Shown here one piece after another: positions 1 to 64,000 of a stretch of DNA of 64,000 bases; positions within the stretch are counted from its first letter, which is position 1; every line of letters begins with the position of its first letter. The stretch is from positions 1 through 64,000 of the IMG/VR virus record IMGVR_UViG_3300030012_001572. One strand, given 5' to 3'. Below the pieces are notes generated by a model. The model saw nothing but the letters and a program-made list of their open reading frames with translations, was not told where the DNA came from and ran no database searches. This DNA is from a virus. The position numbers and the translations under genes were made by a program.

Positions 1-1016
1 TCTAAAAGAACTCTATTTGCTTTTGCTCTCTTTTCTTCAAGAGCAATACGCTCTCTTTCTAATCTTTCTTGTCGCCTTCGTTCATTAATTAGCCTTTGCT
101 GTTCTCTTTGTTGGGCTAAACGCTCTTGTTCTAGCCTTCTCTTCTCAACATTTTCAGGAAGATTATAAATTCTTATTCTTTCTGCTTCTGCTTCTTGTGC
201 TAATCTTTCTCTTTCTTCTTTTGCTAATCGAGCCAATCGCTTCTTTTCTATAATTTCATCTTTACGGTTTTGTCGCTCAATTTGATACTCAGCAAAATCC
301 TTTTGTAGTTGTTGAGACTTAACATAAAACAATGCTAAATCTTTCATTAGATTATCATTAGGATAACCAGTCGTATTAATTTGAGCCTTTGGATTATCAG
401 GGTGATTCCATCTCCAAACGATAGAAGCCATATTATAAAACTCACTACCAAAATTACCGCTACCTCTTTTAATTAATTTACGAACAGGTTCATTTCTTTC
501 TAATTCGGAACTCCAAACAGTATCAACAATGCGTGTATTGTAATGTAAATCCATTTCTTTAATAGCATTAAACATCATTTCAAATGAAGGCCCGTTTTCT
601 TTCCACCATGCTTTTGCTTTCATAGACTTAACACGAACATTAATCCATTCTTGGATTTGTTCATCTGTAATTGCATCAACAGGTAATTGAGTGTCTTCTG
701 CAATTGCTCGCATAATCAAATAAGTATTGATATGGTCACTACCAACACATTCAACAACACCATTTTCAGTATTAACGATTTCAAAATGATAAACTACTGA
801 ATGACCACATAAGCACTTACCAATACCCATTTGAGAATTTTCAACCCAATCAGGAACATTATCATCTTGACCCCACCAGACTTCTCCAGTTGCAATCCAT
901 TCTTCTTTTGCATCGTCATAATTATCAGCAACCGATAGTTCAACCATTCTTCGCTTTAATACTCTATCCCAACGACCATTACCGAGTTCTCTTTTTGCTA
1001 CAATTGTTTCTGCCAT
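1..1016 (-). CDS. Hypothetical protein with N-terminal Zn-binding motif and C-terminal coiled coil (runs off the window edge)
   Basis: Not in the ORF track. ATG at 1016 after a GGTGA RBS reads MAETIVAKRELGNGRWDRVLK...GKCLCGHSVVYHFEIVNTENGVVECVGSDH; R/E/Q-rich end; appears open to position 1. Confidence 0.8.
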   Translation of the reverse strand, partial: MAETIVAKRELGNGRWDRVLKRRMVELSVADNYDDAKEEWIATGEVWWGQDDNVPDWVENSQMGIGKCLCGHSVVYHFEIVNTENGVVECVGSDHINTYLIMRAIAEDTQLPVDAITDEQIQEWINVRVKSMKAKAWWKENGPSFEMMFNAIKEMDLHYNTRIVDTVWSSELERNEPVRKLIKRGSGNFGSEFYNMASIVWRWNHPDNPKAQINTTGYPNDNLMKDLALFYVKSQQLQKDFAEYQIERQNRKDEIIEKKRLARLAKEERERLAQEAEAERIRIYNLPENVEKRRLEQERLAQQREQQRLINERRRQERLERERIALEEKRAKANRVLL

Positions 1017-1018
1017 TT

Positions 1019-1273
1019 TTATTCACCATTAAATTCTAAATCCTCTTTTTCAAACTGTCTTTGCTCCATTAGATAAGATGTGAGGATTGTGTCCATCTTC
1101 TCTTGCAGGTTCTCAATAATACCAGCAATCAATCGCCTATTTAAACTAATCCATATGCGATGGTAGGTATTAAGAACCACTTTTGGCTCATCGTTTTCAT
1201 TCTGTGATATTACCAATGGTGGCATATCACTTGCATTAATTATTCTAAATTCTACATTACTTGTTTCTTTCAT
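1019..1273 (-). CDS. Hypothetical protein
   Basis: 84 aa ORF, tightly coupled to its neighbours. Confidence 0.75.
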   Translation of the reverse strand: MKETSNVEFRIINASDMPPLVISQNENDEPKVVLNTYHRIWISLNRRLIAGIIENLQEKMDTILTSYLMEQRQFEKEDLEFNGE

Positions 1274-1641
1274 ACTAATTCCAACCTTTCTTTATTTAAT
1301 GAAATAGGGTGTTGATAAATACACCCGCATTCATTTCCTTCTTCATCATACATTTTTTCTAATAAGTTAAAAAAGCAAAATCTCTTTGCTTCATGTGTTG
1401 CAGTATAACTTCTTTTATGTATAATCGCATCTGCGCCTGTATAAAGAACAATCGCCCATTTACTAAATCTCTTTTGTAATGAAATCATTATGGCACGAAT
1501 AAAATTAATCATTGTTTCTTCTGTTGGTTCAAGAACCCCTGAAAAAATCATACCATTCTTTATTTCTTCAATTGTTACTGCATCATTGTTTAGTAATATA
1601 TTCAATACTACTGTTTCTTGTGTTTCTTGCTTTGTGTGCAT
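1270..1641 (-). CDS. Hypothetical protein (start reassigned to ATG 1641)
   Basis: GGAGGT RBS just upstream of ATG 1641 (MHTKQETQ); the longer start at 1734 overlaps the tRNA. Confidence 0.7.
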   Translation of the reverse strand: MHTKQETQETVVLNILLNNDAVTIEEIKNGMIFSGVLEPTEETMINFIRAIMISLQKRFSKWAIVLYTGADAIIHKRSYTATHEAKRFCFFNLLEKMYDEEGNECGCIYQHPISLNKERLELV

Positions 1642-1727
1642 AAAATACCTCCATTTATGTTTGTTTGTTGCATTGAAAGTGGCAACAGCCCACAGTATAT
1701 AAAGGAAGCAAAAAATAAGCCTCGCTA

Positions 1728-1799
1728 CGGGCATAGAGGGAATTGAACCCCCATCTTCGGCTTAGAAGGCCAAAATGCTATCCATTACACCATATGCCC
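1728..1799 (-). tRNA. tRNA-Arg (anticodon TCT)
   Basis: Reverse complement GGGCATATGGTGTAATGGATAGCATTTTGGCCTTCTAAGCCGAAGATGGGGGTTCAATTCCCTCTATGCCCG folds into a cloverleaf with a GTTCAA T-loop; no encoded CCA. Confidence 0.93.
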
Positions 1800-1809
1800 C
1801 TAGTGAGTC

Positions 1810-2127
1810 TTATTCGCTTCTTCCGTAAATATCTGCCAATACCAATGCTTCATTGATATTCTTTGTTTGAATAATAGTTTCAATTCTTGCTAAACTATTA
1901 TTTTCATCTCTATCTATACCATTAACTATAATTTCAGAAATAATCATAGATAGTTTTTGTGGACTTGCATTAACTAATACTCTACTTAGTTCTTCGGACA
2001 AATGCCATTTATAATGTTCTTCTGCATAACAGTCCATACATTCTATTCTTTCCATAACATCATGCTGATAATTAGGAACTAGATAATGACCTTTTCCATT
2101 ACACTTTTCACAATTAGGATTACCCAT
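1810..2127 (-). CDS. Small Zn-finger protein (CxxCxGxG...CxxC)
   Basis: CEKCNGKG and CMDC motifs. Confidence 0.75.
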   Translation of the reverse strand: MGNPNCEKCNGKGHYLVPNYQHDVMERIECMDCYAEEHYKWHLSEELSRVLVNASPQKLSMIISEIIVNGIDRDENNSLARIETIIQTKNINEALVLADIYGRSE

Positions 2128-2390
2128 TAAAAATCCTCCGTTAAACTAAATAACTTTGTTTTCTTTTGATTCCAATATTGGAGAGAAAGCATAGCAGTAA
2201 TAAGAATATTATAATTAAAAGCAGATTGATTCTTTCGGAAATCATCAACTGCTATTTCATAAAGTTTCTTAGAAGAGTCTATTTTCTCTTGAACAATTTC
2301 TTCGTCCATTTTTTCCCAAACCTCTCCATATTCTCGTTTTAGCGCACCATAAATTAATTCTTCTGTTTCGCTATGTCCATATTCATTCAT
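2127..2390 (-). CDS. Hypothetical protein
   Basis: 87 aa ORF with GGTGA RBS, overlapping stop/start. Confidence 0.7.
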   Translation of the reverse strand: MNEYGHSETEELIYGALKREYGEVWEKMDEEIVQEKIDSSKKLYEIAVDDFRKNQSAFNYNILITAMLSLQYWNQKKTKLFSLTEDF

Positions 2391-2504
2391 TTATTTCACC
2401 TGCCTTTTCTTTTAGTTCATTCAAACAAGTATAACAATAAGGTCTTTTCTTACTGACTACTACATTACACCCGATACATCTATATTGTGGTTTTATTTTC
2501 ATTT

Positions 2505-3197
2505 TTATTCCTCCATTAGTGGCATAGGATATTTTCTAGGCTGAGCATTATTATATGCCGTTGCTCGCCTATTCCATTTGATTGCAAACCAATTTTCAGG
2601 AAACCAATCAATAGGTTGTCTATCTTTTCTCCATTCAGCAAATTCCCATTTGCCTTCACGATAATAATGACGATAGGATTCTATTACAAAATCCCATTCA
2701 TCATATTCAATTCCATACTGAACTCTAGCAGTATTATAGAATACATCACGGTCTAATCTATATGAATCATCCATAGCAATAGTTACTGGTGTCAATTCGT
2801 TTGCAGGGAATTGATAATTATTAATAATACTATTGTGTTGAATACAATCAATAATTCGTTCATAAGTTCCATGTTCTTTATCATAACGATGAGTGTATTC
2901 TTCGCAAAGAGCCAAACCATGCTGATAAAGCCAATCAAAGTTAGCCAAAGATTGCCTCGCCCAAATGGTTGAGGGGTGGTTTAGCATGGCTGGCTTCATT
3001 AATTTTGAGCCAATCTCTTGATGAAATGCCTTAAGTTCTTTCAATTGTGGTTCTTTACCGTGTTCTTGAACATATTGCATACAAAGAATATTAGTATGCA
3101 ACATTTGACAAGTTTCTGTTGGCATCTTAATTACATGCTTATCAATCATCTGTTCTGCTGATTCAATAGGACATTTTGATAATGCGAATATATTCAT
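2505..3197 (-). CDS. Pyrimidine-dimer DNA glycosylase (T4 endonuclease V / DenV-like family)
   Basis: N-terminal MNIFAL...DKHVIKMPTETCQML, NHPSTIWAR and SYRHYY motifs typical of this phage family. Confidence 0.75.
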   Translation of the reverse strand: MNIFALSKCPIESAEQMIDKHVIKMPTETCQMLHTNILCMQYVQEHGKEPQLKELKAFHQEIGSKLMKPAMLNHPSTIWARQSLANFDWLYQHGLALCEEYTHRYDKEHGTYERIIDCIQHNSIINNYQFPANELTPVTIAMDDSYRLDRDVFYNTARVQYGIEYDEWDFVIESYRHYYREGKWEFAEWRKDRQPIDWFPENWFAIKWNRRATAYNNAQPRKYPMPLMEE

Positions 3198-3418
3198 TGT
3201 TCCATCCCTTCTTGACTGTTTTCTAAATTGATAATAGTGTTAATTAGTTGCTGTTTTGCTTCTTCATAGTTCTTATTATCTAAATGTAGAATAGCAACAT
3301 ATATCATGCCAACAATGTTTTTAAGCATAGTATTTACTATTTCTCTCAGTCTATTACATTGTTCTTCTACTGTTTTTTCAATTTCTTCAATCAATTTTCT
3401 CTTATCATCATCATTCAT
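3194..3418 (-). CDS. Hypothetical protein
   Basis: 74 aa ORF coupled to its neighbours. Confidence 0.65.
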   Translation of the reverse strand: MNDDDKRKLIEEIEKTVEEQCNRLREIVNTMLKNIVGMIYVAILHLDNKNYEEAKQQLINTIINLENSQEGMEQ

Positions 3419-3660
3419 TATTCTTCCTCCATGACTATTTGTTTACAAGTGCATCTATATCCTTTCCAATGAGTTACTGTCTTAATAACATACATCTCCA
3501 ATTCGCTATCCCATACTTCATCTTCAAATTCAATCTTATCAAAGTCTTTTTCAGTAATATGATTACACTCAGGATGATGATACAAAGCATGGTCATCAGT
3601 ATAATGATGATTACCTCTATCATAAAATATATCTAAACAATCTTTGCAAGCACATCTCAT
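3418..3660 (-). CDS. Small Cys/His-rich protein
   Basis: CACKDC, HHPEC and CTC motifs; GGAGGT RBS. Confidence 0.7.
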   Translation of the reverse strand: MRCACKDCLDIFYDRGNHHYTDDHALYHHPECNHITEKDFDKIEFEDEVWDSELEMYVIKTVTHWKGYRCTCKQIVMEEE

Positions 3661-3801
3661 TTAAATAACCTCCTTGCTTCTTCATAAATCTTGTAATGGT
3701 CTTTACGACCACTCATATTCTGTATTTTACAATACTCGCTTCTTTGCTTTGCTACTATTACATCAAGATTCAAGTATTCTTCTTTCCATATTCTAGTTTC
3801 T

Positions 3802-4041
3802 TTAACTATTTCTCTCATTTTCATCTTTCATCACATTTATTTTTATTTTTAAATCTTTTAAACAACTAGCACATATTTCTATTTGCATTTCTTCTAATTG
3901 TTCTGTTTCTAAATCAACTGCACTCAATGATAACTCATGCGTTGCTTTTAGATAACATACTTTACAACGAATTATTTCTTCCGTTGTAAAAGGAATTTTA
4001 CCTAATAGGTTTTTAATCCATTCAAACATATTAATCACCAA
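3802..4041 (-). CDS. Small Zn-finger protein
   Basis: CKVC...CASC; real start probably the internal ATG after GGTGA. Confidence 0.65.
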   Translation of the reverse strand: MVINMFEWIKNLLGKIPFTTEEIIRCKVCYLKATHELSLSAVDLETEQLEEMQIEICASCLKDLKIKINVMKDENERNS

Positions 4042-4254
4042 AAGGCGGAGGAAAACAAGTCATGTCTTTGAACCCACACTATTACATAATGAAGTTTATT
4101 TCTTGTTTTTACTGTAAAAACCCCCTGTGCAGGAAAGTAAAGCATAACAGCAAACTACCTTAACGGTAAGATACGACCAAGCAACCGTATGACGGACTTT
4201 CTTTACTTTTATTTCATAAACCTGCTTATCAACCTAAGCATCAACAGTAGCCGC

Positions 4255-4443
4255 TTAGGGTTGAATAGGTAATTTAGTTTGGTCAGGGTCATAATACCAT
4301 TTCAAAGGTTTTTGAATGGTAATCTGCACACCCTCACGACTACAACCTAAACAAATATATTTGGTTTCTTCAACCATATTTTGTTCTTCATCTAAGTAAT
4401 AGTCGTGTCCAATCATTTCTATTTCTTCATGTTTACATATCAT
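4255..4443 (-). CDS. Small Cys-containing protein
   Basis: CKHE...CLGC; GGTGA RBS. Confidence 0.65.
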   Translation of the reverse strand: MICKHEEIEMIGHDYYLDEEQNMVEETKYICLGCSREGVQITIQKPLKWYYDPDQTKLPIQP

Positions 4444-4452
4444 ATTATCACC

Positions 4453-5901
4453 TTAATTTAATTCGGGTCTTGGCCCTACATAAAATAAATTCTTTTTTGC
4501 TCTTGTAATTGCAACATAAGCAATATTATTTTCTTCCTGCCCACCCAACGGATGAGGCATTCTTTCTGTCGCTAGAATATAAACATTATCAGCCTCAAGA
4601 CCCTTAGCCTTGTGAACTGTTGAAAGCATAATCTCTCCGTTATCTGCATTATCAAATACTCTTTTAATTTCATATTTGATTCCACCAACTGTTGTGGCTT
4701 TATTTACAAAGATAGCAATACAATCCTTCTTATCTTCTAAAGCAAGTGCTTGTGATATTTTATCAGCCTTGATTAGTTTATTATATTCATAATCAAAGTT
4801 ATCCATAAACATACTCCAAAACTCTTCTGTTCCCATATTGTCGTTCTTTGTAATCTTATCAACAGAAATAATCAATCCTGCCGTCATATCCCTGCCTAAA
4901 ATATATGCGTTCTTTCCTTGACTAATTAAATCATAGAAAGCACTCACTAAAGGAGCATTATATCTACAAAGAACCATATCGTTTGTTTGAGGATTGAACG
5001 GTGCATTCTCAATAACTGTTCCGTTAATTGCATCTTTACGGGCATGGAAATCCTTTACGAATCTATTCGCTTCTTTAACAACCGATGTTGGGCATCTCCA
5101 AGAAATACTTAGAGGAAATTCGCTTATTTCTCTCTCACCAAGTTCAAGGCTCTCGTAAAACATGCCAATACTGTTTGAGTCAGCCCCTCTAAATCCATAA
5201 ATTGCTTGATTTTTGTCACCGACAATAATACATCTTCCACCTTTTACACATTTACGAATCAATTCTCTTTGCGCTTCATTAAAATCTTGCGCTTCATCAA
5301 CAAACATTACATCATAATATGGTAAAGGATAGTTATTTTCTAATGGTAGCCAAATCATATCGTCAAAATCAACGATATGAGTCTGTGTTCGGCACATCGT
5401 CAGAATTGCAGGAATCGCTTCTAAAGCAATTGCTAATTCTCTATCCGATTGAAAACTAATATTGTATTCTTCAATCAAATCCATTATTGCATGTTTATCA
5501 GTTCCTTCTGTAAGAGAACCTTTCACTAAAGAAATTAGTTTCTTTAATGGTGTAACATAGAAGTCTTTACCAAGAAGTTCTTTAATGATATTGTTTAGTT
5601 TGAATTTATTATAGCGAGTTCTAATTCCTGCTTCTTTTATTGCTGCAAAACCAAATGAATGAAATGTTTTTGCTTCAACATCACTTGGCAATCTTTCTGC
5701 TAATTCAGTTGCAATAGATTTGTTAAACGCTAGAAAGGCTGCCTTTGTTCCAAAAGGAAGTCTATTCGCTCCTTCAACAATAGTAAAGGTTTTACCGCAA
5801 CCTGCACCTGCATTAACAAATACATGGTTATTACTATTCTCTATTGCATTCCATATGTTTTCTTGTTCTTCTGTTCCTGTTATCATTTTTATTACCTCCA
5901 A
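4453..5901 (-). CDS. Superfamily 1A (UvrD/Rep-like) DNA helicase
   Basis: Walker A AGAGCGKT, Walker B VDEAQD, GDKNQAIYGFRGA, STVHKAKGLE, YVAITRAK. Confidence 0.95.
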   Translation of the reverse strand: MEVIKMITGTEEQENIWNAIENSNNHVFVNAGAGCGKTFTIVEGANRLPFGTKAAFLAFNKSIATELAERLPSDVEAKTFHSFGFAAIKEAGIRTRYNKFKLNNIIKELLGKDFYVTPLKKLISLVKGSLTEGTDKHAIMDLIEEYNISFQSDRELAIALEAIPAILTMCRTQTHIVDFDDMIWLPLENNYPLPYYDVMFVDEAQDFNEAQRELIRKCVKGGRCIIVGDKNQAIYGFRGADSNSIGMFYESLELGEREISEFPLSISWRCPTSVVKEANRFVKDFHARKDAINGTVIENAPFNPQTNDMVLCRYNAPLVSAFYDLISQGKNAYILGRDMTAGLIISVDKITKNDNMGTEEFWSMFMDNFDYEYNKLIKADKISQALALEDKKDCIAIFVNKATTVGGIKYEIKRVFDNADNGEIMLSTVHKAKGLEADNVYILATERMPHPLGGQEENNIAYVAITRAKKNLFYVGPRPELN

Positions 5902-6106
5902 TTAATATTTGGGAATAGGTGGCCGAAGGAGGAAAACAAAGTAATTATAGGCAGGAGGTAATAACTTCCTATAATTACTTGATACTTCCCAAAGTCGCCC
6001 CTTATCCTCTACTTCGGCCATGTGTATTTTTGCAAACCTTCCTGAAAATTTCTGTCAAATTTGACAGACCCTCCTAACAGAAAAGTTGTTAATAATGAAT
6101 ATAAAG

Positions 6107-6191
6107 TGCTGAGAGCAGGATTTGAACCTGCGAACCAAATGTGGACAGGAGTTTAAGCCCTGCGCTTTTAACCATGCTCAGCCATCTCAGC
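6107..6191 (-). tRNA. tRNA-Leu (anticodon TAA), long variable arm
   Basis: Reverse complement GCTGAGATGGCTGAGCATGGTTAAAAGCGCAGGGCTTAAACTCCTGTCCACATTTGGTTCGCAGGTTCAAATCCTGCTCTCAGCA; acceptor stem GCTGAGA/TCTCAGC, discriminator A. Confidence 0.92.
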
Positions 6192-6347
6192 GTATTTACT
6201 TGAACAAAAAGAAATGATTACTAATTATAATCACACGGATGAAAAACCTCACGCTTTGCATACTGTTCAAGTAATATGCGGGTGGCGAGCCGTATATAGT
6301 GCGACCCGCAGGGGGTCAAACATTGATTGAATAAGATTTAATGGTTC

Positions 6348-6599
6348 TCAATTGAACCATGTAAGATAAATGACCCAAGAAATGAGTCCTACGATGATAC
6401 TTCCCCAAAATAACTTTAATCGCAAGTTATTGATGGGATTACATCTTTTTTTCAGACAGTAATGACTTGTTGATATAGTTCCTTTATGCACATAAGTTTC
6501 TAAAAGATGATTAGAGCCTTCGGGAATATCAATTCCGCACTTTTGGCATATTTCATCTTTTTCGGCTTTTACATATACTTCTTCAACTAAACGCATCAC
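6348..6599 (-). CDS. Zn-finger protein with C-terminal transmembrane helix
   Basis: CQKC...HYC; hydrophobic C-terminus. Confidence 0.7.
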   Translation of the reverse strand: MMRLVEEVYVKAEKDEICQKCGIDIPEGSNHLLETYVHKGTISTSHYCLKKRCNPINNLRLKLFWGSIIVGLISWVIYLTWFN

Positions 6600-6762
6600 T
6601 AATCCTCAAAGAATTAAAAGGGGGAAACACAGGGGAGCGAACTCCCCCATGTTTCGGCTTTACCAGAATAAATTCTGATAATTCAGTTTAAGAATCCTTA
6701 GACTCAAAAACCCCGTTGTTCAGGTCAATGACCTGAAGTGCGTCCAAAAACCGCTATTACCT

Positions 6763-7230
6763 TCATTCATCAGATGGCAAAAGGCTTTCAACTGAACCAT
6801 CCCAGTTTCCGTCCTTAAACATCTTAGATAGGTTATTACGGGTTCTTTTAACGACTGCTGAAGCATAATCCTCAGCACCCTCGTATGAACCGCCACCACT
6901 CTTAATGTGCTTCATGGTGATTGCACCAATAATTGCATCGTGGTTGTAGTATTGAACACTTGCTTCTTCAACAACACCGCAAATGCGGTCAATTGCTACT
7001 CTAACGGAAGCAGGAACAGCAGATTTTTGACCCCTTCGGAAAGGTGTTCCATCTCTACCCTTTAATAGAGCCTTTAATGCGCCTAAAGCAGCATCTCGCT
7101 CATTTGGGTTGTTCTGTCCTATTTGTAGGTTCAATTCAACAACTTGGCGCAATCCAGCATCCAAAGTCGTGTCGGCTTCAAGGTATTCGTTCACTTCAAT
7201 AACAAGTGAATCCCATTGTGTGTTATCCAT
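6763..7230 (-). CDS. Hypothetical protein, distant paralog of 9807..10346 and 11389..11895
   Basis: Shares N-terminal W, RRG(Q/R)(K/E)S, GGxY and KxGxWDGS motifs; TTTATATA box at ~7291-7298 on the minus strand. Confidence 0.85.
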   Translation of the reverse strand: MDNTQWDSLVIEVNEYLEADTTLDAGLRQVVELNLQIGQNNPNERDAALGALKALLKGRDGTPFRRGQKSAVPASVRVAIDRICGVVEEASVQYYNHDAIIGAITMKHIKSGGGSYEGAEDYASAVVKRTRNNLSKMFKDGNWDGSVESLLPSDE

Positions 7231-7489
7231 GTTTCTCTAACTCCTGCCCTTTTGGGCTATACTTACCACATTTGATAGGGTATATAAACAACCCTTTGAC
7301 AAATACCTCCGATTTTTCGTTCAAGCGAAATTACAACTTTTTACTTAGTTACCTGTGTGGGACAAGGGGCATTTTCAACGATTCTATTTTGATTAATTGA
7401 TTTCTATTTAAATCTGTTAAGATTAATTGAAATGATTTACCTTTTAACAACGGGGCGTTGAAAGTGGGAATTTTTCATGCGAATTATCA

Positions 7490-7830
7490 CCTTTGAGAAG
7501 ATTCTCAAGATACGATAAAGTTAGATTCTTCGCATTTATGTTGCATAACTAACTAAAAATGGCTGTTTTTGATTGAGGTTTCTCACTTTTCTCGTTTCTC
7601 ACGATTCTCAATAGGTCTTTCTGTCTATTACTACATAACCCATAAGAAACTGATAGCATAAGTAAGAAGAAATTAAGGGGTAAGTAGTAGTAGAAGAATG
7701 AATGAATGAATGAGAAATGAGAAAATTGAGAAAAGTAAAAAAATATATTACTTATGTCTACATAACCCCTAAGATTCTTGCTTGACTTACATTTCTCACT
7801 CGCTCAATCGGATGAGAAACCTAAATTAAA
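7490..7830. repeat. AT-rich divergent region with iteron-like TTCTCA/TGAGAA repeats (candidate origin or terminus)
   Basis: TTCTC(A/G) x4 at 7579-7611; (GAAT)n followed by TGAGAA x3 at 7696-7735; TTGAGAA-G-ATTCTCAA palindrome at 7493-7508; direct repeat CTACATAACCC(A/C)TAAGA at 7631 and 7758. Confidence 0.6.
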
Positions 7831-7999
7831 TCATTATAATATAATATTAATATTAGAATATGAATACGAATTAATATAAGACCAATTGAAAATAAGATAG
7901 AGAAAGAGTAACTATTCTGAGGGGTGATAAATTATCCCTGATAGGAGGAATGAATATACTCTCATTTAGGATAAATCTGCGTTTTATGACGCATTCGCT

Positions 8000-8040
8000 A
8001 TCATATGGTTGTAAATTGCTTTGCAATTAAGACCCTATAT
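8000..8040 (+). repeat. Array element S1 (partial, lacks CAAAG arm) plus TATA-like box
   Basis: CATATGGTTGTAAATTGC-TTT-GCAATTAAGACC-CTATAT. Confidence 0.85.
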
Positions 8041-8071
8041 GCCGCAATCAGCCCGTTGTTGAAGTGATACT

Positions 8072-8791
8072 ATGTCTATACAATATGTAAGAACAATGAA
8101 GATTAATTACGGAGATAAAATGAACGATTTGGACTTTAACAAACTAAATGGTGCTTTGGCTGAAAAAGGTGTCTATTTGATTGACTCTTTTAGCCGTGTT
8201 GATACCGATAATTACGGTTATGTCCATGTTGAAGATAACACTACTGTTTATGGAATTGTTATTGAAGATGAAGTTCAATTTACTGTTGATTATGAATTTG
8301 ATGCAAAAATAATTACTGATGGTCTTTACAACCTTCACAAAGATTGCCATTACAATGAAATTAATACTACTGTTAAAACCCAAAAGTGGGCTGAGCCTGA
8401 AGGAAACCAATTACAATTTACTATGCCTCTTGATGGTGAAGTTCAAAATTTTGACTGTTGGGGTAATAACCACATTCTTTATGAAAATGGTGCAAAAATG
8501 TATGCTTTCCTTGACAATGATTATACTGGAATGGTTTTGCGTTTCCGTGTTGTTTGGGAGCAAGAGAATGTTCAGCGAAAAGAAGCCATTGAAGATGCTA
8601 TGGTTCAAACCGTTCTAAATGACATGGGTAGAATACAAAAAGCCGTCGAAAGCCGCCTTAAACTCAAAAAGTTTGGATATAATGTTGAAGAAGTCGGAAT
8701 TGATTGTCATTTCGATGCTAAGACCGAATCAAGGTCAGAATGCGCTCCAGACATCATTAAGCAAGTTAGGGAGGCAAGAAAGGGTAATTAA
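8072..8791 (+). CDS. Hypothetical protein (cassette 1)
   Basis: 239 aa ORF; alternative start ATG 8120 after GGAG. Confidence 0.85.
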   Translation: MSIQYVRTMKINYGDKMNDLDFNKLNGALAEKGVYLIDSFSRVDTDNYGYVHVEDNTTVYGIVIEDEVQFTVDYEFDAKIITDGLYNLHKDCHYNEINTTVKTQKWAEPEGNQLQFTMPLDGEVQNFDCWGNNHILYENGAKMYAFLDNDYTGMVLRFRVVWEQENVQRKEAIEDAMVQTVLNDMGRIQKAVESRLKLKKFGYNVEEVGIDCHFDAKTESRSECAPDIIKQVREARKGN

Positions 8792-8810
8792 AGCCCTTAA
8801 ATCCGTAAGA

Positions 8811-8884
8811 CCCCACAGGGGGCAGGGTTATTGCAAAGCATAACCATATGGTTGTAGTTACTTTGTTATGCGAAAACCATATAT
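8811..8884 (+). repeat. GC hairpin plus array element S2
   Basis: CCCC-ACA-GGGG hairpin; CAAAG 8834, ACCATATGGT 8843, CTTTG 8861, AACC-ATATAT 8875. Confidence 0.9.
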
Positions 8885-8907
8885 TTCATTGTTCATGTAT
8901 TACCGTT

Positions 8908-9268
8908 GGAAGTCATGAGCCAACAGGGATTGACTGAATACCCTCATGGTCGGGGGTAAAGTGCTTGTTTTCGTGTGGTGCGACATATGAACACCTAATG
9001 CCCGTATGGGTGAGGGTTTTCCTCTATGAAAGTGATTAAGGCTCAAAAGGCGCATTCTTACCAAGAATGTTCATAAGCAAGGCAGATAGGCTCTTAAGAC
9101 ATAAGAGCGACCATAAGTGAGTGCGACCCAATCGCATCTATCTTAGTGATACCCAATTCACTATCCCACCCTTTTACTCCATTTATGCCCTTAAGCGAAG
9201 AGAAAGCGATGATAGAGGCTGAAAAAGGCACATATGTATAAAAATATCAATTACAATCAGATACTTCC
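8908..9268 (+). ncRNA. Putative ~360 nt structured non-coding RNA (cassette 2), family unknown
   Basis: No ORF of 60 aa or more; starts ~25 nt after the TATA-like box; ends pair (GGAAGT/ACTTCC); many nested helices, several with G-U pairs; followed by the usual GC hairpin. Confidence 0.7.
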
Positions 9269-9272
9269 CTGT

Positions 9273-9342
9273 GCCCCCTTTTGGGGTTTAATGCAAAGCA
9301 ACACCATATGGTTTTAGAATCTTTGATGATAAAACCCTATAT
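9273..9342 (+). repeat. GC hairpin plus array element S3
   Basis: CCCC-TTTT-GGGG; CAAAG 9294, ACCATATGGT 9303, CTTTG 9321, AAAACC-CTATAT 9331. Confidence 0.9.
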
Positions 9343-9362
9343 CTCACCAATTACCGTTTATC

Positions 9363-9641
9363 ATGTGCAAAGATTGTGTAAGAGCATTGAATACTATTAG
9401 CAAAGGAATGTCCGAGTTTCTCCGAGATGGTTTTGAAAACGCTATTGTGCGAGATATGTCTCCAGAAATGAATGATGAAGAAGGAATGTTCCATTTGTTC
9501 ATTTATGAATTAGTCGCAGAAACAGCGAAGCATGTCATTGATTTGACCGTTATGGAGGAATTGACTACTCAATTAATGGATAATCTCATGGAGGCCGCTA
9601 TTGATTCCAAACTACGCAGATTCCAAGATAAGCATGCTTGA
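9363..9641 (+). CDS. Hypothetical protein (cassette 3, probably leaderless)
   Basis: 92 aa; ATG ~25 nt after the TATA-like box, no RBS. Confidence 0.8.
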   Translation: MCKDCVRALNTISKGMSEFLRDGFENAIVRDMSPEMNDEEGMFHLFIYELVAETAKHVIDLTVMEELTTQLMDNLMEAAIDSKLRRFQDKHA

Positions 9642-9642
9642 A

Positions 9643-9740
9643 TCCCTTTGGCGAGGGTTTTTCCCTCATTTTCCCCTCGCCATCGGGTTATCAAAGCAAA
9701 CCATATGGTTGTAAATACTTTGGATTTACAACCTTATGAA
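9643..9740 (+). repeat. GC hairpin plus array element S4
   Basis: GGCGAGGG...CCCTCGCC hairpin; CAAAG 9692, ACCATATGGT 9700, stem GGTTGTAAAT/ATTTACAACC around CTTTG 9718. Confidence 0.9.
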
Positions 9741-9806
9741 TCATTAAATCCCAATATACGCTTCAAGGGGCGAAAGACTTGAAGAACACAACAGGAGGAA
9801 TAAATT

Positions 9807-10346
9807 ATGAAGATTAAGAACTGGAACATGAATACAAGCAAGGTTCGGGCATGGGCTGAAAACCAACCCGAATCGGATAACTTACAGGCTGTCCTACTTT
9901 CTCTCACATTGGGAGATAATGCGACATCTGATGAACTAAGAAGCACTTATTGGACTGCAATTCGTTCAATTGGCAGCACTATGCCTAATTTTCCGAAGGC
10001 TCGTCGTGGGAGAGAATCAACGCTTACCGACAATCAAGAAATTGTATTGGCGACTGTGGAGGAAAAAGTAGCGGCTGCTTATGCATCAATCCCTACTGAA
10101 TACCATGACATTCTATTGTCTGTAATCGTCCCACACGGGCGAACTGGTGGAGTTTACGCCAGTATTGATGATATGGTCGCACATTACAAGAAACAAGCAC
10201 ATAACTACATTATGCAGTCATTGAAAGACGGTAGAGTGGCTTTGACTGATGAAGGCGAATTTGACCTTGATAAGTCAGGTATGCTACAAATCACCCCTCG
10301 TCCGACTAAAGACGAGGATTCCGAAGGAGGTTCGGAAGACGAGTGA
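9807..10346 (+). CDS. Hypothetical protein (cassette 4), paralog of 11389..11895
   Basis: Shares RSTYWTAIRSIGS, FPKARRGRES and PHGRTGG; GGAGGA RBS. Confidence 0.9.
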   Translation: MKIKNWNMNTSKVRAWAENQPESDNLQAVLLSLTLGDNATSDELRSTYWTAIRSIGSTMPNFPKARRGRESTLTDNQEIVLATVEEKVAAAYASIPTEYHDILLSVIVPHGRTGGVYASIDDMVAHYKKQAHNYIMQSLKDGRVALTDEGEFDLDKSGMLQITPRPTKDEDSEGGSEDE

Positions 10347-10371
10347 TTCGGCAAGGATTTCGCCCCTTGTC

Positions 10372-10440
10372 GCCCCTTGCGGGGGGTTTACACAAAGTAA
10401 AACCATATGGTAGGGCTTTGTTCTACCTTACGATATATCA
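10372..10440 (+). repeat. GC hairpin plus array element S5
   Basis: CCCC-TTGC-GGGG; CAAAG 10393, ACCATATGGT 10402, GGTAGGGC-TTT-GTTCTACC. Confidence 0.9.
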
Positions 10441-10458
10441 CCCATTTTAACGGTTATC

Positions 10459-10743
10459 ATGCGAAAGATTACAGAAGACGCAATAAGAGCATTTAGAAAC
10501 AGACAGGAATTTAAGCGAGGAAATACTGAAGTTCGGGTTTTTGGGCATCTTTGCCAACTCCGCCTTCATGGAAATGTTATCGCTGAAGATAAAGACGGTG
10601 AATTATGGATTACTTCGGCTGGTTGGGAATCAAACACTACAAAAGAGCGACTTAACGGTTTTCCGACTGTTTCAATTCATCAAAAGGATTATCAATGGTA
10701 TTTAAACGGTAATGTATGGGATGGGGAATGGATATTAATTTAA
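10459..10743 (+). CDS. Conserved phage hypothetical protein (cassette 5, probably leaderless)
   Basis: MRKI...NTEV...LHGNVIA...AGWESNTTKERLN resembles a family common in marine phages (from memory). Confidence 0.85.
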   Translation: MRKITEDAIRAFRNRQEFKRGNTEVRVFGHLCQLRLHGNVIAEDKDGELWITSAGWESNTTKERLNGFPTVSIHQKDYQWYLNGNVWDGEWILI

Positions 10744-10834
10744 GTAATACTGTGGAGAGCGTTTTTAATTGTTTTCGCTCAGGTAATAGAGCCACGCATA
10801 GGGTAAATGTGCAAATAGCCGAAATAAAAAACAA

Positions 10835-10896
10835 TTCCCGCCTTTGGGTAAAGACAAAGCAATACCATATGGTTGCGCTTTGTGCAACCTTATACA
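10835..10896 (+). repeat. Weak hairpin plus array element S6
   Basis: CAAAG 10855, ACCATATGGT 10864, GGTTGCGC-TTT-GTGCAACC, TTATAC. Confidence 0.9.
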
Positions 10897-10919
10897 TACT
10901 ACTCATTTAATCGTATATT

Positions 10920-11240
10920 ATGACCAACCAATATAATGTTGCACTTTGCGCTGGACGACACGAAATTAAGACAAATGAGGGCGTTAGTGTTCCTAATGCT
11001 ATTTATGAGCATATTCAGAATCCTATGGATTTTGATTTCTTGGAAGGTCAGGCTAGCGAGTTTGTGTATTTTTTGCAAGATAACGATGTTGAGATTCTAA
11101 ATCTTTACATTACTGGTTTAACTCCAGCATTAACTTCATTTTTGGCATTAGCGAGCGAATGGGGAGGAAAAATTACATTGTGGCACTTTGACCGTGAAGA
11201 TTTCAGTTATAAGCCTCAATACTTTCAAAACTGGATGTAA
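10920..11240 (+). CDS. Small alpha/beta protein, possible CARF/SAVED-like nucleotide-binding fold (cassette 6)
   Basis: GRH motif; LNLYITGLTPAL strand-helix; ITLWHFDRE..SYKPQ terminal strands. The ORF is secure, the fold is tentative. Confidence 0.6.
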   Translation: MTNQYNVALCAGRHEIKTNEGVSVPNAIYEHIQNPMDFDFLEGQASEFVYFLQDNDVEILNLYITGLTPALTSFLALASEWGGKITLWHFDREDFSYKPQYFQNWM

Positions 11241-11242
11241 TC

Positions 11243-11320
11243 CGCCCCTTCGGGGGTATTACCAAAGATACTACCATATGGTTGTAATCGCTTTGCGCTT
11301 GTGTAATTACAACCTTATCC
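11243..11320 (+). repeat. GC hairpin plus array element S7
   Basis: GCCCC-TTCG-GGGGT; CAAAG 11263, ACCATATGGT 11273, stem GGTTGTAAT/ATTACAACC around CTTTG 11291. Confidence 0.9.
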
Positions 11321-11388
11321 GTCATTTGGTCGGTATTAGTGCTTCGGAAGGCATTGAGGCAGATTTCCCCTTATTGGAGGTAATTATT

Positions 11389-11895
11389 ATGAATGAAAAG
11401 AATTGGATAAAAAACACAAGTGAAGTCAGTCTATGGCTTGAAAAGGAAGATAGAGGTGATAATGGCAAGGCTATTGAATTGTCTATTATGCTCGGAAACA
11501 ACAGTAATGACGACGATATGCGTTCAACCTATTGGACGGCTATTAGGTCTATTGGGAGCGTTTATGCGGATTTCCCAAAAGCCCGTCGTGGTCGAGAATC
11601 TGCTTTGCCCGACGAAGTGGAGCAAAATGCGATTTCTGTGAAGAATGCGGTTTACGCTGCCTTTGCGGGTATTTCTAACCAAGAAGTCGTTTTGGCTGCG
11701 GTTTTGCCACATGGTAGAACTGGTGGTGCTTATGCTGATATTGACGCATTGGCTACCCATTATGCTAAGCAAGCGTATAATGCGCTTGTAAAGGGCTACA
11801 AAGAAGGTCGTTGGGATGGTTCTATGAACGGTGAAATCCCTACTATGACCCCACCTGCTGTTAAATCAGCCGAAGGAGGTCAAGAGGAAGAATGA
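11389..11895 (+). CDS. Hypothetical protein (cassette 7), paralog of 9807..10346; start reassigned to ATG 11389
   Basis: GGAGGT RBS before MNEKNW, which aligns with MKIKNW of the paralog. Confidence 0.9.
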   Translation: MNEKNWIKNTSEVSLWLEKEDRGDNGKAIELSIMLGNNSNDDDMRSTYWTAIRSIGSVYADFPKARRGRESALPDEVEQNAISVKNAVYAAFAGISNQEVVLAAVLPHGRTGGAYADIDALATHYAKQAYNALVKGYKEGRWDGSMNGEIPTMTPPAVKSAEGGQEEE

Positions 11896-11913
11896 TGCGG
11901 AAATGCCTTCCGT

Positions 11914-11970
11914 CGCCCCCTTCGGGGGGTTTCCTCTACGATGGCAAAGCCAAACCATATGGTTGTTGTA
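11914..11970 (+). repeat. GC hairpin plus array element S8 (lacks the CTTTG hairpin)
   Basis: CCCCC-TTCG-GGGGG; CAAAG 11945, ACCATATGGT 11954. Confidence 0.85.
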
Positions 11971-12154
11971 ATGTATATATAGACTATATATGGTTCATTA
12001 TAGACGCTAAATGGATTATTTAGGGATGTATGACTCGGAACATAATATTTAACAGTTGCGTGATGCGTTCTATAGAAATCTATTCAAATAGCGCATATAA
12101 TTCTATTCGATGAAATAAATCTATATATATTGCAATTCATCTCAATAGACTATA

Positions 12155-12172
12155 TACAACCATATGGCTTTG
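12155..12172 (-). repeat. Inverted terminal array element S9
   Basis: TACAACCATATGGCTTTG = reverse complement CAAAGCCATATGGTTGTA. Confidence 0.75.
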
Positions 12173-12335
12173 TTTCAAATTTTTTATTTTTGTTCATTTA
12201 AATGAATAAGCATCAATTAATCAATTTTAAACCAAAAAGCATTTATTCCACTACTTTAAAACATTAATTAGTTTAGATTAAAGGTTATTCCGAGCATATT
12301 ATATGCTATGACTTCCACCCATTAAGTGATACAGT

Positions 12336-12566
12336 ATGTCTGCCGAGAAACAGGCATTAACTTATTTAGATGAGATATTCACTATAATACGAGAAACCCT
12401 TGAAGATGCTAAACAAAACAGAAAAGATGCTAGACAACTTACTAATTCAGAAGAAAAGGCTTTACAAGAAATATTAAAGAAGATTAAACTAATATCAAAG
12501 AATTTAGACGATTATCTTAAACAATTTAGGGTGCAAACTTCATTATACGATTTTAAAGAAGATTAA
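12336..12566 (+). CDS. Hypothetical coiled-coil protein
   Basis: 76 aa ORF with a TATA-like box upstream. Confidence 0.7.
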   Translation: MSAEKQALTYLDEIFTIIRETLEDAKQNRKDARQLTNSEEKALQEILKKIKLISKNLDDYLKQFRVQTSLYDFKED

Positions 12567-12720
12567 ATATTATTATTTAAACTATTATAATTAAACTATA
12601 TGTTTTTATTCTGGGAATATAAATCTATATAAAAAAATAAAAACGCAAGTGCCAAATAAATTCCGCCACAAATTTTTGAGATTTTTTTTATTATAACGAA
12701 TTAACAGGAAAAGGATTAAT

Positions 12721-13383
12721 ATGACATGGAAAAAGATTTTAAAATACGATAATGTAGGAAACATGAGTATGAGGCAGTTTGGTAATAGAGTAATAGACGC
12801 TTTAGAAGCATTAGGCTTTGAGATTAAATACCATGATTACTACCCTACTGAGAAATTAAAGTATTATGATTCAAATGATTTGAGAAGAATGAGATATAGA
12901 GAATTTACTAATTTAAGTGATGAAGAAATGGAAGGATATGACGGTTCTTACAAGCAAGACCAATTTGGGCATGAATTAGTTATTACTGACATGGAAGAAC
13001 CTTATGCTTATGGTAGTGGATTTGGAGCAGATACTATGACAATTAAGTATTTGCCTGATGATTATGATTTATATTCAAATCCAAGAAACGAAGACTATCC
13101 TGTTTTAGTCATAAATAGCCTTAAAGTTCAATCAATTGAATTAAAGACTCAGGGTGGCAAAAAGGAAATTGATGTTGATATTGACACTAAAGAATTTAGA
13201 AATAGTCAATCAGGAGTAAGGGAGTTTGTTCAAGGTATTCTAAACTCTTTCAAGAAATACGGTCAGTATGAAGAAGATTATGGCGATATGACCGAACAAG
13301 AAATAAGAGAAGAAAGAAACGAAAGAGCAGGACAAAGATTTGCTGCTGGTGCAAGGTCATTAGGATATAGAGATGGCTATTGA
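12721..13383 (+). CDS. Acidic hypothetical protein with N-terminal WxxILK tag
   Basis: MTWKKILKY. Confidence 0.85.
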   Translation: MTWKKILKYDNVGNMSMRQFGNRVIDALEALGFEIKYHDYYPTEKLKYYDSNDLRRMRYREFTNLSDEEMEGYDGSYKQDQFGHELVITDMEEPYAYGSGFGADTMTIKYLPDDYDLYSNPRNEDYPVLVINSLKVQSIELKTQGGKKEIDVDIDTKEFRNSQSGVREFVQGILNSFKKYGQYEEDYGDMTEQEIREERNERAGQRFAAGARSLGYRDGY

Positions 13384-13393
13384 GGTGAATAAC

Positions 13394-14356
13394 ATGGGAG
13401 ATTGGGTGGCTATTTGGGAGGATATTCTTAAAGCACCTTATCCTAATCGTTTAGTCGGTAATAGAAAAGAAAGAGGTAATCGTCGTATTAAAGAAGGAAC
13501 TGGTAAATATGGTCTTTTCCGATATAATGAAATTAATGAATTGATTGGATATAGTGGTATTCGGGAAGAAATAGATGAAGCCTATGAAAAAGAGATTCAA
13601 AAGGTTATTAGACGGAACATTAGAGAATCTAAAAAGAAACTGGGTGATAGATATACTCCTGAATTGGAAAAGTATCTTAAAAGAAGAATAACTAAGAAAT
13701 TGACTGAACAAAAGAAAAAGAACCTTTATGCCACTACTTATGGAGAAGACGCAAAAGCACCTTTTGGAGAAGTAAAGACTAAACCTACTAGATGGTTCAC
13801 AGGATATAGAAAACTAGGCTATGACCCTAATGATGAAGAAGGTCTTAAAAAACTAATTAATAGAGTTGTAGGTGTTGGTAAAATGCGTTTCGTAGATTGG
13901 GAAGAACAAGCCCGAAAAGAACGAGAAAAAGAAAATGAAAAGTTTCGTGAAACTGTTTCTTTGTCTGGTTGGAGCAATTATCCTAGTTTAGCCGATGCTT
14001 ACAATAAAGGCCCACTTTCAGGAAGAGATTCGGCAAAAGCCGAAAGTGCTAAAATTATTACTGCTCAATCCGAAGGAAAATCAATTGCACATATCATTAT
14101 CTTAGAAATAAGCGATGGAAGAACTTGGTTTCATGAATTATCTGTTGATAGGGGATATAGAAGAAAAGGTGTCGCAGGTATGTTGATGGAACAATTGATT
14201 GAAACTTATGGTAATACTGAAATTACTGGTTTAATTATTCCTAGCGGGAGAATGTCTGAAGGACAATTGGCTCGCTTTTACAAAAGATATGGATTTAAAA
14301 CTAGAACTGTTCCTACAACAGATGGAACAATGGCTATTGAGATTAAGAGAGGATGA
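13394..14356 (+). CDS. GNAT-family acetyltransferase (C-terminal domain) with WxxILK tag
   Basis: IWEDILKA near the N-terminus; LSVDRGYRRKGVAG (motif A) and RFYKRYGF; GAGGTG RBS before ATG 13394. Confidence 0.85.
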   Translation: MGDWVAIWEDILKAPYPNRLVGNRKERGNRRIKEGTGKYGLFRYNEINELIGYSGIREEIDEAYEKEIQKVIRRNIRESKKKLGDRYTPELEKYLKRRITKKLTEQKKKNLYATTYGEDAKAPFGEVKTKPTRWFTGYRKLGYDPNDEEGLKKLINRVVGVGKMRFVDWEEQARKEREKENEKFRETVSLSGWSNYPSLADAYNKGPLSGRDSAKAESAKIITAQSEGKSIAHIIILEISDGRTWFHELSVDRGYRRKGVAGMLMEQLIETYGNTEITGLIIPSGRMSEGQLARFYKRYGFKTRTVPTTDGTMAIEIKRG

Positions 14357-14706
14357 ATAATATGTGGAAAGATATAATTAAAAATGAAAAGCAAGAGCGT
14401 ATAGCCCATGTTAAAAAATACCCATTTACTAAAGATTACCGATATGGCCGTTGTCAAGCAAATGATGGAACAGGCTGTATTAGAAATCTACAAAGTCCTG
14501 AAAGAAGGGAATATGCTCGTTCAAAGCCCGATGGTAAAACTTGTATGTATTGTGAGGATGACCATTACAGATACGGTGATGTTCCTAAAGAAATTTGGAG
14601 TTCTGAACAATGGAAAAAGGGCGACAAAGAAACAAGAAGAAAGATGTTGGATAAATATGTTAAAAGAAATCCAAGATACAATATGCGAGATTTTGAACCG
14701 TTTTGA
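14353..14706 (+). CDS. Cys-containing hypothetical protein with tag
   Basis: MWKDIIKN; four Cys. Confidence 0.8.
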   Translation: MNNMWKDIIKNEKQERIAHVKKYPFTKDYRYGRCQANDGTGCIRNLQSPERREYARSKPDGKTCMYCEDDHYRYGDVPKEIWSSEQWKKGDKETRRKMLDKYVKRNPRYNMRDFEPF

Positions 14707-14714
14707 GGGATATT

Positions 14715-14822
14715 ATGACAAGGTGTAAATTATTAGATGCGTGGCTCGATGTTCAATCAAAGAAGATTGATGAAAAAGAAAAGAAAACAGGAAAGGATAT
14801 TATAGCAGGTGTTTTAAAATGA
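14715..14822 (+). CDS. 35 aa hypothetical protein
   Basis: MTRCKLLDAWLDVQSKKIDEKEKKTGKDIIAGVLK; fills the gap, GAGG RBS, ATGA overlap with the next gene. Confidence 0.6.
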   Translation: MTRCKLLDAWLDVQSKKIDEKEKKTGKDIIAGVLK

Positions 14823-15193
14823 AATGGCAGAATATTTTAAAGAATGATGAAAGATTAGATTTAGAAGTGCAATTAGATAGGGCACTTGAAGAATGGGGAA
14901 TGGAACTGGATATTAGCGATTTTGAATACTTTGCTGATAGAAACGGCCCAAATCTTTCAGGAATAGAAATTGAAGTCACTTTTGAGGATTCATATGAAGG
15001 AGATGAAGATTTATCTCAAGAAGAAAAATTAGAACAAGATGCAGGTCATTACCGAATAGAATTTAGAACTGAAAAGGGCGATGAATTTGCTATGGCAGAT
15101 TATACTTATTATAATGGATATGAAGTCCATGAATTAGATACTGGAATGTTGGAAACAAGTGAAATAAAACAAGTTTTGGAGGCATTACAATGA
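14819..15193 (+). CDS. Acidic hypothetical protein with tag
   Basis: MKWQNILKN. Confidence 0.85.
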   Translation: MKWQNILKNDERLDLEVQLDRALEEWGMELDISDFEYFADRNGPNLSGIEIEVTFEDSYEGDEDLSQEEKLEQDAGHYRIEFRTEKGDEFAMADYTYYNGYEVHELDTGMLETSEIKQVLEALQ

Positions 15194-15339
15194 GTTGGAG
15201 AGATATAGTAAGAAAGAACAAACCAGATTTTTTAGATTTAGATAAAGATGGCGATAAGAAAGAGCCGATGAAAGAAGCGGCTAAAGATGCTAAAAAGAAG
15301 AAACCTAAATCTAAAAATCCGTTTACAAGGAAGGATTGA
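15190..15339 (+). CDS. 49 aa tagged protein with EF-hand-like DxDxDG loop
   Basis: Not in the ORF track: MSWRDIVRKNKPDFLDLDKDGDKKEPMKEAAKDAKKKKPKSKNPFTRKD; ATGA overlap. Confidence 0.8.
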   Translation: MSWRDIVRKNKPDFLDLDKDGDKKEPMKEAAKDAKKKKPKSKNPFTRKD

Positions 15340-15341
15340 AA

Positions 15342-15566
15342 ATGTCTTGGAGAAACCTATTGAAGTCTGATGCTCAAGAAGTAGTAGATAATATAGGTGA
15401 ATTAAGAGATATTTTGGAAGACTTGGATGAAGCAGTTAGAAGTTTCAATTCTGGGGAAATGATAGATTCAAAGGAATTAAAAAGCACTTTAGAAGATTAT
15501 GTTACTCGTAGCATAAAAGTTCAAAGTGCCTTTTCACAAATGGTAAAAAGAATAGCGAGGTCTTAA
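15342..15566 (+). CDS. Hypothetical protein with tag
   Basis: MSWRNLLKS. Confidence 0.8.
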   Translation: MSWRNLLKSDAQEVVDNIGELRDILEDLDEAVRSFNSGEMIDSKELKSTLEDYVTRSIKVQSAFSQMVKRIARS

Positions 15567-15567
15567 C

Positions 15568-16428
15568 ATGAAATGGTTTGATATTATTAAAGTAGAAGAC
15601 ATTGACTTTGACAAAGATTTAGAGGCTTTTGGTCAATATGGAGAAGGAATAGATGTTAGTAACCGACAGGATATGGACAAATTAATGAATAAATTAATAA
15701 TGAGTTCTGTATTTCAAAGTAAAAAACCCGACATAAAGGATTTTGTTAAAGAAAAAATTAGAATTAACCATGTAAGAATTTACGACTATCTTAAAGAAAA
15801 GTTAGGACGAGAACCAACAGATAAACAATTAATTGATTTCATTACAAGAACAATTATGCATGAAGGAACTCATGCTGCTATGGGTTCAGAACAAGATTCA
15901 ATGGCGGAACATCAAGCAGAATATGGAGCATTTACAGGACAATTCCCTGAAAGCACCTACATTAGATTATTAAATTTTGTTAGACACCCTGCTACAAGAA
16001 GAATGCTTTTCCCACCTGAACTAGCGGCTATGTTTAATATGAACATGAAAGATATTAGGCGAACTCCCGATATTATTGAAAAGGTTGAAGAACTTCTTGC
16101 TTATGTTGATGGAATAACTGAAGATATACCATCAGGTAAAAGTAAAGATTCAATAAAAGAAAAACTGACTCGTTTAGAAATAACAGCGAGACAAAAGGGA
16201 GAACCTATTGTTAGAGAGTGGCCTCATCAAAATATTAAAGAATATTACAGGTTTGCATTGAAACGCTATGGTGATGAAAATAAAGAATTATTAGATACTT
16301 TAGCAAGAGCAAACGGACTTGACCCTAATGAATTAAAAGCGGCTATGGCGGTAACTACTACTTCTGCACCGACAATGTTCAATAGAAAGGTTGTGCGAGG
16401 AAGAAAAAAGAAAAAGAGGGATGATTGA
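15568..16428 (+). CDS. Putative zincin-type metallopeptidase-domain protein with tag
   Basis: MKWFDIIKV; TIMHEGTHAA (HExxH) with a downstream E. Confidence 0.7.
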   Translation: MKWFDIIKVEDIDFDKDLEAFGQYGEGIDVSNRQDMDKLMNKLIMSSVFQSKKPDIKDFVKEKIRINHVRIYDYLKEKLGREPTDKQLIDFITRTIMHEGTHAAMGSEQDSMAEHQAEYGAFTGQFPESTYIRLLNFVRHPATRRMLFPPELAAMFNMNMKDIRRTPDIIEKVEELLAYVDGITEDIPSGKSKDSIKEKLTRLEITARQKGEPIVREWPHQNIKEYYRFALKRYGDENKELLDTLARANGLDPNELKAAMAVTTTSAPTMFNRKVVRGRKKKKRDD

Positions 16429-17540
16429 TGGTTAAAGAAAAGAAAAACTTTAATCCTTTTAAGGGCAACAAAGTGAATCAAAAATTGAAAAATTCTCGCT
16501 TTGTTGAAGAATTTAATACTTGGAGAGATAATTGTAAAAGTATAGGAAGTGGTGATTTATACACAAAGACTGTGCCTAATCTATATATGTTTTTAAGAAG
16601 ACATTTTGTTGCTCCTTTTGTTAGAGCAGGTAGCCGAAATAAACCAATGGAAGGAGAAGGAGTAAATGAATTATTAACTATTATTGAAAAGGCAGTTGAT
16701 GATGATTTGTTTACTGTTGGGAATGCAAAGATTATCAAGCAGTTAGCAGTTGTATTAAAAGAATATAAAGATACAGGAGAAGATGCTGGCGGAGAGGGTA
16801 TCGCTGCTGACCCTGCATTTATTTTGTTTACTGAAAAAGTAAAAGGTAGGGGCGGTCAAAAATTAAGAGATAGAACAGTTCAAGGACACTATAATAGAGC
16901 CGCACCTAAAGATTGGTTTGCAGGAAACAATGCACCCCATCAAGCGTTATTCTCAGAAACTTCTACTAAATATGCAAAACCGAGAGGATTGTTATACATC
17001 ATGGAAGACGCTACAAAGGAATTTGATAACCGTAATACAGATGGATTTGCTGACATTGAACTTGAAATAGATTCAATTCCAGATGATTTTGATGCAGAAG
17101 ACTTTGAAGAAATTAGTGCAATTGAAAAGTATTTTGATGCAGTAGTTAGGAATACAGCCTTTTGGAATGCTGGAGGAAGATTACAAGTTCCTAAGTTAAG
17201 AAAAGATTTTCAAAGTCAAACTTTCAGGCTAACTGAAAAAGACCAAGAAATTATTAGAGATTTAGCAAGATTAGGTAAAAGAAATGACCCCGATGCAATA
17301 GCAGGTAAAGTAACTGAATTTAAATTAACTGCTACTGCTTTACCTTTAATTACTTTGGTTGATAGAGCCTTAAGAAGAAAAGGAACTAATAAAGCCCCTA
17401 ACGGTTATAGAGCGTGGCAAAATTCAAGAAAGACTGGTTTTGATTATAGAAAAACTGCAAGAGAAAAGTTCGGAGATAATGCAAAAAGCCCAGACATGAA
17501 AGTAATTTCTAAAATGTGGCAAACGAATCTTTGGAGATAA
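16425..17540 (+). CDS. Hypothetical protein
   Basis: 371 aa ORF. Confidence 0.85.
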   Translation: MMVKEKKNFNPFKGNKVNQKLKNSRFVEEFNTWRDNCKSIGSGDLYTKTVPNLYMFLRRHFVAPFVRAGSRNKPMEGEGVNELLTIIEKAVDDDLFTVGNAKIIKQLAVVLKEYKDTGEDAGGEGIAADPAFILFTEKVKGRGGQKLRDRTVQGHYNRAAPKDWFAGNNAPHQALFSETSTKYAKPRGLLYIMEDATKEFDNRNTDGFADIELEIDSIPDDFDAEDFEEISAIEKYFDAVVRNTAFWNAGGRLQVPKLRKDFQSQTFRLTEKDQEIIRDLARLGKRNDPDAIAGKVTEFKLTATALPLITLVDRALRRKGTNKAPNGYRAWQNSRKTGFDYRKTAREKFGDNAKSPDMKVISKMWQTNLWR

Positions 17541-17544
17541 TACT

Positions 17545-17853
17545 ATGTGGAAAAAGATTTTAAAAGTTGATTTTTCGGAAGCCCGTAGATTAGGAGATAG
17601 ATATGCTCCTGAAGATATGGATGCTGCTAGAAAAGAAAAGAGCGAAAGCCTTCAAGGACAATTAAAGCCAGTTATTTTAAAGACTTTAGAAATGTATATG
17701 AAAGAAATGAATGAAAGAAACATTAGTGTTTTTAGAGATTCTATGTCCAGTCTATTAAGAGAATTTCCTAATCCTCCCCGCTTAAGTCGTAGCACTACTA
17801 CTGAAGCAAAGAACGATAATAAAAAGAAAATACTTGATTACTTCAAGGAGTGA
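17545..17853 (+). CDS. Hypothetical protein with tag
   Basis: MWKKILKV. Confidence 0.8.
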   Translation: MWKKILKVDFSEARRLGDRYAPEDMDAARKEKSESLQGQLKPVILKTLEMYMKEMNERNISVFRDSMSSLLREFPNPPRLSRSTTTEAKNDNKKKILDYFKE

Positions 17854-18524
17854 TTACTATGACTATTAATCGTAAAAGATGTGGCATGTGCCAACATGAA
17901 GATAGAGAAGAACTTGAGTCTATGTTAGAAACAGGACAAACAACCTGCGATGAATTAGATGCACAGTTTGATTGGAGAAGTGGAACTGCCGCCCAACATC
18001 AAAGAAATCATATGGGTAATTACACTAAAGCATCAAATCCTCGTTGTAAGTTATGCACAGACCCAATGAGGAAACACTATGAACTTGCGATTAAAGAAGG
18101 TAATATATCAACGGAGGCTGTTTCTTCGGCCTTAGACATGACAAAAGAACAGGTTCAAAGACACATTAAGCACCACTTAACGCCAATCGTGCAGCAATCC
18201 GCAGCCGCTATCATAGCAAAAAAGGATGTAAATGAAGTTGAATTGCTATCAAACAATGTTGCTAAGTTAGATATGCGTTTAGAGCAGGTCTTTAATGATT
18301 TAGGAAATGATTTAGACCCTAAGATGATTGATGCCTTAACTAAGTTAGCAAGAGAGATTAGAGAATCTTTAAAGTATCTTATGGAATTTAAGGGTAAATT
18401 GATTCACAAGCGACAAGATACAATTATTGTCGCACAAATGCAAATTGTTCAAGAAGTGCTTGCACAGAACAATCCTGAGATTTGGCTTGATATTAAGAAA
18501 AGAATGCAGGAGAGATTACAATGA
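17850..18524 (+). CDS. Candidate terminase small subunit (two CxxC-H Zn/HTH repeats plus helical C-terminal region)
   Basis: CGMCQH...HQRNH and CKLCTD...HIKHH repeats, then a coiled coil; lies upstream of TerL. Confidence 0.5.
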   Translation: MITMTINRKRCGMCQHEDREELESMLETGQTTCDELDAQFDWRSGTAAQHQRNHMGNYTKASNPRCKLCTDPMRKHYELAIKEGNISTEAVSSALDMTKEQVQRHIKHHLTPIVQQSAAAIIAKKDVNEVELLSNNVAKLDMRLEQVFNDLGNDLDPKMIDALTKLAREIRESLKYLMEFKGKLIHKRQDTIIVAQMQIVQEVLAQNNPEIWLDIKKRMQERLQ

Positions 18525-18967
18525 GTTGGCAATCTATTCTTAAAATAAGTCAAGATGATGCTTGGAGAATGGTTCAAGCACATATGGCTGAAGATAGAAT
18601 AATGCGACCAAAAAGAAAAGAAAATCATCCCCTTCGCCAAAAAGAGAAACAATTGTATAAAGATTTAAGAGCAAGATTAACAAGAGAATTAGGCCCAGAA
18701 CCTAAAGAACCTAAAGATTACATACATGACCATCCTTATTACAAATGGCACAGAACATGGAATGATTCACCCGAACAAAAGGAAATATGGGCAATACAAA
18801 GAAAAATAGATTTTGAATACCAACATGGAGTGGGTTTCTTTCAAGGGCAAGAACCTGAAGATATTACACCGTTTCATGGATTTAAACAACCTAAATTTGA
18901 TGAAGCCTTTTATAGAGAAAAAGGTTATGAACCTCCACAAAATAAAAAACACATGAAAAGGGATTAA
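18521..18967 (+). CDS. Hypothetical protein with tag
   Basis: MSWQSILKI. Confidence 0.8.
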   Translation: MSWQSILKISQDDAWRMVQAHMAEDRIMRPKRKENHPLRQKEKQLYKDLRARLTRELGPEPKEPKDYIHDHPYYKWHRTWNDSPEQKEIWAIQRKIDFEYQHGVGFFQGQEPEDITPFHGFKQPKFDEAFYREKGYEPPQNKKHMKRD

Positions 18968-18968
18968 A

Positions 18969-19289
18969 ATGACTTGGTGGGATATAATTAAAGTTTCCAA
19001 AGTGAAACGAAAGATTAAACAGAAGATGAAAGAACTCGGCTATAAAATAGTTGATGAAGATGATTCAAGAGCGCATGGAGGCGCAATTGCTTTTCTTGAA
19101 CCATATCCACATGAAGGACATGAAAAGATTCACCCACACAAGTATTTTCCAGCAGGTTCTCCTAAGAATTTACCGAATCTTTTAAGAAGATTACCTGCAA
19201 AACTTCGCAATCAAACAAGAAGGGGATTTAGACCAAAGACGGGAAGTATTAACTATGACGACTATTTAAGAGAAAGAGGGAAGGCTTAG
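18969..19289 (+). CDS. Basic protein with tag, weak HicA-like pattern
   Basis: MTWWDIIKV; MKELGYKIV....SRAHG. Confidence 0.6.
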   Translation: MTWWDIIKVSKVKRKIKQKMKELGYKIVDEDDSRAHGGAIAFLEPYPHEGHEKIHPHKYFPAGSPKNLPNLLRRLPAKLRNQTRRGFRPKTGSINYDDYLRERGKA

Positions 19290-19290
19290 A

Positions 19291-21516
19291 ATGAATTGGT
19301 TTAATGTTGTCAAAATTATCGGTATGCCTATGAGTAGGATATTTTTATCCAATATCGTAGTCAATAGAGCCGAGTTTGAAAACACATTAAACAAATTAAG
19401 AAGCCTACAAAAAGTTCCTAGTCGTCTTCAAGGCATAATAAATAATGATAAGTCACACAAATCTTATTATGATGAAGGAGTAAAAGCAAATACTACTGAA
19501 ATTGACCTGTCTGAAGAAGAATCAAAAGAAATGTTTGATGAAATGCTACAAATTATGGCAGAAAAAACAAAAGAATTTACTCCTAGAAAATATTATACCA
19601 TTGAAAGGACTAGAAAATTACTTTCTGAAGCAATTGAAGCCAAAAATTCTGATGAAAAAGACAAAGTTGCTGAAATTGTGTTAGAGATTATCGAAAATAA
19701 TCCTTCAAGAGCGCAATTTTGGGCTGAAAATATCCCCGAAAGAGAAAGATTGGACTTTTTAAAAGAATATTTAGAAGAAACTGAAGGAAAATCCCATCTT
19801 TTCTTTGAAAATCCACCTTCAAACAAGAAAATTTTAACAGATTTTGCTGAAATGATTGGCGGAACAGTAAAAGATGACAAAATTTTAGTAAATTTTGACT
19901 CTCAAACCGATTTAGTGCGAATTTTGCGACCCCAAGACCAAGATTCCGAAGAAACAATCAAATTAAAAGATAAAAAACTTAAATTTTACAATGAAAACAT
20001 AAGACCTCTCAAACCTAAACTCAAAAAAGGAACAGTAACTACTACAATTGATTCAAGATTGCTAGAAGCAAAAGAATTGAACATTAGAGGGGCTAAATAT
20101 CAGATTGTTGGAGAGTTTGACGAGCGTTCAGTCTTTAAATACATTGAAATTGTTGAAGGATTAAAAAATTCTAAAAGAATATGGATGCCCAAAGAACTCG
20201 CTAATGGTGATTCTTTGCCTAAAGATGATGGATTAATTTTTCTTCCAAGACAAAGCGGAAATGTTAAGTCTCTTATCCTAAATCCTTATACTTCTATTAT
20301 TCTAAACAGTAGTTTTGGTGATAAAGACTCATGGTTCAAAACATTTTTTGGTGCTTTGCGAACAAATGAAGTTTTAACTGATGATGAAGTAGAACAAATA
20401 ATTATTGATGATATTTCTCTTGCTTTAATAAATAATAGTGATGAAAGTAGATTAAAAATAAGAACTGCGTCTTTTTCAAGACTACCTAAAATAAGAAATC
20501 TTATTTTAACTATTACTGACCAAAGGACTCTTAAAAAAAGATTAAATGAAATGATTAGACAAATTATTTCTGAAAATCAAGGAGAAGGTAGTTTAGGAGA
20601 AGAACTAACTAAAAAGAAACTATCTCTCCGTAGGGAACAACTTTCTTTACTTGATAAATACTTTAGCATAAAAGAGGGCGATAAAATCGCCCCTCTTTTA
20701 AAAGAAGAATATGGCGAAGATGATGTAGATATTTTATATTACGATTCAGGAGGAAATCCTGTTGATTCTAAAAATGATGCTTTTTATGTTGATTTTGATA
20801 TTTATGGGGATAGAATAAATCCTTCTAACATCAAAGAATATATACAGAAAGAAATCAAATTAACCGAAACCCAAAGAAGTAGGCCAGCAAGAGGACTTGA
20901 ACTCGCATTAAAAGAATTAAAAGGCCTTTTAGAAAAATTACCCGAATCTGATAAATCTAAACAAATAAAAGACAAACTAAGAGAATCCTATAAAAAAGAT
21001 ATTGCTAGACTAGAACAAGCAATAAAAGACAGAAAGGATAAACCTGCATCTATTAAAGAATCAGAAAATAAAATACAACAACTAAGACAGGACTTAGTTA
21101 GACCAACTAATTTTGTTGATTATGTTATTTCTGTTGCTTCTAAGGAATCCATAAATAAATTAATAGATACTCCGCTAAGTAGTGCTTCTTCATTAGAACA
21201 GATTAGCCCCAAAAATAGTTTAATCTATCTTACTTACATGGCGGAACGGGTCGCTGACGATGTAGTGGGAGAAGCGTTTAATAAAATAAACGATAACCCC
21301 AATTCAGACGAGGCGAAAGAGGTTCTTACAAAACTTAATGATGAAATACCTAAACTATTAGGGGATATTAAAACAAATGTCATTGGTGCATTCAAAAACC
21401 GACTTCAATTCTTCTTAGATAATTACGGACAAAAATTCCAAAATAAAACTAATAAAATTCAAGTAGCACCAGCACTTAAAGCATTTATAAACGCTAACAT
21501 GATTCAGGAGGTTTAG
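19291..21516 (+). CDS. Large hypothetical protein with tag
   Basis: MNWFNVVKI; 741 aa. Confidence 0.85.
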   Translation: MNWFNVVKIIGMPMSRIFLSNIVVNRAEFENTLNKLRSLQKVPSRLQGIINNDKSHKSYYDEGVKANTTEIDLSEEESKEMFDEMLQIMAEKTKEFTPRKYYTIERTRKLLSEAIEAKNSDEKDKVAEIVLEIIENNPSRAQFWAENIPERERLDFLKEYLEETEGKSHLFFENPPSNKKILTDFAEMIGGTVKDDKILVNFDSQTDLVRILRPQDQDSEETIKLKDKKLKFYNENIRPLKPKLKKGTVTTTIDSRLLEAKELNIRGAKYQIVGEFDERSVFKYIEIVEGLKNSKRIWMPKELANGDSLPKDDGLIFLPRQSGNVKSLILNPYTSIILNSSFGDKDSWFKTFFGALRTNEVLTDDEVEQIIIDDISLALINNSDESRLKIRTASFSRLPKIRNLILTITDQRTLKKRLNEMIRQIISENQGEGSLGEELTKKKLSLRREQLSLLDKYFSIKEGDKIAPLLKEEYGEDDVDILYYDSGGNPVDSKNDAFYVDFDIYGDRINPSNIKEYIQKEIKLTETQRSRPARGLELALKELKGLLEKLPESDKSKQIKDKLRESYKKDIARLEQAIKDRKDKPASIKESENKIQQLRQDLVRPTNFVDYVISVASKESINKLIDTPLSSASSLEQISPKNSLIYLTYMAERVADDVVGEAFNKINDNPNSDEAKEVLTKLNDEIPKLLGDIKTNVIGAFKNRLQFFLDNYGQKFQNKTNKIQVAPALKAFINANMIQEV

Positions 21517-21518
21517 TA

Positions 21519-24014
21519 ATGACATATACAGATGATGATTTAGACAGAATTATTTCTTTAACTGGTGGCGCAAAAGGCAAGGCCATTAAAACAATAATGG
21601 ATAAAGAAGTGGACAGGCTTAAATTAGAAGCACAAAGAGCAGATGATGAAGAAGAAGCCCGCAAATTGATTCCTGAAAAGAGAAAAAAATATAAAGATGC
21701 TCTAATGGAAGCAATTAAAACAAGAAAGCAAACTACTGGAAAAGGAACAGGGCAACTTAATGTTTTAGCAAAAATTATTGATATGAACATTTTTCACAAC
21801 GGAAATCTTATTTCAGCCGCTACTCTTGTTGAAAATGATTTAACAGGACAGTTAGAGATTAGAAATCCAAAGCCTAAAATCTTTGAAAATAATGCTTTTT
21901 CTTCTGAATTAAACGCATCTGGAAATCTAGGACGCAACCTTAAAAGAATAAAAGAAATAATTGAAGACCAAAATGTTGAAGCGAAAGATGTTGAGATTAC
22001 AAGTAATTTTCCAGTAGATAGATTCTTAGGTTCTATTGATGCTTCTAAAGGAAGTAAAAGAAAAGATATTTATGATTATTGGAACTCTATTGCTAACATA
22101 TTTCCTGAATTAAAGAAAGATGCTGAAGAATTATTGGATGCTGTAAGCAAAGATGATGATTTACCTCAAGAACTGAAAGATGATTTTGAAAGAATCTTTG
22201 ATATGGAAGATTTTGACAGATTAGAATATGTTGCAAAATTCCCTCTTGCTAAGGGAGAAGTTCTTGAAGCAAGGCATCGTTTCTTTAATATCGTTGCAGG
22301 ATTAATTTCTGCTGAAAGACTATTTGATGCTGAAACAATTAAAGGTAAAGGATTTGACGATGATGATGTAGGGGCGGGGGATATTACTGGTGAATTAATG
22401 AGAGAAATGGCTCAAGGTATTGAAGATGCTATTGACTCTAATATAGGATATGATTCTAAAGACCCTCAAAATAATACTACTCCTAAAGGATGGAATGATG
22501 AAATTGATATGACATTGATTGATGAAGGGGTAGAATGGCTTAATGATGTTTCTATTCTTCAAGCACAGGCTGACCCATTGTTAATGTATGAAAACAACAG
22601 GGGAGGAAAACTTCTCTCAATAACCAAAGAAGGAGAAGAAGATTTAGTTGATTTATTAGATGCTGCGCTCGATGAAGTAGAAGAAGCAGAAGAAAGAGAT
22701 GGAAAAAGAATAACAGGATTTACCACTTCTTTAGACTTTAAGACTGACCTTGAAAATTGGTTAGAACAAACAAAAGACACTCTTACTTTGGATAATGATG
22801 TTGAATTTTGGTTGCCTATATCTGTAATGGATAATGCTGATTTTGATGATTTATACCCCGATACAAAATATTTTAATGGTTTGTCTGGAGAATTTATTAA
22901 TCTTGATAATCTACAAGAAATAGAAGATTTCTTTGAAGATATGTATGATTTACTTTCAAAAGGCATTATTGCTTATGCTTCTGACATTAGAACCTCTAAA
23001 GGAAGAAGAAGGGGAACTGATATGCGGGAAACCATGCGTGGAATTGGTAGAACTAATAGATTAGCCCAAGCAGCAAAAAGGCAGTATAGAAAAGTAGAAT
23101 CAATAGATTCAGAAATAAAAGAAGATTTGTTAAGTGATTCTATTAAAGGAGCGTTAGAAAAGTTTATGGAAACTGCTTTAGATTATTACTTTACTCCTGC
23201 ATATAGCGGTAGATTGACTATTCAAATACCGAGTTTCATGGGAAGTATTGGAGGAAAAGTCATGCAAACTCTTTCTTTAGATTTAGGACTCGAAACCGTC
23301 ATGTCTGGTTCTTATAAAAAATTAATGAGAGGTTCTGCTAAATCTTTCAAAGCGACTGATTTAAAAAATATAGCAGACTTCTTAGAAATGATTTTCTTAA
23401 AATCTATTAAGATTGATGCTTTCCTTATTGCATCTGCTGAAAGAGCAGCAAGGTCATTAACAAAAATATTTGGGAAAAGGGAAGAAAATAATCAATATTT
23501 TGCTGGTTTAATCCATCACTTTATGGTTGAAACAAAAGATAGAGAAAGAGAAAATAAAAAGTTTAATGGGACTCCTATTAAAGAATTAGCGGAGAAGTTT
23601 GACTTCGGTTATCGTTCAAGGAGAGCATATCCTATATTTGCTTTACCTCATTGGTTAGACATGAATCAAGGATTGATTACTCAAAAGAATCCTAGAGCAA
23701 AGTCTGAATATAATAGATTAAAAACTGTCTTTGAGCAAGTTCAAGCAGATTTACCCGTTCTTATTCATAAGATGTTAGAGGCGCACGATGTTATTCGTGA
23801 ACAATTAGGTTTACCTGTTATTCATGGGTTCTTCCCGTTAAACACTATTGGTTATGATACTATGATAAATAAGATGCAAGTAGAAGATAATATAGACTTA
23901 AGCACCTATGAAGTAGAAACAATAGTTAAAGCGTTAGACTCACATCAAAATATCTCAAAAGAATTTGGAATCAGCACAGAACAAGTTTATGCAATTAAAG
24001 CACACTTTAGGTGA
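21519..24014 (+). CDS. Large acidic hypothetical protein with possible C-terminal HTH
   Basis: 831 aa; ends SHQNISKEFGISTEQVYAIKAHFR. Confidence 0.85.
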   Translation: MTYTDDDLDRIISLTGGAKGKAIKTIMDKEVDRLKLEAQRADDEEEARKLIPEKRKKYKDALMEAIKTRKQTTGKGTGQLNVLAKIIDMNIFHNGNLISAATLVENDLTGQLEIRNPKPKIFENNAFSSELNASGNLGRNLKRIKEIIEDQNVEAKDVEITSNFPVDRFLGSIDASKGSKRKDIYDYWNSIANIFPELKKDAEELLDAVSKDDDLPQELKDDFERIFDMEDFDRLEYVAKFPLAKGEVLEARHRFFNIVAGLISAERLFDAETIKGKGFDDDDVGAGDITGELMREMAQGIEDAIDSNIGYDSKDPQNNTTPKGWNDEIDMTLIDEGVEWLNDVSILQAQADPLLMYENNRGGKLLSITKEGEEDLVDLLDAALDEVEEAEERDGKRITGFTTSLDFKTDLENWLEQTKDTLTLDNDVEFWLPISVMDNADFDDLYPDTKYFNGLSGEFINLDNLQEIEDFFEDMYDLLSKGIIAYASDIRTSKGRRRGTDMRETMRGIGRTNRLAQAAKRQYRKVESIDSEIKEDLLSDSIKGALEKFMETALDYYFTPAYSGRLTIQIPSFMGSIGGKVMQTLSLDLGLETVMSGSYKKLMRGSAKSFKATDLKNIADFLEMIFLKSIKIDAFLIASAERAARSLTKIFGKREENNQYFAGLIHHFMVETKDRERENKKFNGTPIKELAEKFDFGYRSRRAYPIFALPHWLDMNQGLITQKNPRAKSEYNRLKTVFEQVQADLPVLIHKMLEAHDVIREQLGLPVIHGFFPLNTIGYDTMINKMQVEDNIDLSTYEVETIVKALDSHQNISKEFGISTEQVYAIKAHFR

Positions 24015-24018
24015 TAAT

Positions 24019-24225
24019 ATGACATGGGAAGAAATATTAAAGAAGAAAAAGAAGAAATCTACTGTAAATCAGTCTGGAAACTATACAAAACCTGGAATGC
24101 GGAAAAGAATCTTTAATAGGATTAAAGCAGGAACAAAGGGCGGTGCAGCAGGTCAATGGTCTGCAAGAAAAGCACAAATGCTTGCTCAAGCGTATAAAAG
24201 GGCTGGTGGTGGCTATAAAAATTAA
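24019..24225 (+). CDS. Small basic protein with tag (GQWSARKAQ family, DUF5872-like N-half from memory)
   Basis: GGTGA RBS, MTWEEILKK; GGAAGQWSARKAQMLAQAYKRAGGGY. Confidence 0.8.
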   Translation: MTWEEILKKKKKKSTVNQSGNYTKPGMRKRIFNRIKAGTKGGAAGQWSARKAQMLAQAYKRAGGGYKN

Positions 24226-24490
24226 TTGGCGTAAAATTCTAAAAGCCAAATCAAAAAGGCAACAGGATTTATCTACTTGGACTGATGAAGATTGGGGAAG
24301 TGCTGAACAACACCGAGCAAAAGCAAAAGGAAAAAAAGCACCATCTAAGACTAAAGGAAGATATATGCCGAAATCAACCTATCAAAAAACAGATAAAAAA
24401 ACCTTAAGGTATCAAGACGCAAAGAAGAGAAAAGGTCGCAAAAAAGGTATTCAGCATGTTCCAACAGGAAAGAAGTTTAGTCAAAAGTGA
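24221..24490 (+). CDS. Small basic protein with tag (DUF5872-like C-half from memory); probable ATT start
   Basis: (M)NWRKILKA...QQDLSTWTDEDWG...GRYMPK; alternative GTG start at 24209. Confidence 0.7.
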   Translation: MNWRKILKAKSKRQQDLSTWTDEDWGSAEQHRAKAKGKKAPSKTKGRYMPKSTYQKTDKKTLRYQDAKKRKGRKKGIQHVPTGKKFSQK

Positions 24491-24492
24491 TT

Positions 24493-24834
24493 ATGATGTG
24501 GCAAAAAATCTTAAAGGCTGACCCAAAGAAAGGAACAGGCAAGAAACCAAAAGGTTCAGCAAGAAGATTATATACAGATGAAAACCCAAAAGATACTGTT
24601 CCTGTGAAGTTTAAAACAGCAAAAGATGTAAGAGAAACATTTGCAAGTTCAGCGTTCAAATCAAAGACACATAAGAGACAATCACAAATAATTAACTTAG
24701 TTGAACAAAGAGCAAGAGTAGCGGCTAAAAGAGCAAAAGACCCCGAAGCAAAAAAGAGATTAAATGCTGCACATAAAGTTGCTTTAGCAAGAAAAGAATC
24801 AAGCAAAAGAAAAACGGAGAGGATGAAAGCATGA
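24493..24834 (+). CDS. Small basic protein with tag
   Basis: MMWQKILKADPKKGTGKKPKGSARRLYTDENPKDTV. Confidence 0.8.
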   Translation: MMWQKILKADPKKGTGKKPKGSARRLYTDENPKDTVPVKFKTAKDVRETFASSAFKSKTHKRQSQIINLVEQRARVAAKRAKDPEAKKRLNAAHKVALARKESSKRKTERMKA

Positions 24835-25181
24835 GTTGGAAAAACATACTAAAAGCACAGCCTTTAACGCCCGAAGAAGAAAAAGAAGTTCAGGAGTTAA
24901 TGCGATTTGAAAATCTAATGCGTGAAGAAGCAGAAAAAAAGATTAGAAGAAAAGCAGGTAAAATGGCAAGGCAAAGGCTTCCCGTTGGAAGAATGGTCAA
25001 AGAAGATATTGAAGAAGAAATTCTTGAAGAAGTAAAGGAAGAAGGTGGGGCTTTAGGCATGAAAAATCTAAAGGATATTGCTGATAAGAAAAAACTGAAA
25101 GAAACTATTTCTGATATGAAAGAAGAAGGAAAGTTGTTTGAGCATAAACATGGAGATTTCTATACGCATCAGCCAAAGTAG
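24831..25181 (+). CDS. Hypothetical protein with tag
   Basis: MSWKNILKA; possible C-terminal winged helix. Confidence 0.8.
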   Translation: MSWKNILKAQPLTPEEEKEVQELMRFENLMREEAEKKIRRKAGKMARQRLPVGRMVKEDIEEEILEEVKEEGGALGMKNLKDIADKKKLKETISDMKEEGKLFEHKHGDFYTHQPK

Positions 25182-25191
25182 AGGGAATTAA

Positions 25192-25767
25192 ATGAGTTGG
25201 TTTTCTATTCTCAAAAAGAGAAAGTGGGAAGGAACACTTTCCAAAAAGAAAACTAATATGTTAAAAAGAACTCCTAAAATTAAAATAAATATTCCTAAAC
25301 TTAGTTATCCAAAAGAAGAAACAGAAATACCAGCGATAATTAAAATAATGAGTAAAAAGAAATTAAATCCTAAACAAATGAAAGATGCTGACCTTAAACC
25401 TGAAAAAGAGATGTTTGATATTGTAGGTGCAGATAGAAAAGACTATGAAGATTTAATTAAAGATATAAACTATTATGCTATGTCATTAAAAATGAAATAT
25501 CAAAGACCCCGACCACATCAGATAAGTGATAAAATAGGTTCAACCAAAACAAAAACAGACGATACTCCTGCATTTCCAAGTGGACACTCAATGGCGGCTC
25601 ATGGTTTAGAAAAAGCGTTAGGTAAAAAATACCCCAACAAGAAGAAAGAATTAAAAGAAATGGCTGATAGAATTTCACTATCAAGAATACAGATGGGAAG
25701 TCATTATCCAAGTGATATTCAAGTAGGAAAAAAATTAGGTCATATGATAGGTGATGCTTATGAATGA
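25192..25767 (+). CDS. PAP2 / haloperoxidase-superfamily phosphatase with tag
   Basis: MSWFSILKK; catalytic motifs KMKYQRPRP, FPSGH and SRIQMGSHYPSD. Confidence 0.88.
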   Translation: MSWFSILKKRKWEGTLSKKKTNMLKRTPKIKINIPKLSYPKEETEIPAIIKIMSKKKLNPKQMKDADLKPEKEMFDIVGADRKDYEDLIKDINYYAMSLKMKYQRPRPHQISDKIGSTKTKTDDTPAFPSGHSMAAHGLEKALGKKYPNKKKELKEMADRISLSRIQMGSHYPSDIQVGKKLGHMIGDAYE

Positions 25768-26050
25768 ATGGCAAGAAATTCTTAAAAAGAAAAAGAAACC
25801 CTTCAAGGGTTATAATAAAAAAATTCATGCAAGAACAGGCGGATTAAGTGCTAAAGGTCGTGCTAAGTTTAAGCGTGAACAAGGTTCTAATTTAAAGCCA
25901 CCAGTTACTACTAAACCAAGTAAATTAAAAAGAGGCAGCAAAGCAGCAAAAAGGCGTAAATCTTTTTGTGCTAGGTCAAGAGGATTTAAACGGGCTGATG
26001 GAACTTACAGCGAAAAAGCCAAAGCAGCAAGAAGAAGGTGGAATTGCTAG
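25760..26050 (+). CDS. Small basic protein with tag
   Basis: MNEWQEILKK; GGLSAKGR...RRKSFCARS...RRWNC resembles a family common in marine phages (from memory). Confidence 0.8.
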   Translation: MNEWQEILKKKKKPFKGYNKKIHARTGGLSAKGRAKFKREQGSNLKPPVTTKPSKLKRGSKAAKRRKSFCARSRGFKRADGTYSEKAKAARRRWNC

Positions 26051-27300
26051 TGAAAGTTTTACCTGCGATATTTTCATATGAAGATATGAAAAGAAGGTTT
26101 GCTCAGGATAATCCTGACGACCCATATACTCGCAGGGCTGATTTAGAAAGTGGTATTTATGAATTAGATAGTTGGCTTATTAGAGTTGATGATAACGATA
26201 AAGCCATTTCAACAGTTGGTTTCAAGGAACACCCATCACATACCGTTGTTGGTGGAATGTATGCTACTGAATATGGAGAAAGTATAGGTGGTAATAGCAA
26301 AGCATTACAAGATGCAAGAGAACCACAATTAAACCCATCAAAACCGTTAGTTGCTTCTTTTAAACATAGGCGTGGAGATAATGCCCGTTGGATTGCTAAT
26401 GCAAAAAAGAACGGCTGGTCTTTTCCAGATAGTGAAAATTGGGAGCAAATGAGCAGTTTATTACCTAAAGATGTTCTAAATGCTTGGCTTTCAAAATATC
26501 CCGAAACTATGGCTATTCGTCCTATTCGTGATGAAGGACAAATGGCTAAGTGTGTTTATCTTGACGACCCTACCCCACAATGGTTTAGCCTAATGAAAAG
26601 CAATTACAAAAGACAGTTAGGCAGTTCAGGTTTTAATGTTATTAGAACAAGTGATGGTAAAAGAATGAATAGTAAAGGTCTTTCTCGTTCTCAAGCAAAA
26701 TCTATGATTGATGATTTAAATTCAGGTAAAGATGTTAGCCGTTATCAAAAGAAAAAGAAATCTATTACTGGTGGGTGGAAAGGACAATTAAGAAAGTTTT
26801 ATCCTAATCATCTATATGGACAAGACCCAAGACCAAAAGACAAAGCATCAGAAGGTTATGCAGAAACAAAGCAATTTGATAAAACAGGTATTATTTTTAT
26901 GCCTCACTTTATGCATTCTAAAAAAACTAGATACCGTAATCTAAGACACCGACCAATTGATTCAGCCATAGAACAGACTTTGTTAAATCTATCCGAAGGA
27001 AAGTATTGGTGTTATATTAATGATAGTCCTAGTGATAAAAGTTATTTGATACTAGAAGTATTAGGTGCTTCTAAAAAATTACCTAGAACAAAAGTAACTG
27101 TTAGTTCTTTATTAGATGATAAAGGTAATAATTATACTAAAGCAATAGCAATAACCCATATTAATGACGGGCATCCTTATCCTCCGTATGAAAGATTAGA
27201 TATTTTATATAATGGTCTTAAGCGTAATCATAGAGAAAAAGGTTCAAGAAGAAGACCTGATGAACCAACAAATCCGTTTAATATGGGTGGTAGAAGATGA
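26038..27300 (+). CDS. Multi-domain hypothetical protein with internal tag-like motifs
   Basis: 420 aa; internal WFSLMKS and WKGQLRKF; start may be GTG 26050. Confidence 0.75.
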   Translation: MELLVKVLPAIFSYEDMKRRFAQDNPDDPYTRRADLESGIYELDSWLIRVDDNDKAISTVGFKEHPSHTVVGGMYATEYGESIGGNSKALQDAREPQLNPSKPLVASFKHRRGDNARWIANAKKNGWSFPDSENWEQMSSLLPKDVLNAWLSKYPETMAIRPIRDEGQMAKCVYLDDPTPQWFSLMKSNYKRQLGSSGFNVIRTSDGKRMNSKGLSRSQAKSMIDDLNSGKDVSRYQKKKKSITGGWKGQLRKFYPNHLYGQDPRPKDKASEGYAETKQFDKTGIIFMPHFMHSKKTRYRNLRHRPIDSAIEQTLLNLSEGKYWCYINDSPSDKSYLILEVLGASKKLPRTKVTVSSLLDDKGNNYTKAIAITHINDGHPYPPYERLDILYNGLKRNHREKGSRRRPDEPTNPFNMGGRR

Positions 27301-28730
27301 ATGAACTAGAAGAGTTCAATTTTGAACATCAAATGGATATGGAGTTATCTAAGAACTCTTTTCCATATTTCTTTCAAAATGTATTAGGTTTTGATTTTCC
27401 TCCTTATATTCAAGAATGGCATAAATTAATGAACTCTACACAAAGAACTGTAATTATTTGTTCAAGAGACCACGGAAAATCTGTATTTATGCATTCATGG
27501 GTTGTATGGAAATTAATTTTTGAAGAACCCCCATATCAAATGCTTTATATTTCTTCTAACCAAAAACAGACTTTAGTTCACATGAGAGACATTGATAAAA
27601 TGTTTCAACACCCAATGCTTAAAAAGTTTAAACCCGCAAGAGGTTGGGCTATTGGAAACATTACATTAACTAATGGCAATCAAATACTTGAAAGGTCGGT
27701 TGGTTCACAGATTCGTGGATTACACCCTCAAGAGATTGTTATTGACGACCCTTTGAAAGAGTTTAGTATGACTGGTATTCAAAAGGTTACTGATTGGTTT
27801 TATGGCGACATGATACCAACACTTCACCATACGGCTTCATTGAGGGTAATAGGAACTCCGTTTAGTTATACTGACATTTATCAGCAATTAGCAGAAAATC
27901 CAGCATATACTGTAAACACTTATCCATGCCTCAATGCCCTCAATGAACCCCTTTGGCCTGAAAGATGGAACTATGAAGCATTAATGGCAAGAAAAGCAGA
28001 AGTAGGTTCATTGATGTTTACAAGAGAATATATGTGTGTTCCTATTTCAACAGGAACTTCTCTCTTTAATCCCGAACATTTAGATAATGCTAAGAATAAA
28101 GATTTAGTCTTAAAACCAATGAAAAGAGAAGGATATAAATATTTTATTGGTATTGACCCTGCTATTTCTACTGATGGTGACTACAATGTAATTACTGTTA
28201 TTGAAATGGATGCTGAAGAAAATAAATCAATAGTTTATGTAGATAGGTCTAAGAATGTTCAGTTTAGAGAGAACATACAAAAGGTAAAACTTTTAGGTCA
28301 AGTATTTAGACCAGAAGTTATTTTGTTTGAAACAAATACATTTGCTAAATCTTTTACACAAGAATTGCGCCAAGTCGCTGACTTAAATGTGCATGATTTT
28401 AATACTACTCGTAGAAAGAAACAAGAAATAATTTTAAACTTGCAAATGACTTTAGAAAATGGTAAAATGAATTTTCCATACGGTAATGAAGAAAGTAGAA
28501 AAGTAACTTCTGTTTTAGTTGAAGAACTATCTATGTTTGCTATTACAGACAAAGGAAAGTTTGAGGGAATAGGGGCGCATGACGATATGGTTATGAGTCT
28601 TGCTTTAGCGAATGCGGCCACTTACCAAGCGTCAGAAACCTTCATACTCCTTGATGATTTAGGTTTGTTTGACGATGATTCAAATGCCGTAAAACGGCCA
28701 GTAAAGAACGCCATAGGTCTTAATTTTTGA
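27297..28730 (+). CDS. terL: Terminase large subunit
   Basis: Walker A SRDHGKS, Walker B IVIDD, coupling motif IGTP, RNase H-like GIDPA and HDDMVM. Confidence 0.95.
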   Translation: MNELEEFNFEHQMDMELSKNSFPYFFQNVLGFDFPPYIQEWHKLMNSTQRTVIICSRDHGKSVFMHSWVVWKLIFEEPPYQMLYISSNQKQTLVHMRDIDKMFQHPMLKKFKPARGWAIGNITLTNGNQILERSVGSQIRGLHPQEIVIDDPLKEFSMTGIQKVTDWFYGDMIPTLHHTASLRVIGTPFSYTDIYQQLAENPAYTVNTYPCLNALNEPLWPERWNYEALMARKAEVGSLMFTREYMCVPISTGTSLFNPEHLDNAKNKDLVLKPMKREGYKYFIGIDPAISTDGDYNVITVIEMDAEENKSIVYVDRSKNVQFRENIQKVKLLGQVFRPEVILFETNTFAKSFTQELRQVADLNVHDFNTTRRKKQEIILNLQMTLENGKMNFPYGNEESRKVTSVLVEELSMFAITDKGKFEGIGAHDDMVMSLALANAATYQASETFILLDDLGLFDDDSNAVKRPVKNAIGLNF

Positions 28731-28739
28731 GGTATTTAT

Positions 28740-30101
28740 ATGACAGAACAAGCAGACAAATACCGACAAGCGGCTCAACAAATGGAGAGATTAGCCGAAT
28801 TAGATGAAGAAGAAGAAAATATGAAGGATTCTATTCAAAGTCAATTAGGAATAGAATTAAAGTTTATTTTTACTGATAGTGCGGTGTTATCTGAGCATGA
28901 AGAAATATCTAAAATTTCTGAAGTGTATGGATTAAATGCTACTCAGGCAAGAAAAGAATTGAATGTTTTTCCTGATAAATATGTTATTCAAGACCATAGC
29001 ATACCTGACTTGGTTAGAAAAATGAGAAAGGCTCGTCGAAAATTAAAAGGGGAGCAACGAGATAAAATGCTAAAGGCCATTAATACTATGATTGATGCTT
29101 ATTCAGACCATTTAAATAAGTGCATTGATTCTATTACATGGCTTACTGATTATACTATACCTCTTAAAAAGATGAGATATAATGAAAAAGATTTACATAA
29201 ATTATATACAATGAAAAGTGTTGATGAAAGAAGGGAAGTTGTAGATTCTCTTTGCAAATACTGGGAAGCAGAATTAAAACAAACTAACATGGCTTATGGT
29301 AAAGAATATAGTGATTTGCATAAGGAAATGAAAACTGCAAAGAAAGAATTTAGAGATTCATTGGCAAAGGTTTCTAATCAATCTATTACTAAGTCCAAAA
29401 AAGAAAGACAACATGATTTTATTTTAAAAACTGTTTGTGAAAATCCAGGAATTAATGCTAAAATGATTCATGAAAAAATGCCAACGCCTTTATTTAAAAT
29501 ATCTTCTCCTAATTCTATCTCACAAGCGATTAAAAAATTAGACATTATTTCATTGAAAGGTAGTTTTTACAAAGCACCTTCTATGTTAAAGAAAAACATT
29601 TGGGCTTATACTGCCGCATTTATTGACTCCGATGGATATATTACATTAGACCGCAATATGAATCCTAGAGTCGGATTAGTTGCAACAGGACAAAGAGGCC
29701 GAGCATTTATGGAACAAATGCATAAATCAATAGGTTTTGGAAGAATGCACTTAGACCAAAAATCTCCGCAAGATACTAGACTAATTAATAGATTAAACTT
29801 TTATTCTCAGGCAGATGTAACAGAATTATTAACCAAGTGCTTACCTCATTTTAGATTGAAAAAAGGTAATGCTAAATTATTACTTGAATTAATCCGCATG
29901 AAGAAGTCTTACAAAAAAGCCGATTGGTATAAGCAAAGATGTGATGAAATTTTTAAATTAATGAAATGGGAAAATCATAAAGACCATGTTGGGTTTGATT
30001 GGTTAAAAGAAGGAATTTATCTTGATGATATTCAAAAATACAAAGATAATTGTAAAATGTCTGTTATGGATTCGTTAGAACAAATAGGAACGGTGATTTA
30101 A
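28740..30101 (+). CDS. Helical and wHTH protein with C-terminal LAGLIDADG endonuclease-like domain
   Basis: AYTAAFIDSDGYITL; ILKTVCENPGINAKMIHE wHTH-like segment. Confidence 0.75.
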   Translation: MTEQADKYRQAAQQMERLAELDEEEENMKDSIQSQLGIELKFIFTDSAVLSEHEEISKISEVYGLNATQARKELNVFPDKYVIQDHSIPDLVRKMRKARRKLKGEQRDKMLKAINTMIDAYSDHLNKCIDSITWLTDYTIPLKKMRYNEKDLHKLYTMKSVDERREVVDSLCKYWEAELKQTNMAYGKEYSDLHKEMKTAKKEFRDSLAKVSNQSITKSKKERQHDFILKTVCENPGINAKMIHEKMPTPLFKISSPNSISQAIKKLDIISLKGSFYKAPSMLKKNIWAYTAAFIDSDGYITLDRNMNPRVGLVATGQRGRAFMEQMHKSIGFGRMHLDQKSPQDTRLINRLNFYSQADVTELLTKCLPHFRLKKGNAKLLLELIRMKKSYKKADWYKQRCDEIFKLMKWENHKDHVGFDWLKEGIYLDDIQKYKDNCKMSVMDSLEQIGTVI

Positions 30102-30242
30102 ATAGCCACTTATTGTGGCATATGTTATTCAACAGGTGAAACATATCCTTTCGGGTTTTGTAAAAAATGCTGGATTAAAAACGGAAAACCAAAAAGAATG
30201 GATGGAACAAGTAATCCAATAGGTGAACATGATGATAATTAA
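30102..30242 (+). CDS. 46 aa Zn-finger protein, probable ATA start
   Basis: GGTGA RBS then ATA-GCC; (M)ATYCGICYSTGETYPFGFCKKCW; fills the gap exactly. Confidence 0.6.
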   Translation: MATYCGICYSTGETYPFGFCKKCWIKNGKPKRMDGTSNPIGEHDDN

Positions 30243-30480
30243 AAGCATGAGTTGGAGAGAACTCCATAGGGGAATAGTTTCGGATGAATTACCTGAAAAT
30301 AGAGCAAAATATGTTAGATTTACTAATCTTGCTAGTATTAATAAAAGAATGGTTATATATTATTTAAAGAGAGGTTATCAAAGACCTGAATTAAGAAATT
30401 CACTTTTAAAGGGAATTTTAGATGAAATGCTTCGTTCAAGTAATGAAAGATATGACATAGAGGATAGAGGGCAACCATAA
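30223..30480 (+). CDS. Hypothetical protein
   Basis: 85 aa ORF; start uncertain. Confidence 0.65.
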   Translation: MNMMIIKSMSWRELHRGIVSDELPENRAKYVRFTNLASINKRMVIYYLKRGYQRPELRNSLLKGILDEMLRSSNERYDIEDRGQP

Positions 30481-30532
30481 CCGAAGCGTTCATAGGCGAG
30501 AATAGCATAGGCGATAAATAGGGGGTGTAAGC

Positions 30533-32173
30533 ATGGCAAGTGAAAAAAGAAGATTTTCCTTTACTAACTTATTTAGGCGACAAACTCCCAAACCTGCGGA
30601 TAGAACAGTCTATAATATGGGTATTCAAGAAAGAGAAAACCGTCATATGATGACTGGCCCATTACTGTATAATATTATGAATCAATCAGTAATAGGTAGA
30701 ACTTGTATTACTCAATTAAAACAAGAAGTTTTTCGTAGAGGGTATATTTGGGAAAAAGCCTATGAAGCAAGATGTAATGATTGTGGAAAAGAACATAAAA
30801 GACCTGTTCAAGAATGCGCTCGTTGTGGAAGCACTAATTTAAAAATACCTGATGAAAAACAATTAGAATATGCTGAAAAGTTTATTGAAGGTTATGTTAA
30901 TAATTCTGAACAATTATTTATTGATGTATTACAGGAACTAGAGGATGATTTAAACATTATGGACGATGCTTACATTGTCATGGTTAAAGAGTATTTCTTG
31001 GACGGTAATCAAGATATAAGAATGCATAGGATAAAAGAATTATATAGGGGCGACCCAGTAACTATGTTTATTTATACTGATGAATTAGGACAAAGAGGGA
31101 CTAAAGGATTTACTTGTGTAAATCATAGAAATGCCTTGCATACCGAACCTCATCAGCCTTGTGATATTTGCGGAGCAAAAACATTTCCTGTTCATTATGT
31201 TAATAGAGCAAACGGTGAAGAACAGTATTTCTTGCAAGGAGAAGTTCTTCATTTCAGTAAATATAGCCCTTCAAGACTCTATGGACAATCACCAGTCGTT
31301 ACTTTATTTAATGCTATTATGACATTAATTGCTATGGAAAACTATGTTAATTCATCTTATACTAAGAGTCGTATGCCAAGAGGATTACTCGCAGTTCAAA
31401 CAAGAAATATGGATTCAATGCGTTCTTTTTGGAGGGGTGTAAAAGAAAAAATGGAAGCAGACCCTCATTTTATTCCTGTTATGGGGATAGAAGCAGAAGG
31501 CGGAAAGGGTGCGGTTGAATGGATTAAATTCATGGATAGCCTAAAAGAAATGGATTATGTTTCTGTTAAGGATGATTTAAGAGATAGAATTTCTGCATTT
31601 TTTGGAGTAAGTAAAGTGTTTATGGCTGATAATACAACAAGCGGTGGATTAAACAATGAAGGTATGCAAATTCTTGTTACAAATAGAGCCGTTCAAAAAG
31701 CACAAACTGTCTATAATAATTATGTTTTCCCATTCCTTGTAAAACAATTTGGTATTACTGATTGGAATTTAAAACTACCACCGAGCGAAGAAGAAGATGA
31801 AATTGCTGTTCTTCGTAAAAGAGAAATTGAAGTTAATATTGCTGCTTCTGTTAAGAATTTAGGATTTGAAGTAGATATGGATGAAGAAGGTCAATTTACT
31901 TTCAAAAAGCCCGAACCTAAAGAAAAACCTGAAGGGGAAGGAGAAGAAGATAAACCAGTAGATAAAGACCCTTATGCGGGAACTAATATTGATGCTTCGC
32001 AATTAGGACAAATGCAGGAACAAGCATTACAGGGAAGTAAGCCGCAACAGAACCCTGCGACAACTAGAAATAAGCCTTCTATGAATCAAGGCCCAGACAA
32101 GAGACTAACAGGATTACCGTTAGATGCGGGAAATCAGAATAACGATAAAAGAACCGAAAGGAGAGTGGGTTAA
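30533..32173 (+). CDS. Portal protein with Zn-ribbon insertions
   Basis: Follows TerL; EVLHF...RLYGQSP, MPRGLL and ISAFFGV portal-like motifs; CNDC/CARC and CVNH/CDIC inserts. Confidence 0.88.
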   Translation: MASEKRRFSFTNLFRRQTPKPADRTVYNMGIQERENRHMMTGPLLYNIMNQSVIGRTCITQLKQEVFRRGYIWEKAYEARCNDCGKEHKRPVQECARCGSTNLKIPDEKQLEYAEKFIEGYVNNSEQLFIDVLQELEDDLNIMDDAYIVMVKEYFLDGNQDIRMHRIKELYRGDPVTMFIYTDELGQRGTKGFTCVNHRNALHTEPHQPCDICGAKTFPVHYVNRANGEEQYFLQGEVLHFSKYSPSRLYGQSPVVTLFNAIMTLIAMENYVNSSYTKSRMPRGLLAVQTRNMDSMRSFWRGVKEKMEADPHFIPVMGIEAEGGKGAVEWIKFMDSLKEMDYVSVKDDLRDRISAFFGVSKVFMADNTTSGGLNNEGMQILVTNRAVQKAQTVYNNYVFPFLVKQFGITDWNLKLPPSEEEDEIAVLRKREIEVNIAASVKNLGFEVDMDEEGQFTFKKPEPKEKPEGEGEEDKPVDKDPYAGTNIDASQLGQMQEQALQGSKPQQNPATTRNKPSMNQGPDKRLTGLPLDAGNQNNDKRTERRVG

Positions 32174-32487
32174 TGAATTGGTTAGATATTTTAAAGTTTA
32201 AGAGGGATTTCAAAGATTTGCGACAATTAAGAGAAGAAGGTCTTAGAAGCGGAGCAAGACAAAGAACCGCTAATAAGGTTCTTGGAGATATTTCAAGAGA
32301 ACCTAAAGGAGCAAGAACTGGAGATATTACTCAAATGCGAGAAGAAAAAGAAATGGACGATGAACTCGCTGAAATGACAAGAAGTGATTTAATGGAAGTA
32401 GTTATGGAAAGAATTGCTCAAATGTCCAAAGAAGATTTAATTAATATGCTAGTTAGAACTAGAGGTGAATTGGGGGAAAAGGTATGA
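32173..32487 (+). CDS. Hypothetical protein with tag
   Basis: MNWLDILKF. Confidence 0.8.
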   Translation: MNWLDILKFKRDFKDLRQLREEGLRSGARQRTANKVLGDISREPKGARTGDITQMREEKEMDDELAEMTRSDLMEVVMERIAQMSKEDLINMLVRTRGELGEKV

Positions 32488-32708
32488 CAGAAGACAATAG
32501 ACAAAAAGAAATTAGGTTGAAAAAGGAATTGGCTCAATTAAGAGCCATGAATGCAAACGCTGATGCAAAACTAAAACCTTCAAAGGATTTTAGTGTGGGT
32601 ATTCCCCAAGATACATCAGTTAAAAAGAAATTACATTCATCAGATGTTCCTGATGTAGTTTTACTACCACCTAGTAAAAGAGGAAAGAAAGAAAATATTC
32701 CATTTTAA
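32484..32708 (+). CDS. Hypothetical protein
   Basis: 74 aa, coupled ORF. Confidence 0.7.
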   Translation: MTEDNRQKEIRLKKELAQLRAMNANADAKLKPSKDFSVGIPQDTSVKKKLHSSDVPDVVLLPPSKRGKKENIPF

Positions 32709-32717
32709 GGTGATTGA

Positions 32718-34415
32718 ATGTTGTTTGAGTTATCTAAAAACAAAACTTTACTTAGCATACTAAGTAAAGCAGATTTAGATGAAAAAACAAGTAAATTAGT
32801 TAAAAGTAATGCTAATGCTACTGAAATCAAAAAGTCTTTGATAGAAAATATTAACTCTAAAAATATTGTCGCTTATAGAAAATATATTTTAAAAGCGGAG
32901 GAAGAAGAAGAATCGCTTCGTGAGAAAGAAGAAAAACAAACTACTGATATTCAAAGGAAAAAATTAATTAGTCTTCTTGCAGAAAAAGATAATGTTTCAG
33001 AAGAAGAAGTTGATGATTCCTTAATTCCTGAAGATAAAAAAGCAGCAAGCAGGTTAATTAGAGAATTAACTAGAGAAATAAGAACACAGAAAGATATAGG
33101 TGTTGATGAAGAAGTTGAAGAAACTTCTGAACTTACTACTGATACTGAAGCACAAGCAAAGGTTTCTGCATCTGAAGATGATAAACAAAGAAAATTAGAA
33201 AAGAAAAAGAAAGTTGCTATTAGAAGTGTAAATAAAGCACAGGCTTACCAATCAGAAGTAAAGGAATTAGTAAGTAAATTAGATTTTTCAGTAGAAAATA
33301 ATAAAGTAACTGTTAATCGTTTAGCGGAATATCAAAAGTTTGGAAACAATATTACTGAATCAAATGAAGTTATTTCTTTAGTTATGCTCTACGAAGGTGA
33401 TGAAAATTATTTAAGCAATAGATATGCAGAATTATTAGAAAATTTTGGTGATAAATTTCAAAATGTATTACTACCTTATTCAGAAAATGAAAGTGGACAA
33501 ATGATTCCACAAACTAAAAAAGCAATATTTGTTAATAACTTAGATGAAAGATGGGCGGAATTAACAAAACCCACCTATAAAGGAGTTAAGTTATCTGATA
33601 TTCTAAAAGAAATGCATCGTAAAAGACATGGTAGGCAGCCTATTGTTGATAGGAAAGATAAACAAAGAAAAGAAGAATTACAAAGACTTCAAAGGTTTAT
33701 TACAGGACAGTCTCCAAGAGATGCGACTAAGTTTAAAAAGTTAGAATCAAAGGTAAAATCTATTGGTAATAGATTAGTTTCCAATCGCTCTAGGAAATTA
33801 GCCATTCAGGATAAAATTAAAGAACTTCAAGGATTAGATGTAGAAAAGATTATTACTAGAAAGATAAGGCAAATAACATCAGGAATTAACAATTTAAAAG
33901 GAGTAAAACAAATTCAAGAGGCTATGGCAAGTGTTAAAGATATTAGGGAAAATCCTGATAAATATATACAAGAATTTACTGATGAATTAAATGAGCAAAT
34001 CGAAACAGAAAGAGAAAAACTTAATGTTATTCAATCTGAAATAGATAAGTTAGAAAAAATGACTCCTGTTTTAAAAAGAGTTCGCAGGGCTTTGGGTCAA
34101 ATAGATACCTTAAGATTCCAAACAGGTAATGAACCAGCAGGAGAAGTTAAAAGAATATTAGGCAGATTATTTGTTCATGTGGTTCGCTTAGAAAGAACAA
34201 CTAGAAAATTAGAAAATATATCTAATAGTGTAGATGATAAAACAGATGATATATTACAAGGACTTGAGAGGGGAGAAACAATCAACATAGGAGATATTGT
34301 TGATTATGATTCAGTTAGCAGTTTACAGCGTCTTAGGGAATCTTTTGATTTAGAAAGAGAAAATATAGATTCAATTATGAATGAATACGATAACTTGGTA
34401 GGTGTGGAAGAATGA
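32718..34415 (+). CDS. Coiled-coil hypothetical protein
   Basis: 565 aa, K/E-rich. Confidence 0.85.
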   Translation: MLFELSKNKTLLSILSKADLDEKTSKLVKSNANATEIKKSLIENINSKNIVAYRKYILKAEEEEESLREKEEKQTTDIQRKKLISLLAEKDNVSEEEVDDSLIPEDKKAASRLIRELTREIRTQKDIGVDEEVEETSELTTDTEAQAKVSASEDDKQRKLEKKKKVAIRSVNKAQAYQSEVKELVSKLDFSVENNKVTVNRLAEYQKFGNNITESNEVISLVMLYEGDENYLSNRYAELLENFGDKFQNVLLPYSENESGQMIPQTKKAIFVNNLDERWAELTKPTYKGVKLSDILKEMHRKRHGRQPIVDRKDKQRKEELQRLQRFITGQSPRDATKFKKLESKVKSIGNRLVSNRSRKLAIQDKIKELQGLDVEKIITRKIRQITSGINNLKGVKQIQEAMASVKDIRENPDKYIQEFTDELNEQIETEREKLNVIQSEIDKLEKMTPVLKRVRRALGQIDTLRFQTGNEPAGEVKRILGRLFVHVVRLERTTRKLENISNSVDDKTDDILQGLERGETINIGDIVDYDSVSSLQRLRESFDLERENIDSIMNEYDNLVGVEE

Positions 34416-34771
34416 CATGGGATTTTTACGGAGATGGAGAAGAATTTATTCTTAAAGAAAAGAAAAAAGAATCTCCTAAAGATATTTTAGATTCTATGGA
34501 TTCTAAGCAAAGAAAGAAGTTAAAAAAGACTTTACAGGCTGCTGAACCGACTGAATTTTTTGGACAAGACTTTACTAAATTAGGTGAACTAATATCTGTT
34601 TTGAGACAATTAGACTTAATGAAATCAGATAAGAAGTTAAATAAGAAAATGAAGTCAATGGATGAAAGGAATATTGATATAGTGGCTACTGCTACCAAAC
34701 TTCGTAAAGAGTATGAACTTCTCTATCGTCAATTAAGGGATTTAATCTATCCTAAAGGTAAAAAGAAATAA
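34412..34771 (+). CDS. Hypothetical protein
   Basis: 119 aa; MTWDFY...FILKE. Confidence 0.8.
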   Translation: MTWDFYGDGEEFILKEKKKESPKDILDSMDSKQRKKLKKTLQAAEPTEFFGQDFTKLGELISVLRQLDLMKSDKKLNKKMKSMDERNIDIVATATKLRKEYELLYRQLRDLIYPKGKKK

Positions 34772-34780
34772 GGTGAGTAT

Positions 34781-34993
34781 ATGAGTTGGTGGAATATAAT
34801 TAAAGCAAGAGGAATTGGTGGTGGCCCACCTAAAGATAGAAAGAGAAAGCCTAGATATGGAACTACTACTCCAAAAGGTTCTTATTATGATAGACTCAAT
34901 AAATTAGTTAATCGTATGCTTTCAGGTAAAATTTCTGAAGCAGAATACAAAAAAGAAAAAGAAAAACTTGAAAAGGAAAGGGATGAGAAGTGA
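34781..34993 (+). CDS. Small basic protein with tag and SHOCT-like C-terminus
   Basis: MSWWNIIKA; LSGKISEAEYKKEKEKL. Confidence 0.75.
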   Translation: MSWWNIIKARGIGGGPPKDRKRKPRYGTTTPKGSYYDRLNKLVNRMLSGKISEAEYKKEKEKLEKERDEK

Positions 34994-35229
34994 GTGAAGA
35001 AACATCTATTAATCAAGAATTACTCGCTATTATTAAGGCATTAAGTGATAAAGTAGAAAGCCTTGAAAAAGCAGTTTACAATAAAGACAATCTATTAATG
35101 AAATCAGGATTTGTTGTAGCAAACAGCCCTACTCCTGCTATGGTTGGTGTTGTTGGTGGTAAATCTCCCGATAATGTAGAAAACATGGAATGGTCTGAAA
35201 TTCATAAAATGGTAGCCAGTTTGGAGTGA
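34990..35229 (+). CDS. Small coiled-coil protein sharing its C-terminus with the protease-scaffold
   Basis: ENMEWSEIHKMV vs AEMDWSDIHKMV. Confidence 0.8.
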   Translation: MSEETSINQELLAIIKALSDKVESLEKAVYNKDNLLMKSGFVVANSPTPAMVGVVGGKSPDNVENMEWSEIHKMVASLE

Positions 35230-35234
35230 TTTAA

Positions 35235-35750
35235 ATGCCTGAAAGAGTAACAAAAGAAGAAAGATTAGTAAGCATGGTTATTGAAAAAGCAAGAGAAGTA
35301 AAAGAATTACTTCATCTCTCTTTAAATGATAATAATAGAAGTCCTATTGATGACAAGTCTGAAGTATTTAAATTAAAAAGACCGAAGGCTGAGAACTATA
35401 CTGCTAAATTCCAAGCAAATAAAGGGCCAATAAATGAACATGGTTTTGCAGGAGAAACTTACGATTTTAAAAAGGCTATTTCTTTAATGAAGGCTATTCT
35501 CAAAGAAGACATGGATAATCCTTTTTTGAATCAAGAAAGAAAGAGACAAGCGATTGCTGACCTTGAAGCAACAGAAAAAGAATTAGACGACCTGCAACAG
35601 ATGTTTAGGTCGGGCATGAATCAAGTAGAGTTTCAAGAAAAGTTTGGTGCTATGTTAAGAAGATTAACTGAAATGCAACAAATGTTAGGTGGACAACCTA
35701 ATAAAGACCCTGCCGTTCCCCTTCTCCCTCAACAGAATAAATACCGCTAA
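35235..35750 (+). CDS. Hypothetical protein
   Basis: 171 aa; VIEKA, FKKA and LMKA motifs. Confidence 0.8.
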   Translation: MPERVTKEERLVSMVIEKAREVKELLHLSLNDNNRSPIDDKSEVFKLKRPKAENYTAKFQANKGPINEHGFAGETYDFKKAISLMKAILKEDMDNPFLNQERKRQAIADLEATEKELDDLQQMFRSGMNQVEFQEKFGAMLRRLTEMQQMLGGQPNKDPAVPLLPQQNKYR

Positions 35751-35755
35751 TTGGG

Positions 35756-38275
35756 GTGGTATTATTGAAACTTGGTTCTATTGAAAAGGATAGGCAACCC
35801 TCTATTGAGTTGATGCGCCTTTTTGAAAAGACAAGAGTTGCCTATTTATCAGCCGTTCAAGACCCCGATGAGTATTCGGGTCGTTGGCGTAAAGCCGTTG
35901 AAATGATTGAAGAATCTTATGATGAATTAGATGCCGCAGGTAAAGAGTTAAAGAACTTCATTAGAGAAGAAGAAATAACCGCTAATGAGGTAAAAGACCC
36001 TCAATCATCCAAAGCACAGAATCTATATGAAAAAATTAAACTTGTTAGATATACTTCAAAAATTATTGCTGACCCCTTCGCTGAAATGTTCAAAGGTAAT
36101 GTTCTTGAAGAATTATTAGATAATCCTGAAACCATGCTTAAATTTGTGCATTATGCTATGAGGGAAGACAATAAAGCCCTATCAGCAGACATTTTGGCGA
36201 TTAAAGACATGCAACCCGACACAATTACGGAGGGTCTTATGGGTCTTGACCTACAAGTGGACGACATACCCCTCTATATTATTGAGCATTACGGGGATGG
36301 AAAAGACTCAAAGAAGGTTGAAAAGAAAGTAAAGGCTGCTATGGATATGTTAGAGTTAATTTTCTTTTCTCAACACGAAGAAAAAGAATGGGAAGAACTT
36401 CAAGATATTGACATGCAAAAGTCAGAAGAAAAATCAATAGAAGAAAAATCAGTTAGTGATTTTATTATACCTAATAAACCAATGTATCGAATATTTGAAA
36501 TAAAAGATATTAATGAATTAAAAGGATTTAGTGGGAACTGGTATATCCAAGAAAAATATGATGGCATGCGTATTCAAATACATAAGTTAGATAATAAAAT
36601 AAAGATTTATTCTTACAATAAAAAAGATATAACCGAAAAGTGTGATGAAATAGTTAAAGAACTAAAGAAGAAAGAATATGGAGATTGTATCTTTGATGCT
36701 GAACTTATTCTATTTGATGGGGAAGAAGCACTTCATAGAGCCGATACAATCGCTCATGTATTCAAAGGCAAATATAAAGATGCTAAATTAAAATGCCATG
36801 TCTTTGATATTATGCGACATGAAACACAGACATTACTTGATGAAGAACTTGATAATAGAATGACAATTTTATTCAATAATTATGCTGCTAAATCTTCAGA
36901 ATATCTTAATTTCCCTTCAAAGAAAGATACAAGGCAAGCAGATAGTCTTGAAGACTTAGAAGAATATTCAAAAGAAATTATGAATATGCCTACTTCTGAA
37001 GGAGTAGTCATTAAAGACGCTACTTCAACCTACTACTTGGGAACAAAAAAGAATCCTAAGTGGATTAAAATGAAAAAGTTTGTTGATTTAGATGTTATTG
37101 TATTAGATAAGAAAAAGACTAAGAGCAATCTTTATTCTTATACTGTCGGTGTTGGGCCAGTAGATGATGAAGCAGGACAAGAAATAAACGGAAGAAAATA
37201 TCTAAATGTAGGTAAAGCCCTAAATACAAAAATCGCAGTTGAAGTCGGAGATATTATTAGAGTAAAAGTTGATGAAGTTAAGAAGAAGGGCGATGGATTT
37301 AGTTTATTCTCCGCAAAGGTTATTGAAATACCAGAAGTAGAGCATCCTGATAAATTAGTTACTCTTGAATTATTATCAAAAGATACTAAAAAATCTTTGA
37401 ATTATAATGTTGAAGCATTTAAAAAAGGAGTGAAAGTTACTGATTACATTCATGGGGAAACTACTGCTATAATCAAATTTGATACAGATGGTTTTGTTAT
37501 TTATGGTTTTGAAGAAAATAATTTAATGTCAAAAAATGCATTAAGAGATATTGATATGTGGAAAGCCAAAGCCGAAGAAATAATGAAAACAAAACAAGGT
37601 AGACTTACTGTGGCTATTGTAAACTTTTTACAAGAAAAAGGAGATAGAACTCCTAAAGAAGTCCATGATTATTTGAAAGCAAAACACGCTGATATATATG
37701 AAACTGTATTAGATTCTCAATTAAGAAAGTTAGGTAAGTGGGCGCAAGAAAGAGAGCATATTAAAATGATAGGTAACAAATTGCATGCTGACCCGACAAT
37801 TAAATTGGCTGACGAAGATAAAATAGAAAAACAATATAAAACTCCTGATGAATATAGAAAAGGTAAATTTAAAATCTATAATAGAGAAGATAATAATATT
37901 CATTTAGCAATTAGTGTAAATGGCGAAAATATGAATTGGACTATTGATTTAGAAGATGAAGAAGAACTGTTTGATTTATTTGGTGCGGCTGGTAAATATC
38001 CAGCAGAAGTATCAAAAAATGTAGAAAGAGGAAAAGTTATTGATTCTGGAGATATAGAACTAGGTGTTCAAAAAGACGGCTATCATGAATATTTCTTGAA
38101 AGGAAATAAGTTTGAAACTAAAATGCATATTAGAGTTATTCCTATTGATAATAAGCCGATGTGGTTAGCATGGACTGGATATAAACAAGAACCTGCTGAT
38201 ACTGAGGGAGATAAAGGAAAGTGGAATATATATGAAGATAGGTATAATAAATTATCCATACCGACTGAAAATTAG
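35756..38275 (+). CDS. ATP-dependent DNA ligase with N- and C-terminal extensions
   Basis: Motif I QEKYDGMR, III FDAE, IIIa VFDI, IV EGVVIKD, V WIKMK, then an OB-fold region. Confidence 0.9.
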   Translation: MVLLKLGSIEKDRQPSIELMRLFEKTRVAYLSAVQDPDEYSGRWRKAVEMIEESYDELDAAGKELKNFIREEEITANEVKDPQSSKAQNLYEKIKLVRYTSKIIADPFAEMFKGNVLEELLDNPETMLKFVHYAMREDNKALSADILAIKDMQPDTITEGLMGLDLQVDDIPLYIIEHYGDGKDSKKVEKKVKAAMDMLELIFFSQHEEKEWEELQDIDMQKSEEKSIEEKSVSDFIIPNKPMYRIFEIKDINELKGFSGNWYIQEKYDGMRIQIHKLDNKIKIYSYNKKDITEKCDEIVKELKKKEYGDCIFDAELILFDGEEALHRADTIAHVFKGKYKDAKLKCHVFDIMRHETQTLLDEELDNRMTILFNNYAAKSSEYLNFPSKKDTRQADSLEDLEEYSKEIMNMPTSEGVVIKDATSTYYLGTKKNPKWIKMKKFVDLDVIVLDKKKTKSNLYSYTVGVGPVDDEAGQEINGRKYLNVGKALNTKIAVEVGDIIRVKVDEVKKKGDGFSLFSAKVIEIPEVEHPDKLVTLELLSKDTKKSLNYNVEAFKKGVKVTDYIHGETTAIIKFDTDGFVIYGFEENNLMSKNALRDIDMWKAKAEEIMKTKQGRLTVAIVNFLQEKGDRTPKEVHDYLKAKHADIYETVLDSQLRKLGKWAQEREHIKMIGNKLHADPTIKLADEDKIEKQYKTPDEYRKGKFKIYNREDNNIHLAISVNGENMNWTIDLEDEEELFDLFGAAGKYPAEVSKNVERGKVIDSGDIELGVQKDGYHEYFLKGNKFETKMHIRVIPIDNKPMWLAWTGYKQEPADTEGDKGKWNIYEDRYNKLSIPTEN

Positions 38276-38280
38276 TTGTT

Positions 38281-38290
38281 CTTTATATAC
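38281..38290 (+). promoter_or_regulatory. Archaeal-type TATA box upstream of the protease/capsid operon
   Basis: CTTTATATAC about 30 nt before the protease start. Confidence 0.5.
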
Positions 38291-38318
38291 CAGTAAGCAG
38301 TAAGAAGGGTTGAGAGGA

Positions 38319-39545
38319 ATGGCATCAACGGTAATGCAGAACAATACCCATGATTTCAGGATTCTAAAAAGCGATAATTTGATGATTGGAGGATATGCAA
38401 GCATTGAAATCGTTGATAAACAAAATGATTTAATCACACTCAAGGCTCTTAATGAAGCAGTTAAAAAATATATGGAGAACCCTAAATTTAGAAATGTAAT
38501 GACAAATCATTCAAATGTTCAAGTTGGGGAAGTAGTAGAATCATATAGAGATAAAACAGGAAGAATATGGAAAACTGAAGTTGATGATGTTGGATTCTTT
38601 GTTGTAATTAAATTAAGAGATGATATTGAAAAAGCCAAAGAAATAAATAGAGGCATTCGTAAAGGTTCGTTAAGGTCATTTAGTATTGGAGGACAAGCAT
38701 TACAAAAAGTAAAGAAAAATCATCCAGAATTAGGTGAATTTAACGAGATAAGCAAACTAGAACTACATGAGGTTACTATCTGTGAAAAAGGCATTAATCC
38801 TGAAGCAAGGTTTGATATTCTAAAACAAGACAAAAATAAGGTGAAAACTATGAGTAAGATTGAGAAAGCATTGGCTGAATTGGACGCTCTTATGGAGGAA
38901 GTTAATACTCTCCGTAAAGAAGAAGATGATGAAAAGATGATGGACGAGAAAATGATGAACGAAAAAATGATGGAAGACAAAGAATCCATGATGGAAGAAA
39001 AAATGGGCGAAGAAGACGATGAAAAGATGATGGAAGATAAAGAATCCATGTATGCTGACAAAGAAGCAAAAGCCCTTCTTTCTACTCTTGATGGTGCAGG
39101 TGTCGAAATCGGTGAACCTGCGGATAGAATTGTTATTGACAATGGAACTCCAAAGGCTTCTGATTTGCCAGTAGTTAAGGCATTTAACAACAATGAACTT
39201 GAAACACTTGATTTGAGTGTTGCTAACATTGAAAAGGCATACGAGGCTTTCCGTCAAGAACAACTTGAAAAATTGGCTTATGATAATCTTCAAAAGTCTT
39301 TTGAAACTCGCTTTGCTAATGAAAGAGCAAACCGTGAGAACATTCTCGCAAAGTCGCAGTATGACGCACAAAGCGAAATTTCTTCTCTAAAGGAAGAATT
39401 TACTGCACTTCGCAAGTCTTTGACGGCTGAAAAGGAAACAATCCTAAAGGCTCAAGAAGACGCTACTGTTAAACTCCCATCAATGGAAGAATTGGCCGAA
39501 ATGGATTGGTCAGATATTCATAAAATGGTCGGAGGATTTAATTAA
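38319..39545 (+). CDS. HK97-type prohead protease fused to a scaffold domain
   Basis: IGGYAS.EIVDKQND, catalytic H (MTNH), SFSIGG, LHEVTIC..GINPEA; acidic coiled-coil C-terminal half. Confidence 0.92.
   Translation: MASTVMQNNTHDFRILKSDNLMIGGYASIEIVDKQNDLITLKALNEAVKKYMENPKFRNVMTNHSNVQVGEVVESYRDKTGRIWKTEVDDVGFFVVIKLRDDIEKAKEINRGIRKGSLRSFSIGGQALQKVKKNHPELGEFNEISKLELHEVTICEKGINPEARFDILKQDKNKVKTMSKIEKALAELDALMEEVNTLRKEEDDEKMMDEKMMNEKMMEDKESMMEEKMGEEDDEKMMEDKESMYADKEAKALLSTLDGAGVEIGEPADRIVIDNGTPKASDLPVVKAFNNNELETLDLSVANIEKAYEAFRQEQLEKLAYDNLQKSFETRFANERANRENILAKSQYDAQSEISSLKEEFTALRKSLTAEKETILKAQEDATVKLPSMEELAEMDWSDIHKMVGGFN
38920..39050 (+). repeat. In-frame tandem repeats encoding (D/N/E)EKMM and EDKESM
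   Basis: GATGAAAAGATGATGGA and GAAGA(C/T)AAAGAATCCATG repeated within the scaffold region. Confidence 0.8.
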
Positions 39546-39557
39546 AGGTGATTTAAG

Positions 39558-40919
39558 ATGACAGGATATATTAACACAATTGCAGATTTAGAAGCACAAA
39601 CATACGGATTAACAGGCCATACTGGTATTAACAACCAATTGCTTAAGCAAGCAGGTTCTATTGCAGGACTTCATACAGGCCATGATGCACCATTAGGCGT
39701 ATCATCAACTAATTCAGCAGCAGCAGCAAGTTCTCTTAGTGCCTTGTATAACAAGATTTACGGGCAAAAAGTCTGGTCTATGCTAAACAGGGAATGTAAT
39801 GCACTTTCAGTCATTTCAAAGAGGCCATACACTTCAAGCGGTTGGAGAGTTCTTTCCGAGCGACCTGCTGGTGGAAGCGGTAATTTCCTTGATTTAACTG
39901 GTGTAAATGAAGGAACATCTGATGCGACTATTGGTTCAAATACAATGCGACCCGACTTATTGGGTGGTGTTCCTGAAAATGCGGCACTTTCAACTGCTGC
40001 TGATGGTTTAGCGTCTGTTGCTCCTAAATACGAACTATTGTTCACAAGTCCAAAGATTATTGCTCATCAATTTGAGTTCTCGGAATTGGCTATGGAAATG
40101 GCGCAAATTGACGATGGAATTGGCGATATTAGAGCGCAAATGAGAGAAGACATGGGTAAACACCATTCAGAAACTCAAAACGCTATGCTCGTTATGCCTC
40201 TTGAAAACTACAATCTATCGGCTACAAACCAAATCGGAACAATTGAGAGAAACTACACCTCTTTGCTAAAGGTTGTTTCTTCTAAGGAAGAATTAGATGC
40301 TATGGCTGCTGGAACTGTTTTAACTGCTTCAAATTCTGGTGTTGCAGAAATTGAAACTATTTACGGTAAGGCTCGTAGTGCTGCATCTTTCCTTGATGCA
40401 CAGGTTGATTTCGGTGGAGTAGGCTATGCTACTGGAAATGCTCGCTCTTTGACTCTAACTGTTCTAAACAACACAATTAGAGACTTGAGGGTTGCAGGTG
40501 GTTCACCAAAGGTTATTCTAACTGGATATGATACACTTCAAACCATTTCTGACTTATTGCAAGCACAAGAGCGATTCATGGACAGAAAAGAAATTGTTCC
40601 TACTGTTAATGGTGTTCGTGGTGTTAAGGGTCAAGAAGTCGGATTTAGAGTTTCTACTTACTACGACATTCCTATGATTCCTGTTGCGGCTATGCCTTCA
40701 ACTGGTGCAAATACTTCTTGTATTAGTGATATGCTTTTCCTTGATACAGACCATTTGTGGCTATCTGTTATGAAACCAACTCAATACTTTGAAGATGGTA
40801 TTTCAAACGGAAACCCATTCGGTGTCGGCCATCTTGGAAACAAGGCTCTTTACCGCACTATTGCGGAAGTCGGTTGTTCTTACTTCAAGGGTCAGGGTAA
40901 AATCACCAATTTGCTGTGA
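39558..40919 (+). CDS. Major capsid protein (HK97 fold, archaeal head-tail virus type)
   Basis: Follows the protease; YGQKVWSMLNRECNA, SGWRV, GGVPENA, PKVILTGYDT, QGKITNL. Confidence 0.9.
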   Translation: MTGYINTIADLEAQTYGLTGHTGINNQLLKQAGSIAGLHTGHDAPLGVSSTNSAAAASSLSALYNKIYGQKVWSMLNRECNALSVISKRPYTSSGWRVLSERPAGGSGNFLDLTGVNEGTSDATIGSNTMRPDLLGGVPENAALSTAADGLASVAPKYELLFTSPKIIAHQFEFSELAMEMAQIDDGIGDIRAQMREDMGKHHSETQNAMLVMPLENYNLSATNQIGTIERNYTSLLKVVSSKEELDAMAAGTVLTASNSGVAEIETIYGKARSAASFLDAQVDFGGVGYATGNARSLTLTVLNNTIRDLRVAGGSPKVILTGYDTLQTISDLLQAQERFMDRKEIVPTVNGVRGVKGQEVGFRVSTYYDIPMIPVAAMPSTGANTSCISDMLFLDTDHLWLSVMKPTQYFEDGISNGNPFGVGHLGNKALYRTIAEVGCSYFKGQGKITNLL

Positions 40920-40929
40920 GGTGTTTTAA

Positions 40930-41295
40930 TTGGCACATACAGTAACATTATTGGCAGACCATAAAGGTTTTACCAAGCCAAAAGTAATGGGTGATGAATA
41001 CTGCGTAGATGCAGTAATTGACATTACCAGTTATACCGCAAATGGTGAAGAAGTTTTAGCAACAAGTTTAGGATTAACTAGCGTAACTGCGGTTGTAATC
41101 ACAGGTGTTTCTGTTGATACAATTGCGGCTGGTTATTCTGTTTCAGTAATTAGTGCAGAAGTTCTTTCAGGAGCAGCAAATGGTGGTCAATATATCCAAA
41201 CAGGAAATAAAGACCGATTCCAAATTAATGTTCCTGCGGCAAGTAATACCGACAACATAGGTGAATTAAGAGTTAGAGTTTGGGGCAACCTTTGA
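40930..41295 (+). CDS. Putative capsid decoration / minor structural protein
   Basis: Beta-rich 121 aa directly after the MCP; TTG start. Confidence 0.6.
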   Translation: MAHTVTLLADHKGFTKPKVMGDEYCVDAVIDITSYTANGEEVLATSLGLTSVTAVVITGVSVDTIAAGYSVSVISAEVLSGAANGGQYIQTGNKDRFQINVPAASNTDNIGELRVRVWGNL

Positions 41296-41305
41296 AGGTG
41301 ATAGT

Positions 41306-41632
41306 GTGGCTTTAGTGACATTATCTGATTTAGGTGGCTTTAAGCCTCTAAATATTAGAGGAGTTCTTGTTCAAAGAGATGTTCAGTCAGAAATTCCTGT
41401 TATACAGGCTCTTTTGCGTTGTAGTGATACAAAATTAATGTTTACTTTTGAGGAAAAAGACAGAAAAGATTTAGAGTCAATAGACCCTGAATTGTTTCCG
41501 ACTATTTCAAGTGAATTAAGAAAAAAAATCACTACTCACAAAGAATTAATTGAATTACTTTTGCCTAAGAAATCAGCAGCAAAGAAGAAAACTGCGCCAA
41601 AAGCAAAGAAATCTTCTTTGACTGAGGAATGA
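41306..41632 (+). CDS. Hypothetical protein
   Basis: GGTGA RBS, GTG start. Confidence 0.75.
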   Translation: MALVTLSDLGGFKPLNIRGVLVQRDVQSEIPVIQALLRCSDTKLMFTFEEKDRKDLESIDPELFPTISSELRKKITTHKELIELLLPKKSAAKKKTAPKAKKSSLTEE

Positions 41633-41682
41633 ACCGATACGATTAAGAGGGTGCGCCCTCAATCGTTGCTTGACGGAGTAAG

Positions 41683-41970
41683 ATGAATATGCCGAGTTGC
41701 AGAAGTAGTGGGTTATTAACTGATGATACACAAGTAATTAACGGTCAATGTAAATTGATTTCAATTCATGTTAATAACGATAGTGGCGCACCTTGTCAAA
41801 TTAAGGTATTTGATGGAACAGATAATACTGGTAAAGAATTGGCCCGTATTAACTTAGATGGTGGACAAGTTCAAAATCTTGAATTTGACATGCATGGAGT
41901 TATTTGTTCTAATGGAATCTTTTATGAAGAAACAAGTGGCGATGCCAATACTTACATTCATTTCGCTTAA
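41683..41970 (+). CDS. Small beta-rich virion-type protein
   Basis: 95 aa, beta-strand pattern. Confidence 0.65.
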   Translation: MNMPSCRSSGLLTDDTQVINGQCKLISIHVNNDSGAPCQIKVFDGTDNTGKELARINLDGGQVQNLEFDMHGVICSNGIFYEETSGDANTYIHFA

Positions 41971-41979
41971 GGTGATAAT

Positions 41980-42372
41980 ATGGCGGCTTTAAATACAGAT
42001 ACAAGATTAGTTATGACTATACTTTTTGTTGGTGCATTAAGTGGAGCAAATGTATTTGCTTATGCAACATTTGGAACAGGCTTTCCTTATGGCCCAATAG
42101 CACATTCAGTCTTATTTGGATTGGGAACAATAGGTGCAATCATGGTAATGAAAGCATTGTTTGATTTAGCACTTAATGATAAAATAGAGATGTGGCTATT
42201 GGATAGAAAAATTGCGGCTTATTGGGAAAGAAAAGCAAGAGATGAACAACAAAGACAAAAAATGCGTGAAAGCGCAAGACAGTTTGGTGGTTCAACACCT
42301 TTCTATCAGCCTCAATTACAACAGGAAGAAGAAAATACTGTTGGAAGCGAGTTTTTAGCCACCCTTCAATAA
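41980..42372 (+). CDS. Membrane protein (2 TM, holin-like topology)
   Basis: Two hydrophobic segments and a charged C-terminal tail. Confidence 0.75.
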   Translation: MAALNTDTRLVMTILFVGALSGANVFAYATFGTGFPYGPIAHSVLFGLGTIGAIMVMKALFDLALNDKIEMWLLDRKIAAYWERKARDEQQRQKMRESARQFGGSTPFYQPQLQQEEENTVGSEFLATLQ

Positions 42373-42385
42373 AGGGGTTGGTTAA

Positions 42386-42604
42386 GTGGTCTTTGGAGAT
42401 TTGATGGGTTTTTCCGACTCGGACTACGCATATAATCAACAAAGAGCGCATTCAGCAGATGTTTTCTTTCTCAAGATGAGAGCATGGTTTTGGGGTAGTT
42501 TTGCTACCTTGCTATCTTTCTTCGTTGGTAATATAATGGGTGTTTTTGATATAAATATTATTGGATGGATGATTGAAGGAGTAAAAGGTTTATGGGGGCA
42601 TTAA
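42386..42604 (+). CDS. Small membrane protein
   Basis: Hydrophobic C-terminal half. Confidence 0.7.
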   Translation: MVFGDLMGFSDSDYAYNQQRAHSADVFFLKMRAWFWGSFATLLSFFVGNIMGVFDINIIGWMIEGVKGLWGH

Positions 42605-43273
42605 ATGTCATTAATGACAGGATTCGCCATATTAGTTGGTGAAGCAGTTATAGGTTTTTGGAAGAAAGTTCATGCTATTAATTTCGGTGTTTATGGAGCA
42701 ACAATGGTAGGAAAAACTACATTAAGTCATCAATTAAGAACAAGGGGAGAAGTGCCGACAATAAATGAAAGAACCGTTGGATTACATAGAGCCTCAAGAA
42801 AAAATGTTAAAATAGATGGAGAATCATGGACAGTTAAAAGTGCTGATATTGGAGGAGAAGCAATATACTGGAAAGAATGGGTTAAAGATATGCAAAAGCG
42901 TAAAGTTAAGTATATTATATTTATGATAGACCACAGACACTTAGATAATTCTTCAAACTTAGACCATCAAGTAGCATGGAAATTTTTAGTTGATACAATA
43001 TGTTCTAATATTTGGCCTACTGGAAGAAGAAAGAAAGAACCCGATTATCCAATGGCAGTAGGAATATGGGCTAATAAATATGATATATGGGGAGAAAAAT
43101 ATCCATTAAAAGAAGGCCAAACAATAGATAAACATGAAATATTTGAACCATTTAAATATGGAATGAGGCAGTTAAATGATAAAGGAATACCTTGTTTCAA
43201 ATATATAGTTTCAGCAAAGTCAGACCCCGAAATGGTATATAGAGGCGTAATGACAATGATAAAAGATTACTGA
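42605..43273 (+). CDS. Ras-superfamily (Arf/Sar-like) small GTPase
   Basis: G1 GATMVGKT, G2 RTVG, G3 DIGG, G4 NKYD, G5 SAK; hydrophobic N-terminal helix. Confidence 0.88.
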   Translation: MSLMTGFAILVGEAVIGFWKKVHAINFGVYGATMVGKTTLSHQLRTRGEVPTINERTVGLHRASRKNVKIDGESWTVKSADIGGEAIYWKEWVKDMQKRKVKYIIFMIDHRHLDNSSNLDHQVAWKFLVDTICSNIWPTGRRKKEPDYPMAVGIWANKYDIWGEKYPLKEGQTIDKHEIFEPFKYGMRQLNDKGIPCFKYIVSAKSDPEMVYRGVMTMIKDY

Positions 43274-43283
43274 GGAATGAAAG

Positions 43284-43952
43284 ATGTATCAAAACCAATT
43301 AATAGGACAGAACGCACCACAACAATTTAATCCAACATTATCACCATTACAACAAGCAAGAGCAAGTGGACAAGTAGTAGAATATAAGTTTACAGAAGTT
43401 AGACCTAAAAAACAATTAAAAGAACTTATTAAAGTATTAACTGCCGAACCTAAAAAACTATTATTCATTAAATATGGTAAGAAATTTAATTTAAAAGATA
43501 GGTGTGTTGTTTGTGGAATGCATCATGTTTGGGAGCAAGGAGATTATTTAAGACCTCCAATGCCTTTAGATAAAGTAGTTAAAGGTAGACCACTCATGGG
43601 AACATATTGTCCTAAACATTCTTCTATGTATATGCAATTAGAGATGCTTCAACAACAAATACTGGCGGATAAGCATGGATTAGAGTTTAAGCGATTTGTT
43701 CCTAAAATGCCAAAGATGATGAAAAGTGGGCCAATTACTGAATTAAGCAAAAAAGATGTAATGGCTCTTACCGCAAGCGGTTGGTTTATTAAGCCACCCG
43801 CTTTAGACGATAACAGGACGGCAACACAAGAGGTCATTCAACTAATAACTGAAATTAACATAATGACTGAGAGAGTTAGCCATTTAATGCTTAAACATCA
43901 AATTGAGGCAATTAACTCAACACCAGAAGCAAAAGAAACTAAAGAGGAATAG
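43284..43952 (+). CDS. Zn-finger hypothetical protein
   Basis: CVVC...YCPKH. Confidence 0.8.
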   Translation: MYQNQLIGQNAPQQFNPTLSPLQQARASGQVVEYKFTEVRPKKQLKELIKVLTAEPKKLLFIKYGKKFNLKDRCVVCGMHHVWEQGDYLRPPMPLDKVVKGRPLMGTYCPKHSSMYMQLEMLQQQILADKHGLEFKRFVPKMPKMMKSGPITELSKKDVMALTASGWFIKPPALDDNRTATQEVIQLITEINIMTERVSHLMLKHQIEAINSTPEAKETKEE

Positions 43953-43954
43953 AT

Positions 43955-44611
43955 ATGGTATTTGGAACAAGTAACAAAACTGTTTTGGGTGCAGTTCAAC
44001 AACAAGGCGACCAAAATTTTAAATCAATGAACAACTTATTATCTTTGCAAGATAATCATGTTGAAGAATTTTTTCAATATCATGGTGAACATTTCTTAGC
44101 CGCACTTGAAAAACTCATGGAAGATGTTATTGAGCGTGTTGTTTCTCAAATGCTTGCAAAACTTTCTTTTGATACTAGCGGTTCATCTATTACTGTAAAT
44201 AGAGATGCCTTAAGAGAATACGAAAGAATTACTCAAGAAAACATTGATTTAGATTTACAATTGTTATTACAATCAGCAATCAATACAGAAGTCGTAAATC
44301 AAAGAAAACTTGCGAAGCAACAATACCTTGAATCTCAAGGTTTTAGTGGCGGTGGAATACAACAAATTACTCAACCAACCGCAGGTATGGCAATTGCAGG
44401 ATTAACAGGAACAACAGGACAATATCAGCAAATGCAAGGTGCTGTAAATAATGGTTCGGGTTATCCCGTTCCTCCAAGTGGAACAGACGGATATGGCCGT
44501 CCTTATTGGATTGATGCACAAGGTCAAATGAGTTATGAACCACCACAAAGCGGATTACATTTAGGTGCAGGTATTCAAAAGGCTGCTGCTTGGGCTAAAT
44601 GGTTAATGTGA
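43955..44611 (+). CDS. Q/G-rich hypothetical protein
   Basis: 218 aa; amphipathic C-terminus AAAWAKWLM. Confidence 0.8.
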   Translation: MVFGTSNKTVLGAVQQQGDQNFKSMNNLLSLQDNHVEEFFQYHGEHFLAALEKLMEDVIERVVSQMLAKLSFDTSGSSITVNRDALREYERITQENIDLDLQLLLQSAINTEVVNQRKLAKQQYLESQGFSGGGIQQITQPTAGMAIAGLTGTTGQYQQMQGAVNNGSGYPVPPSGTDGYGRPYWIDAQGQMSYEPPQSGLHLGAGIQKAAAWAKWLM

Positions 44612-44622
44612 GGTGAATAACA

Positions 44623-46896
44623 TTGGTTGATTTCTTTTGGGGTAATTCACCCGTTTCTTTTCCTTCTGTATCTAGCAGAATTAAAAAAGAAATGTTAGAA
44701 TTTATTCAGGAAGAAAACATTGAATTTATTTCTTATTTACAAATAGCCAAAGATACTTTAGAAGAAAAAGGAGAAAGTTCTAAAGAATTAGTAGATGAGT
44801 TTATTAAAATTTTTGACGAAATTAAAGCAGATAAGTTAATGCCTTTGATGAGAGGTCACGACGATGGAGAAAAAGCCATTGAAAATTTTACAACGAGTAA
44901 AATCAAAGATAAAACTATTACTAATGAAGAAAATGTTAATTTTTTAAATGAATTAACTGTTGGTGATTTAAGCAATTCTGACAAAATCAATAGATTAAGA
45001 GGTTTCGGTGCTTTGAAATTTGGTCAAGCATTTGAAAACTTACCTGAATTTGAGGCAGATGATTTTCTTAGCACATTCAAAGAAGACGATTATAAAATAG
45101 ATATTGATTTAAAGTTTCAAGATGTTATTCCTGATGATATGGATGATTATAATAGCGAAATATCTCCAATCAGATTTAGTTATGGTAAAGAAAATATTAC
45201 ATTTACTTCTCCTTATACTGATTCACAAATTATAGATGCTAAAAAAGAACATTTGGTAAATGAAACTAATCAAGAACCTGATTTTACTCCTAAAAAAACA
45301 AAAAGTTATCCTCCAAGAATAGTCAAAACAATGGAAATAAACATACTTGACACAACTGTTGAAGCATTAGAAGATGGTGCAAGAGTAACCGTTGTTCCTG
45401 TTGAATTAATATATAATAAAAATAATAAACTAACTGGTAAGTTTAAAGTTACTGGGGCTGAAAAAGTTCTAAAACACAATAAGTTTATTGATTTAGCGGT
45501 TGCTGGTCTTAAAGATAGAAACGATACCATGATTGATAATAGAATTTATGATTTGGGTAGCGAAGGATTGGTAAGAATAGTCAAAGGTAATTTTGAAGGA
45601 GCAGGTCTTACTGTAAGAGCCGATAGAAAAACAGAAGATGATATTGCAGATAAATTCTATAAAATGTTTTTATCTATTCAAAAAAATGTAATAGAGCCTA
45701 TGTTAAGTAATCCTCTAAATGCAATTACTTATCGTGGGGTAGTTAATTTTAAAACAGAAAGAAGTGTAAATAATTCACTAACTCGCAAAATAGAAAGATT
45801 AGCACAGACTGTTGGAAAAGGAAAGAAAAGCGATTGGAAAGCAGGTAAAGATGAAGACGGAAACCCAAGATTTATTCAAAGTGTTGAAGTTATGGTAGAT
45901 GGTAAATTTAAGCGATTAAGTGTTAAACAGGCTCAAGAACTTGAAGGGGAAGCATGGACAAATAAAGATACTAAAGAAAAAATTAGTAATGCTGAATATA
46001 TGGCTTTAGGACAACAACAAAGATTGGCATATACTCCTAATTATTATGTTATTACTATTGATGGAGAAACAAGAACTCCTACTAATGAAGTATCAACCAC
46101 GCATAGAACTATTAAAGCGTATAGATTAAAAAATGCTCCTGAAGATGCTTATGCTGAAAAACCCAAAGCAACTAAAGGATTTTTCCGTAGATTCAAAGAA
46201 TCCAATAAAAGAGGCGATTTTGGAAACGCTTATAGCGGATTTAAGAGATTTCTTACAGAAGAAGAAGGAAATCAAAAAATGCAACAAATGGAAGAAAGAC
46301 AGGAAGAAGAAAACAAAAAGAAAAACCCTTCTCAATTTACTCCGTTTAATCAGATATATAGAAAAGGAATTAATTTTACTTTTGACGGAAACTTCGTTAC
46401 AAGAGAAGAATATGAAAAACTTTCTGATAAAGTTAAAGAAAAGAGTAGATTGGTTCTTTTAAACAAAAAAAGAATACAAAAGATGAACTTTATAGATAAA
46501 GATGATTATGAACCTATTTATGAAGAAAGAGACTTAAATCCTGAAAAGGAAGAAGATGCTAAGGAACTACAATTTAGAGAAGTTCTAAGACAAAGAGAAG
46601 CAAAAAGAAGAGTAAGAAAACCTGCTGAAATTGATTCTCCTGCTAAATTTGGTAGAGTTACTGATAAATCATTAGCCGTAGTGACTGGCCCAGATTATGT
46701 ATTAAATCCATTAGTTACTTATGCTAATATTCAAGACGCTTTTAAACCTGCAATTTTGCATATTGAATTAGTAGTAACAGAAATAGGAGAGTTTTCTTTG
46801 AATCCTATGCAAAAAAGAAGAAATGATGAAATGACAAATGTTATTGAGGACATAAGAGAAAACTTATCCGTTTTAGAAGATAAATTGGGTGAGTAA
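44623..46896 (+). CDS. Large hypothetical protein
   Basis: 757 aa; GAGGTGA RBS, TTG start. Confidence 0.85.
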   Translation: MVDFFWGNSPVSFPSVSSRIKKEMLEFIQEENIEFISYLQIAKDTLEEKGESSKELVDEFIKIFDEIKADKLMPLMRGHDDGEKAIENFTTSKIKDKTITNEENVNFLNELTVGDLSNSDKINRLRGFGALKFGQAFENLPEFEADDFLSTFKEDDYKIDIDLKFQDVIPDDMDDYNSEISPIRFSYGKENITFTSPYTDSQIIDAKKEHLVNETNQEPDFTPKKTKSYPPRIVKTMEINILDTTVEALEDGARVTVVPVELIYNKNNKLTGKFKVTGAEKVLKHNKFIDLAVAGLKDRNDTMIDNRIYDLGSEGLVRIVKGNFEGAGLTVRADRKTEDDIADKFYKMFLSIQKNVIEPMLSNPLNAITYRGVVNFKTERSVNNSLTRKIERLAQTVGKGKKSDWKAGKDEDGNPRFIQSVEVMVDGKFKRLSVKQAQELEGEAWTNKDTKEKISNAEYMALGQQQRLAYTPNYYVITIDGETRTPTNEVSTTHRTIKAYRLKNAPEDAYAEKPKATKGFFRRFKESNKRGDFGNAYSGFKRFLTEEEGNQKMQQMEERQEEENKKKNPSQFTPFNQIYRKGINFTFDGNFVTREEYEKLSDKVKEKSRLVLLNKKRIQKMNFIDKDDYEPIYEERDLNPEKEEDAKELQFREVLRQREAKRRVRKPAEIDSPAKFGRVTDKSLAVVTGPDYVLNPLVTYANIQDAFKPAILHIELVVTEIGEFSLNPMQKRRNDEMTNVIEDIRENLSVLEDKLGE

Positions 46897-46897
46897 A

Positions 46898-48199
46898 ATG
46901 GGAACAACAATTTCTCCAAGTGACTTTACGGAAATTAATCCGAACTATACTCAAGGTAGAGGTTTCTATACCAATGCCACAGAAGTAGCGAATTTACTAC
47001 AAATACCTGCATTTAGTGGAACAACATACCCTACTACTGCTCAAGTAGGGGCTATCATTAAAAGAGTAGAAGGTATTGTTGATGATAAGGTAAAGCGTTC
47101 TTTTAGACCTATTATAACAAAAGATGAATACCATAATTTTGAATTTACAAGAGGCCCAAGAAATCATTATTATGGTGGTTATGTAGGATTTATTCAATTA
47201 AAACAAATGAAAGTTCGTAAGATAGTTTCACTTCAATTGTGGCAAGGAAGTCATTATGAAGAAATAGCATCGGCTCAAGCAAAAGTTCTTTTACAGGATA
47301 ACTTTAGAGATTTAAATTCTATTATTTTAGAATTACCAGATAACGGAGTTTCTTTTGAACTTCTTTCTGAAAACGATATAACACAATTAGCAGATGATGA
47401 ATTTTGTAATACCTTTGGTATTAAAACAACATCGGCTGAAATAGTTTCTTTAATAAATGAATCATTTCCTTCAACATCACAATATACTGGTGCAACTGCA
47501 ACAAAAAGCCTTACTTCTTCTAATCTCTCTATTTCTGACTTTTTCTATGCGTCAAAGGACAAGTCAAACGGCAAGCAAATTAACATATCATCCCTACTTT
47601 TGGGTGATGATGGTTCAGATTGTGTCCTCAAGGCAACAATAAAACAGTCATGCACAACGATTAACGCATCAACGGCTCTTACTGTCGCTGATTCGTCTAA
47701 ATTAGCCGTAGGTATGACTGTTAGCGGAACAGGGATTACAGGCACAATAACTATTGCTTCTATTACTGATGCAACTAATATCGTTTTAAGTGGACAAGCG
47801 AATGTTAGTGCAACTAATGATTTAATATTTACGACAACAGAATCTATACCTACTGTTTGTAATTTAACTGAGTTTACAGACAAAGAAGATTTAAAAAGAC
47901 TCGGCTCATACTGGACTATAAATGAAGAAGGAAGAATATTCTTTTTAAGAGACTATCCTTTTCATACAAATAATTCTGTTATTGTTTCTTATATTGCAGG
48001 AGATAATAGAGTTCCTTCTGCTATACATGAAGCCACAACAAAAATTGTTGCTTCTGAAATAATAAGAATGGACGACCAAAGTGTGTTAATTGCTGAAACT
48101 GGTGGAAATATTACTGCAAAAGAAAAGTATGATATTCTTCGTAAAGAAGGAATGGAAATTCTCAAAGGAAAGGGAGACATAGTTTATTTCTTGGATTGA
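46898..48199 (+). CDS. Head-tail adaptor/connector-like protein with inserted beta-rich domain
   Basis: YTNATEVANLL N-terminus; VSYIAG..RVPSAIHEATTKIVA C-terminus typical of gp6/gp15-like adaptors. Confidence 0.65.
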   Translation: MGTTISPSDFTEINPNYTQGRGFYTNATEVANLLQIPAFSGTTYPTTAQVGAIIKRVEGIVDDKVKRSFRPIITKDEYHNFEFTRGPRNHYYGGYVGFIQLKQMKVRKIVSLQLWQGSHYEEIASAQAKVLLQDNFRDLNSIILELPDNGVSFELLSENDITQLADDEFCNTFGIKTTSAEIVSLINESFPSTSQYTGATATKSLTSSNLSISDFFYASKDKSNGKQINISSLLLGDDGSDCVLKATIKQSCTTINASTALTVADSSKLAVGMTVSGTGITGTITIASITDATNIVLSGQANVSATNDLIFTTTESIPTVCNLTEFTDKEDLKRLGSYWTINEEGRIFFLRDYPFHTNNSVIVSYIAGDNRVPSAIHEATTKIVASEIIRMDDQSVLIAETGGNITAKEKYDILRKEGMEILKGKGDIVYFLD

Positions 48200-48204
48200 T
48201 AGTT

Positions 48205-48420
48205 ATGGCAGTAAAAATTGACCTTTCTAAATTTAATGAACTATTGCGAATTGAAAAGGAAAGACAATTGGCTATGCAAGAATTATCAGATATTTTAGGC
48301 TATGATGTTTCTTTTAGTGATGAAGAAGTTTTAAAAAATGCATCAGAAGCATATTCAAAATATATTGAAAAAGAGTTAAGTGCGGAGGTATTGTTATTGA
48401 TGAAGTCTCTTTACTCATAG
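48205..48420 (+). CDS. Hypothetical protein
   Basis: Short ORF in the neck region. Confidence 0.65.
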   Translation: MAVKIDLSKFNELLRIEKERQLAMQELSDILGYDVSFSDEEVLKNASEAYSKYIEKELSAEVLLLMKSLYS

Positions 48421-48908
48421 ATTTAATTACAAGTAATTGGTCTTCTAATACTGCTGCTTTAGTTTCAGCAGGAGAAATAGATGCTTCTCACGCAGTAACT
48501 CCTGATGTTATTGATATTAGAAACTTAAATGCTAATAAAGGTAAGCGTGTTGATTTAAGCAGAACTCCTGCAACAATAGTAGTATTTGAAGATTCACAGG
48601 CCATTGAATACCCAACAGTTACTTATGATGTAAGAAACGAAACATATACATTTACTCTCCATATTAGAGTATTACACGATGAAAGAGGTGGAGAAGATTC
48701 CTCATACGGCATGGATAGGCTAAGGGCTATATACTTGATACTGCGTAGGACTCTTGAAAGCAAAAGGCATGGCTATACTGCAAGCGATGGTTCTAATTTT
48801 AGGCAATTATTTTTAGGAGCAAGAAGCGAGAGTAATGACCGAGCAAAGAGGCTTTTTGGATATAAAGTAACATTAGAAGCGAAAAGATTTGCATTAAACA
48901 TTCCCTAG
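48396..48908 (+). CDS. Putative tail terminator/completion protein; probable ATT start
   Basis: Frame is open from 48369 to 48908; GGAGGT at 48384 then ATT-GAT-GAA; the ORF track shows only the last 65 aa. Confidence 0.7.
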   Translation: MDEVSLLIDLITSNWSSNTAALVSAGEIDASHAVTPDVIDIRNLNANKGKRVDLSRTPATIVVFEDSQAIEYPTVTYDVRNETYTFTLHIRVLHDERGGEDSSYGMDRLRAIYLILRRTLESKRHGYTASDGSNFRQLFLGARSESNDRAKRLFGYKVTLEAKRFALNIP

Positions 48909-48937
48909 TAAGTAAGTAAGGAAAGGGGAGAGATAGC

Positions 48938-50545
48938 ATGGTAAATACAGAAATATTTTTAGGAAGCGGAGCAAGCACAACATTTATTCCAGAACAGGAT
49001 ATATTTATTCCTGTTGATGGAACAGGCGGAAGCGCAACATCATTAACAGTAACACCCGATACAGCATTTTCGGCTGTTTTTAAATTTGTTCCGAATATTT
49101 ACATTGGAAGTAATATTGATATTTTTGATGCTTCTAATACTCTTCTTTCAAGTCATACTGTTGCTTCAAATGCAACAGGAACTATTACTCTTGCAACTGC
49201 GGTTGGAACAGGAACTCCTGCTTATGCTTTATTGAGGGCTTATGGTTCTCCTTCGCCTCATCCTGAAGTAAGTGGCCGACAATGTTTATTGGCTGATAAT
49301 TTCTTAGGATTGATGGAATCAGTTACATTCCCTAACCTAAGCCAAGAAATTAAACAAATGAATCTTGGTCTTGGTGGAACAAGAAACTTCTCTTTCCAGT
49401 ATAAAGGAATTAGAACTGCTGATAACGGTTCTCTTGCTTTAGTCGCAAATACAGGTTCATGGCTTTATTACGCTTTTGGGGCTATGGATGCTATTACTTT
49501 TGGTAGGAAAACACACCAAACAATTACTTATCCTGCTGATAATGGGCCTCCAACTGGAACTGCTGATGCAATTTATATTGAAGGAACAAATGCAAATCCG
49601 ACTGATGGAGTGGCAATAGTTACTGAAACTGGGCCACACTTTTATAGAACAGTAAAAGGCGGAACAACTCTTGTTCCTCCTGTTGATTTCACTATTTTCC
49701 CTGAAAGTAATGCAAATAATCAAACTGTGGACTTTGATACTGACGGAAGACCGAAAAACATTACTTACACAATTAAAGAACTCAATACTGACCAACTACC
49801 TTCATTCAGTCTTGAACAATCAATGGCTAAAGACCCTGCAAGTTTAACTACAAACGCAAATATCGGTGCAAGTCCAAGTCCTCTTGATGAATCAAATAAC
49901 TTTGTTAGAATAGCAAGAGGTTGTAGAGTCAATTCATTAACAATTGAGGCATCTGAAGGTGAAGAACTAAAAATGAATATGGATTTAAATGCAAGATTGG
50001 TTGATAGTATTAGTGATTTATATGCATCTGCATCTTTACAAGCAAATTATGTTTCAAGAGCAGGTCAAACAGACAATGCTAATTTATTTAATTTTAATGC
50101 AGGAACGGCACATGCTTCTCCATTCTTTTTCTCTCAAGGAACATTTAGCGCATTTGGACAACAATTCTTGAAAGTTAATTCAGTAAGTATTGCTATTAAC
50201 AATAACTTATTAGATAAAAGATATATGGGCGGTCATAGAGATATGAAAGAGGGTATTCCTGCACAACGCTCATATGAAATTACTTTTGAAGCAGTAGTAA
50301 CTGATGATTTACTATTCAAAGAAATGCTAAATGAAACAGAAAATACTACGGCTAACCGTGTAGTTTTTAACTTCACAAAGCCTGACACAAATGAAAGCAT
50401 TACTTTAGAATTTAAAGATTATTTCCTTGATACGACTGAAATTACTATTCCTGATGATAAAGGGCCAGTTACTTTTAGTTCTACTATTAAGCCAAGAAAC
50501 CTACATTCTTGCGTAGTAGTTAGCGATTATGTTCTTTTGGGGTGA
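48938..50545 (+). CDS. Major tail tube protein
   Basis: LPSFSLE, ARGCRVNSLTI, SIAINNNL and RSYEITF motifs; upstream of the chaperones and tape measure. Confidence 0.8.
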   Translation: MVNTEIFLGSGASTTFIPEQDIFIPVDGTGGSATSLTVTPDTAFSAVFKFVPNIYIGSNIDIFDASNTLLSSHTVASNATGTITLATAVGTGTPAYALLRAYGSPSPHPEVSGRQCLLADNFLGLMESVTFPNLSQEIKQMNLGLGGTRNFSFQYKGIRTADNGSLALVANTGSWLYYAFGAMDAITFGRKTHQTITYPADNGPPTGTADAIYIEGTNANPTDGVAIVTETGPHFYRTVKGGTTLVPPVDFTIFPESNANNQTVDFDTDGRPKNITYTIKELNTDQLPSFSLEQSMAKDPASLTTNANIGASPSPLDESNNFVRIARGCRVNSLTIEASEGEELKMNMDLNARLVDSISDLYASASLQANYVSRAGQTDNANLFNFNAGTAHASPFFFSQGTFSAFGQQFLKVNSVSIAINNNLLDKRYMGGHRDMKEGIPAQRSYEITFEAVVTDDLLFKEMLNETENTTANRVVFNFTKPDTNESITLEFKDYFLDTTEITIPDDKGPVTFSSTIKPRNLHSCVVVSDYVLLG

Positions 50546-50550
50546 TTACG

Positions 50551-50682
50551 ATGAGTTATACAAAAAGTGAAAAGAAAGCATTAGTGCTGAAAAGAAGACT
50601 AGAGGCGGAAGCAAGTAAGAAAAAACCGAAAAAGTCAAAGGCTGTTGAAAATACAACCGAAAGCACAGAATCAGCAGAATAA
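50551..50682 (+). CDS. 43 aa basic protein
   Basis: GGTGA RBS; MSYTKSEKKALVLKRRLEAEASKKK. Confidence 0.55.
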   Translation: MSYTKSEKKALVLKRRLEAEASKKKPKKSKAVENTTESTESAE

Positions 50683-50730
50683 TATTCCACCAACACCGTT
50701 TGTTTGTTTGTTGGTTAGAAGGTGGATAAA

Positions 50731-51102
50731 ATGTTAAATGATAAAAAAGTTGTAACGGATAAAAGTGTATTATTTGCACTAACAGAACCTACGCTACATT
50801 ATGTTAAAGTAGCACCCGAAAGTGATGAATACCTTAAAGTATGGGTTAAAGAACCTACTTGGCTTGAGGTAGATAAGGCTGTAAATAGCCTTATGAATAT
50901 AAATGCTAAAACACAAAGCATGGATATTGATTTAAATGCCATGTTTAGATATATGGTTGAGAATTTCATAGTAAAGACTGAACCACATCTCGGTGTTGTT
51001 GATATTCTCAGATTAACCCCATATGTGGGTAATCAATTAAAAGAAATTTTACCAAATCCTCTTGAATCAATGTCGGGGGATGAAGAAAAAAACGAAGATT
51101 GA
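50731..51102 (+). CDS. Tail assembly chaperone (gpG-like)
   Basis: Between tail tube and tape measure; ends at the slippery A-AAA-AAC. Confidence 0.75.
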   Translation: MLNDKKVVTDKSVLFALTEPTLHYVKVAPESDEYLKVWVKEPTWLEVDKAVNSLMNINAKTQSMDIDLNAMFRYMVENFIVKTEPHLGVVDILRLTPYVGNQLKEILPNPLESMSGDEEKNED

Positions 51103-51302
51103 AGCGTGTATTGAGGGGAGGTAAAGCCGAACCCAAAGACGCTTCATTAATCGTGGTATATACCTTAGCGAAAGCATTATCAATAAGCCCCCTTGAAATA
51201 TATAAAATGCCAGCCGAATTAGTTATGGATTTATTAGCCATTCATGGAGCAGTAAAAGAATTAGAATCAGAAGAAATAGATAAACAAATGAAAAAAAGGT
51301 GA
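51087..51302 (+). CDS. Tail assembly chaperone gpGT-like extension via -1 frameshift
   Basis: Heptamer A AAA AAC at 51087-51093; the downstream ORF is in the -1 frame. Confidence 0.75.
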   Translation, partial: KKRRLKRVLRGGKAEPKDASLIVVYTLAKALSISPLEIYKMPAELVMDLLAIHGAVKELESEEIDKQMKKR

Positions 51303-51306
51303 TTAA

Positions 51307-54129
51307 ATGTCCGAAATAGCCACTCTAAATACCTCTATACTTGGTTTAAGTGGAACTATGGAAAATTTCATCAAATCATTAGGTAAATTTGAAAAATTTG
51401 CTGATTCAACTAAAGGAAAAGTAAAAGAATTAACTAAAGTTCATGATGCTTTAGGTTTAAAACTTGAAAATAACGAACTTGTTAGTAAAAGAACTGGGAA
51501 TAGAGTAAACGAATTTGGTCAAGAAGTTACTAAAGTCGGAGACAAAATGCTCGCTTTTAATAAAAGAAGTTCTATTCTCAATGAAACTATTAAATCACTA
51601 AATAAAAGTAATGAAAGATTTAATTTAGGAATGAAATCTTTCAAAGAGTATCAAAAAAGAGGCGGAAACTTAGCGGAATATTTAGCGGAATTTATTTCTA
51701 GTTCAAGAGAAGAAATCACTATTTTTGGTGTTGAAGCGGCTAAAGCCCGTAAAGTCATGTATGGGTTTTTACCGCCTGGAATGTTTAGAATGCTGAATAA
51801 AGTTTCTTCAACCCTTCAATTATTTGGTGGTCAATATAGAAAATTAGTAACTGATTCAAGTGCTGCTAAGGAAGAAATAGAACTTTTAACTGAGGCATTA
51901 AAGGTTGCTACTGACGAAACAGAAATTAAAGGATTACAAGAAAGATTGGCCGATTTAGAAACACCTGATAATTTATTTACTAATCTCTTTAAGGGATTTA
52001 AAAAAGTAAAGGGTCTTTTAGATAAACCATTACCTCTTAATTTTGACCAAGATGGAATCAATGAAATGGACACATATGCTCAAAAAGCCAAAGCATTGTT
52101 CATGAAAAATTTTACTCTTACATTAACTCCTGATAAAAAATTAGAACTAGAAAGAACCAAAGACTTAATTAAAAGTTTAAAGAAACCAATACAGGTATCA
52201 ATGGACGATTTGAACAAAGCAAGAGAGCAAAAGGGAAGTCTTTTGGGTATTGATAGAAGTGAAGTAAAAAAGGCTGAAAAGGAATTGATGGAAACTAATA
52301 AAAAATTAGCCGAAGTAGAAGCATTAAAACAAAATGTTGCTATTTCAAGCCCTACTATTGCTATGAAATTTAATAAAGAAATAAATGAATTAAAACAGAA
52401 ATCTATTGACTTAACTTCTAAAATGCTTGATGAAGAATCAAAATATGAAATTGCTCTTCAAAAAGCAGTAGGTGATGCTAGTGATTTTGACCCTAATATT
52501 AAAAGAATAAAAGATTTAGAAAAAGCACTTGCTACTGAAAAAGAATTAGAAGATGAAGGCAGAAATGGAATAAGAAAAACTTATACAGATTTATACAGAA
52601 ATTTAGGTGAAATGCAAGAGGCATTCAAAAAAGGAGTGGACAATTCTGAAGCAATTTTACAAATAGAAACTTCTATTGGTAAAACAGGTTCTTTAATTTC
52701 TGATGCAGAAAAAACTATGGAGGCTTTAGTATCAAGAGCAGAAATGTTCCCCGATAATCCTGAATACTTTGATAGTGTAGTTAAACAACAAGAAGTCATA
52801 AATGAATTAATGGAAAGACAGGAAAATTTACAAGGGGCTTTAATTTCAAAGCAAGCCGAAGGAAAGGGATTAGATAAACTAAAAAAAGAAATAGTAGAAA
52901 ATGATTTACTAATTGCCCAAAAAGAAGAGTTTATTATGTTAATGGAAGAAGAAGTAAGATATAATAAACAAAAAATAAGTGATGCAAAAGAACTCCTTGC
53001 GGCTGGAAATTTAAATAAAAAAGCAACAGAAGCAGCATTCAAAGAAATAGAAGAAAGAGAATTAAACATTTCAGGTGCATTCACTAATATACAAGATGCC
53101 GAAGAATCTATTGATACTGCAAAAGAAAAGAATGTTGAAGCAGAAGAACAAATTGAAATATTAAAAGATATGAGGGAAAACTCAATAGATAAACTATTAG
53201 AAAAACACCCATTCTTTAGCGGCATCAATAAGTTAAGAAAAGGATTAAAAAAGGTATTACCCGCACTCGGACAAGCATTGAGAATGTTTATGATGGGCTT
53301 CTTATATGTAAGCATGGCAATATTGGCTGTATTAGCCCTTGTTAAATTATTTGGCCCAATCATAAAAGAAACCATAGCCAGTATAATAACTGTTATTTCT
53401 CCTATTATTGGATTTATTATCGGAGCAGCAAGTATGGTATTTGAAGGAATAAAAAGTATATTTAATGCATTCTTTGGTGATGGAACTTTTGAAGATGCTA
53501 TTGACGGATTAATTAAAATTGGTTTGGGGCTTCTTGGAATGGCAATAGGATTAATAGGAGTTGTTTTAGGTGCTTTGGGAACTCTTATTCTTGCAGGAGT
53601 TGGAAGTTTATTTAAGAGAGCATTAGGTTTCCTCAAAGGAATGCTTAAAAATACCAAAGCATTCCTAAAAGGAATGGCTGTTATATTGGGTATAGCAGCA
53701 ACAATTGTTGCTTTAATTATGGGTGCGCCAGTATTATTTGCATTAGCCATAGGTGTTGCAGTATTTAAAGGATTTAGTATTCTAATTAAACCTATTACTA
53801 AGGCTATTAAATATATTAAAAAGAAATTTAAAGATTTCTTAGACATTTTACCATTTGCCGAAGGAGGAACAGTCAGTAAAACTGGAATGCAATTAGTTGG
53901 AGAAAAAGGCCCAGAATTAGTTTCATTACCGAAAGGCTCAAGAGTTCATACAAACAGTAGTTCAAGAAAAATGCTTGCAGGTGGCGGAACAAGCAATACT
54001 AATAATATAAATGTAACTATTAATGCTAAAGATACATCAAGAGCAGAAATGGATAGAATAGCAAAAGAAGTATCAAGAACAATTACAAATAGTATTCAAC
54101 GACAGAATAATACTAGCAATTTGAGGTGA
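51307..54129 (+). CDS. Tape measure protein
   Basis: Long helical protein with hydrophobic repeats; C-terminal FAEGG..LVGEKGPELV motif. Confidence 0.9.
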   Translation: MSEIATLNTSILGLSGTMENFIKSLGKFEKFADSTKGKVKELTKVHDALGLKLENNELVSKRTGNRVNEFGQEVTKVGDKMLAFNKRSSILNETIKSLNKSNERFNLGMKSFKEYQKRGGNLAEYLAEFISSSREEITIFGVEAAKARKVMYGFLPPGMFRMLNKVSSTLQLFGGQYRKLVTDSSAAKEEIELLTEALKVATDETEIKGLQERLADLETPDNLFTNLFKGFKKVKGLLDKPLPLNFDQDGINEMDTYAQKAKALFMKNFTLTLTPDKKLELERTKDLIKSLKKPIQVSMDDLNKAREQKGSLLGIDRSEVKKAEKELMETNKKLAEVEALKQNVAISSPTIAMKFNKEINELKQKSIDLTSKMLDEESKYEIALQKAVGDASDFDPNIKRIKDLEKALATEKELEDEGRNGIRKTYTDLYRNLGEMQEAFKKGVDNSEAILQIETSIGKTGSLISDAEKTMEALVSRAEMFPDNPEYFDSVVKQQEVINELMERQENLQGALISKQAEGKGLDKLKKEIVENDLLIAQKEEFIMLMEEEVRYNKQKISDAKELLAAGNLNKKATEAAFKEIEERELNISGAFTNIQDAEESIDTAKEKNVEAEEQIEILKDMRENSIDKLLEKHPFFSGINKLRKGLKKVLPALGQALRMFMMGFLYVSMAILAVLALVKLFGPIIKETIASIITVISPIIGFIIGAASMVFEGIKSIFNAFFGDGTFEDAIDGLIKIGLGLLGMAIGLIGVVLGALGTLILAGVGSLFKRALGFLKGMLKNTKAFLKGMAVILGIAATIVALIMGAPVLFALAIGVAVFKGFSILIKPITKAIKYIKKKFKDFLDILPFAEGGTVSKTGMQLVGEKGPELVSLPKGSRVHTNSSSRKMLAGGGTSNTNNINVTINAKDTSRAEMDRIAKEVSRTITNSIQRQNNTSNLR

Positions 54130-54752
54130 TAGAGGTGGACGCACAGGAACATAATGTATTTTTAAAATTACAGGCATTTGATGAATCAGATGGATTATAT
54201 ATTAATACCATTCCTCTTAAAGCGGAATCAGTTGATTTCTCAACAGATAAAACAATACCTGCGTTTCCTATTCCTTTATCGGGTGCGGTTACTGGTGAAT
54301 CCACAACAATTGCTTTAGATTTAGGAATGTCTAATAAAAGTATTAATTTAAGAGGGGTTATTACTGACCAAACAATTACTAAAAAGCATGGAGATAATAC
54401 AAAAGTATTAAATTTTACTGCCCATGAAATAGCACAAATGATTGCATCAGGCGTTGATTCAACAGGTCTTGCAGAACACCAAGCATTTAATGAATTAGTT
54501 ATATTAATGCCTTCAACGGTAGATAAAGATTATAACCAAGTATCATTACGACAAATACCATTTACCTATAAAAGTAGAGGAAATGCTTTACTATTAGATA
54601 ATGCAAGAGTTCCCTTGCCTTTGACATTTCCAGACTCTATTACAGACAATGGAGTAAAGGGATTTATTCGTTCTTTTGGTTTTACTTTTAGTGGTGAAAC
54701 AAGGTTTATTGAATTTAATATGGATTTCCAAGTAGCAGTAATTCTTCCTTAA
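54126..54752 (+). CDS. Distal tail / tail-tip protein (putative)
   Basis: Directly after the tape measure gene; beta-rich. Confidence 0.6.
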   Translation: MIEVDAQEHNVFLKLQAFDESDGLYINTIPLKAESVDFSTDKTIPAFPIPLSGAVTGESTTIALDLGMSNKSINLRGVITDQTITKKHGDNTKVLNFTAHEIAQMIASGVDSTGLAEHQAFNELVILMPSTVDKDYNQVSLRQIPFTYKSRGNALLLDNARVPLPLTFPDSITDNGVKGFIRSFGFTFSGETRFIEFNMDFQVAVILP

Positions 54753-54761
54753 GGTGATATT

Positions 54762-55925
54762 ATGTATGATGTATTATTAGGAAAACAAAGAGGACTTGTT
54801 TTTCCTATAATGTGTAATGGCGGAGTAGTTATTGATTATCACGATAATGTTCCCTCTTTTAATAGTGCGGTTGATGATGTTAGCGAAAATATAACTGAAG
54901 CACATATTGGTTATGGTTTGTGGGCTAATCAAGGGTCTTTTACTTTAGAAGCAATTATTACTCCATATGACATAAATGGATATGGAAAAATATCAAGTGC
55001 TACTCAGCCTACTATTGCTAACAGTAAAAAAATAATGCCTTCTAATGACCATCAATCAACAACTACTGATTATCAAAGTGAAAGATATTTACCAGTAGCA
55101 AATAGAAATGATTATGAAATGACTTTGTTTAGCAACTATGACTCAACTAATAATCCTACTTTTTGGTTTGGCTTAGTTAATACTACTTTACATAATGAAA
55201 ATCAACCAGCAGAATATAAATTAAGAGCAGTAATGAAAATAAATAATGTAACTGAAACTTTTGATTCTCCTGTTTGCATTAGTCCTACATATTTAAGACG
55301 ATTTAAATATAACAACGATAATTTACAAACTTTTGATGAAGATGGAATGGGAGGGTATCGCTCTATTGGCTCTATTGCGAGCCATACGGCTACGGATTTT
55401 ACGGCTGACGCTGATGGATTCACGACTACAAATCTGTTCAATGGAGGCCGTTTAGAGGTCTTCTATCGTAGCGGATTTTCGTTTGAATCGCTCGGCTTTA
55501 TCACGGCTAATTCATCAACCACCATCACCATAAACGCCAGTTTTTCAGGAACTTTAGCAAGCGGAAGTGAGTTATTTATTCGCAGTTATGCAGAACCCGA
55601 ATACATAAACGACCAATTTCATGTCGCTTGTGTATTTAATTCCACAACAAACTCAATTACTTTCTTTATTAACGGTAATCAAATTTTTACAAATAAACAT
55701 ACACAAACAACTGCTTTTTCTTTTTCTCCTAATGATTGCATGATAGGTCAAGCCTTATCCCATAAAGGATTTAATACTGCTGATATAAACAAACAATATA
55801 TGGGAGAAATACATGAAATGAGTATGATGGATATTGCAAGAAAAAACTTTGTAGCAACATTTAATTTATTACCAAATTATGAAAATGTTTTGTTTTATTA
55901 TAGATTTGAGGAGGTAGATTTATAA
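54762..55925 (+). CDS. Tail protein with LamG/concanavalin-like domain
   Basis: FTLEAIITP, FHVACVFN, FFING, YMGEIHEM. Confidence 0.75.
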   Translation: MYDVLLGKQRGLVFPIMCNGGVVIDYHDNVPSFNSAVDDVSENITEAHIGYGLWANQGSFTLEAIITPYDINGYGKISSATQPTIANSKKIMPSNDHQSTTTDYQSERYLPVANRNDYEMTLFSNYDSTNNPTFWFGLVNTTLHNENQPAEYKLRAVMKINNVTETFDSPVCISPTYLRRFKYNNDNLQTFDEDGMGGYRSIGSIASHTATDFTADADGFTTTNLFNGGRLEVFYRSGFSFESLGFITANSSTTITINASFSGTLASGSELFIRSYAEPEYINDQFHVACVFNSTTNSITFFINGNQIFTNKHTQTTAFSFSPNDCMIGQALSHKGFNTADINKQYMGEIHEMSMMDIARKNFVATFNLLPNYENVLFYYRFEEVDL

Positions 55926-58900
55926 TGGCAATAAGAGTTCTAAATAAAGGAGAACTAACTCCTTCTTCGGCATCTAATCAAAATACCTCAAATAATCCTA
56001 TGGTTCATTGTGATAATTTAGTTTCTAGCACAAACCCCTTAGCAGTTATTATTTATCCTGATGATACTACTTCCGAAACAATACAAAGAATTGTTTTAGC
56101 AGCAGATATGCTGACAGACTACTCTAATTTAGAAAAAACAGAAGGTAATACATTAAAGGTATATGATTCTTTTTCGCAAGAAGGAATTGATTTAAGTTCA
56201 TTAACTGATATAACAACTCATCATTACTTTGTTATGGTTCATTCTGATAATCATTTATTGCATCATTTTGCTAAAATTACAGAAATACATACTACTGACG
56301 CTTTTGGTGATAGTATAAAATTTGAACCGAGTTTAGGTAATGAAATAAATCATGGAGTAAAATTCAAATTATTTAAAGGGCCAGCAGTTAGTAGTGATTT
56401 CATTTCAATCGGTTTAGGAATAAAGAAGGATTTACAAAATTCACTACAAGTAGCCCGACCTTATTTTTGGTTTAATAGAGATGTGAATGAATTAGAAAGC
56501 AATACTAAACATTTTATTAGAGTTAGAGAAATAACAGTCGGGTCATCTTTGAATCTATCAACAAGCAGTTCTGATACAACATTCTTAGTTTCTCAAAACT
56601 ATGCTAATGAAATCAAAGACTATGGTAAATTTACTTTAAAAACAAAATTAGTAGATAATTTGAGAAATTTAGATATTGAAGGCTTTACTCCAATAACATT
56701 TACTGGAGATATGCATGCTGTAAATCATCCTGATGAAATAAGAAATATTACTGGCATTAGTTCTGGAACTATTAATGATTTATTATATAGAGGAATAGTC
56801 AGAAACAATGTTCCTGATGGAACTTATGTTACAGAAATTTTAAGTTCTAATTCAATTCGTATTTCTCAAAATGTTACTGCGGCAGTTTTAACAACCTCCT
56901 TTACTGTAAGTCATTCTAATGAAAGCCATGCATTAGCATCAAATGATTTAACAGATTATGAAACTTCTTTCTTTAATGCAAGAAGAGACGCTGATGATTT
57001 AATTTTACCTTCTGCTTCTAATTATACATCAAGAGGCCCGACAAGATATTTACACTATGATTTTTCAAAAGACAAAGCAAATTATAGTTATAATGTTATT
57101 GACTTAAAAATTAATGAATCTATTAAAGGGAAAACTTCTTTTTCTGAAACACAGATTGCAGACATGATGAAAATATATCCCAATAAACTAGAATTACACA
57201 GTCCTATGAGGGCAAGACAAAGATTAAGTAGAGATAAGTTGAATAAATTTGTTGATACTGGTTTAAGTGTAGGAGCAAACGGAATGCTTACAGGTAATGA
57301 TGGTTTGGGCAATCAAATAGTTTCTGTTCATATTGTAAATGTTAATAGTTATTTTACAGCAGGAGAAGAAATAAAAATAGAAGATAGATTATATATAATT
57401 TTATCTATAAATTCAGGAACAAATACTATTACCCTATTACAAGCAGATACTACTATTGATGGTTCACCTAACACTTATTCTCGACTTGAAACAGAATCAT
57501 CTTATACAGATATTGGAACACCTACAATTAATGTGGGAGATTCTGTTTTTAGAAGAGCATATAGTCCTTTTAATAAAACTCTTATTAATAGTTTTGATTT
57601 AATTAGCAATAGGCATGAAGACTTATATTTAATTACTACTTCCCAAAATGCTACATATAATTATTTTAAATGTAGTGCGATAGATGCAAGTAATAATCTA
57701 CTTACATTTACTGTTAATTTAGATAAATATTTAGAAGAAGGATTACATTTAAATAATGACTACTATTTATATTATGAAAAATTAAATGGAACAATAGAAG
57801 TATTAGACTATTATAGAACAGATGGACAAAGCATAATGAGAGTAGAGGGTAGAGACATTATGAGTAAAATATTGTCTCCTGTTGTAAATAATGATACTTT
57901 ATTTAGTGAAGACATAATTTATTCTTCTTTTGGAACAATTAATCACTTAGAACAAATAGGGTTTGTTGAAGCAAGTTTCAATAGTCAAGTTATTAATATA
58001 AAAGATACTTCAAATGTTTCTGCTTCAATCACCTTAATTGCAGGAGATAAATTATATGTTCGTAGTAAATCAAACTTCTTTAAGCCATTAGGCACAGTTT
58101 TAACAGGCAATACAGGAAATCAATTCAATTTAGAAAGAGAAAGTAATGTTGAATGTGGCGGAGACACCTTTACAAATGGCGGTGTATTTGAATTATATAA
58201 AGCAGTAAAAAATGGTAGTCAGCCCGTTAAGAATTATATATTTAATAAAGCATTATCAAGTAATATACTGGTTGATTCAGTTACCTCTTTATCGGGAAGT
58301 TCAAACAAAGGATTATATTTTACTTCAGGAGTTTCTTTAAATAATTTAGGTAATGATGATACTCCTTTAGTTAATACTTCTTCATCAACTGATTCAAGAG
58401 CAATAGGTTATCATATAAGTAAAGTTAGCGGTGATATTGACGGTGCAGACTATCAATGTGTTTTAGGAGATGGAGCATCAACTGAATCACACGAAAATAT
58501 ATTAACAATAAATACTTTGATGGATTTTTCTGTTATATCTGTAAAAGAAAACGATGGCGGAAAAATAATAGAAATTGCTCCTTATATTCCAGCAACTCTA
58601 GGAAGACTAGAATCTAACTTAGCAAACAACTATGATGCTACAAAAACTTCAATTGGATTTACTTTAGGAGATGCTTTGATAACAGATTTACAAAATTTTA
58701 TTAATGTTTCTAGTTCTGATAGTTCATATGTTGCACTTTCAGAATTATTTATCAGAAGAAATGATTCTGTATTCATTAATGATAGATTTGTTGGTTTTGC
58801 CTTAGAACAGCATTTATCAGAAAATCATTGTTTTATTGTATTAGATAGACAGGTATTTTATGAAACAGGTCAAACTGTTACAATTATTCATAATAGATTT

Positions 58901-61900
58901 GGTCTTAGTAAAGGAACATTAGGTGATGGCCCAAGTTCTGATAATAAAAATACTCATGAATTAGAATTGATAAATGTAGGACACTTACACGGAGGTAAAA
59001 TTATTTCTAATGTGTTTGATTATGAATCAGTTAATGGATTAAGAACCTTTGATTTTGGTTTAAAATATAATGATGGTAGCGAAATAACTTCTTTTGAAAA
59101 GTTTGGTAATCCCAGTTATGCGATATATAGTCTTGAAAAAGGAGATAATACTAATTATGCTGCCAGTTATAAAGTTAATTTTCATAGAGATACTTATGCT
59201 AAAGTTAAAAGTAGATTGGTAGATTCATCTAATATTTATAACCATTTACCAATTGAAGGCAGGGGATTTTACACCCCTACTTATTCTAATTTTGATGATA
59301 AACAAATAGGAGTATCAAGCACCCTTCAAACATACGGTTATCCTTCTACTTTCCCATTTATTATTGCTAGTGGAAATGTCTTTTCAACAGCCGCAAACGC
59401 ACAATTAGTCGCAGGTAAATTCAATACAAATACTTCTCAAAATATACAGATTAGGAAAAAATCGGTTGATAGAATGTTTTTATTTGTTAATTCAGATGAG
59501 AACCCTTACCATGAAAATAGATTAGACAGTTTGTGTAATCCTTTAAGAACCAGAAATATTTCTGATTATGGAATAGTTGGTTTATTGCCTCTCAAGAATA
59601 CAAATACTCAAGATGACAATAATCAAGATATAAACACCCAAAGACACACTAATGTAGATGAAGAATATTCTTTTTCTAATATTGTTTCTTCTGATAAAAG
59701 CATAAATTCTTTAATGAATGTAGGTATTATGAGATTAACAGAAGTCGTAGTTGATTGGTCTTTTAATCAAATAGACCCCGAAGATATTCAAGATGAAATG
59801 ATTACTGATGCGGCAGTAAAAGAAATTTTTACACCAACAACATTAGAAGAAGATGGTGTTGCTATTTATACTCAAGCAGGAAGTTATAATGTAGGTGGCG
59901 ACCCAAACAGCATACAATTTTATAATGCTCCTACTGGCGGAAGTATTGTCAATTTCGCTTCAACCCTTGTAGAAGCGGGAGATGCTATAATTGCTGATGG
60001 AACAGGATTTTTGATTGGTTTTTGTTTAAACAATAACCCCAATACATTAATGTCGGATGCTTTGTTTGCTAATTCAAATAAAAGTGCATATTACATAGGT
60101 GAAGTTAAAAAAATTAAAAAGGCTAATATTGCAGGAAGCGATTTAAAAGGAAGACAAAAAGACACTTTTATGGGCTTTGATGATACATTAAGTATGTTAA
60201 GAACAGGATATTTCAATAGTCCTGCCCATACTTCTACACAAAAACAATTAGTTCTTGATAATCAAAATTCCCCCAATGAGATTCATGCTCATAGTTCAGG
60301 TAGCACACCTTCTGAATCATCAAGTTGGTTTGCTTTACAATTTAATGATAGTAGCGGAAATAAAGTCGGTTTCTTTTTCTGGTTTAATGTAGAAAATTCT
60401 GACGGTAATCAAATAGATACTATTCCAGCCGTCTATGCTAGTGATTATTCGCCTCATTCTGATGGGATAACATATACTTCTGTTGAAATACAATTAGCAA
60501 ACGGATATAGTGATACTGATTTCCATGCGGCTTTAGCAACGGCTTTTGATTCTGTTAATTTAAGAACAAATCATGTTTTTGGTGGGAATGAAGCAAATGA
60601 TTCTAATGCTGCTACTTATGGTGGAGCAACAGTTACTCAATTAAGAACAAAAAGAGCCGCACCAAATAATTTTTATGAAACTACTGCCTTACTTAATCAT
60701 CACCCCGTTTCTACTGTTACTACGGTAAATGTAGATATTACCGCAGATGACACAGGATGGGGTGGTAATCCAAGTGCATATTACAATAAATGGAGTGAAA
60801 TTCTAGGAGGGCAAATAAATAATTATGTTTCAATACCAAGAAAAGGAGGAACTTATTTGCCAGTTTCTATTGCAACCCAATATACTTCTACTCCTACATT
60901 TTATTCAGATATATTAACTAATATTGCAGGTTCTCCTTTATCTACTTCTTTTGCTGATATTTCTACAACAGATGCCAATGAGTTAAAATATACTGATTTT
61001 ATACCAGTAGCACTAAGAGGATTTGTAATAGAAGACTCAAAAGGTAAAAAGAAAATAAATGCTGGCGAATCATTCCCTAAAATTAAATCACTATTTAGAA
61101 AAAATATTAGCAGTTCTCATACTATATTTGGTTTAACTTCAGAATATTCTACTTGGTTTAATAAATATAAATACTATATGGATTTAGGGGCAACAAAAGA
61201 AGAAAATACAGATTTACCAAATGAAGGAAATGGTTTAAAAATAGGATTTAAACCTAGATTAGATGCTTCTTTAGCGACTCTAATTTCAGGAACTCAAAGA
61301 AGTAATTCAGGAAATAGAATATATAATTATTCTTTTAATACTAATAACACTAAATTATCTTGGTTAAGAGATTTAGACTTAACTGGTTGTTATTTAGTTA
61401 GAGTAAGCGGAACTAATATTGATAATAACTATTTTGTAGAAGGCTTTGGTTTCGCTTATGTTATTTCACATGAAATAGACCCAAGCGATTCTAATAAAGT
61501 AATCTTAACTACTTCAACAAATTTAGGCCCGAATACATATAGAATATTACAACCTAATCATACTTGTTTTTATGACTTTACTCCGACTCAAATAAATATA
61601 GGCCAACTTTCAAGTTCCTATACAAAAAAGCCTAAAATAAATGAATGCTATGAGGATTCTTTGAAAAGCCATGCACTTGATGATGTAAGCATGGATAATG
61701 ATAGTATTAACGACCAAGAAGCAATAGGCTCAATATATGTTTTAATTGACTTAACAGGTGATGTTTCGTCTGGTGATAAAATAATAAATACTAGCATGAG
61801 AAGAGAATTTTTCGATAATTTACCCACTACAATTTGTTTAAGTGACGGAGAAGAAACTTTCAAAACAGGAATGCAATCTAACAGTTTTAGTCTTACATTT

Positions 61901-62926
61901 GATAGTCTGAAAGAATTAAAAGGAATAGTTAGCCTTAGTGAAATAATTACTTTAAATGTAGGAAAAAACTTTAACAAAGATAGTAAACGATGTTTGATAG
62001 GGAATACTGTAAATATTGTTCAAGAATCTGAAGAACTGGCTAAAAGTTTATTAGAAAAAGAAAATATAAGTTTCACTTCTATAAATGAACCTAGTTATCC
62101 TTTATTTACTGCTCCTAACTTTCAAGGAAATGATTTGTTATCCGCTACTAGATTTTTATTAGGTAAAAAAGATAGAGATATTGAAGTTATTGATGGTAAT
62201 TTTGTAATTGATGATGAAGAAGCAACTAATAAATATGCAAATGTATTATTATCAGAAAACAGTAAATATCAAATATATGAATTTGAAAAACAAAAAACGA
62301 CCTTTTCTTTCTATAATGAAGTCATTGTTTATGGTAGTTCGCATAAATCAATTAAAAAAGATTTACGAAGCGTTAAAAAGATAGGAAGAAAAACATTGGA
62401 AGTGTTTGATAATAAATTGATTACTCAAGAAGATGTAGATAAAGAAGCAAGAGAACTATTGAAACTGCACTCTCAATTAAATGAGTCGTATAAAGTCACG
62501 GTATCAACAACGGGATTAGAACAAATAAAAAGCGGAGACATAATACAATTTGAACTTAAAAGAGAAAATGTAGATAGAGATGAATATATTATATTATCCG
62601 TAGAACATAGACTCTCTAATCTTATGGAATTAGAATTAGGAAAATATGCTAAATCATTGGATGATAGATTAGTAGAAATTTTACAGGAAACTAAAGATAC
62701 TAAATCTCACTTAAGAAGTAAACAATTCGCTGAAAAAACAGAAACCATTGAAACCTTAGATACTATTAAAATTAAGGAAATAAGAACATTAATAAGAAAA
62801 AGAAGCACTACTGGAAATCCTCTCACGCTTGGCTTTGGAACAAATCTAAATACAAGTAGCGTTGAACTAGGATTTGAGGGTGGACAAACTATCACGATTA
62901 CAAATTTAAGGGAGGAAAACATATGA
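55925..62926 (+). CDS. Very large tail-tip/hub protein (2333 aa)
   Basis: S/T/N-rich beta protein; VEGRD hub motif; C-terminal YNEVIVYG...IKSGDIIQF...VEH typical of tail hubs. Confidence 0.8.
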   Translation: MAIRVLNKGELTPSSASNQNTSNNPMVHCDNLVSSTNPLAVIIYPDDTTSETIQRIVLAADMLTDYSNLEKTEGNTLKVYDSFSQEGIDLSSLTDITTHHYFVMVHSDNHLLHHFAKITEIHTTDAFGDSIKFEPSLGNEINHGVKFKLFKGPAVSSDFISIGLGIKKDLQNSLQVARPYFWFNRDVNELESNTKHFIRVREITVGSSLNLSTSSSDTTFLVSQNYANEIKDYGKFTLKTKLVDNLRNLDIEGFTPITFTGDMHAVNHPDEIRNITGISSGTINDLLYRGIVRNNVPDGTYVTEILSSNSIRISQNVTAAVLTTSFTVSHSNESHALASNDLTDYETSFFNARRDADDLILPSASNYTSRGPTRYLHYDFSKDKANYSYNVIDLKINESIKGKTSFSETQIADMMKIYPNKLELHSPMRARQRLSRDKLNKFVDTGLSVGANGMLTGNDGLGNQIVSVHIVNVNSYFTAGEEIKIEDRLYIILSINSGTNTITLLQADTTIDGSPNTYSRLETESSYTDIGTPTINVGDSVFRRAYSPFNKTLINSFDLISNRHEDLYLITTSQNATYNYFKCSAIDASNNLLTFTVNLDKYLEEGLHLNNDYYLYYEKLNGTIEVLDYYRTDGQSIMRVEGRDIMSKILSPVVNNDTLFSEDIIYSSFGTINHLEQIGFVEASFNSQVINIKDTSNVSASITLIAGDKLYVRSKSNFFKPLGTVLTGNTGNQFNLERESNVECGGDTFTNGGVFELYKAVKNGSQPVKNYIFNKALSSNILVDSVTSLSGSSNKGLYFTSGVSLNNLGNDDTPLVNTSSSTDSRAIGYHISKVSGDIDGADYQCVLGDGASTESHENILTINTLMDFSVISVKENDGGKIIEIAPYIPATLGRLESNLANNYDATKTSIGFTLGDALITDLQNFINVSSSDSSYVALSELFIRRNDSVFINDRFVGFALEQHLSENHCFIVLDRQVFYETGQTVTIIHNRFGLSKGTLGDGPSSDNKNTHELELINVGHLHGGKIISNVFDYESVNGLRTFDFGLKYNDGSEITSFEKFGNPSYAIYSLEKGDNTNYAASYKVNFHRDTYAKVKSRLVDSSNIYNHLPIEGRGFYTPTYSNFDDKQIGVSSTLQTYGYPSTFPFIIASGNVFSTAANAQLVAGKFNTNTSQNIQIRKKSVDRMFLFVNSDENPYHENRLDSLCNPLRTRNISDYGIVGLLPLKNTNTQDDNNQDINTQRHTNVDEEYSFSNIVSSDKSINSLMNVGIMRLTEVVVDWSFNQIDPEDIQDEMITDAAVKEIFTPTTLEEDGVAIYTQAGSYNVGGDPNSIQFYNAPTGGSIVNFASTLVEAGDAIIADGTGFLIGFCLNNNPNTLMSDALFANSNKSAYYIGEVKKIKKANIAGSDLKGRQKDTFMGFDDTLSMLRTGYFNSPAHTSTQKQLVLDNQNSPNEIHAHSSGSTPSESSSWFALQFNDSSGNKVGFFFWFNVENSDGNQIDTIPAVYASDYSPHSDGITYTSVEIQLANGYSDTDFHAALATAFDSVNLRTNHVFGGNEANDSNAATYGGATVTQLRTKRAAPNNFYETTALLNHHPVSTVTTVNVDITADDTGWGGNPSAYYNKWSEILGGQINNYVSIPRKGGTYLPVSIATQYTSTPTFYSDILTNIAGSPLSTSFADISTTDANELKYTDFIPVALRGFVIEDSKGKKKINAGESFPKIKSLFRKNISSSHTIFGLTSEYSTWFNKYKYYMDLGATKEENTDLPNEGNGLKIGFKPRLDASLATLISGTQRSNSGNRIYNYSFNTNNTKLSWLRDLDLTGCYLVRVSGTNIDNNYFVEGFGFAYVISHEIDPSDSNKVILTTSTNLGPNTYRILQPNHTCFYDFTPTQINIGQLSSSYTKKPKINECYEDSLKSHALDDVSMDNDSINDQEAIGSIYVLIDLTGDVSSGDKIINTSMRREFFDNLPTTICLSDGEETFKTGMQSNSFSLTFDSLKELKGIVSLSEIITLNVGKNFNKDSKRCLIGNTVNIVQESEELAKSLLEKENISFTSINEPSYPLFTAPNFQGNDLLSATRFLLGKKDRDIEVIDGNFVIDDEEATNKYANVLLSENSKYQIYEFEKQKTTFSFYNEVIVYGSSHKSIKKDLRSVKKIGRKTLEVFDNKLITQEDVDKEARELLKLHSQLNESYKVTVSTTGLEQIKSGDIIQFELKRENVDRDEYIILSVEHRLSNLMELELGKYAKSLDDRLVEILQETKDTKSHLRSKQFAEKTETIETLDTIKIKEIRTLIRKRSTTGNPLTLGFGTNLNTSSVELGFEGGQTITITNLREENI

Positions 62927-63261
62927 TAACTAACGAATTAAAAAGTTATTTGGCAGGACAATTAAAAGCAAGAATAGATACAGCACAGATAGGATTTGGA
63001 GGAAATAGCACAAGTCCTTCACAAAATACATTAGATGTTCCTAGTGGTTTTTCTACAACAATAGTTAAATCAGATTCAGATGAAAATGTTATTGAAGTAA
63101 AAGTCTCTATTGCTGGTTCTCTACTTACTGGTTCAGTTACTAGAGAAATGGGATTGTTTGATTCTTCAAATAATTTACTTAGTAGAATTAATTTTGAAGG
63201 AGTCGGCCCTTTTGCAAGTAATGAAACATTAGAGATATTTTTATTAATTGAGGTAGATTAA
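62923..63261 (+). CDS. Tail-collar/fibre-associated small protein
   Basis: MITN..K..LA, IGFG and REMGLFD...LLSR motifs. Confidence 0.65.
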   Translation: MITNELKSYLAGQLKARIDTAQIGFGGNSTSPSQNTLDVPSGFSTTIVKSDSDENVIEVKVSIAGSLLTGSVTREMGLFDSSNNLLSRINFEGVGPFASNETLEIFLLIEVD

Positions 63262-63262
63262 G

Positions 63263-64000
63263 ATGACTGTAACAAACCCTAAATTTTTTGGACAAAGCAC
63301 GACTGGAACTCCTAATCAAATAGAAGATTCCGTAGATTTCCCGCATACTGGTTTATTAAAAGCATTAAGCACCGCTTCTTCAGGAAGATATGCTTTATCA
63401 GGATTTAATATTACACCCGCAGGAACAACTGGAATTACTGTTGCTGCTGGAGAAATTCTATATAACGGTAAAGTTACAACAGTTAATGGTGCTTCTCTTA
63501 CTTTAAGTGCTAGTCACACAAATGGCTATCATTTACTTGTAGCACCAAGACCTACTAATGAAGACGGAAACGGAGCAACTCCATTAACTTCAACCGTTGT
63601 TTTAAGAAATCCTACTGCTGCAAATAAAGTGGCAGAATATACTTTAGGAGATACAATTATTGCAGTTATTACTCATACTGGTTCAGACCCTCATATTCAG
63701 TATTTAACTTATGATAAAACTTCTCAAGCATTCAGTATTGCACATGATAATTCAATAGATGGAACAGGAACAACATATACCGAAATGGGAACTATTGAGG
63801 CTACTGCTACTGGGATAGTGATTCAACAAGATTCTGCAACTAACTTAGGAAACATACAAATTAAAAATAATGACCAAGATAGAGATATTATTTTCACTAT
63901 GGACGATGGAGGCGTTGAAAAATCAATTACATTAAATGCTGATATTGCTACTGCTCAATTTGCTGACTTTAGTATTACTACAAATGGTTCAGTCACGGCT
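63263..64000 (+). CDS. Tail fibre-like protein (partial, runs off the window)
   Basis: GAGGT RBS, ATG 63263, MTVTNPKFFGQSTTG...; T/G/S-rich, appears open to the end. Confidence 0.7.
   Translation, partial: MTVTNPKFFGQSTTGTPNQIEDSVDFPHTGLLKALSTASSGRYALSGFNITPAGTTGITVAAGEILYNGKVTTVNGASLTLSASHTNGYHLLVAPRPTNEDGNGATPLTSTVVLRNPTAANKVAEYTLGDTIIAVITHTGSDPHIQYLTYDKTSQAFSIAHDNSIDGTGTTYTEMGTIEATATGIVIQQDSATNLGNIQIKNNDQDRDIIFTMDDGGVEKSITLNADIATAQFADFSITTNGSVTA

Follow-up and report, generated by a model that had tools for sequence, protein, structure and literature searches.

What is the short palindromic element that recurs between single genes in the accessory region of a marine archaeal virus? The stretch of DNA analysed here (the window, 64,000 nucleotides) belongs to a complete, terminally redundant 96 kb genome of a group-B magrovirus, which is a tailed virus that infects marine group II archaea. 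In the surface ocean, few archaeal viruses are more abundant than magroviruses. Neither these viruses nor their hosts are in culture and therefore, to our knowledge, nothing is known of how magroviruses control or diversify their genes. The major capsid protein has matches to archaeal tailed viruses only, and the gene content (RNR, GroEL, split PolB, two ligases, tRNA-Leu/Arg) agrees with group B of Philosof 2017 (PMC5434244). The virus also encodes its own TFB homologue, and a structure-specific nuclease of the ERCC4/XPF type and a PD-(D/E)XK nuclease accompany the two ligases.

An array of single-gene cassettes

We identified nine elements centred on CCATATGG at 8.0-12.2 kb of the window, within an accessory-gene block at the divergence point of the replication and structural arms. 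Seven are exact copies of a 10-mer palindrome (8843, 9303, 9700, 10402, 10864, 11273 and 11954) and those at 8000 and 12159 have one mismatch, a count reached in 0/100 shuffles. Across the 96 kb genome, eight of the nine occurrences of CCATATGG fall inside a 3.4-kb stretch (8.8-12.2 kb). An earlier note on this DNA had counted nine CATATGG-centred copies and described the order of the unit, and both observations are borne out: GC hairpin, CAAAG, N4-5, palindrome, arm, CTTTG, complementary arm, ACC, TATA-like box. Each of the first seven elements is followed by one gene or RNA, as the note had claimed, with six ORFs and, in the S2-S3 interval, a non-coding RNA resembling manA. The features are as follows.

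6763..7230 (-): third paralogue of protein family f0, just left of the array; promoter with ACC and TATA-like box, without palindrome
8000..8041 (+): S1, degenerate core (one mismatch), without upstream CAAAG
8007-8034 (+): S1 hairpin with CTTTG loop, present in the minimum-energy fold (-6.2 kcal/mol)
8032-8034 and 8035-8040 (+): S1 ACC and TATA-like box
8072..8791 (+): cassette 1 gene, 239 aa, no assigned function; family f7, found in 9 related loci
8834..8885 (+): S2, with CAAAG 8834-8838, core 8843-8852, CTTTG 8861-8865, ACC 8876-8878, TATA-like box 8879-8884; covariance model E 0.026
8905..9172 (+): cassette 2, manA-like non-coding RNA without ORF (RF01745 match)
9274..9286 (+): GC-rich 3' hairpin of the kind that closes each cassette; others at about 8811-8821, 9650-9681, 10371-10386, 10837-10848, 11242-11256 and 11914-11929 (+)
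9294..9343 (+): S3, with CAAAG, core 9303-9312, hairpin with CTTTG 9321-9325, ACC 9334-9336, TATA-like box 9337-9342; 26 nt to ATG
9363..9641 (+): cassette 3 gene, 92 aa; leaderless spacing
9692..9741 (+): S4, with CAAAG 9692-9696, core 9700-9709, CTTTG 9718-9722, ACC 9731-9733, TATA-like box 9734-9739
within 9692..9741 (+): S4 hairpin, 10 bp, -8.2 kcal/mol, z -2.9
9807..10346 (+): cassette 4 gene, 179 aa, family f0; 5' leader with GGAGG
10393..10439 (+): S5, short arms; CAAAG-N4-core-N4-CTTTG forms a full dyad; hairpin with two G.T pairs; TATA-like box 26 nt upstream of ATG; covariance model E 1.4e-5
10459..10743 (+): cassette 5 gene, 94 aa; Pfam Kyano_Gp96 / phrog_554, no assigned function
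10855..10897 (+): S6, short arms; hairpin with one G.T pair; ACC 10887-10889, TATA-like box 10890-10895; covariance model E 8e-6
10920..11240 (+): cassette 6 gene, 106 aa, no assigned function
11263..11322 (+): S7, with CAAAG 11263-11267, core 11273-11282, ACC 11312-11314, TATA-like box 11315-11320
within 11263..11322 (+): S7 hairpin, long and interrupted, -8.0 kcal/mol, z -3.3
11389..11895 (+): cassette 7 gene, 168 aa, second plus-strand f0 paralogue; 5' leader and GGAGG
11945..11963 (+): S8, left half alone (CAAAG and core); right side without CTTTG hairpin
11964..12158 (no strand): S8-S9 interval, 195 nt, AT-rich, non-coding; inward-facing TATA-like boxes from both cores; varies among relatives
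12159..12195 (+): S9, terminal element of the array; core joined straight to CTTTG without a stem, then T runs of 6 and 5 (candidate archaeal terminator)

S9 is 93-97% identical in several relatives, and in relatives the GC-rich 3' hairpin moves together with the gene upstream of it. Most cassette proteins lack a Pfam or PHROG function. The hallmark of these arrays is f0, a family of 57 members in 36 loci; the structure model of the cassette 4 protein is all-alpha, with no fold match. The RNA of cassette 2 matches the manA model (Rfam RF01745) from end to end, albeit with large insertions, at 48.3 bits (E 2e-10) against a gathering score of 55.2, and is thus best called a relative and not a curated member. 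It has homologues in two related loci (L022 and L082).

Related viral loci number 46 and together hold 276 cores; a covariance model recovers 114 units across 43 of them. The core is invariant across diverged lineages while its flanks are free to vary. In the whole genome, matches to the model at E < 0.3 occur in the array only, and among 185,579 species genomes several copies were found together in a single contig, which is probably mis-binned. The element is thus confined to the accessory block and to viral, not cellular, DNA. No published description of this system was found in the literature.

A covarying hairpin at a predicted promoter

The variable arms around CTTTG had been said to differ between copies and yet remain complementary, and across the 46 related loci they covary well beyond shuffled and slid controls. 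An alignment of 41 units made with no regard to pairing gave a covariation score of 0.284 as compared to 0.084 when shuffled (0/500), with slid controls at 0.03-0.15; 110 distinct units in a covariance-model alignment gave 0.376 as compared to 0.096 (0/500). When the 3' arm was anchored on the promoter motif alone, the Watson-Crick fraction at pairs 4-6 from the stem base was 0.80/0.68/0.59 (permuted, 0.39/0.28/0.31). Exchange of 3' arms between units made the folds weaker, with a mean energy of -3.53 +/- 0.11 instead of -5.39 kcal/mol.

The sense-strand fold is the stronger in 214 units and the antisense fold in 56. In stems picked by Watson-Crick pairs only, G.T outnumbers A.C by 38:10 overall and by 17:2 in promoter-type halves, in agreement with the claim that wobbles favour folding of the plus strand; in left-hand halves the wobble bias lies on the outward strand (10:4, not significant). 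Part of the excess of G.T may stem from strand-biased deamination; GC skew is positive on this strand. Together, the covariation and the sense-strand G.T excess support the proposal that selection acts on the hairpin in the single-stranded form of the gene-sense strand. Taken singly, the hairpins are weak (folded as DNA, -4.1 to -8.2 kcal/mol; z -0.4 to -3.3), with stems of 3-12 bp and loops mostly longer than 3 nt. Between palindrome and CTTTG there are anywhere from 3 to 14 nt, in promoter-type and terminator-type halves alike, a variation more in keeping with a motif in a loop than with one half of a rigid operator.

The second part of the structural proposal, that the middle arm pairs instead with upstream sequence to give two exclusive folds, is not supported. 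The alternative pairing exhibits no covariation, its variable parts being paired at 0.28 as compared to 0.41 when permuted, no better than chance. It draws on the invariant dyad motifs only and is the minimum-energy fold in one of the seven window copies.

At S3, S5 and S6, ACC and a Y-TATA box lie 25-30 nt upstream of the ATG, a spacing that fits leaderless archaeal promoters. Because the host is an archaeon, we read the TATA-like box as a predicted archaeal promoter. Each unit has its own TATA-like box, so that each cassette carries its own predicted promoter. Of the earlier suggestion of a hairpin-dependent early promoter, the promoter part fits the sequence, with a box of archaeal type. 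Hairpin dependence of the phage N4 type is unsupported, because no viral RNA polymerase was recognised in the complete genome, many of whose ORFs are still unannotated. A protein of 2333 aa was without a match in Pfam, PHROG, the PDB and phages, and has no DFDxD motif. We know of no described mechanism in which a covarying DNA or RNA hairpin is set against an archaeal BRE.

Cassette exchange and the role of the element

Cassette content, order and orientation vary among relatives, with breakpoints at the element, as expected from the earlier description of a cassette array. Relatives have gained, lost, replaced, reordered and inverted cassettes, and homology starts and stops at the palindrome, although breakpoints are resolvable no finer than the shared motif. 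In four genomes the homology of the S7 cassette runs from its core to the next core. One relative (L056) has an additional mini-cassette between two cores, a second (L023) has a different gene in the cassette 6 slot, and in a third (L051) the cassette 6 gene comes after, not before, the next cassette. In L016 an f4 cassette is inverted between the same flanks. The absence of a recombinase, noted for the window, extends to the complete genome, in which we found no tyrosine or serine recombinase, Y1 HUH transposase or Hjc; PF00589 gave no match at E up to 1, with positive controls. An integron-like system is therefore unsupported, and the cassettes also have their own predicted promoters and both orientations. 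A ribozyme or a known RNA element is not supported, as Rfam gave no hit there even at E values as high as 5.

Each copy is probably the promoter, operator and hairpin junction module of a shufflable accessory-gene cassette. A cassette spans from one palindrome to the next, opening with the right half of the palindrome, followed by the small sense-strand hairpin with CTTTG in its loop, the ACC at the BRE position directly abutting the TATA box, and the gene (leaderless or with a short leader) or manA-like RNA; it ends with the GC-rich 3' hairpin, then CAAAG and the left half of the following palindrome. Host RNA polymerase with TBP and TFB, the latter from host or virus, would start each unit at its own promoter. 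The palindrome may be the shared site of a putative dimeric factor that co-regulates the block and, because it is the only long identical stretch, may also serve as the exchange point between cassettes or co-infecting genomes. The hairpin would be a promoter-linked single-strand structure, acting as a recognition feature or as an insulator or attenuator, as in the promoter-early stem-loop (PeSL) regulatory cassettes of T4-type phages (Arbiol et al. 2010, PMC2839356). Several observations count against this reading: the spacing of CTTTG from the palindrome is variable, ten identical base pairs are short for ordinary homologous recombination, the hairpins are weak, and deamination may account for part of the G.T excess.

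Breakpoints inside the 10-bp core, cassette inversions, a core that stays invariant in diverged lineages and a conserved single-strand structure would also be expected if the palindrome and its outward-facing hairpins were a site of dedicated exchange. In that unlikely case, an enzyme outside the recognised recombinase families would cut and rejoin at the palindrome, possibly with hairpins folded like attC, and the symmetry of the site would allow cassettes to be inserted, excised and inverted. The genome does encode the ERCC4/XPF-type and PD-(D/E)XK nucleases and the two ligases, but all magroviruses carry such enzymes as part of their usual replication and repair equipment (PMC5434244). The complete genome lacks the recombinases, transposase and Hjc named above, breakpoint placement is limited to the shared motif, and the element has an obvious regulatory job, since every cassette has its own promoter. 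If dedicated exchange were true, archaeal viruses would possess a new equivalent of integrons, with self-promoted cassettes that can be inserted, excised and flipped.

We consider it similarly improbable that the hairpin acts in RNA, in read-through transcripts of the upstream cassette, where it would attenuate, insulate or mark an inter-cistron processing site. The sense-strand wobble bias fits RNA, read-through is plausible because the cassettes lack long T runs (strong ones occur only past the last element), and the promoter-overlapping stem-loops of PeSLs are terminators (PMC2839356). However, the gene that follows the hairpin has its predicted start downstream of it, the first unit of an array retains the hairpin although no cassette precedes it, the non-significant bias of left-hand halves is on the outward and not the plus-sense read-through strand, and no Rfam family matches. 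In addition, the tract 3' of the stem is too U-poor for known archaeal termination. Least probable among these readings is a plain double-strand operator, with a dimeric repressor or activator reading the palindrome and CAAAG/CTTTG, and arm complementarity left by quasi-palindrome correction during replication. The perfect 10-bp dyad adjoins BRE/TATA, the entire 28 bp of S5 and S6 is a dyad, and BRE-overlapping inverted repeats are proposed operators in other archaeal viruses (PMC11065993). Yet the CTTTG-core spacing is variable, the arms covary across many different sequences, and the excess of G.T over A.C is unexpected for duplex recognition.

In any contig of a magrovirus, the combination of 10-mer, hairpin and TATA box marks the set of accessory genes, which probably act early or against host defence. 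The element would represent a promoter class testable with the virus's own TFB, and the palindrome offers a concrete site for following gene flow between magroviruses in metagenomes.

Comparison with known systems

Like integron attC sites, the elements are boundaries of variable cassettes, with strand-preferring single-strand folding. Their hairpin arms covary, which resembles partial conservation of fold over sequence, but the site also contains an invariant palindromic core of 10 bp and fixed 5-nt motifs. The elements differ further in having no integrase (the tyrosine recombinase IntI) and in cassettes with their own predicted promoters in both orientations, in contrast to the promoterless cassettes that integrons carry in one orientation and read from a common promoter. 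As at the early promoters of phage N4 (PMC4496689), a small hairpin is found at an early-type promoter and is repeated before several genes. In N4, however, the hairpin belongs to the template strand, has a short stem of fixed length and a loop of 3 nt, lies at a fixed distance from the start and needs a phage RNA polymerase (PMC4496689). An N4-type hairpin is not supported for the magrovirus, which favours the sense strand, has 3-12 bp stems and mostly larger loops, and has no viral RNA polymerase among its recognised ORFs.

The nearest analogues are the PeSL cassettes and the regulatory sequences that precede early genes in archaeal viruses. The consensus sequences of early (anti-defence) genes (Nat Commun 2024, PMC11065993) likewise serve single-gene units encoding small proteins without assigned function, with one regulatory sequence around BRE/TATA, and in some of those viruses BRE inverted repeats are taken as operator sites. 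They belong to crenarchaeal viruses and have other motifs, and no covarying hairpin or motif-bound cassette exchange is described for them (PMC11065993). In the magrovirus, early timing and an anti-defence role are putative.

PeSLs are also repeated intergenic modules, and they too cluster where small ORFan genes form a plastic region. In both systems a host-type promoter, predicted in the magrovirus, is joined to or overlaps a stem-loop with G-T pairs (the magrovirus 3' arm ends at the BRE position), GC-rich stem-loops lie at the ends of genes, and indels or replacements between relatives end inside the module. PeSLs have promoter and terminator activity and yield mini-circles from exchange between nearby motifs; in the magrovirus units such properties are putative. 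The magrovirus unit adds a 10-bp palindrome that is invariant and loop motifs, CAAAG/CTTTG, that are conserved, its module has dyad symmetry, its cassettes are also flipped, and its shared identity is far shorter. The PeSL promoter is of the sigma-70 type, in contrast to BRE/TATA in a virus of an archaeal host; because its promoter is not sigma-70, the magrovirus element is an analogue of PeSLs and not a member.

Layout and distribution of a palindrome-centred element

We found seven exact copies of a 10-mer palindrome, ACCATATGGT, between 8843 and 11954 of the window, in addition to one-mismatch copies at 8000 and 12159; no shuffled version of the window approached this count. These nine cores mark element copies S1 to S9, and eight of the nine occurrences of CCATATGG in the genome lie inside the array that they punctuate. 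The seven intervals of the array hold six ORFs and one RNA. Side-by-side comparison of the copies confirmed the unit layout described in the earlier note: a GC-rich hairpin ending the previous gene is followed by CAAAG, 4-5 nt and the palindrome, and to the right of the palindrome come an arm, CTTTG, a complementary arm with an ACC end and, with no gap, a TATA-like box. At S3, S5 and S6 the TATA-like box starts 26-30 nt upstream of the ATG, a spacing that matches leaderless archaeal mRNAs; the S4 and S7 genes have leaders with GGAGG. Core and CTTTG are separated by 3 to 14 nt, whichever kind of side is considered, and such variability argues against a rigid duplex half-site.

In its complete form the element consists of two hairpin modules placed back to back and facing outward, as reflected in its dyad symmetry. 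Relatives with divergent genes carry a hairpin and a TATA box on both sides of the element; in the one-directional array of the window the hairpins on the left side are weak and lie directly against the GC hairpin of the previous gene. A k-mer search for a shared promoter of the replication arm yielded ribosome-binding-site words only.

The last element (12159-12200) has its core joined straight to CTTTG, followed by T runs of 6 and 5, and in several relatives that have otherwise diverged this stretch of ~45 nt retains 93-97% identity. It may serve as a terminator of the array or for some other kind of control. Between left-half and right-half elements lies an AT-rich interval of 195 nt without an ORF (11964-12158), where TATA-like boxes on either side point inward and ATAGACTATATA occurs as a repeat; this interval varies among relatives. 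Cumulative GC skew reaches its minimum in an AT-rich divergence zone (7600-7900), a candidate for a replication origin or for one more promoter region. CTACATAACCC..TAAGA occurs there as a direct repeat, at ~7631 and ~7758, along with short repeats of the GAATGA type.

Scanning viral contigs for the element pattern gave more than 115 loci, many of them on 60-97-kb contigs with 4-12 copies, and 46 loci holding 276 cores were analysed. When 185,579 prokaryote species (one genome per species) were scanned with a strict pattern, all but one contig gave chance single matches, indicating that it is a viral element and not a trait of the host genomes scanned. The exception, a 14.8-kb contig with seven element matches labelled as bacterial (Altibacter sp. 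MAG, NZ_NZTP01000027.1), is probably a mis-binned magrovirus fragment.

The viral record comprises 96,129 bp with a 99-bp terminal repeat, the window being its first 64 kb. This terminally redundant genome of ~96 kb encodes ribonucleotide reductase, GroEL, a split family-B polymerase, two ATP ligases, tRNA-Leu and tRNA-Arg, the gene set of the group B magroviruses of Philosof et al. 2017 (PMC5434244), and its capsid protein matches tailed viruses of archaea only. Together these point to a marine group II archaeon as the host, and promoters are therefore expected to be of the BRE/TATA type. We also considered a phage of crAss-like or N4-like type that carries a virion RNA polymerase and dropped this reading, as the 2333-aa protein is without DFDxD and the capsid is of the archaeal-virus type. 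Searches of Pfam, PHROGs, PDB sequences and the phage collection with this protein (55925-62926, end of the tail module) were all negative, as was blastn of the array against the phage collection.

A covarying hairpin on the sense strand

The hairpin that follows the palindrome is real by several tests. Swapping 3' arms between units of equal spacing weakened the mean fold energy from -5.39 to -3.53 +/- 0.11 kcal/mol. In a pairing-independent test on 105 units, with the 3' arm anchored on the promoter motif alone, the three variable pairs beside the fixed GGT/ACC were Watson-Crick in 80, 68 and 59% of cases, as compared to 39, 28 and 31% when permuted, and several pair types occurred at each of the three positions. 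A MAFFT alignment of 41 units gave a covariation score of 0.284 versus 0.084 when shuffled (0/500), with slid controls at 0.03-0.15. The covariance model made from this alignment found six units in the window (E 0.026 or better), 114 units at 43 loci in relatives, and no score below E 0.6 in the whole genome outside the array. The model-fitted alignment of the units in relatives scored 0.376 versus 0.096 (0/500).

Only a short stem of ~six pairs, counted from the base, is conserved, and CTTTG lies inside a loop of variable size; the stems of the window copies extend beyond these pairs. As DNA, the window hairpins are weak (-4.1 to -8.2 kcal/mol). Hairpin strength shows only a small difference with promoter presence (5.7 vs 4.8 Watson-Crick pairs, p 0.004).

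CTTTG lies on the sense strand of the following gene, and in 214 units this strand gives the better fold of the two, against 56 units in which the complement does. In stems picked by Watson-Crick pairs only, internal G.T exceeds A.C by 38 to 10 (17 to 2 in promoter-type halves), so the proposal that wobbles favour folding of the plus strand is valid across the family. Since GC skew is positive on the sense strand, strand-biased deamination may contribute to the G.T excess.

A second fold had also been proposed for the element. Its fixed letters have dyad symmetry, which allows pairing of CAAAG with CTTTG and of ACC with GGT. Between these fixed motifs, the variable letters pair no better than permuted ones, if anything worse (0.28 vs 0.41), and only one of the seven window copies has the alternative fold as its minimum-energy structure. 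Without covariation, bistability is not supported, and we rejected it.

Cassette exchange and the genes of the arrays

Gene families recur between arrays in different order and orientation. Among four genomes with the S7 cassette, homology to the right of the core covers the hairpin, promoter and gene, and the sequences to its left are unrelated except for the fixed motifs. At the 3' side the alignment runs on through the end of the gene, the GC hairpin and CAAAG as far as the next core, beyond which the sequences diverge. At this divergence point the related locus L056 has an additional mini-cassette of ~170 nt with a 13-codon ORF, exactly between two cores, and in locus L051 another gene follows. 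Locus L023 has a different gene in the S6 slot, with homology resuming within the S7 core, and locus L016 has the Kyano_Gp96-family cassette inverted within the same outer flanks. Cassettes are replaced, reordered and inverted with breakpoints at the element. The outcome that the earlier note had named as refuting shuffling, an unchanged cassette order without such breakpoints, is therefore not what the relatives show, and shuffling is real.

The L056 mini-cassette (inside 6130-6590, minus strand) has its own hairpin and predicted promoter and an ORF rich in Lys and Gly; it is not present in the genome of the window.

Ten identical bp offer little for homologous recombination, and a dedicated exchange reaction at the element is a possibility. 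We consider it unlikely: in the complete genome, searched at Pfam sensitivity with positive controls, there is no tyrosine recombinase, serine recombinase, Y1 transposase or Hjc, and the integron-like option of the earlier note is left without such an enzyme. The genome does encode an ERCC4/XPF-type nuclease, a PD-(D/E)XK nuclease and two ligases, which are usual magrovirus replication genes (PMC5434244).

Features of the replication arm (genome coordinates)
68879-69568, minus strand: ERCC4/XPF-type nuclease with HhH motifs
70886-71791, minus strand: PD-(D/E)XK (Cas4/Exo5-like) nuclease
81140-81583, minus strand: histone-fold protein (PF00808, just over the cut-off)

The commonest array gene encodes f0, a family of ~160-200 aa with 57 members at 36 loci and three paralogues in the window. 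Its members share the motifs P-x-R-x-G-x-x-S, HGK-GG and W-DG and an acidic tail, and the predicted structure is confident and all-helical (pLDDT 88). Foldseek found nothing at an E value of 0.001 or better, the matches from VIA-align were only generic, uninformative three-helix bundles (Z below 8, residues 1-67), and the protein atlas gave unnamed viral clusters only. The S2 cassette holds an RNA that matches the full Rfam manA model with large insertions (48.3 bits, E 2e-10, below the gathering score of 55.2). It has its own predicted cassette promoter, no gene downstream, and homologous copies in two related loci (L022 and L082).

f0 paralogues, the manA-like RNA and a viral TFB homologue
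6763-7230, minus strand: f0 paralogue
9807-10346, plus strand: f0 paralogue
11389-11895, plus strand: f0 paralogue
8905-9172: manA-like RNA, whose structure may reach ~9268
90334-91266 of the genome (L118:10334-11266), minus strand, outside the window: viral TFB/TFIIB homologue, beside a ThiF/E1 gene

Searches of the genome for ParB, TBP and the TFIIB cyclin repeat were negative at Pfam sensitivity. In the viral TFB homologue an N-terminal TFIIB zinc ribbon is followed by two diverged cyclin repeats, and the protein has 86 homologues on viral contigs (TFIIB by JGI name). A profile of these homologues matches human TFIIB (E 8.6e-6) and both Pyrococcus TFB cyclin repeats (E 4.5e-4). Of 24 array-bearing records, 19 have the gene, as do 11 of the 12 that are at least 90% complete, and its product is a natural candidate for the reader of the ACC at the BRE position.

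Comparison with known regulatory cassettes

In the magrovirus literature searched there is no mention of promoters, palindromes or hairpins, and a full-text search for the 8-mer with "archaea" gave only unrelated papers among the matches listed. The nearest analogue is the PeSLs of T4-type phages, in which a promoter is joined to or overlaps a stem-loop with G-T pairs, accompanied by a GC-rich terminator stem-loop; they are enriched upstream of ORFans and mediate modular shuffling (PMC2839356). Archaeal viruses have single-gene early units with one common regulatory sequence around BRE/TATA, in some with inverted repeats at the BRE (PMC11065993). New in the magrovirus element are an invariant palindrome, a sense-strand hairpin that covaries, has a fixed motif in its loop and directly adjoins the BRE, a dyad design that makes cassettes able to flip, and an archaeal marine host. 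The element is real and family-wide and, by this comparison, is a new variety of promoter/stem-loop regulatory cassettes, in an uncultured archaeal virus.

What the first reader, a model, noticed from the sequence alone, without database searches (positions are those of the whole stretch)
8908..9268. A ~360 nt multi-helix ncRNA occupying one cassette slot
Seen: the S2-S3 slot has no substantial ORF but keeps the same promoter spacing and 3' hairpin as the gene cassettes. Helices by eye: GGAAGT 8908/ACTTCC 9263 (closing), CATGAG 8914/CTCATG 8943, GGGGTAAAG 8953/TTTTACTCC 9172, TCGTGTG 8971/CATATGA 8984, GGGTG 9008/CACCC 9167, TATGAA 9025/TTCATA 9070, CATTCTT 9053/AAGAATG 9063, AGATAG 9084/CTATCT 9138 enclosing GCTCTTA/TAAGAGC and GTGCGA/TCGCAT, TAGTGA 9144/TCACTA 9158. 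They nest into a multi-junction fold with several G-U pairs. It contains CATATG, the core of the array element, twice (8984, 9231), which may be chance. I see no RNase P, tmRNA or group I/II signature. Inference: a new large viral RNA (ribozyme, decoy or guide).
Basis: partly seen in the sequence, partly recalled or inferred. Interest (0 to 1): 0.8.

Follow-up and report, generated by a model that had tools for sequence, protein, structure and literature searches.

The report
Enlarged manA-type RNA gene, archaeal virus
The gene-free slot holds a real gene for a folded RNA of about 385 bases: an enlarged, free-standing relative of the cyanophage "manA" RNA, carried here by a virus of ocean archaea, which argues that this RNA acts on its own and does not switch a neighbouring gene.

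Summary
In detail: window 8905-9289 (+) is a conserved, structured, non-coding RNA. The reading "new large viral RNA" is only partly right. Its 5' 263 nt match the known manA motif (Rfam RF01745) over the whole model (48.3 bits, E 3e-11), just under Rfam's cut-off of 55.2. A model built from this RNA's relatives finds classical cyanophage manA in return.

Twenty-two distinct copies from marine viral and metagenome contigs support a 77-pair fold: 98% of cells paired and 43 pairs with compensatory changes. Five fail the covariation test, and the proposed closing helix is unproven.

What differs from classical manA:
- Arms P6, P7 and P8 are enlarged.
- A conserved ~120-nt 3' domain follows the core.
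- The RNA appears to have its own archaeal-type promoter, and no fixed downstream gene.
- The carrier is a magrovirus: capsid and portal match only archaeal viruses.

Two loop pairings covary, L3 with the P8 junction (five or more alleles) and L5 with L7. A 2026 cryo-EM preprint names contacts L3-L8' and L5-L7' among those joining manA copies into pentamers and cages. I equated its labels with these loops by counting helices. Self-assembly is therefore my best guess; it is untested, as is expression.

The scan already noted the ~590-nt long form in another magrovirus genome (e1-5915231).

The parts
8842..8853 (+). Palindrome AACCATATGGTT of the repeated cassette element. It lies 78-94 nt upstream of the conserved GGGATTGAC word in every homologue.
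8874..8886 (+). A-rich stretch plus TATA-like box (AAAACCATATATT); putative archaeal BRE/TATA promoter (inferred). The TATA word starts at 8880.
   Evidence: In the protein cassettes the ATG lies 25 nt (9338 to 9363; also the cassette ending in ATG 10459, read by eye) or 29 nt (10891 to 10920) after the TATA start, which suggests leaderless mRNAs. The same spacing puts this RNA's start at about 8905. The spacing to P1 is 25-26 nt in relatives (sequences).
8905..9167 (+). manA-type core: P1 8904-8909/8920-8925; closing P2 8926-8929/9164-9167; P3 8933-8935/8960-8962 and 8939-8945/8952-8958; P4 8964-8970/9075-9081; P5 8971-8974/8980-8983; P9 9144-9149/9158-9163.
8984..9028 (+). Enlarged P6 arm: 8984-8987/9025-9028, 8989-8995/9015-9021 (the longer range is read by eye; the consensus fold gives 8989-8992/9017-9020), and hairpin 9000-9003/9008-9011. 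It replaces a simple hairpin of classical manA.
9032..9074 (+). Enlarged Y-shaped P7 arm: 9032-9035/9071-9074, hairpin 9041-9043/9049-9051, and tip hairpin 9052-9057/9065-9070 with the ACCA loop.
9085..9142 (+). Enlarged P8 three-way junction: 9085-9089/9138-9142, 9090-9095/9103-9108, 9121-9126/9132-9137.
8946..8951 (+). L3 loop AUGGUC, which pairs with GACCAU at 9109-9114 (the J8 strand inside P8).
   Evidence: five or more covarying alleles; covariation score 0.511 against 0.02-0.11 for slid controls
9109..9114 (+). J8 strand GACCAU, partner of L3.
8976..8979 (+). L5 loop UGGU, which pairs with ACCA at 9060-9063 (L7 tip loop).
   Evidence: G-C in 7 sequences, A-U in 14; 97.7% of cells paired
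9060..9063 (+). L7 loop ACCA, partner of L5.
9168..9289 (+). Conserved 3' domain, absent from classical manA: T1 hairpin 9187-9189/9217-9219 around AAGCGA..AGCGAUGAUAG; T2 helix 9227-9232/9270-9275 closing an A/U-rich loop with invariant UUCCCUG (9265-9271); end hairpin CCCC-UUUU-GGGG 9274-9286 followed by TTT 9287-9289 (presumed terminator).

Best explanation
Window ~8905-9289 (+) is a free-standing gene for a ~385-nt non-coding RNA of a magrovirus, a tailed virus of marine group II archaea.

Inferred: it is transcribed from its own TATA-box promoter and ends at the CCCC/GGGG hairpin plus T run.

Shown: its first 263 nt fold into the manA architecture (P1-P9), with arms P6, P7 and P8 enlarged. 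A conserved 3' domain (T1, T2) follows.

Shown: two loop pairings are kept by covariation, L3 with the P8 junction strand and L5 (UGGU) with L7 (ACCA).

Inferred: a cryo-EM preprint names L3-L8' and L5-L7' among the contacts that join neighbouring copies of classical manA into pentamers, which close into decamers or a 60-mer shell. If those labels are the loops I identify here (my mapping, by counting helices), the RNA most likely works in trans as a self-associating RNA particle or scaffold. The enlarged arms and 3' domain would be surface or adaptor elements. It would not be a cis-acting riboswitch. Its cargo or target is unknown.
For: Family: RF01745 aligns over model positions 1-192 at 48.3 bits, E 3e-11. 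Four relatives score 41.9-53.3 bits. My model R1, built from the magrovirus copies, hits classical cyanophage-type manA end to end at 21-35 bits, E 1e-6 to 3e-12.

Fold: 22 distinct sequences give 77 pairs with 98.3% of cells paired, against 39-50% for slid controls. Forty-three pairs carry compensatory changes; 0 of 500 shuffles reach the observed score. Many G-U pairs fix the strand as +.

Loop contacts: L3-J8 has covariation 0.511 against 0.02-0.11 when slid, and five of six pairs are compensated. L5-L7 is the only conserved complementary run of four or more columns in an unbiased scan of all unpaired column pairs.

Own unit: the promoter palindrome and TATA-like box lie at a fixed distance in all 33 copies examined, and the next cassette element follows at +373-380 or +534-593. 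The TATA-to-ATG spacing of 25 nt in neighbouring cassettes suggests leaderless mRNAs. Neighbouring genes differ between relatives.

Other points: no conserved ORF, and one copy per genome.

Host domain: capsid and portal proteins match only archaeal tailed viruses among 50,697 phage records. PolB is split into two ORFs, a trait reported for magrovirus group B (PMC5434244).

Assembly of manA: preprint 10.64898/2026.07.01.735769.
Against: Covariation cannot tell a contact between molecules from one within a molecule, so both loop pairings could be ordinary tertiary contacts of a monomer.

I mapped the preprint's labels L3, L5, L7 and L8 onto these loops by counting helices in the Rfam structure. 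The preprint's text gives no loop sequences and I could not see its figures.

The assemblies were made in vitro at high RNA concentration with 10 mM Mg and a 50 C step. No role in infected cells is shown for any manA RNA.

L5-L7 has only one covarying position, which may reflect a single evolutionary event.

The enlarged arms could block the classical packing.

The score is below Rfam's gathering cut-off.

One near-identical contig is binned in a flavobacterial MAG, which is weak evidence against an archaeal host.
Confidence: 0.5

Rival explanations
1. A monomeric trans-acting RNA, for example a decoy or sponge for a host or viral protein, or a binder of a small ligand. The L3-J8 and L5-L7 pairings would be intramolecular tertiary contacts that lock the fold, and the conserved single-stranded tail loop (AAUUACAAU..UUCCCUG) would be the binding site.
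For: The same fold evidence applies. Weinberg et al. drew a possible pseudoknot within the molecule. The T2 loop is about 35 nt, A/U-rich, unpaired and nearly invariant across subgroups, as expected of a recognition site.
Against: The preprint reports L5-L7' as intermolecular in both manA RNAs whose interfaces it describes, and L3-L8' in one of them. No partner was identified here.
Confidence: 0.3
2. A cis-acting riboswitch or leader, the original manA hypothesis. Ligand binding to the core would decide whether transcription stops at the 9274-9289 hairpin or reads on into the 92-aa gene at 9363.
For: Classical manA lies directly upstream of genes (L027 and L054 lie upstream of a transaldolase-like ORF). 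In several relatives the 3' half of the end hairpin can instead pair with an upstream segment, extending T2: CAUGAAA/UUUCAUG in L040 and CUGUAAA/UUUACGG in L016. That resembles a terminator/antiterminator choice.
Against: The downstream gene has its own palindrome and TATA box with the 25-nt leaderless spacing. The gene after the RNA differs between relatives (92-aa, 135-aa or 179-aa proteins). Over 100 nt of conserved extra structure separate the core from the hairpin. An expression platform built for bacteria would not be expected to work from an archaeal promoter.
Confidence: 0.12
3. No functional RNA: the helices are chance, the slot is a decayed gene, or it encodes a small protein.
For: The MFE z-score is not significant. 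Short ORFs exist on both strands.
Against: There are 43 compensated pairs in 22 sequences. Homology to a curated RNA family holds in both directions. ORFs are not conserved in strand, frame or length.
Confidence: 0.02

Closest known systems
manA RNA motif (Rfam RF01745; Weinberg et al. 2010, PMC2864571)
   Same: The whole helix set P1-P9 and its order. The conserved words GGGA-UGAC-GAAUA, GGGGUAA-GUG, the GUGGUG-type L5 loop, the ACCA L7 loop and the 3' UCCCAC. L5/L7 complementarity is present in both; classical copies also show short L3/L8 complementarity when read by eye. Both are marine and virus-borne. The covariance models hit in both directions.
   Different: 263-nt core against about 190 nt: P6, P7 and P8 are branched arms, shown as insertions of 75 and 40 nt in the Rfam alignment. 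There is an extra conserved ~120-nt 3' domain, plus a further ~180-nt module in long-form relatives. It appears to have its own promoter and end hairpin instead of sitting in a 5' UTR. The carrier is an archaeal virus, not a cyanophage or gamma-proteobacterium. It scores under Rfam's gathering cut-off, so routine annotation misses it.
manA homo-oligomers: pentamer-based decamers and a 60-mer icosahedral shell (cryo-EM preprint 10.64898/2026.07.01.735769)
   Same: The loops that I equate with the preprint's L5-L7' and L3-L8' interfaces are complementary here and covary.
   Different: Nothing is known about assembly of this enlarged form. Three peripheral arms, which the preprint says set the curvature, differ here. 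The preprint's other contacts (L8-L9' and the L6-P6' GNRA-receptor contact) have no evident counterpart.
Large ornate phage RNAs ROOL and GOLLD, and OLE. That they form RNA-only multimers is from my own knowledge and the preprint's introduction.
   Same: Several hundred nt, multi-junction, virus-borne, free-standing genes of unknown function.
   Different: No Rfam match to any of them in the window. The core is plainly manA.
Earlier notes of this scan on enlarged manA-like RNAs (e1-5915231 in another magrovirus; e1-5828129 and others in giant phages)
   Same: e1-5915231 describes the ~590-nt long form of this same RNA lineage. I found that form independently in L017, L018, L020 and others.
   Different: The window carries the short form (~385 nt), which lacks the middle module. 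The L3-J8 and L5-L7 covariation and the leaderless promoter spacing were worked out here.

Membership tests
manA RNA (RF01745) | Score at or above Rfam's gathering cut-off (55.2 bits) | tested here: not met
   48.3 bits in the window and 41.9-53.3 bits in four relatives. Not listed at the gathering threshold.
manA RNA (RF01745) | Statistically significant alignment over the whole model, in both directions | tested here: met
   Model 1-192, E 3e-11. Model R1 from the magrovirus copies hits seven classical manA copies over model 1-283, E 1e-6 to 3e-12.
manA RNA (RF01745) | Helices P1-P9 in the family's order, supported by covariation | tested here: met
   The de novo RNAalifold consensus reproduces the architecture: 77 pairs, 43 compensated, 98.3% paired.
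manA RNA (RF01745) | Conserved sequence blocks (GGGA.UGAC.GAAUA; GGGGUAA.GUG; GUGGUG-type loop; ACCA loop; UCCCAC) | tested here: met
   L5 is GUGGU or GUAGU, with L7 ACCA or ACUA to match.
manA RNA (RF01745) | Position in the 5' UTR of a protein gene (Rfam type: cis-regulatory) | tested here: not met
   An end hairpin plus a full promoter element lie between the RNA and the next ATG. Neighbouring genes vary among relatives.
manA RNA (RF01745) | Carried by bacteria or their phages (cyanophages, Photobacterium) | tested here: not met
   Portal and capsid proteins match only archaeal tailed viruses. Split PolB.
Self-assembling manA particle (preprint 2026) | Forms pentamer-based closed oligomers through loop-loop contacts between copies | not testable with these tools
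   Only the complementarity and covariation of the equivalent loops could be shown.
Riboswitch | Aptamer coupled to an expression platform that controls a consistent downstream gene | tested here: not met
   No consistent downstream gene, and the downstream gene has its own promoter. Ligand binding is not testable here.
ROOL / GOLLD / OLE / RNase P / tmRNA / group I-II introns | Match to the family's covariance model | tested here: not met
   No such match at E up to 10 in 8700-9450 or at the gathering threshold in the window.

The most novel reading that the evidence does not exclude
An archaeal virus makes an RNA-only multi-subunit particle, either pentamer-based or a closed shell, from an enlarged manA-type RNA. 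The extra arms and 3' domain would serve as docking or cargo elements. The same self-assembling RNA fold would then be in use by viruses of both bacteria and archaea, which points to a job that needs no host-specific machinery.
Probability: 0.3. Interest if true: 0.85.

Novelty: new variant of a known kind. Interest (0 to 1): 0.62.

Why it matters
manA has been an orphan "riboswitch candidate" since 2010. Here the same fold appears as a free-standing gene, apparently with its own archaeal-type promoter, in a virus whose host uses different transcription and translation signals from a cyanophage's host. That is hard to reconcile with a cis-regulatory job and fits a function carried by the RNA itself.

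The natural alleles of the L3-J8 pairing and the two L5-L7 states give ready-made compensatory mutants. With them one can test whether the in-vitro manA assemblies reflect a selected contact.

None of the papers I could search mentions non-coding RNAs in magroviruses. Because the whole lineage scores under Rfam's cut-off, standard annotation misses it.

Tried and rejected
Transcription and RNA ends remain inferred.
- blastn of the slot against 50,697 phage records found no match.
- Thermodynamic z-score: not significant on either strand, so it is not a useful discriminator here.
- MAFFT plus RNAalifold on the 3' domain failed to put the T2 strands in register. T2 therefore rests on duplex and MFE folds of single sequences, which show a helix at the same place with different sequences, not on a formal column test.
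- A pseudoknot between the GUGGUG loop and the 3' CCACC tail: read by eye, not kept in subgroups B and C. Dropped.
- A k-turn or C/D-box reading of UGAUGA / CUGA in the tail: the strands do not fit the k-turn layout and Rfam gives no hit. Dropped.
- A partner for the twin ACCCAAU loops (P8c and P9): none found.
- PolB as a host marker: equally distant from haloviruses and T4-like cyanophages, so uninformative. MCM gave only a weak hit and PCNA none.
- Four more distant relatives (G001-G004, one of them complete) have no copy by either RF01745 or R1.
- Cellular genomes: the core word occurs in three contigs and none is archaeal. One is a probable mis-binned viral contig, one a classical manA, one a chance match.

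Full report
**What is in the sequence.** The stretch 8792-9362 has no ORF of note. No ORF is conserved among homologues in strand, frame or length. A sensitive Rfam scan of 8700-9450 gave a single hit: manA RNA (RF01745) at 8905-9172 on the + strand. It covers model positions 1-192 at 48.3 bits, E 3e-11, with insertions of 75 and 40 nt. The score is below the family's gathering cut-off of 55.2, so the default scan of the window listed only two tRNAs. Folding energy is unremarkable, with z = -1.12 on + and -0.45 on -.

**Relatives.** The upstream 239-aa protein led to ten related viral contigs. Four of them carry the same RNA at 41.9-53.3 bits. In two it lies after the 239-aa gene, as in the window. 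In the other two it lies 1.5-2.8 kb before that gene. Pattern scans added more viral contigs and 21 copies of the enlarged form on marine metagenome contigs, TARA Oceans among them. In all there are 22 distinct core sequences.

Every copy has the cassette palindrome ACCATATGG 78-94 nt upstream of the conserved GGGATTGAC word. The next cassette element follows at +373-380 (short form, as in the window) or at +534-593 (long form, with an extra middle module of about 180 nt).

**Fold.** A MAFFT alignment of the 22 cores (A2) was folded by RNAalifold without reference to Rfam.
- It gave 77 pairs in 16 helices that reproduce the manA layout.
- 43 pairs keep pairing through changes on both sides.
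- On the pair counter, 98.3% of cells are paired, against 39-50% when partners are slid by 1-3 columns.
- The covariation score is 0.525 against 0.06-0.10 for slid controls, and 0 of 500 shuffles reach it.
- Frequent G-U pairs fix the strand as +.

Compared with classical manA, the hairpins P6, P7 and P8 are replaced by branched arms. Window coordinates of all helices are listed under 'parts'.

A covariance model built from A2 (R1) gave these results:
- One copy in the window's genome, at 290.6 bits.
- Nothing in four more distant relatives.
- End-to-end hits to classical ~200-nt manA RNAs that sit upstream of a transaldolase-like ORF: 21-35 bits, E 1e-6 to 3e-12.

Homology with manA therefore holds in both directions.

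Five are right: the P7 tip, the P8 base and its two hairpins, and P9. Five others are paired in only 65-85% of cells without meaningful compensation, and they clash with covarying helices. The proposed closing helix GGAAGU/ACUUCC is exact in the window's subgroup. Elsewhere it survives only by register shifts and G-U pairs, and it competes with the P1 stem. I call it unproven.

**3' domain.** Downstream of the core, about 120 nt are conserved in both the short and long forms.
- T1 is a hairpin around AAGCGA..AGCGAUGAUAG. Its closing stem changes between subgroups: GCC/GGC, GGUG/CACC, CCGCUU/AAGCGG (read by eye).
- T2 is a helix that closes a nearly invariant A/U-rich loop ending in UUCCCUG. 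It uses different sequences in different subgroups: GGCACA/UGUGCC in the window, GGAGC/GCUCC, CACUUGG/CCAAGU, GCUAUACAG/CUGUGUAGC and CAAACGGGC/GCCCUGUUUG. It appears in nearly all single-sequence folds.
- I could not get a column-accurate alignment of this domain, so it lacks a formal test.
- In some relatives the 3' half of the end hairpin can pair with an upstream segment and extend T2.

**Long-range loop pairings.** An unbiased scan of all unpaired column pairs found one conserved complementary run: L5 (UGGU, 8976-8979) with the P7 tip loop (ACCA, 9060-9063). The central pair is G-C in 7 sequences and A-U in 14.

A per-sequence search of all loop pairs then found L3 (AUGGUC, 8946-8951) against the single strand between the two inner hairpins of P8 (GACCAU, 9109-9114). 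At least five alleles occur: GGUCG/CGACC, GGACG/CGUCC, AGGCG/CGUCU, GAACG/CGUUC and UGGUG/CACCA. On fixed columns, five of six pairs are compensated and the covariation score is 0.511 against 0.02-0.11 when slid, with 0 of 500 shuffles reaching it. One sequence, L021, combines an L3 of one type with a J8 of another and is the sole clear mismatch.

**Whose virus.**
- The portal and the major capsid protein match only haloarchaeal, Methanomassiliicoccales and Methanofastidiosa tailed viruses among 50,697 phage records.
- PolB is split into two ORFs. Philosof et al. report that trait as unique to magrovirus group B, and also describe a halovirus-like head module and ~100-kb genomes (PMC5434244).
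- PolB similarity itself is uninformative.

**Promoter.** The cassette signals fit an archaeal promoter.
- A box AAAACC-TATA lies 25 nt before the ATG of the 92-aa gene (9338 to 9363).
- The 94-aa cassette, whose ATG is at 10459, shows the same spacing when counted by eye in the sequence printed.
- The spacing is 29 nt before the 106-aa gene (10891 to 10920).
- These spacings suggest leaderless mRNAs. The same spacing puts this RNA's first base at about 8905, which is where P1 and the Rfam match begin.
- This start, the promoter reading and the 3' end are inferences.

**How it probably works.**
- Weinberg et al. proposed manA as a riboswitch because it sits in 5' UTRs.
- Here that context is absent. 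The RNA appears to have its own promoter box, its neighbours differ between relatives, and the next gene has its own promoter.
- A 2026 preprint reports that manA RNAs form RNA-only pentamers that close into decamers or a 60-subunit shell. The copies are held together by contacts named L5-L7', L3-L8', L8-L9' and L6-P6' (10.64898/2026.07.01.735769).
- Counting helices in the Rfam structure, L5 is the GUGGUG loop, L7 the ACCA loop, L3 the P3 loop and L8 the P8 loop. These are the two pairings that covary here. The mapping is mine; the preprint's text gives no loop sequences.
- I therefore favour a trans-acting, self-associating RNA particle, at about 0.5.
- The main rival, at about 0.3, is a monomer in which the same pairings are tertiary contacts and the tail loop binds a partner. 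A cis read-through switch gets about 0.12.
- Covariation cannot separate the first two readings.

**Novelty.** manA is known, and this scan already noted the long form in another magrovirus (e1-5915231). In the papers I could search, no work links manA to archaeal viruses or reports non-coding RNAs in magroviruses. I rate it a new variant of a known kind.

Noticed in passing
window 8000-12200: An array of single-gene cassettes, each preceded by CAAAG-ACCATATGG-CTTTG plus an AAAACC-TATA box. Two or three cassettes have the ATG 25-29 nt after the TATA start (apparently leaderless), and two have 72-73-nt leaders with AGGAGG. It looks like an archaeal promoter with an upstream operator-like palindrome. 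This is the subject of note e1-5965714.
   Followed up: partly
L017:800-960, L018, L020:10170-10340 and other long-form loci: Long-form relatives carry an extra ~180-nt module between the manA core and the shared tail. It includes a hairpin UAUGGC..GCCAUA whose 5' strand can also pair with a downstream CCAUAG, and conserved words GAAAC.A.GCCGAAAC and AUGGAGUAGGC. No Rfam match.
   Followed up: partly
L021:607-1153 (-): This copy has an L3 loop of one subgroup (UUGGUG) but a J8 strand of another (CGUUCA), so the otherwise universal L3-J8 pairing is broken. It is possibly a recombinant.
   Followed up: no
L055 (NZ_NZTP01000027.1, 'Altibacter sp.' MAG, 14.7-kb contig): The contig carries the same cassette array and RNA, nearly identical to L019/L034. 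It is most likely a viral contig binned into a flavobacterial MAG, but it is the only hint against an archaeal host.
   Followed up: partly
L054 (Nonlabens xiamenensis strain 1Q3, NODE_6, 188 kb): An isolate assembly holds a classical manA plus a transaldolase-like ORF, identical in the compared stretch to marine contigs L027, L048 and L050. The contig size fits a T4-like cyanophage, so it may be a contaminant or a co-assembled phage.
   Followed up: no
window 8912-8917: The P1 loop contains the self-complementary word UCAUGA in subgroups A and B. In subgroup C, P1 is instead a fully paired GC hairpin. It could be a dimerisation loop; untested.
   Followed up: no
window 9127-9133 and 9150-9157: Two different hairpin loops (P8c and P9) carry the same ACCCAAU word. 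No complementary partner was found in the RNA.
   Followed up: partly
G000:C1:72263-74128 (beyond the window): Family B DNA polymerase is split into two separate ORFs (open frames of about 549 and 300 aa).
   Followed up: partly

What the first reader, a model, noticed from the sequence alone, without database searches (positions are those of the whole stretch)
12721..39545. Putative capsid cargo-loading system: about 19 unrelated genes share an N-terminal W-x-x-I-L-K tag echoed at the scaffold C-terminus
Seen: N-termini MTWKKILK (12721), IWEDILK (13394), MWKDIIK (14362), MKWQNILK (14819), MSWRDIVRK (15190), MSWRNLLK (15342), MKWFDIIK (15568), MWKKILK (17545), MSWQSILK (18521), MTWWDIIK (18969), MNWFNVVK (19291), MTWEEILK (24019), NWRKILK (24221), MWQKILK (24496), MSWKNILK (24831), MSWFSILK (25192), MNEWQEILK (25760), MNWLDILK (32173), MSWWNIIK (34781). 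Codons vary, so conservation is at protein level, and similarity stops at the Lys. The tag is confined to the packaging/head region; I do not see it starting any left-arm or tail gene. The protease-scaffold ends in MDWSDIHKMV (W at 39507) and the 79 aa ORF 34990 ends in MEWSEIHKMV, the same W-x-x-I-x-K. Established: scaffold C-terminal helices bind the capsid interior in HK97-lineage viruses, and T4 internal proteins use a ~10 aa N-terminal capsid-targeting sequence removed by the prohead protease. Inference: a short portable tag that docks diverse proteins into the prohead and is clipped at Lys, giving a modular payload delivered with the DNA.
Basis: partly seen in the sequence, partly recalled or inferred. 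Interest (0 to 1): 0.88.

Follow-up and report, generated by a model that had tools for sequence, protein, structure and literature searches.

The report
Shared address tag on magrovirus proteins
About twenty unrelated late genes of this ocean archaeal virus (a magrovirus) open with the same eight-residue peptide, which ends like the likely cutting sites of the virus's own head protease, so it is probably a removable label that loads a changeable set of proteins into the capsid, though neither loading nor cutting has been measured.

Summary
Observation confirmed. The window is 1-64000 of a 96-kb group-B-like magrovirus (split PolB, chaperonin, RNR, two ligases). Nineteen + strand ORFs between 12.7 and 34.8 kb start M-x-W-x-x-[IV]-[ILV]-K (0.1 expected), and there are none elsewhere in the genome. 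Ile/Leu codons vary, and the proteins share nothing beyond the tag. Relatives carry 8-15 tags each, only on the morphogenesis strand. Other magrovirus groups use a longer form, M-T-A-F-D-x-A-W-x-L-L-K.

New here:
- The tag ends like conserved [IL]-L-K motifs at both edges of the S78 protease domain and in the MCP N-arm, in four virus groups. This supports clipping at Lys.
- The scaffold tail (MDWSDIHKMV) does resemble the tag in this genome, but it does not co-vary with tag type across groups. Docking in the same pocket is therefore unsupported.
- Tags can also be internal or C-terminal, and they mark newly inserted genes.

Best reading (about 0.5): a T4-CTS-like prohead-loading and processing signal. 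No virion data exist.

The scan found this tag before on at least 11 other magrovirus genomes, with the same verdict.

The parts
12721..13383 (+). Tagged ORF, 220 aa, starts MTWKKILK; acidic, no family match
13406..14356 (+). Tagged ORF, 316 aa, probable GTG start giving MAIWEDILK; GNAT acetyltransferase domain at the C-terminal end
14362..14706 (+). Tagged ORF, 114 aa, MWKDIIK; basic, 4 Cys
14819..15193 (+). Tagged ORF, 124 aa, MKWQNILK; very acidic (pI 4.1)
15190..15339 (+). Tagged ORF, 49 aa, MSWRDIVRK; basic
15342..15566 (+). Tagged ORF, 74 aa, MSWRNLLK
15568..16428 (+). Tagged ORF, 286 aa, MKWFDIIK
17545..17853 (+). Tagged ORF, 102 aa, MWKKILK
18521..18967 (+). Tagged ORF, 148 aa, MSWQSILK
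18969..19289 (+). Tagged ORF, 106 aa, MTWWDIIK; basic
19291..21516 (+). Tagged ORF, 741 aa, MNWFNVVK. In this family the tag is kept in nearly all full-length homologues down to about 22% identity. In the AF2 model residues 1-8 are unstructured. No known fold found.
24019..24225 (+). Tagged ORF, 68 aa, MTWEEILK followed by KKKKK; pI 11
24221..24490 (+). Tagged ORF, 89 aa, (ATT start) NWRKILK; pI 10.7
24496..24834 (+). Tagged ORF, 112 aa, MWQKILK; pI 10.9
24831..25181 (+). Tagged ORF, 116 aa, MSWKNILK
25192..25767 (+). Tagged ORF, 191 aa, MSWFSILK, then a roughly 90-aa basic linker, then a soluble PAP2 phosphatase domain with its catalytic motifs present
25760..26050 (+). Tagged ORF, 96 aa, MNEWQEILK, then KKKK, then DUF6321. 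Homologues carry the tag N-terminally, internally, or behind another tagged domain.
32173..32487 (+). Tagged ORF, 104 aa, MNWLDILK; directly after the portal gene
34781..34993 (+). Tagged ORF, 70 aa, MSWWNIIK; basic
30247..30480 (+). Variant tag MSWRELHR (internal ATG of ORF 30223-30480); candidate only
34412..34771 (+). Variant tag: MTW, then 9 residues, then FILK at residues 12-15; candidate only
38319..39545 (+). Head maturation protease (Peptidase_S78) fused to the scaffold. ILK at aa 15-17 lies in a disordered N-terminal extension. DILK at aa 166-169 ends the protease domain, just before a disordered linker. TILK at aa 374-377 lies near the end of the long scaffold helix. The C-terminal tail forms two short helices ending MDWSDIHKMV (nt 39501-39530).
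34990..35229 (+). 79-aa ORF ending MEWSEIHKMV (nt 35185-35214), the same tail as the scaffold; conserved in relatives
39558..40919 (+). Major capsid protein. The N-arm motif NQLLK (aa 26-30, nt 39633-39647) is conserved between variable stretches, and appears as [EDQ]-L-L-K in three other magrovirus groups.
17850..18524 (+). Untagged, conserved 224-aa Cys-rich (possibly zinc-binding) protein whose C-terminus carries W-L-D-I-K-K; a possible third tail-type motif
27297..28730 (+). Terminase large subunit. It lies in the same densely packed, same-strand gene run as the tagged genes.
30533..32173 (+). Portal protein

Best explanation
The peptide M-x-W-x-x-I-L-K is most likely a portable prohead-addressing and processing signal. 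In other magrovirus groups it takes a longer form, M-T-A-F-D-x-A-W-x-L-L-K.

Proposed mechanism, all of it inferred:
1. A short amphipathic helix with W, I and L on one face, tethered by a flexible and often Pro- or Lys-rich linker, docks late-made soluble proteins to an inner component of the assembling head (MCP N-arm, scaffold core or portal).
2. The HK97-type (S78) maturation protease then cuts after the Lys. It would use the same x-[IL]-L-K motif to free itself from its N-terminal extension and from the scaffold domain, and to trim the MCP N-arm.
3. The cargo stays in the capsid and enters the next cell with the DNA. This cargo is many small, very basic proteins, plus a GNAT acetyltransferase, a soluble PAP2 phosphatase, DUF6321 proteins and a 741-aa protein. 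In a related group it includes a Dam-type methyltransferase.

What is shown: the tag, its distribution, its conservation, and its match to the conserved motifs in the head proteins.
For: Enrichment:
- 19 N-terminal tags against 0.1 expected.
- Protein-level conservation with varied codons.
- No similarity among the 19 proteins beyond the tag.

Placement:
- Tags occur only on the morphogenesis strand, upstream of and within the head module. This holds in this genome and in five near-complete relatives (8-15 hits in four of them, 2 in an 80%-complete record; reversed-pattern control 0-1).
- The tagged genes sit in a tightly packed gene run with terminase.

Portability:
- Tagged genes are accessory and turn over quickly, while untagged neighbours are conserved.
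- Newly inserted genes downstream of MCP in relatives also carry the tag.
- The DUF6321 domain occurs with the tag, behind another tagged domain, or with other N-terminal modules.
- In long-tag lineages a Met often directly follows the tag's Lys, as if the tag had been added in front of an older start codon.

Deep conservation: the 741-aa family keeps the tag at 22-30% identity.

Tag not part of the fold: residues 1-8 have pLDDT below 50.

Match to likely protease sites:
- I-L-K at aa 15-17 is invariant, L-K at aa 168-169 is invariant, and I at aa 167 is nearly invariant, across 24 protease-scaffolds that include two distant groups.
- Both sites lie in or next to disordered segments.
- [EDQ]-L-L-K in the MCP N-arm is conserved in four groups at about 36% identity.
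- Internal ILK is enriched in head-module proteins, 8 observed against 2.7 expected, reached in 2 of 500 shuffles.

Cargo properties: all tagged proteins are soluble and 13 of 19 have pI of 8.5 or higher.

Precedents:
- T4 CTS and gp21 self-activation.
- HK97 cleavage at K103/S104.
- The 80alpha helix-and-hook RIIK motif docking on the MCP N-arm.
Against: - There are no virion, proteomic or expression data for any magrovirus; the hosts are uncultured.
- The scaffold tail does not co-vary with tag type across groups, so the one sequence clue to a capsid-side receptor is weak.
- The ILK motifs at the edges of the protease domain could be structural rather than cleavage sites. The second one ends a predicted beta-strand.
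- The M-like site is not conserved as ILK in other groups, which have TIAK, DLQK and TITK instead.
- Some tags are internal or C-terminal, which a strictly N-terminal signal would not predict.
- About 20 cargo species, roughly 15% of the genes, is far more than the T4 precedent.
- A Dam-type methylase or a GNAT would work equally well in the cytoplasm.
Confidence: 0.5

Rival explanations
1. The tag is a short linear motif that binds some other common partner unrelated to encapsidation. Candidates are a host factor, the conserved viral small GTPase, or a membrane surface bound through the amphipathic helix. It would bring a changeable set of late proteins to one place in the cell.
For: - The peptide is a generic amphipathic helix followed by basic residues.
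- It works at N-terminal, internal and C-terminal positions, as docking motifs do.
- The scaffold tail does not co-vary with it.
- A small GTPase is conserved in all four groups and lies near the tag clusters in G006-G008.
Against: - The tag is strictly restricted to the morphogenesis strand, next to terminase, portal and protease.
- The tag's end matches conserved motifs of the head protease and MCP.
- No tagged protein has a membrane segment.
- The chaperonin is excluded as an obligatory partner, because tag-rich G007 (100% complete) has none.
Confidence: 0.22
2. The tag is only a propeptide or processing signal. It would be removed by the viral or a host protease to activate or time the proteins, and the proteins would not be packaged.
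For: The tag ends in the putative protease motif. T4 gp21 itself is activated by removal of nine N-terminal residues.
Against: - An eight-residue unstructured peptide is unlikely to inhibit 19 unrelated folds.
- The S78 protease is expected to act inside the prohead, so its substrates must get there. That expectation rests on established knowledge of HK97-like assembly.
- The conserved Trp and helix upstream of the cut site imply a binding role beyond the cleavage site itself.
Confidence: 0.12
3. The shared N-terminus is a relic of common descent. The genes would be fast-diverging paralogues, or would have been captured repeatedly behind one leader exon-like cassette, with no present function for the peptide.
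For: The genes are clustered and turn over quickly. Fusions between tagged modules exist.
Against: - There is no detectable similarity beyond the tag.
- The tag is kept while the rest of the 741-aa family falls to 22% identity.
- It is present on recognisable, unrelated domains: GNAT, PAP2, DUF6321 and Dam.
- Synonymous sites have drifted, so the peptide is under purifying selection.
Confidence: 0.06
4. The conservation acts on the mRNA or on translation start, as a start-region element that boosts initiation, and not on the protein.
For: All tags sit at start codons behind Shine-Dalgarno-like GGAG/GAGG sequences.
Against: - Leu and Ile positions use up to eight different codons, while the amino-acid class is fixed.
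- The same peptide occurs internally and C-terminally in relatives.
- The long form conserves twelve residues across genomes with GC content from 33% to 50%.
Confidence: 0.03

Closest known systems
Capsid targeting sequence (CTS) of phage T4 internal proteins IPII/IPIII (and the N-terminal peptides of IPI and Alt), removed by the gp21 prohead protease (PMC9958956, PMC3012670)
   Same: - A short (about 10 aa) N-terminal peptide shared by otherwise diverse, often basic proteins.
- It ends in the head protease's cleavage motif.
- The MCP and the protease itself lose N-terminal peptides at the same kind of site.
- The cargo is a polymorphic, fast-changing set.
   Different: - There is no sequence relation.
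- The protease is HK97-type S78 (Lys at the presumed P1 position), not T4 gp21 (which, from my own knowledge, cuts after Glu).
- The host is an archaeon.
- About 20 carriers per genome instead of a handful.
- The tag also occurs internally and C-terminally.
- Nothing has been shown experimentally.
Helix-and-hook RIIK motif of the phage 80alpha scaffolding protein and SaPI1 CpmB (PMC5644958)
   Same: [quoted passage not shown] The motif is portable between unrelated proteins (SP and CpmB).
   Different: The 80alpha motif is at the C-terminus of scaffolding proteins and is not a cargo label. Here the motif is mostly N-terminal and sits on enzymes and small basic proteins. Binding has not been shown.
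HK97 maturation protease gp4 and capsid protein cleavage at K103/S104 (PMC10275583); C-terminal encapsidation tail of gp4 (Duda et al. 2013, from my own knowledge, not read here)
   Same: The window's protease matches Pfam Peptidase_S78, 'Caudovirus prohead serine protease'; that HK97 gp4 belongs to this family is from my own knowledge. HK97 cuts its capsid protein after Lys, and a short terminal peptide is enough to bring a protein into the prohead.
   Different: The HK97 targeting tail is C-terminal and is known only on the protease. No multi-protein cargo set is known there.
Herpesvirus protease-scaffold (UL26) release and maturation sites (from my own knowledge)
   Same: A protease fused to a scaffold, with one cut at the protease/scaffold boundary and one about 25-30 residues from the C-terminal MCP-binding tail. 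Here these would be DILK at aa 166-169 and TILK at aa 374-377, the latter 31 residues from the end.
   Different: The cleavage motif is different (Ala/Ser). The sites here are inferred only from conservation and the AF2 disorder pattern.
Encapsulin targeting peptides (Family 1 consensus SDGSLGIGSLKRS; N-terminal TVGSL on ferredoxins; PMC8346489)
   Same: A short terminal peptide rich in small and hydrophobic residues, ending in Lys, that loads unrelated cargo into an HK97-fold shell. N-terminal versions exist.
   Different: Encapsulins are cellular compartments without DNA, protease or scaffold. The consensus sequence is different, and the peptide is not removed.

Membership tests
T4-type capsid targeting sequence system | Short N-terminal peptide shared by otherwise unrelated proteins of one virus | tested here: met
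   19 ORFs, no similarity beyond the tag
T4-type capsid targeting sequence system | The peptide ends in the cleavage motif of the virus's own prohead protease, which is also used on MCP and the scaffold | tested here: inconclusive
   x-[IL]-L-K recurs at conserved, disorder-flanked positions of the protease-scaffold and in the MCP N-arm. No cleavage site has been determined experimentally.
T4-type capsid targeting sequence system | The peptide is sufficient to encapsidate a foreign protein, and carriers are found processed in virions | not testable with these tools
   No virion or proteome data exist for magroviruses
T4-type capsid targeting sequence system | Homology to the T4 CTS or to the gp21-type protease | tested here: not met
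   The protease matches Pfam Peptidase_S78, 'Caudovirus prohead serine protease', and no other Pfam family at E <= 0.01; HK97 type and distinct from T4 gp21 by my own knowledge. The tag sequence is unrelated to MKTYQEFIAE. So this is an analogue, not a member.
Scaffold coat-binding helix (80alpha helix-and-hook, P22 helix-turn-helix) | Amphipathic helix followed by a hydrophobic-hydrophobic-basic hook | tested here: met
   The tag consensus places W at position i, I at i+3, L at i+4 and K at i+5. The long form is A-F-D-x-A-W-x-L-L-K.
Scaffold coat-binding helix (80alpha helix-and-hook, P22 helix-turn-helix) | Located at the C-terminus of a scaffolding protein and co-evolving with the MCP | tested here: not met
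   The tags are mostly N-terminal and on non-scaffold proteins. Tag type does not track the scaffold tail across G000, G006, G007 and G008.
Magroviruses (Philosof et al. 2017), group B/B1-like | Tailed-virus head module with a halovirus-like MCP; archaeal-type replication genes; split PolB; RNR; chaperonin; two ATP-dependent ligases, one of them inside the structural module | tested here: met
   MCP is closest to HCTV-1. PolB in pieces, Cpn60/TCP1, RNR and a replicative ligase. Second ligase at 35756-38275. Features as described in PMC5434244. No phylogeny was made.
Encapsulin cargo-loading peptide | Cargo gene lies next to an encapsulin shell gene; consensus GSL-type peptide; no DNA packaging genes | tested here: not met
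   The shell protein is a virus MCP accompanied by portal, terminase and tail genes

The most novel reading that the evidence does not exclude
An abundant family of ocean archaeal viruses uses one 8-12-residue removable peptide to load up to about 20 different proteins, roughly one gene in six, into the capsid. These include enzymes that act on DNA, lipids or proteins. They would be delivered with the genome. New genes would join the arsenal simply by acquiring the peptide. This would be the largest tag-addressed virion cargo system known, and the first in an archaeal virus.
Probability: 0.4. Interest if true: 0.8.

Novelty: new variant of a known kind. Interest (0 to 1): 0.6.

Why it matters
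Magroviruses are among the most abundant viruses of surface-ocean archaea, and nothing is known about how they take over their uncultured hosts.

If the tag is a capsid address, it identifies, from sequence alone, the set of proteins injected with the DNA in each virus. These are likely counter-defence and takeover factors, and the set changes quickly between relatives.

It would also show that the T4 solution, a removable N-terminal label read by the head protease, arose independently in an HK97-type archaeal virus.

Finally, it offers a very short, natural loading peptide that can be tested in recombinant capsids without culturing the host.

Tried and rejected
- **Nucleotide-level explanation:** rejected, because codons vary.
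- **Paralogy:** rejected. All-against-all BLASTP of the tag-less proteins gives nothing better than E = 0.036.
- **Membrane or secretion signal:** no hydrophobic segment in any tagged protein.
- **Chaperonin as the tag's partner:** G007 (100% complete, about 12 tags) has no chaperonin, and none was found in G008.
- **Co-variation of tag and scaffold tail:** looked for and not found.
- **Same feature in the nearest cultured relative:** the HCTV-1 head module has no such tag and no shared tail.
- **Function of the 741-aa tagged protein:**
  - Pfam and PHROGs gave nothing.
  - The ESM Atlas gave no usable hit.
  - HMMER found only 40 magrovirus-type representatives.
  - The AF2 model (pLDDT 80) has no significant match by Foldseek in PDB.
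  - BFVD returned only unnamed viral proteins.
  - VIA-align returned only helical hairpins, with Z of 8 or less.
- **Literature:** full-text searches within the two magrovirus papers I opened (PMC5434244, PMC11706807) for N-terminal, motif, cargo or scaffold found no mention of the tag.
- **Genomic context of distant DUF6321 homologues:** I used the search for related loci instead.

Full report
**What the sequence is.** The window is bases 1-64000 of a 96,129-bp virus record. The MCP is most similar to those of haloarchaeal and methanogen tailed viruses (23% identity to HCTV-1). The other strand carries a family-B DNA polymerase in separate pieces, a Cpn60/TCP-1 chaperonin, a ribonucleotide reductase and an ATP-dependent ligase. 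A second ligase lies inside the head module at 35756-38275. This set of features is the one described for group B/B1 magroviruses of Marine Group II archaea (PMC5434244). Genes at 8-66 kb run on the + strand in this order: early-looking cassettes, the tagged block, terminase, portal, protease-scaffold, MCP, tail. The replication genes run on the - strand.

- A six-frame search for W-x-x-[ILVM]-[ILVM]-[KR] finds 39 hits in the window.
- Two starts need correcting: GTG 13406 rather than ATG 13394, and ATT 24221, the only possible start for that ORF.
- The per-position rate in the rest of the proteome predicts about 0.1 such N-termini, against 19 observed.
- Tag consensus: Met at -2 (14 of 19), W (19 of 19), D/N/K at +2, I at +3 (17 of 19), L/I/V at +4, K at +5 (18 of 19).
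- The Leu/Ile position uses eight different codons, so selection acts on the peptide.
- In the whole genome the tag is confined to 12.7-34.8 kb.
- With the tag removed, the 19 proteins are unrelated by BLASTP.
- All are soluble, and 13 have pI of 8.5 or higher, several with a Lys run directly after the tag.
- Recognisable domains are a GNAT acetyltransferase, a soluble PAP2 phosphatase and DUF6321.

**It is a property of the virus group.**
- Loci around homologues of the 741-aa gene carry 6-14 tags each.
- A degenerate DNA pattern for the tag hits four near-complete relatives 8-15 times each (an 80%-complete fifth, twice), always on the morphogenesis strand. The reversed pattern hits 0-1 times.
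- Tagged genes turn over quickly. Apart from DUF6321, none is recognisable in more distant groups, while the neighbouring untagged terminase and a 224-aa Cys-rich (possibly zinc-binding) protein are conserved.
- Relatives also have tagged genes inserted downstream of MCP that have no counterpart here.
- The 741-aa family has only 40 representatives among 1.8 billion clusters. Nearly all full-length members, down to about 22% identity, start M-S-W-[FQ]-x-[IV]-L-K.

**A longer form in other groups.**
- Three whole genomes whose protease-scaffold is about 50% identical (G006, G007, G008; GC 38-47%) carry M-[TS]-A-F-[DE]-x-A-W-x-[LI]-[LIV]-K on 6-12 ORFs each, as do several other contigs.
- Most of these tags are N-terminal.
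- Some are internal. One example lies in front of a Dam-type methyltransferase in a 778-aa ORF of G007.
- One is C-terminal (G008).
- Some internal copies are preceded by Met and a GGnGA-like sequence, so nested starts are possible.
- DUF6321 proteins show every arrangement: tag plus domain, an untagged domain followed by tag plus domain, and a tagged domain followed by a W-less remnant plus domain.

**Where the tag points.** The protease-scaffold and the 79-aa ORF both end M-[DE]-W-S-[DE]-I-H-K-M-V. They share even the Met at W-2 with the tag, and this tail is conserved in 66 relatives. AF2 folds it as the second of two short terminal helices, like a coat-binding helix-turn-helix.

The echo does not survive comparison across groups. 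G006 keeps a similar tail (MSWDEVHALA) but uses the long tag. G007 and G008 have DGW-[LR]-A-[AL]-E-[DE]-L with that same long tag. I therefore do not accept 'same pocket' as supported.

**What does track the tag is the motif at its end.**
- In 24 protease-scaffolds, two from distant groups, I-L-K at aa 15-17 and L-K at aa 168-169 are invariant, and I at aa 167 is nearly so.
- The first motif lies in a disordered N-terminal extension (pLDDT below 50 for residues 1-18).
- The second closes the last strand of the S78 domain, right before a disordered linker, after which the sequences of the groups diverge.
- A third site, ETILK, lies 31 residues from the C-terminus. It is less conserved elsewhere: TIAK, DLQK, TITK.
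- The MCP N-arm carries NQLLK between variable stretches, and [ED]-L-L-K-A-D-S-P in the other three groups at about 36% identity.
- Some protease N-termini themselves read like W-less tags, for example MTTILKS and MSLLMKR.
- Internal ILK is enriched in head-module proteins only: 8 observed against 2.7 expected, reached in 2 of 500 shuffles.
- This layout has three parallels. T4 gp21 removes short N-terminal peptides from internal proteins, 65 residues from gp23 and nine from itself. HK97 cuts its capsid protein at K103/S104. The herpesvirus protease-scaffold has release and maturation sites (my own knowledge).

**Docking precedent.** An amphipathic helix followed by hydrophobic-hydrophobic-Lys is what docks the 80alpha scaffold and SaPI1 CpmB onto the MCP N-arm (RIIK; PMC5644958). 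In the AF2 model of the 741-aa protein (pLDDT 80) the tag is unstructured and outside the fold.

**Rivals.**
- A non-capsid docking motif cannot be excluded, because the tag works at several positions and the receptor is unknown. It leaves the strict head-arm placement and the match to the protease motif unexplained.
- The chaperonin is not the partner, since G007 lacks one.
- A signal that only directs processing, paralogy, and an mRNA-level element are each contradicted by specific results.

**Status.**
- Earlier notes of this scan describe the same tag on at least 11 other magrovirus genomes, including the long form, with the same verdict. My tests were run independently on this genome and agree.
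- The two magrovirus papers whose text I searched (PMC5434244, PMC11706807) do not mention the tag.
- I class it as a new variant of a known kind: a CTS-like cargo label in an HK97-type archaeal virus.
The mechanism is inferred, with about even odds.

Noticed in passing
window 24215-24244: The tagged ORF at 24221 has no ATG/GTG/TTG start. The only in-frame candidate is ATT 24221, which overlaps the TAA of the upstream gene and has GGTGGTGG upstream. The ORF is 96-99% conserved in two relatives.
   Followed up: partly
window 35756-38275: An 839-aa ATP-dependent DNA ligase lies between portal and protease. A ligase-like gene sits upstream of the protease in G006-G008 as well. This structural-module ligase is already described for magrovirus groups A and B (PMC5434244).
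   Followed up: partly
window 25192-25767: A PAP2-superfamily phosphatase without any membrane segment. The KxxxxxxRP, PSGH and SRxxxxxHxxxD motifs are present, behind a roughly 90-aa Lys-rich extension.
   Followed up: partly
window 25760-26050; proteins P0059-P0120: DUF6321 is very widespread (3,796 hits). In other viruses it is preceded by different small modules: a Cys-rich (CxCC-type) N-terminal module, A-F-D-x-A-W-x-L-L-K, or both. The hydrophobic-L-K plus Lys-run junction is always kept just before the domain.
   Followed up: partly
G006, G007, L090, L163 (long-tag lineages): Met directly after the tag's Lys is unusually common, for example ...AWSLIK-M-P and ...AWAVLK-M-G. This suggests either tags added in front of an older start codon, or dual starts giving tagged and untagged isoforms.
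   Followed up: no
window 17850-18524: A conserved 224-aa Cys-rich (possibly zinc-binding) protein (26-32% identity in G006-G008) ends in E-I-W-L-D-I-K-K-R-M. The L088 homologue ends S-W-K-R-I-K-S-Q-L. Its role is unknown; small terminase or a regulator are possibilities.
   Followed up: partly
window 28740-30101: A 453-aa protein with an HNH endonuclease-like region (PHROG 5046) lies directly after the terminase large subunit.
   Followed up: no
window 42605-43273; G006 7042-7701; G007 8785-9459; G008 82621-83271: A small GTPase-like protein is conserved in all four magrovirus groups. In G006-G008 it lies near or among the tagged genes, while here it lies downstream of MCP.
   Followed up: partly
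window 55925-62926: A 2,333-aa ORF at the end of the tail module has no Pfam match.
   Followed up: no
L088 3918-5360: A 480-aa ORF of another magrovirus group carries two internal copies of K-P-M-[ED]-I-A-Y-Q-L-L-K, a Tyr variant of the tag one residue shorter, between what look like separate modules.
   Followed up: no
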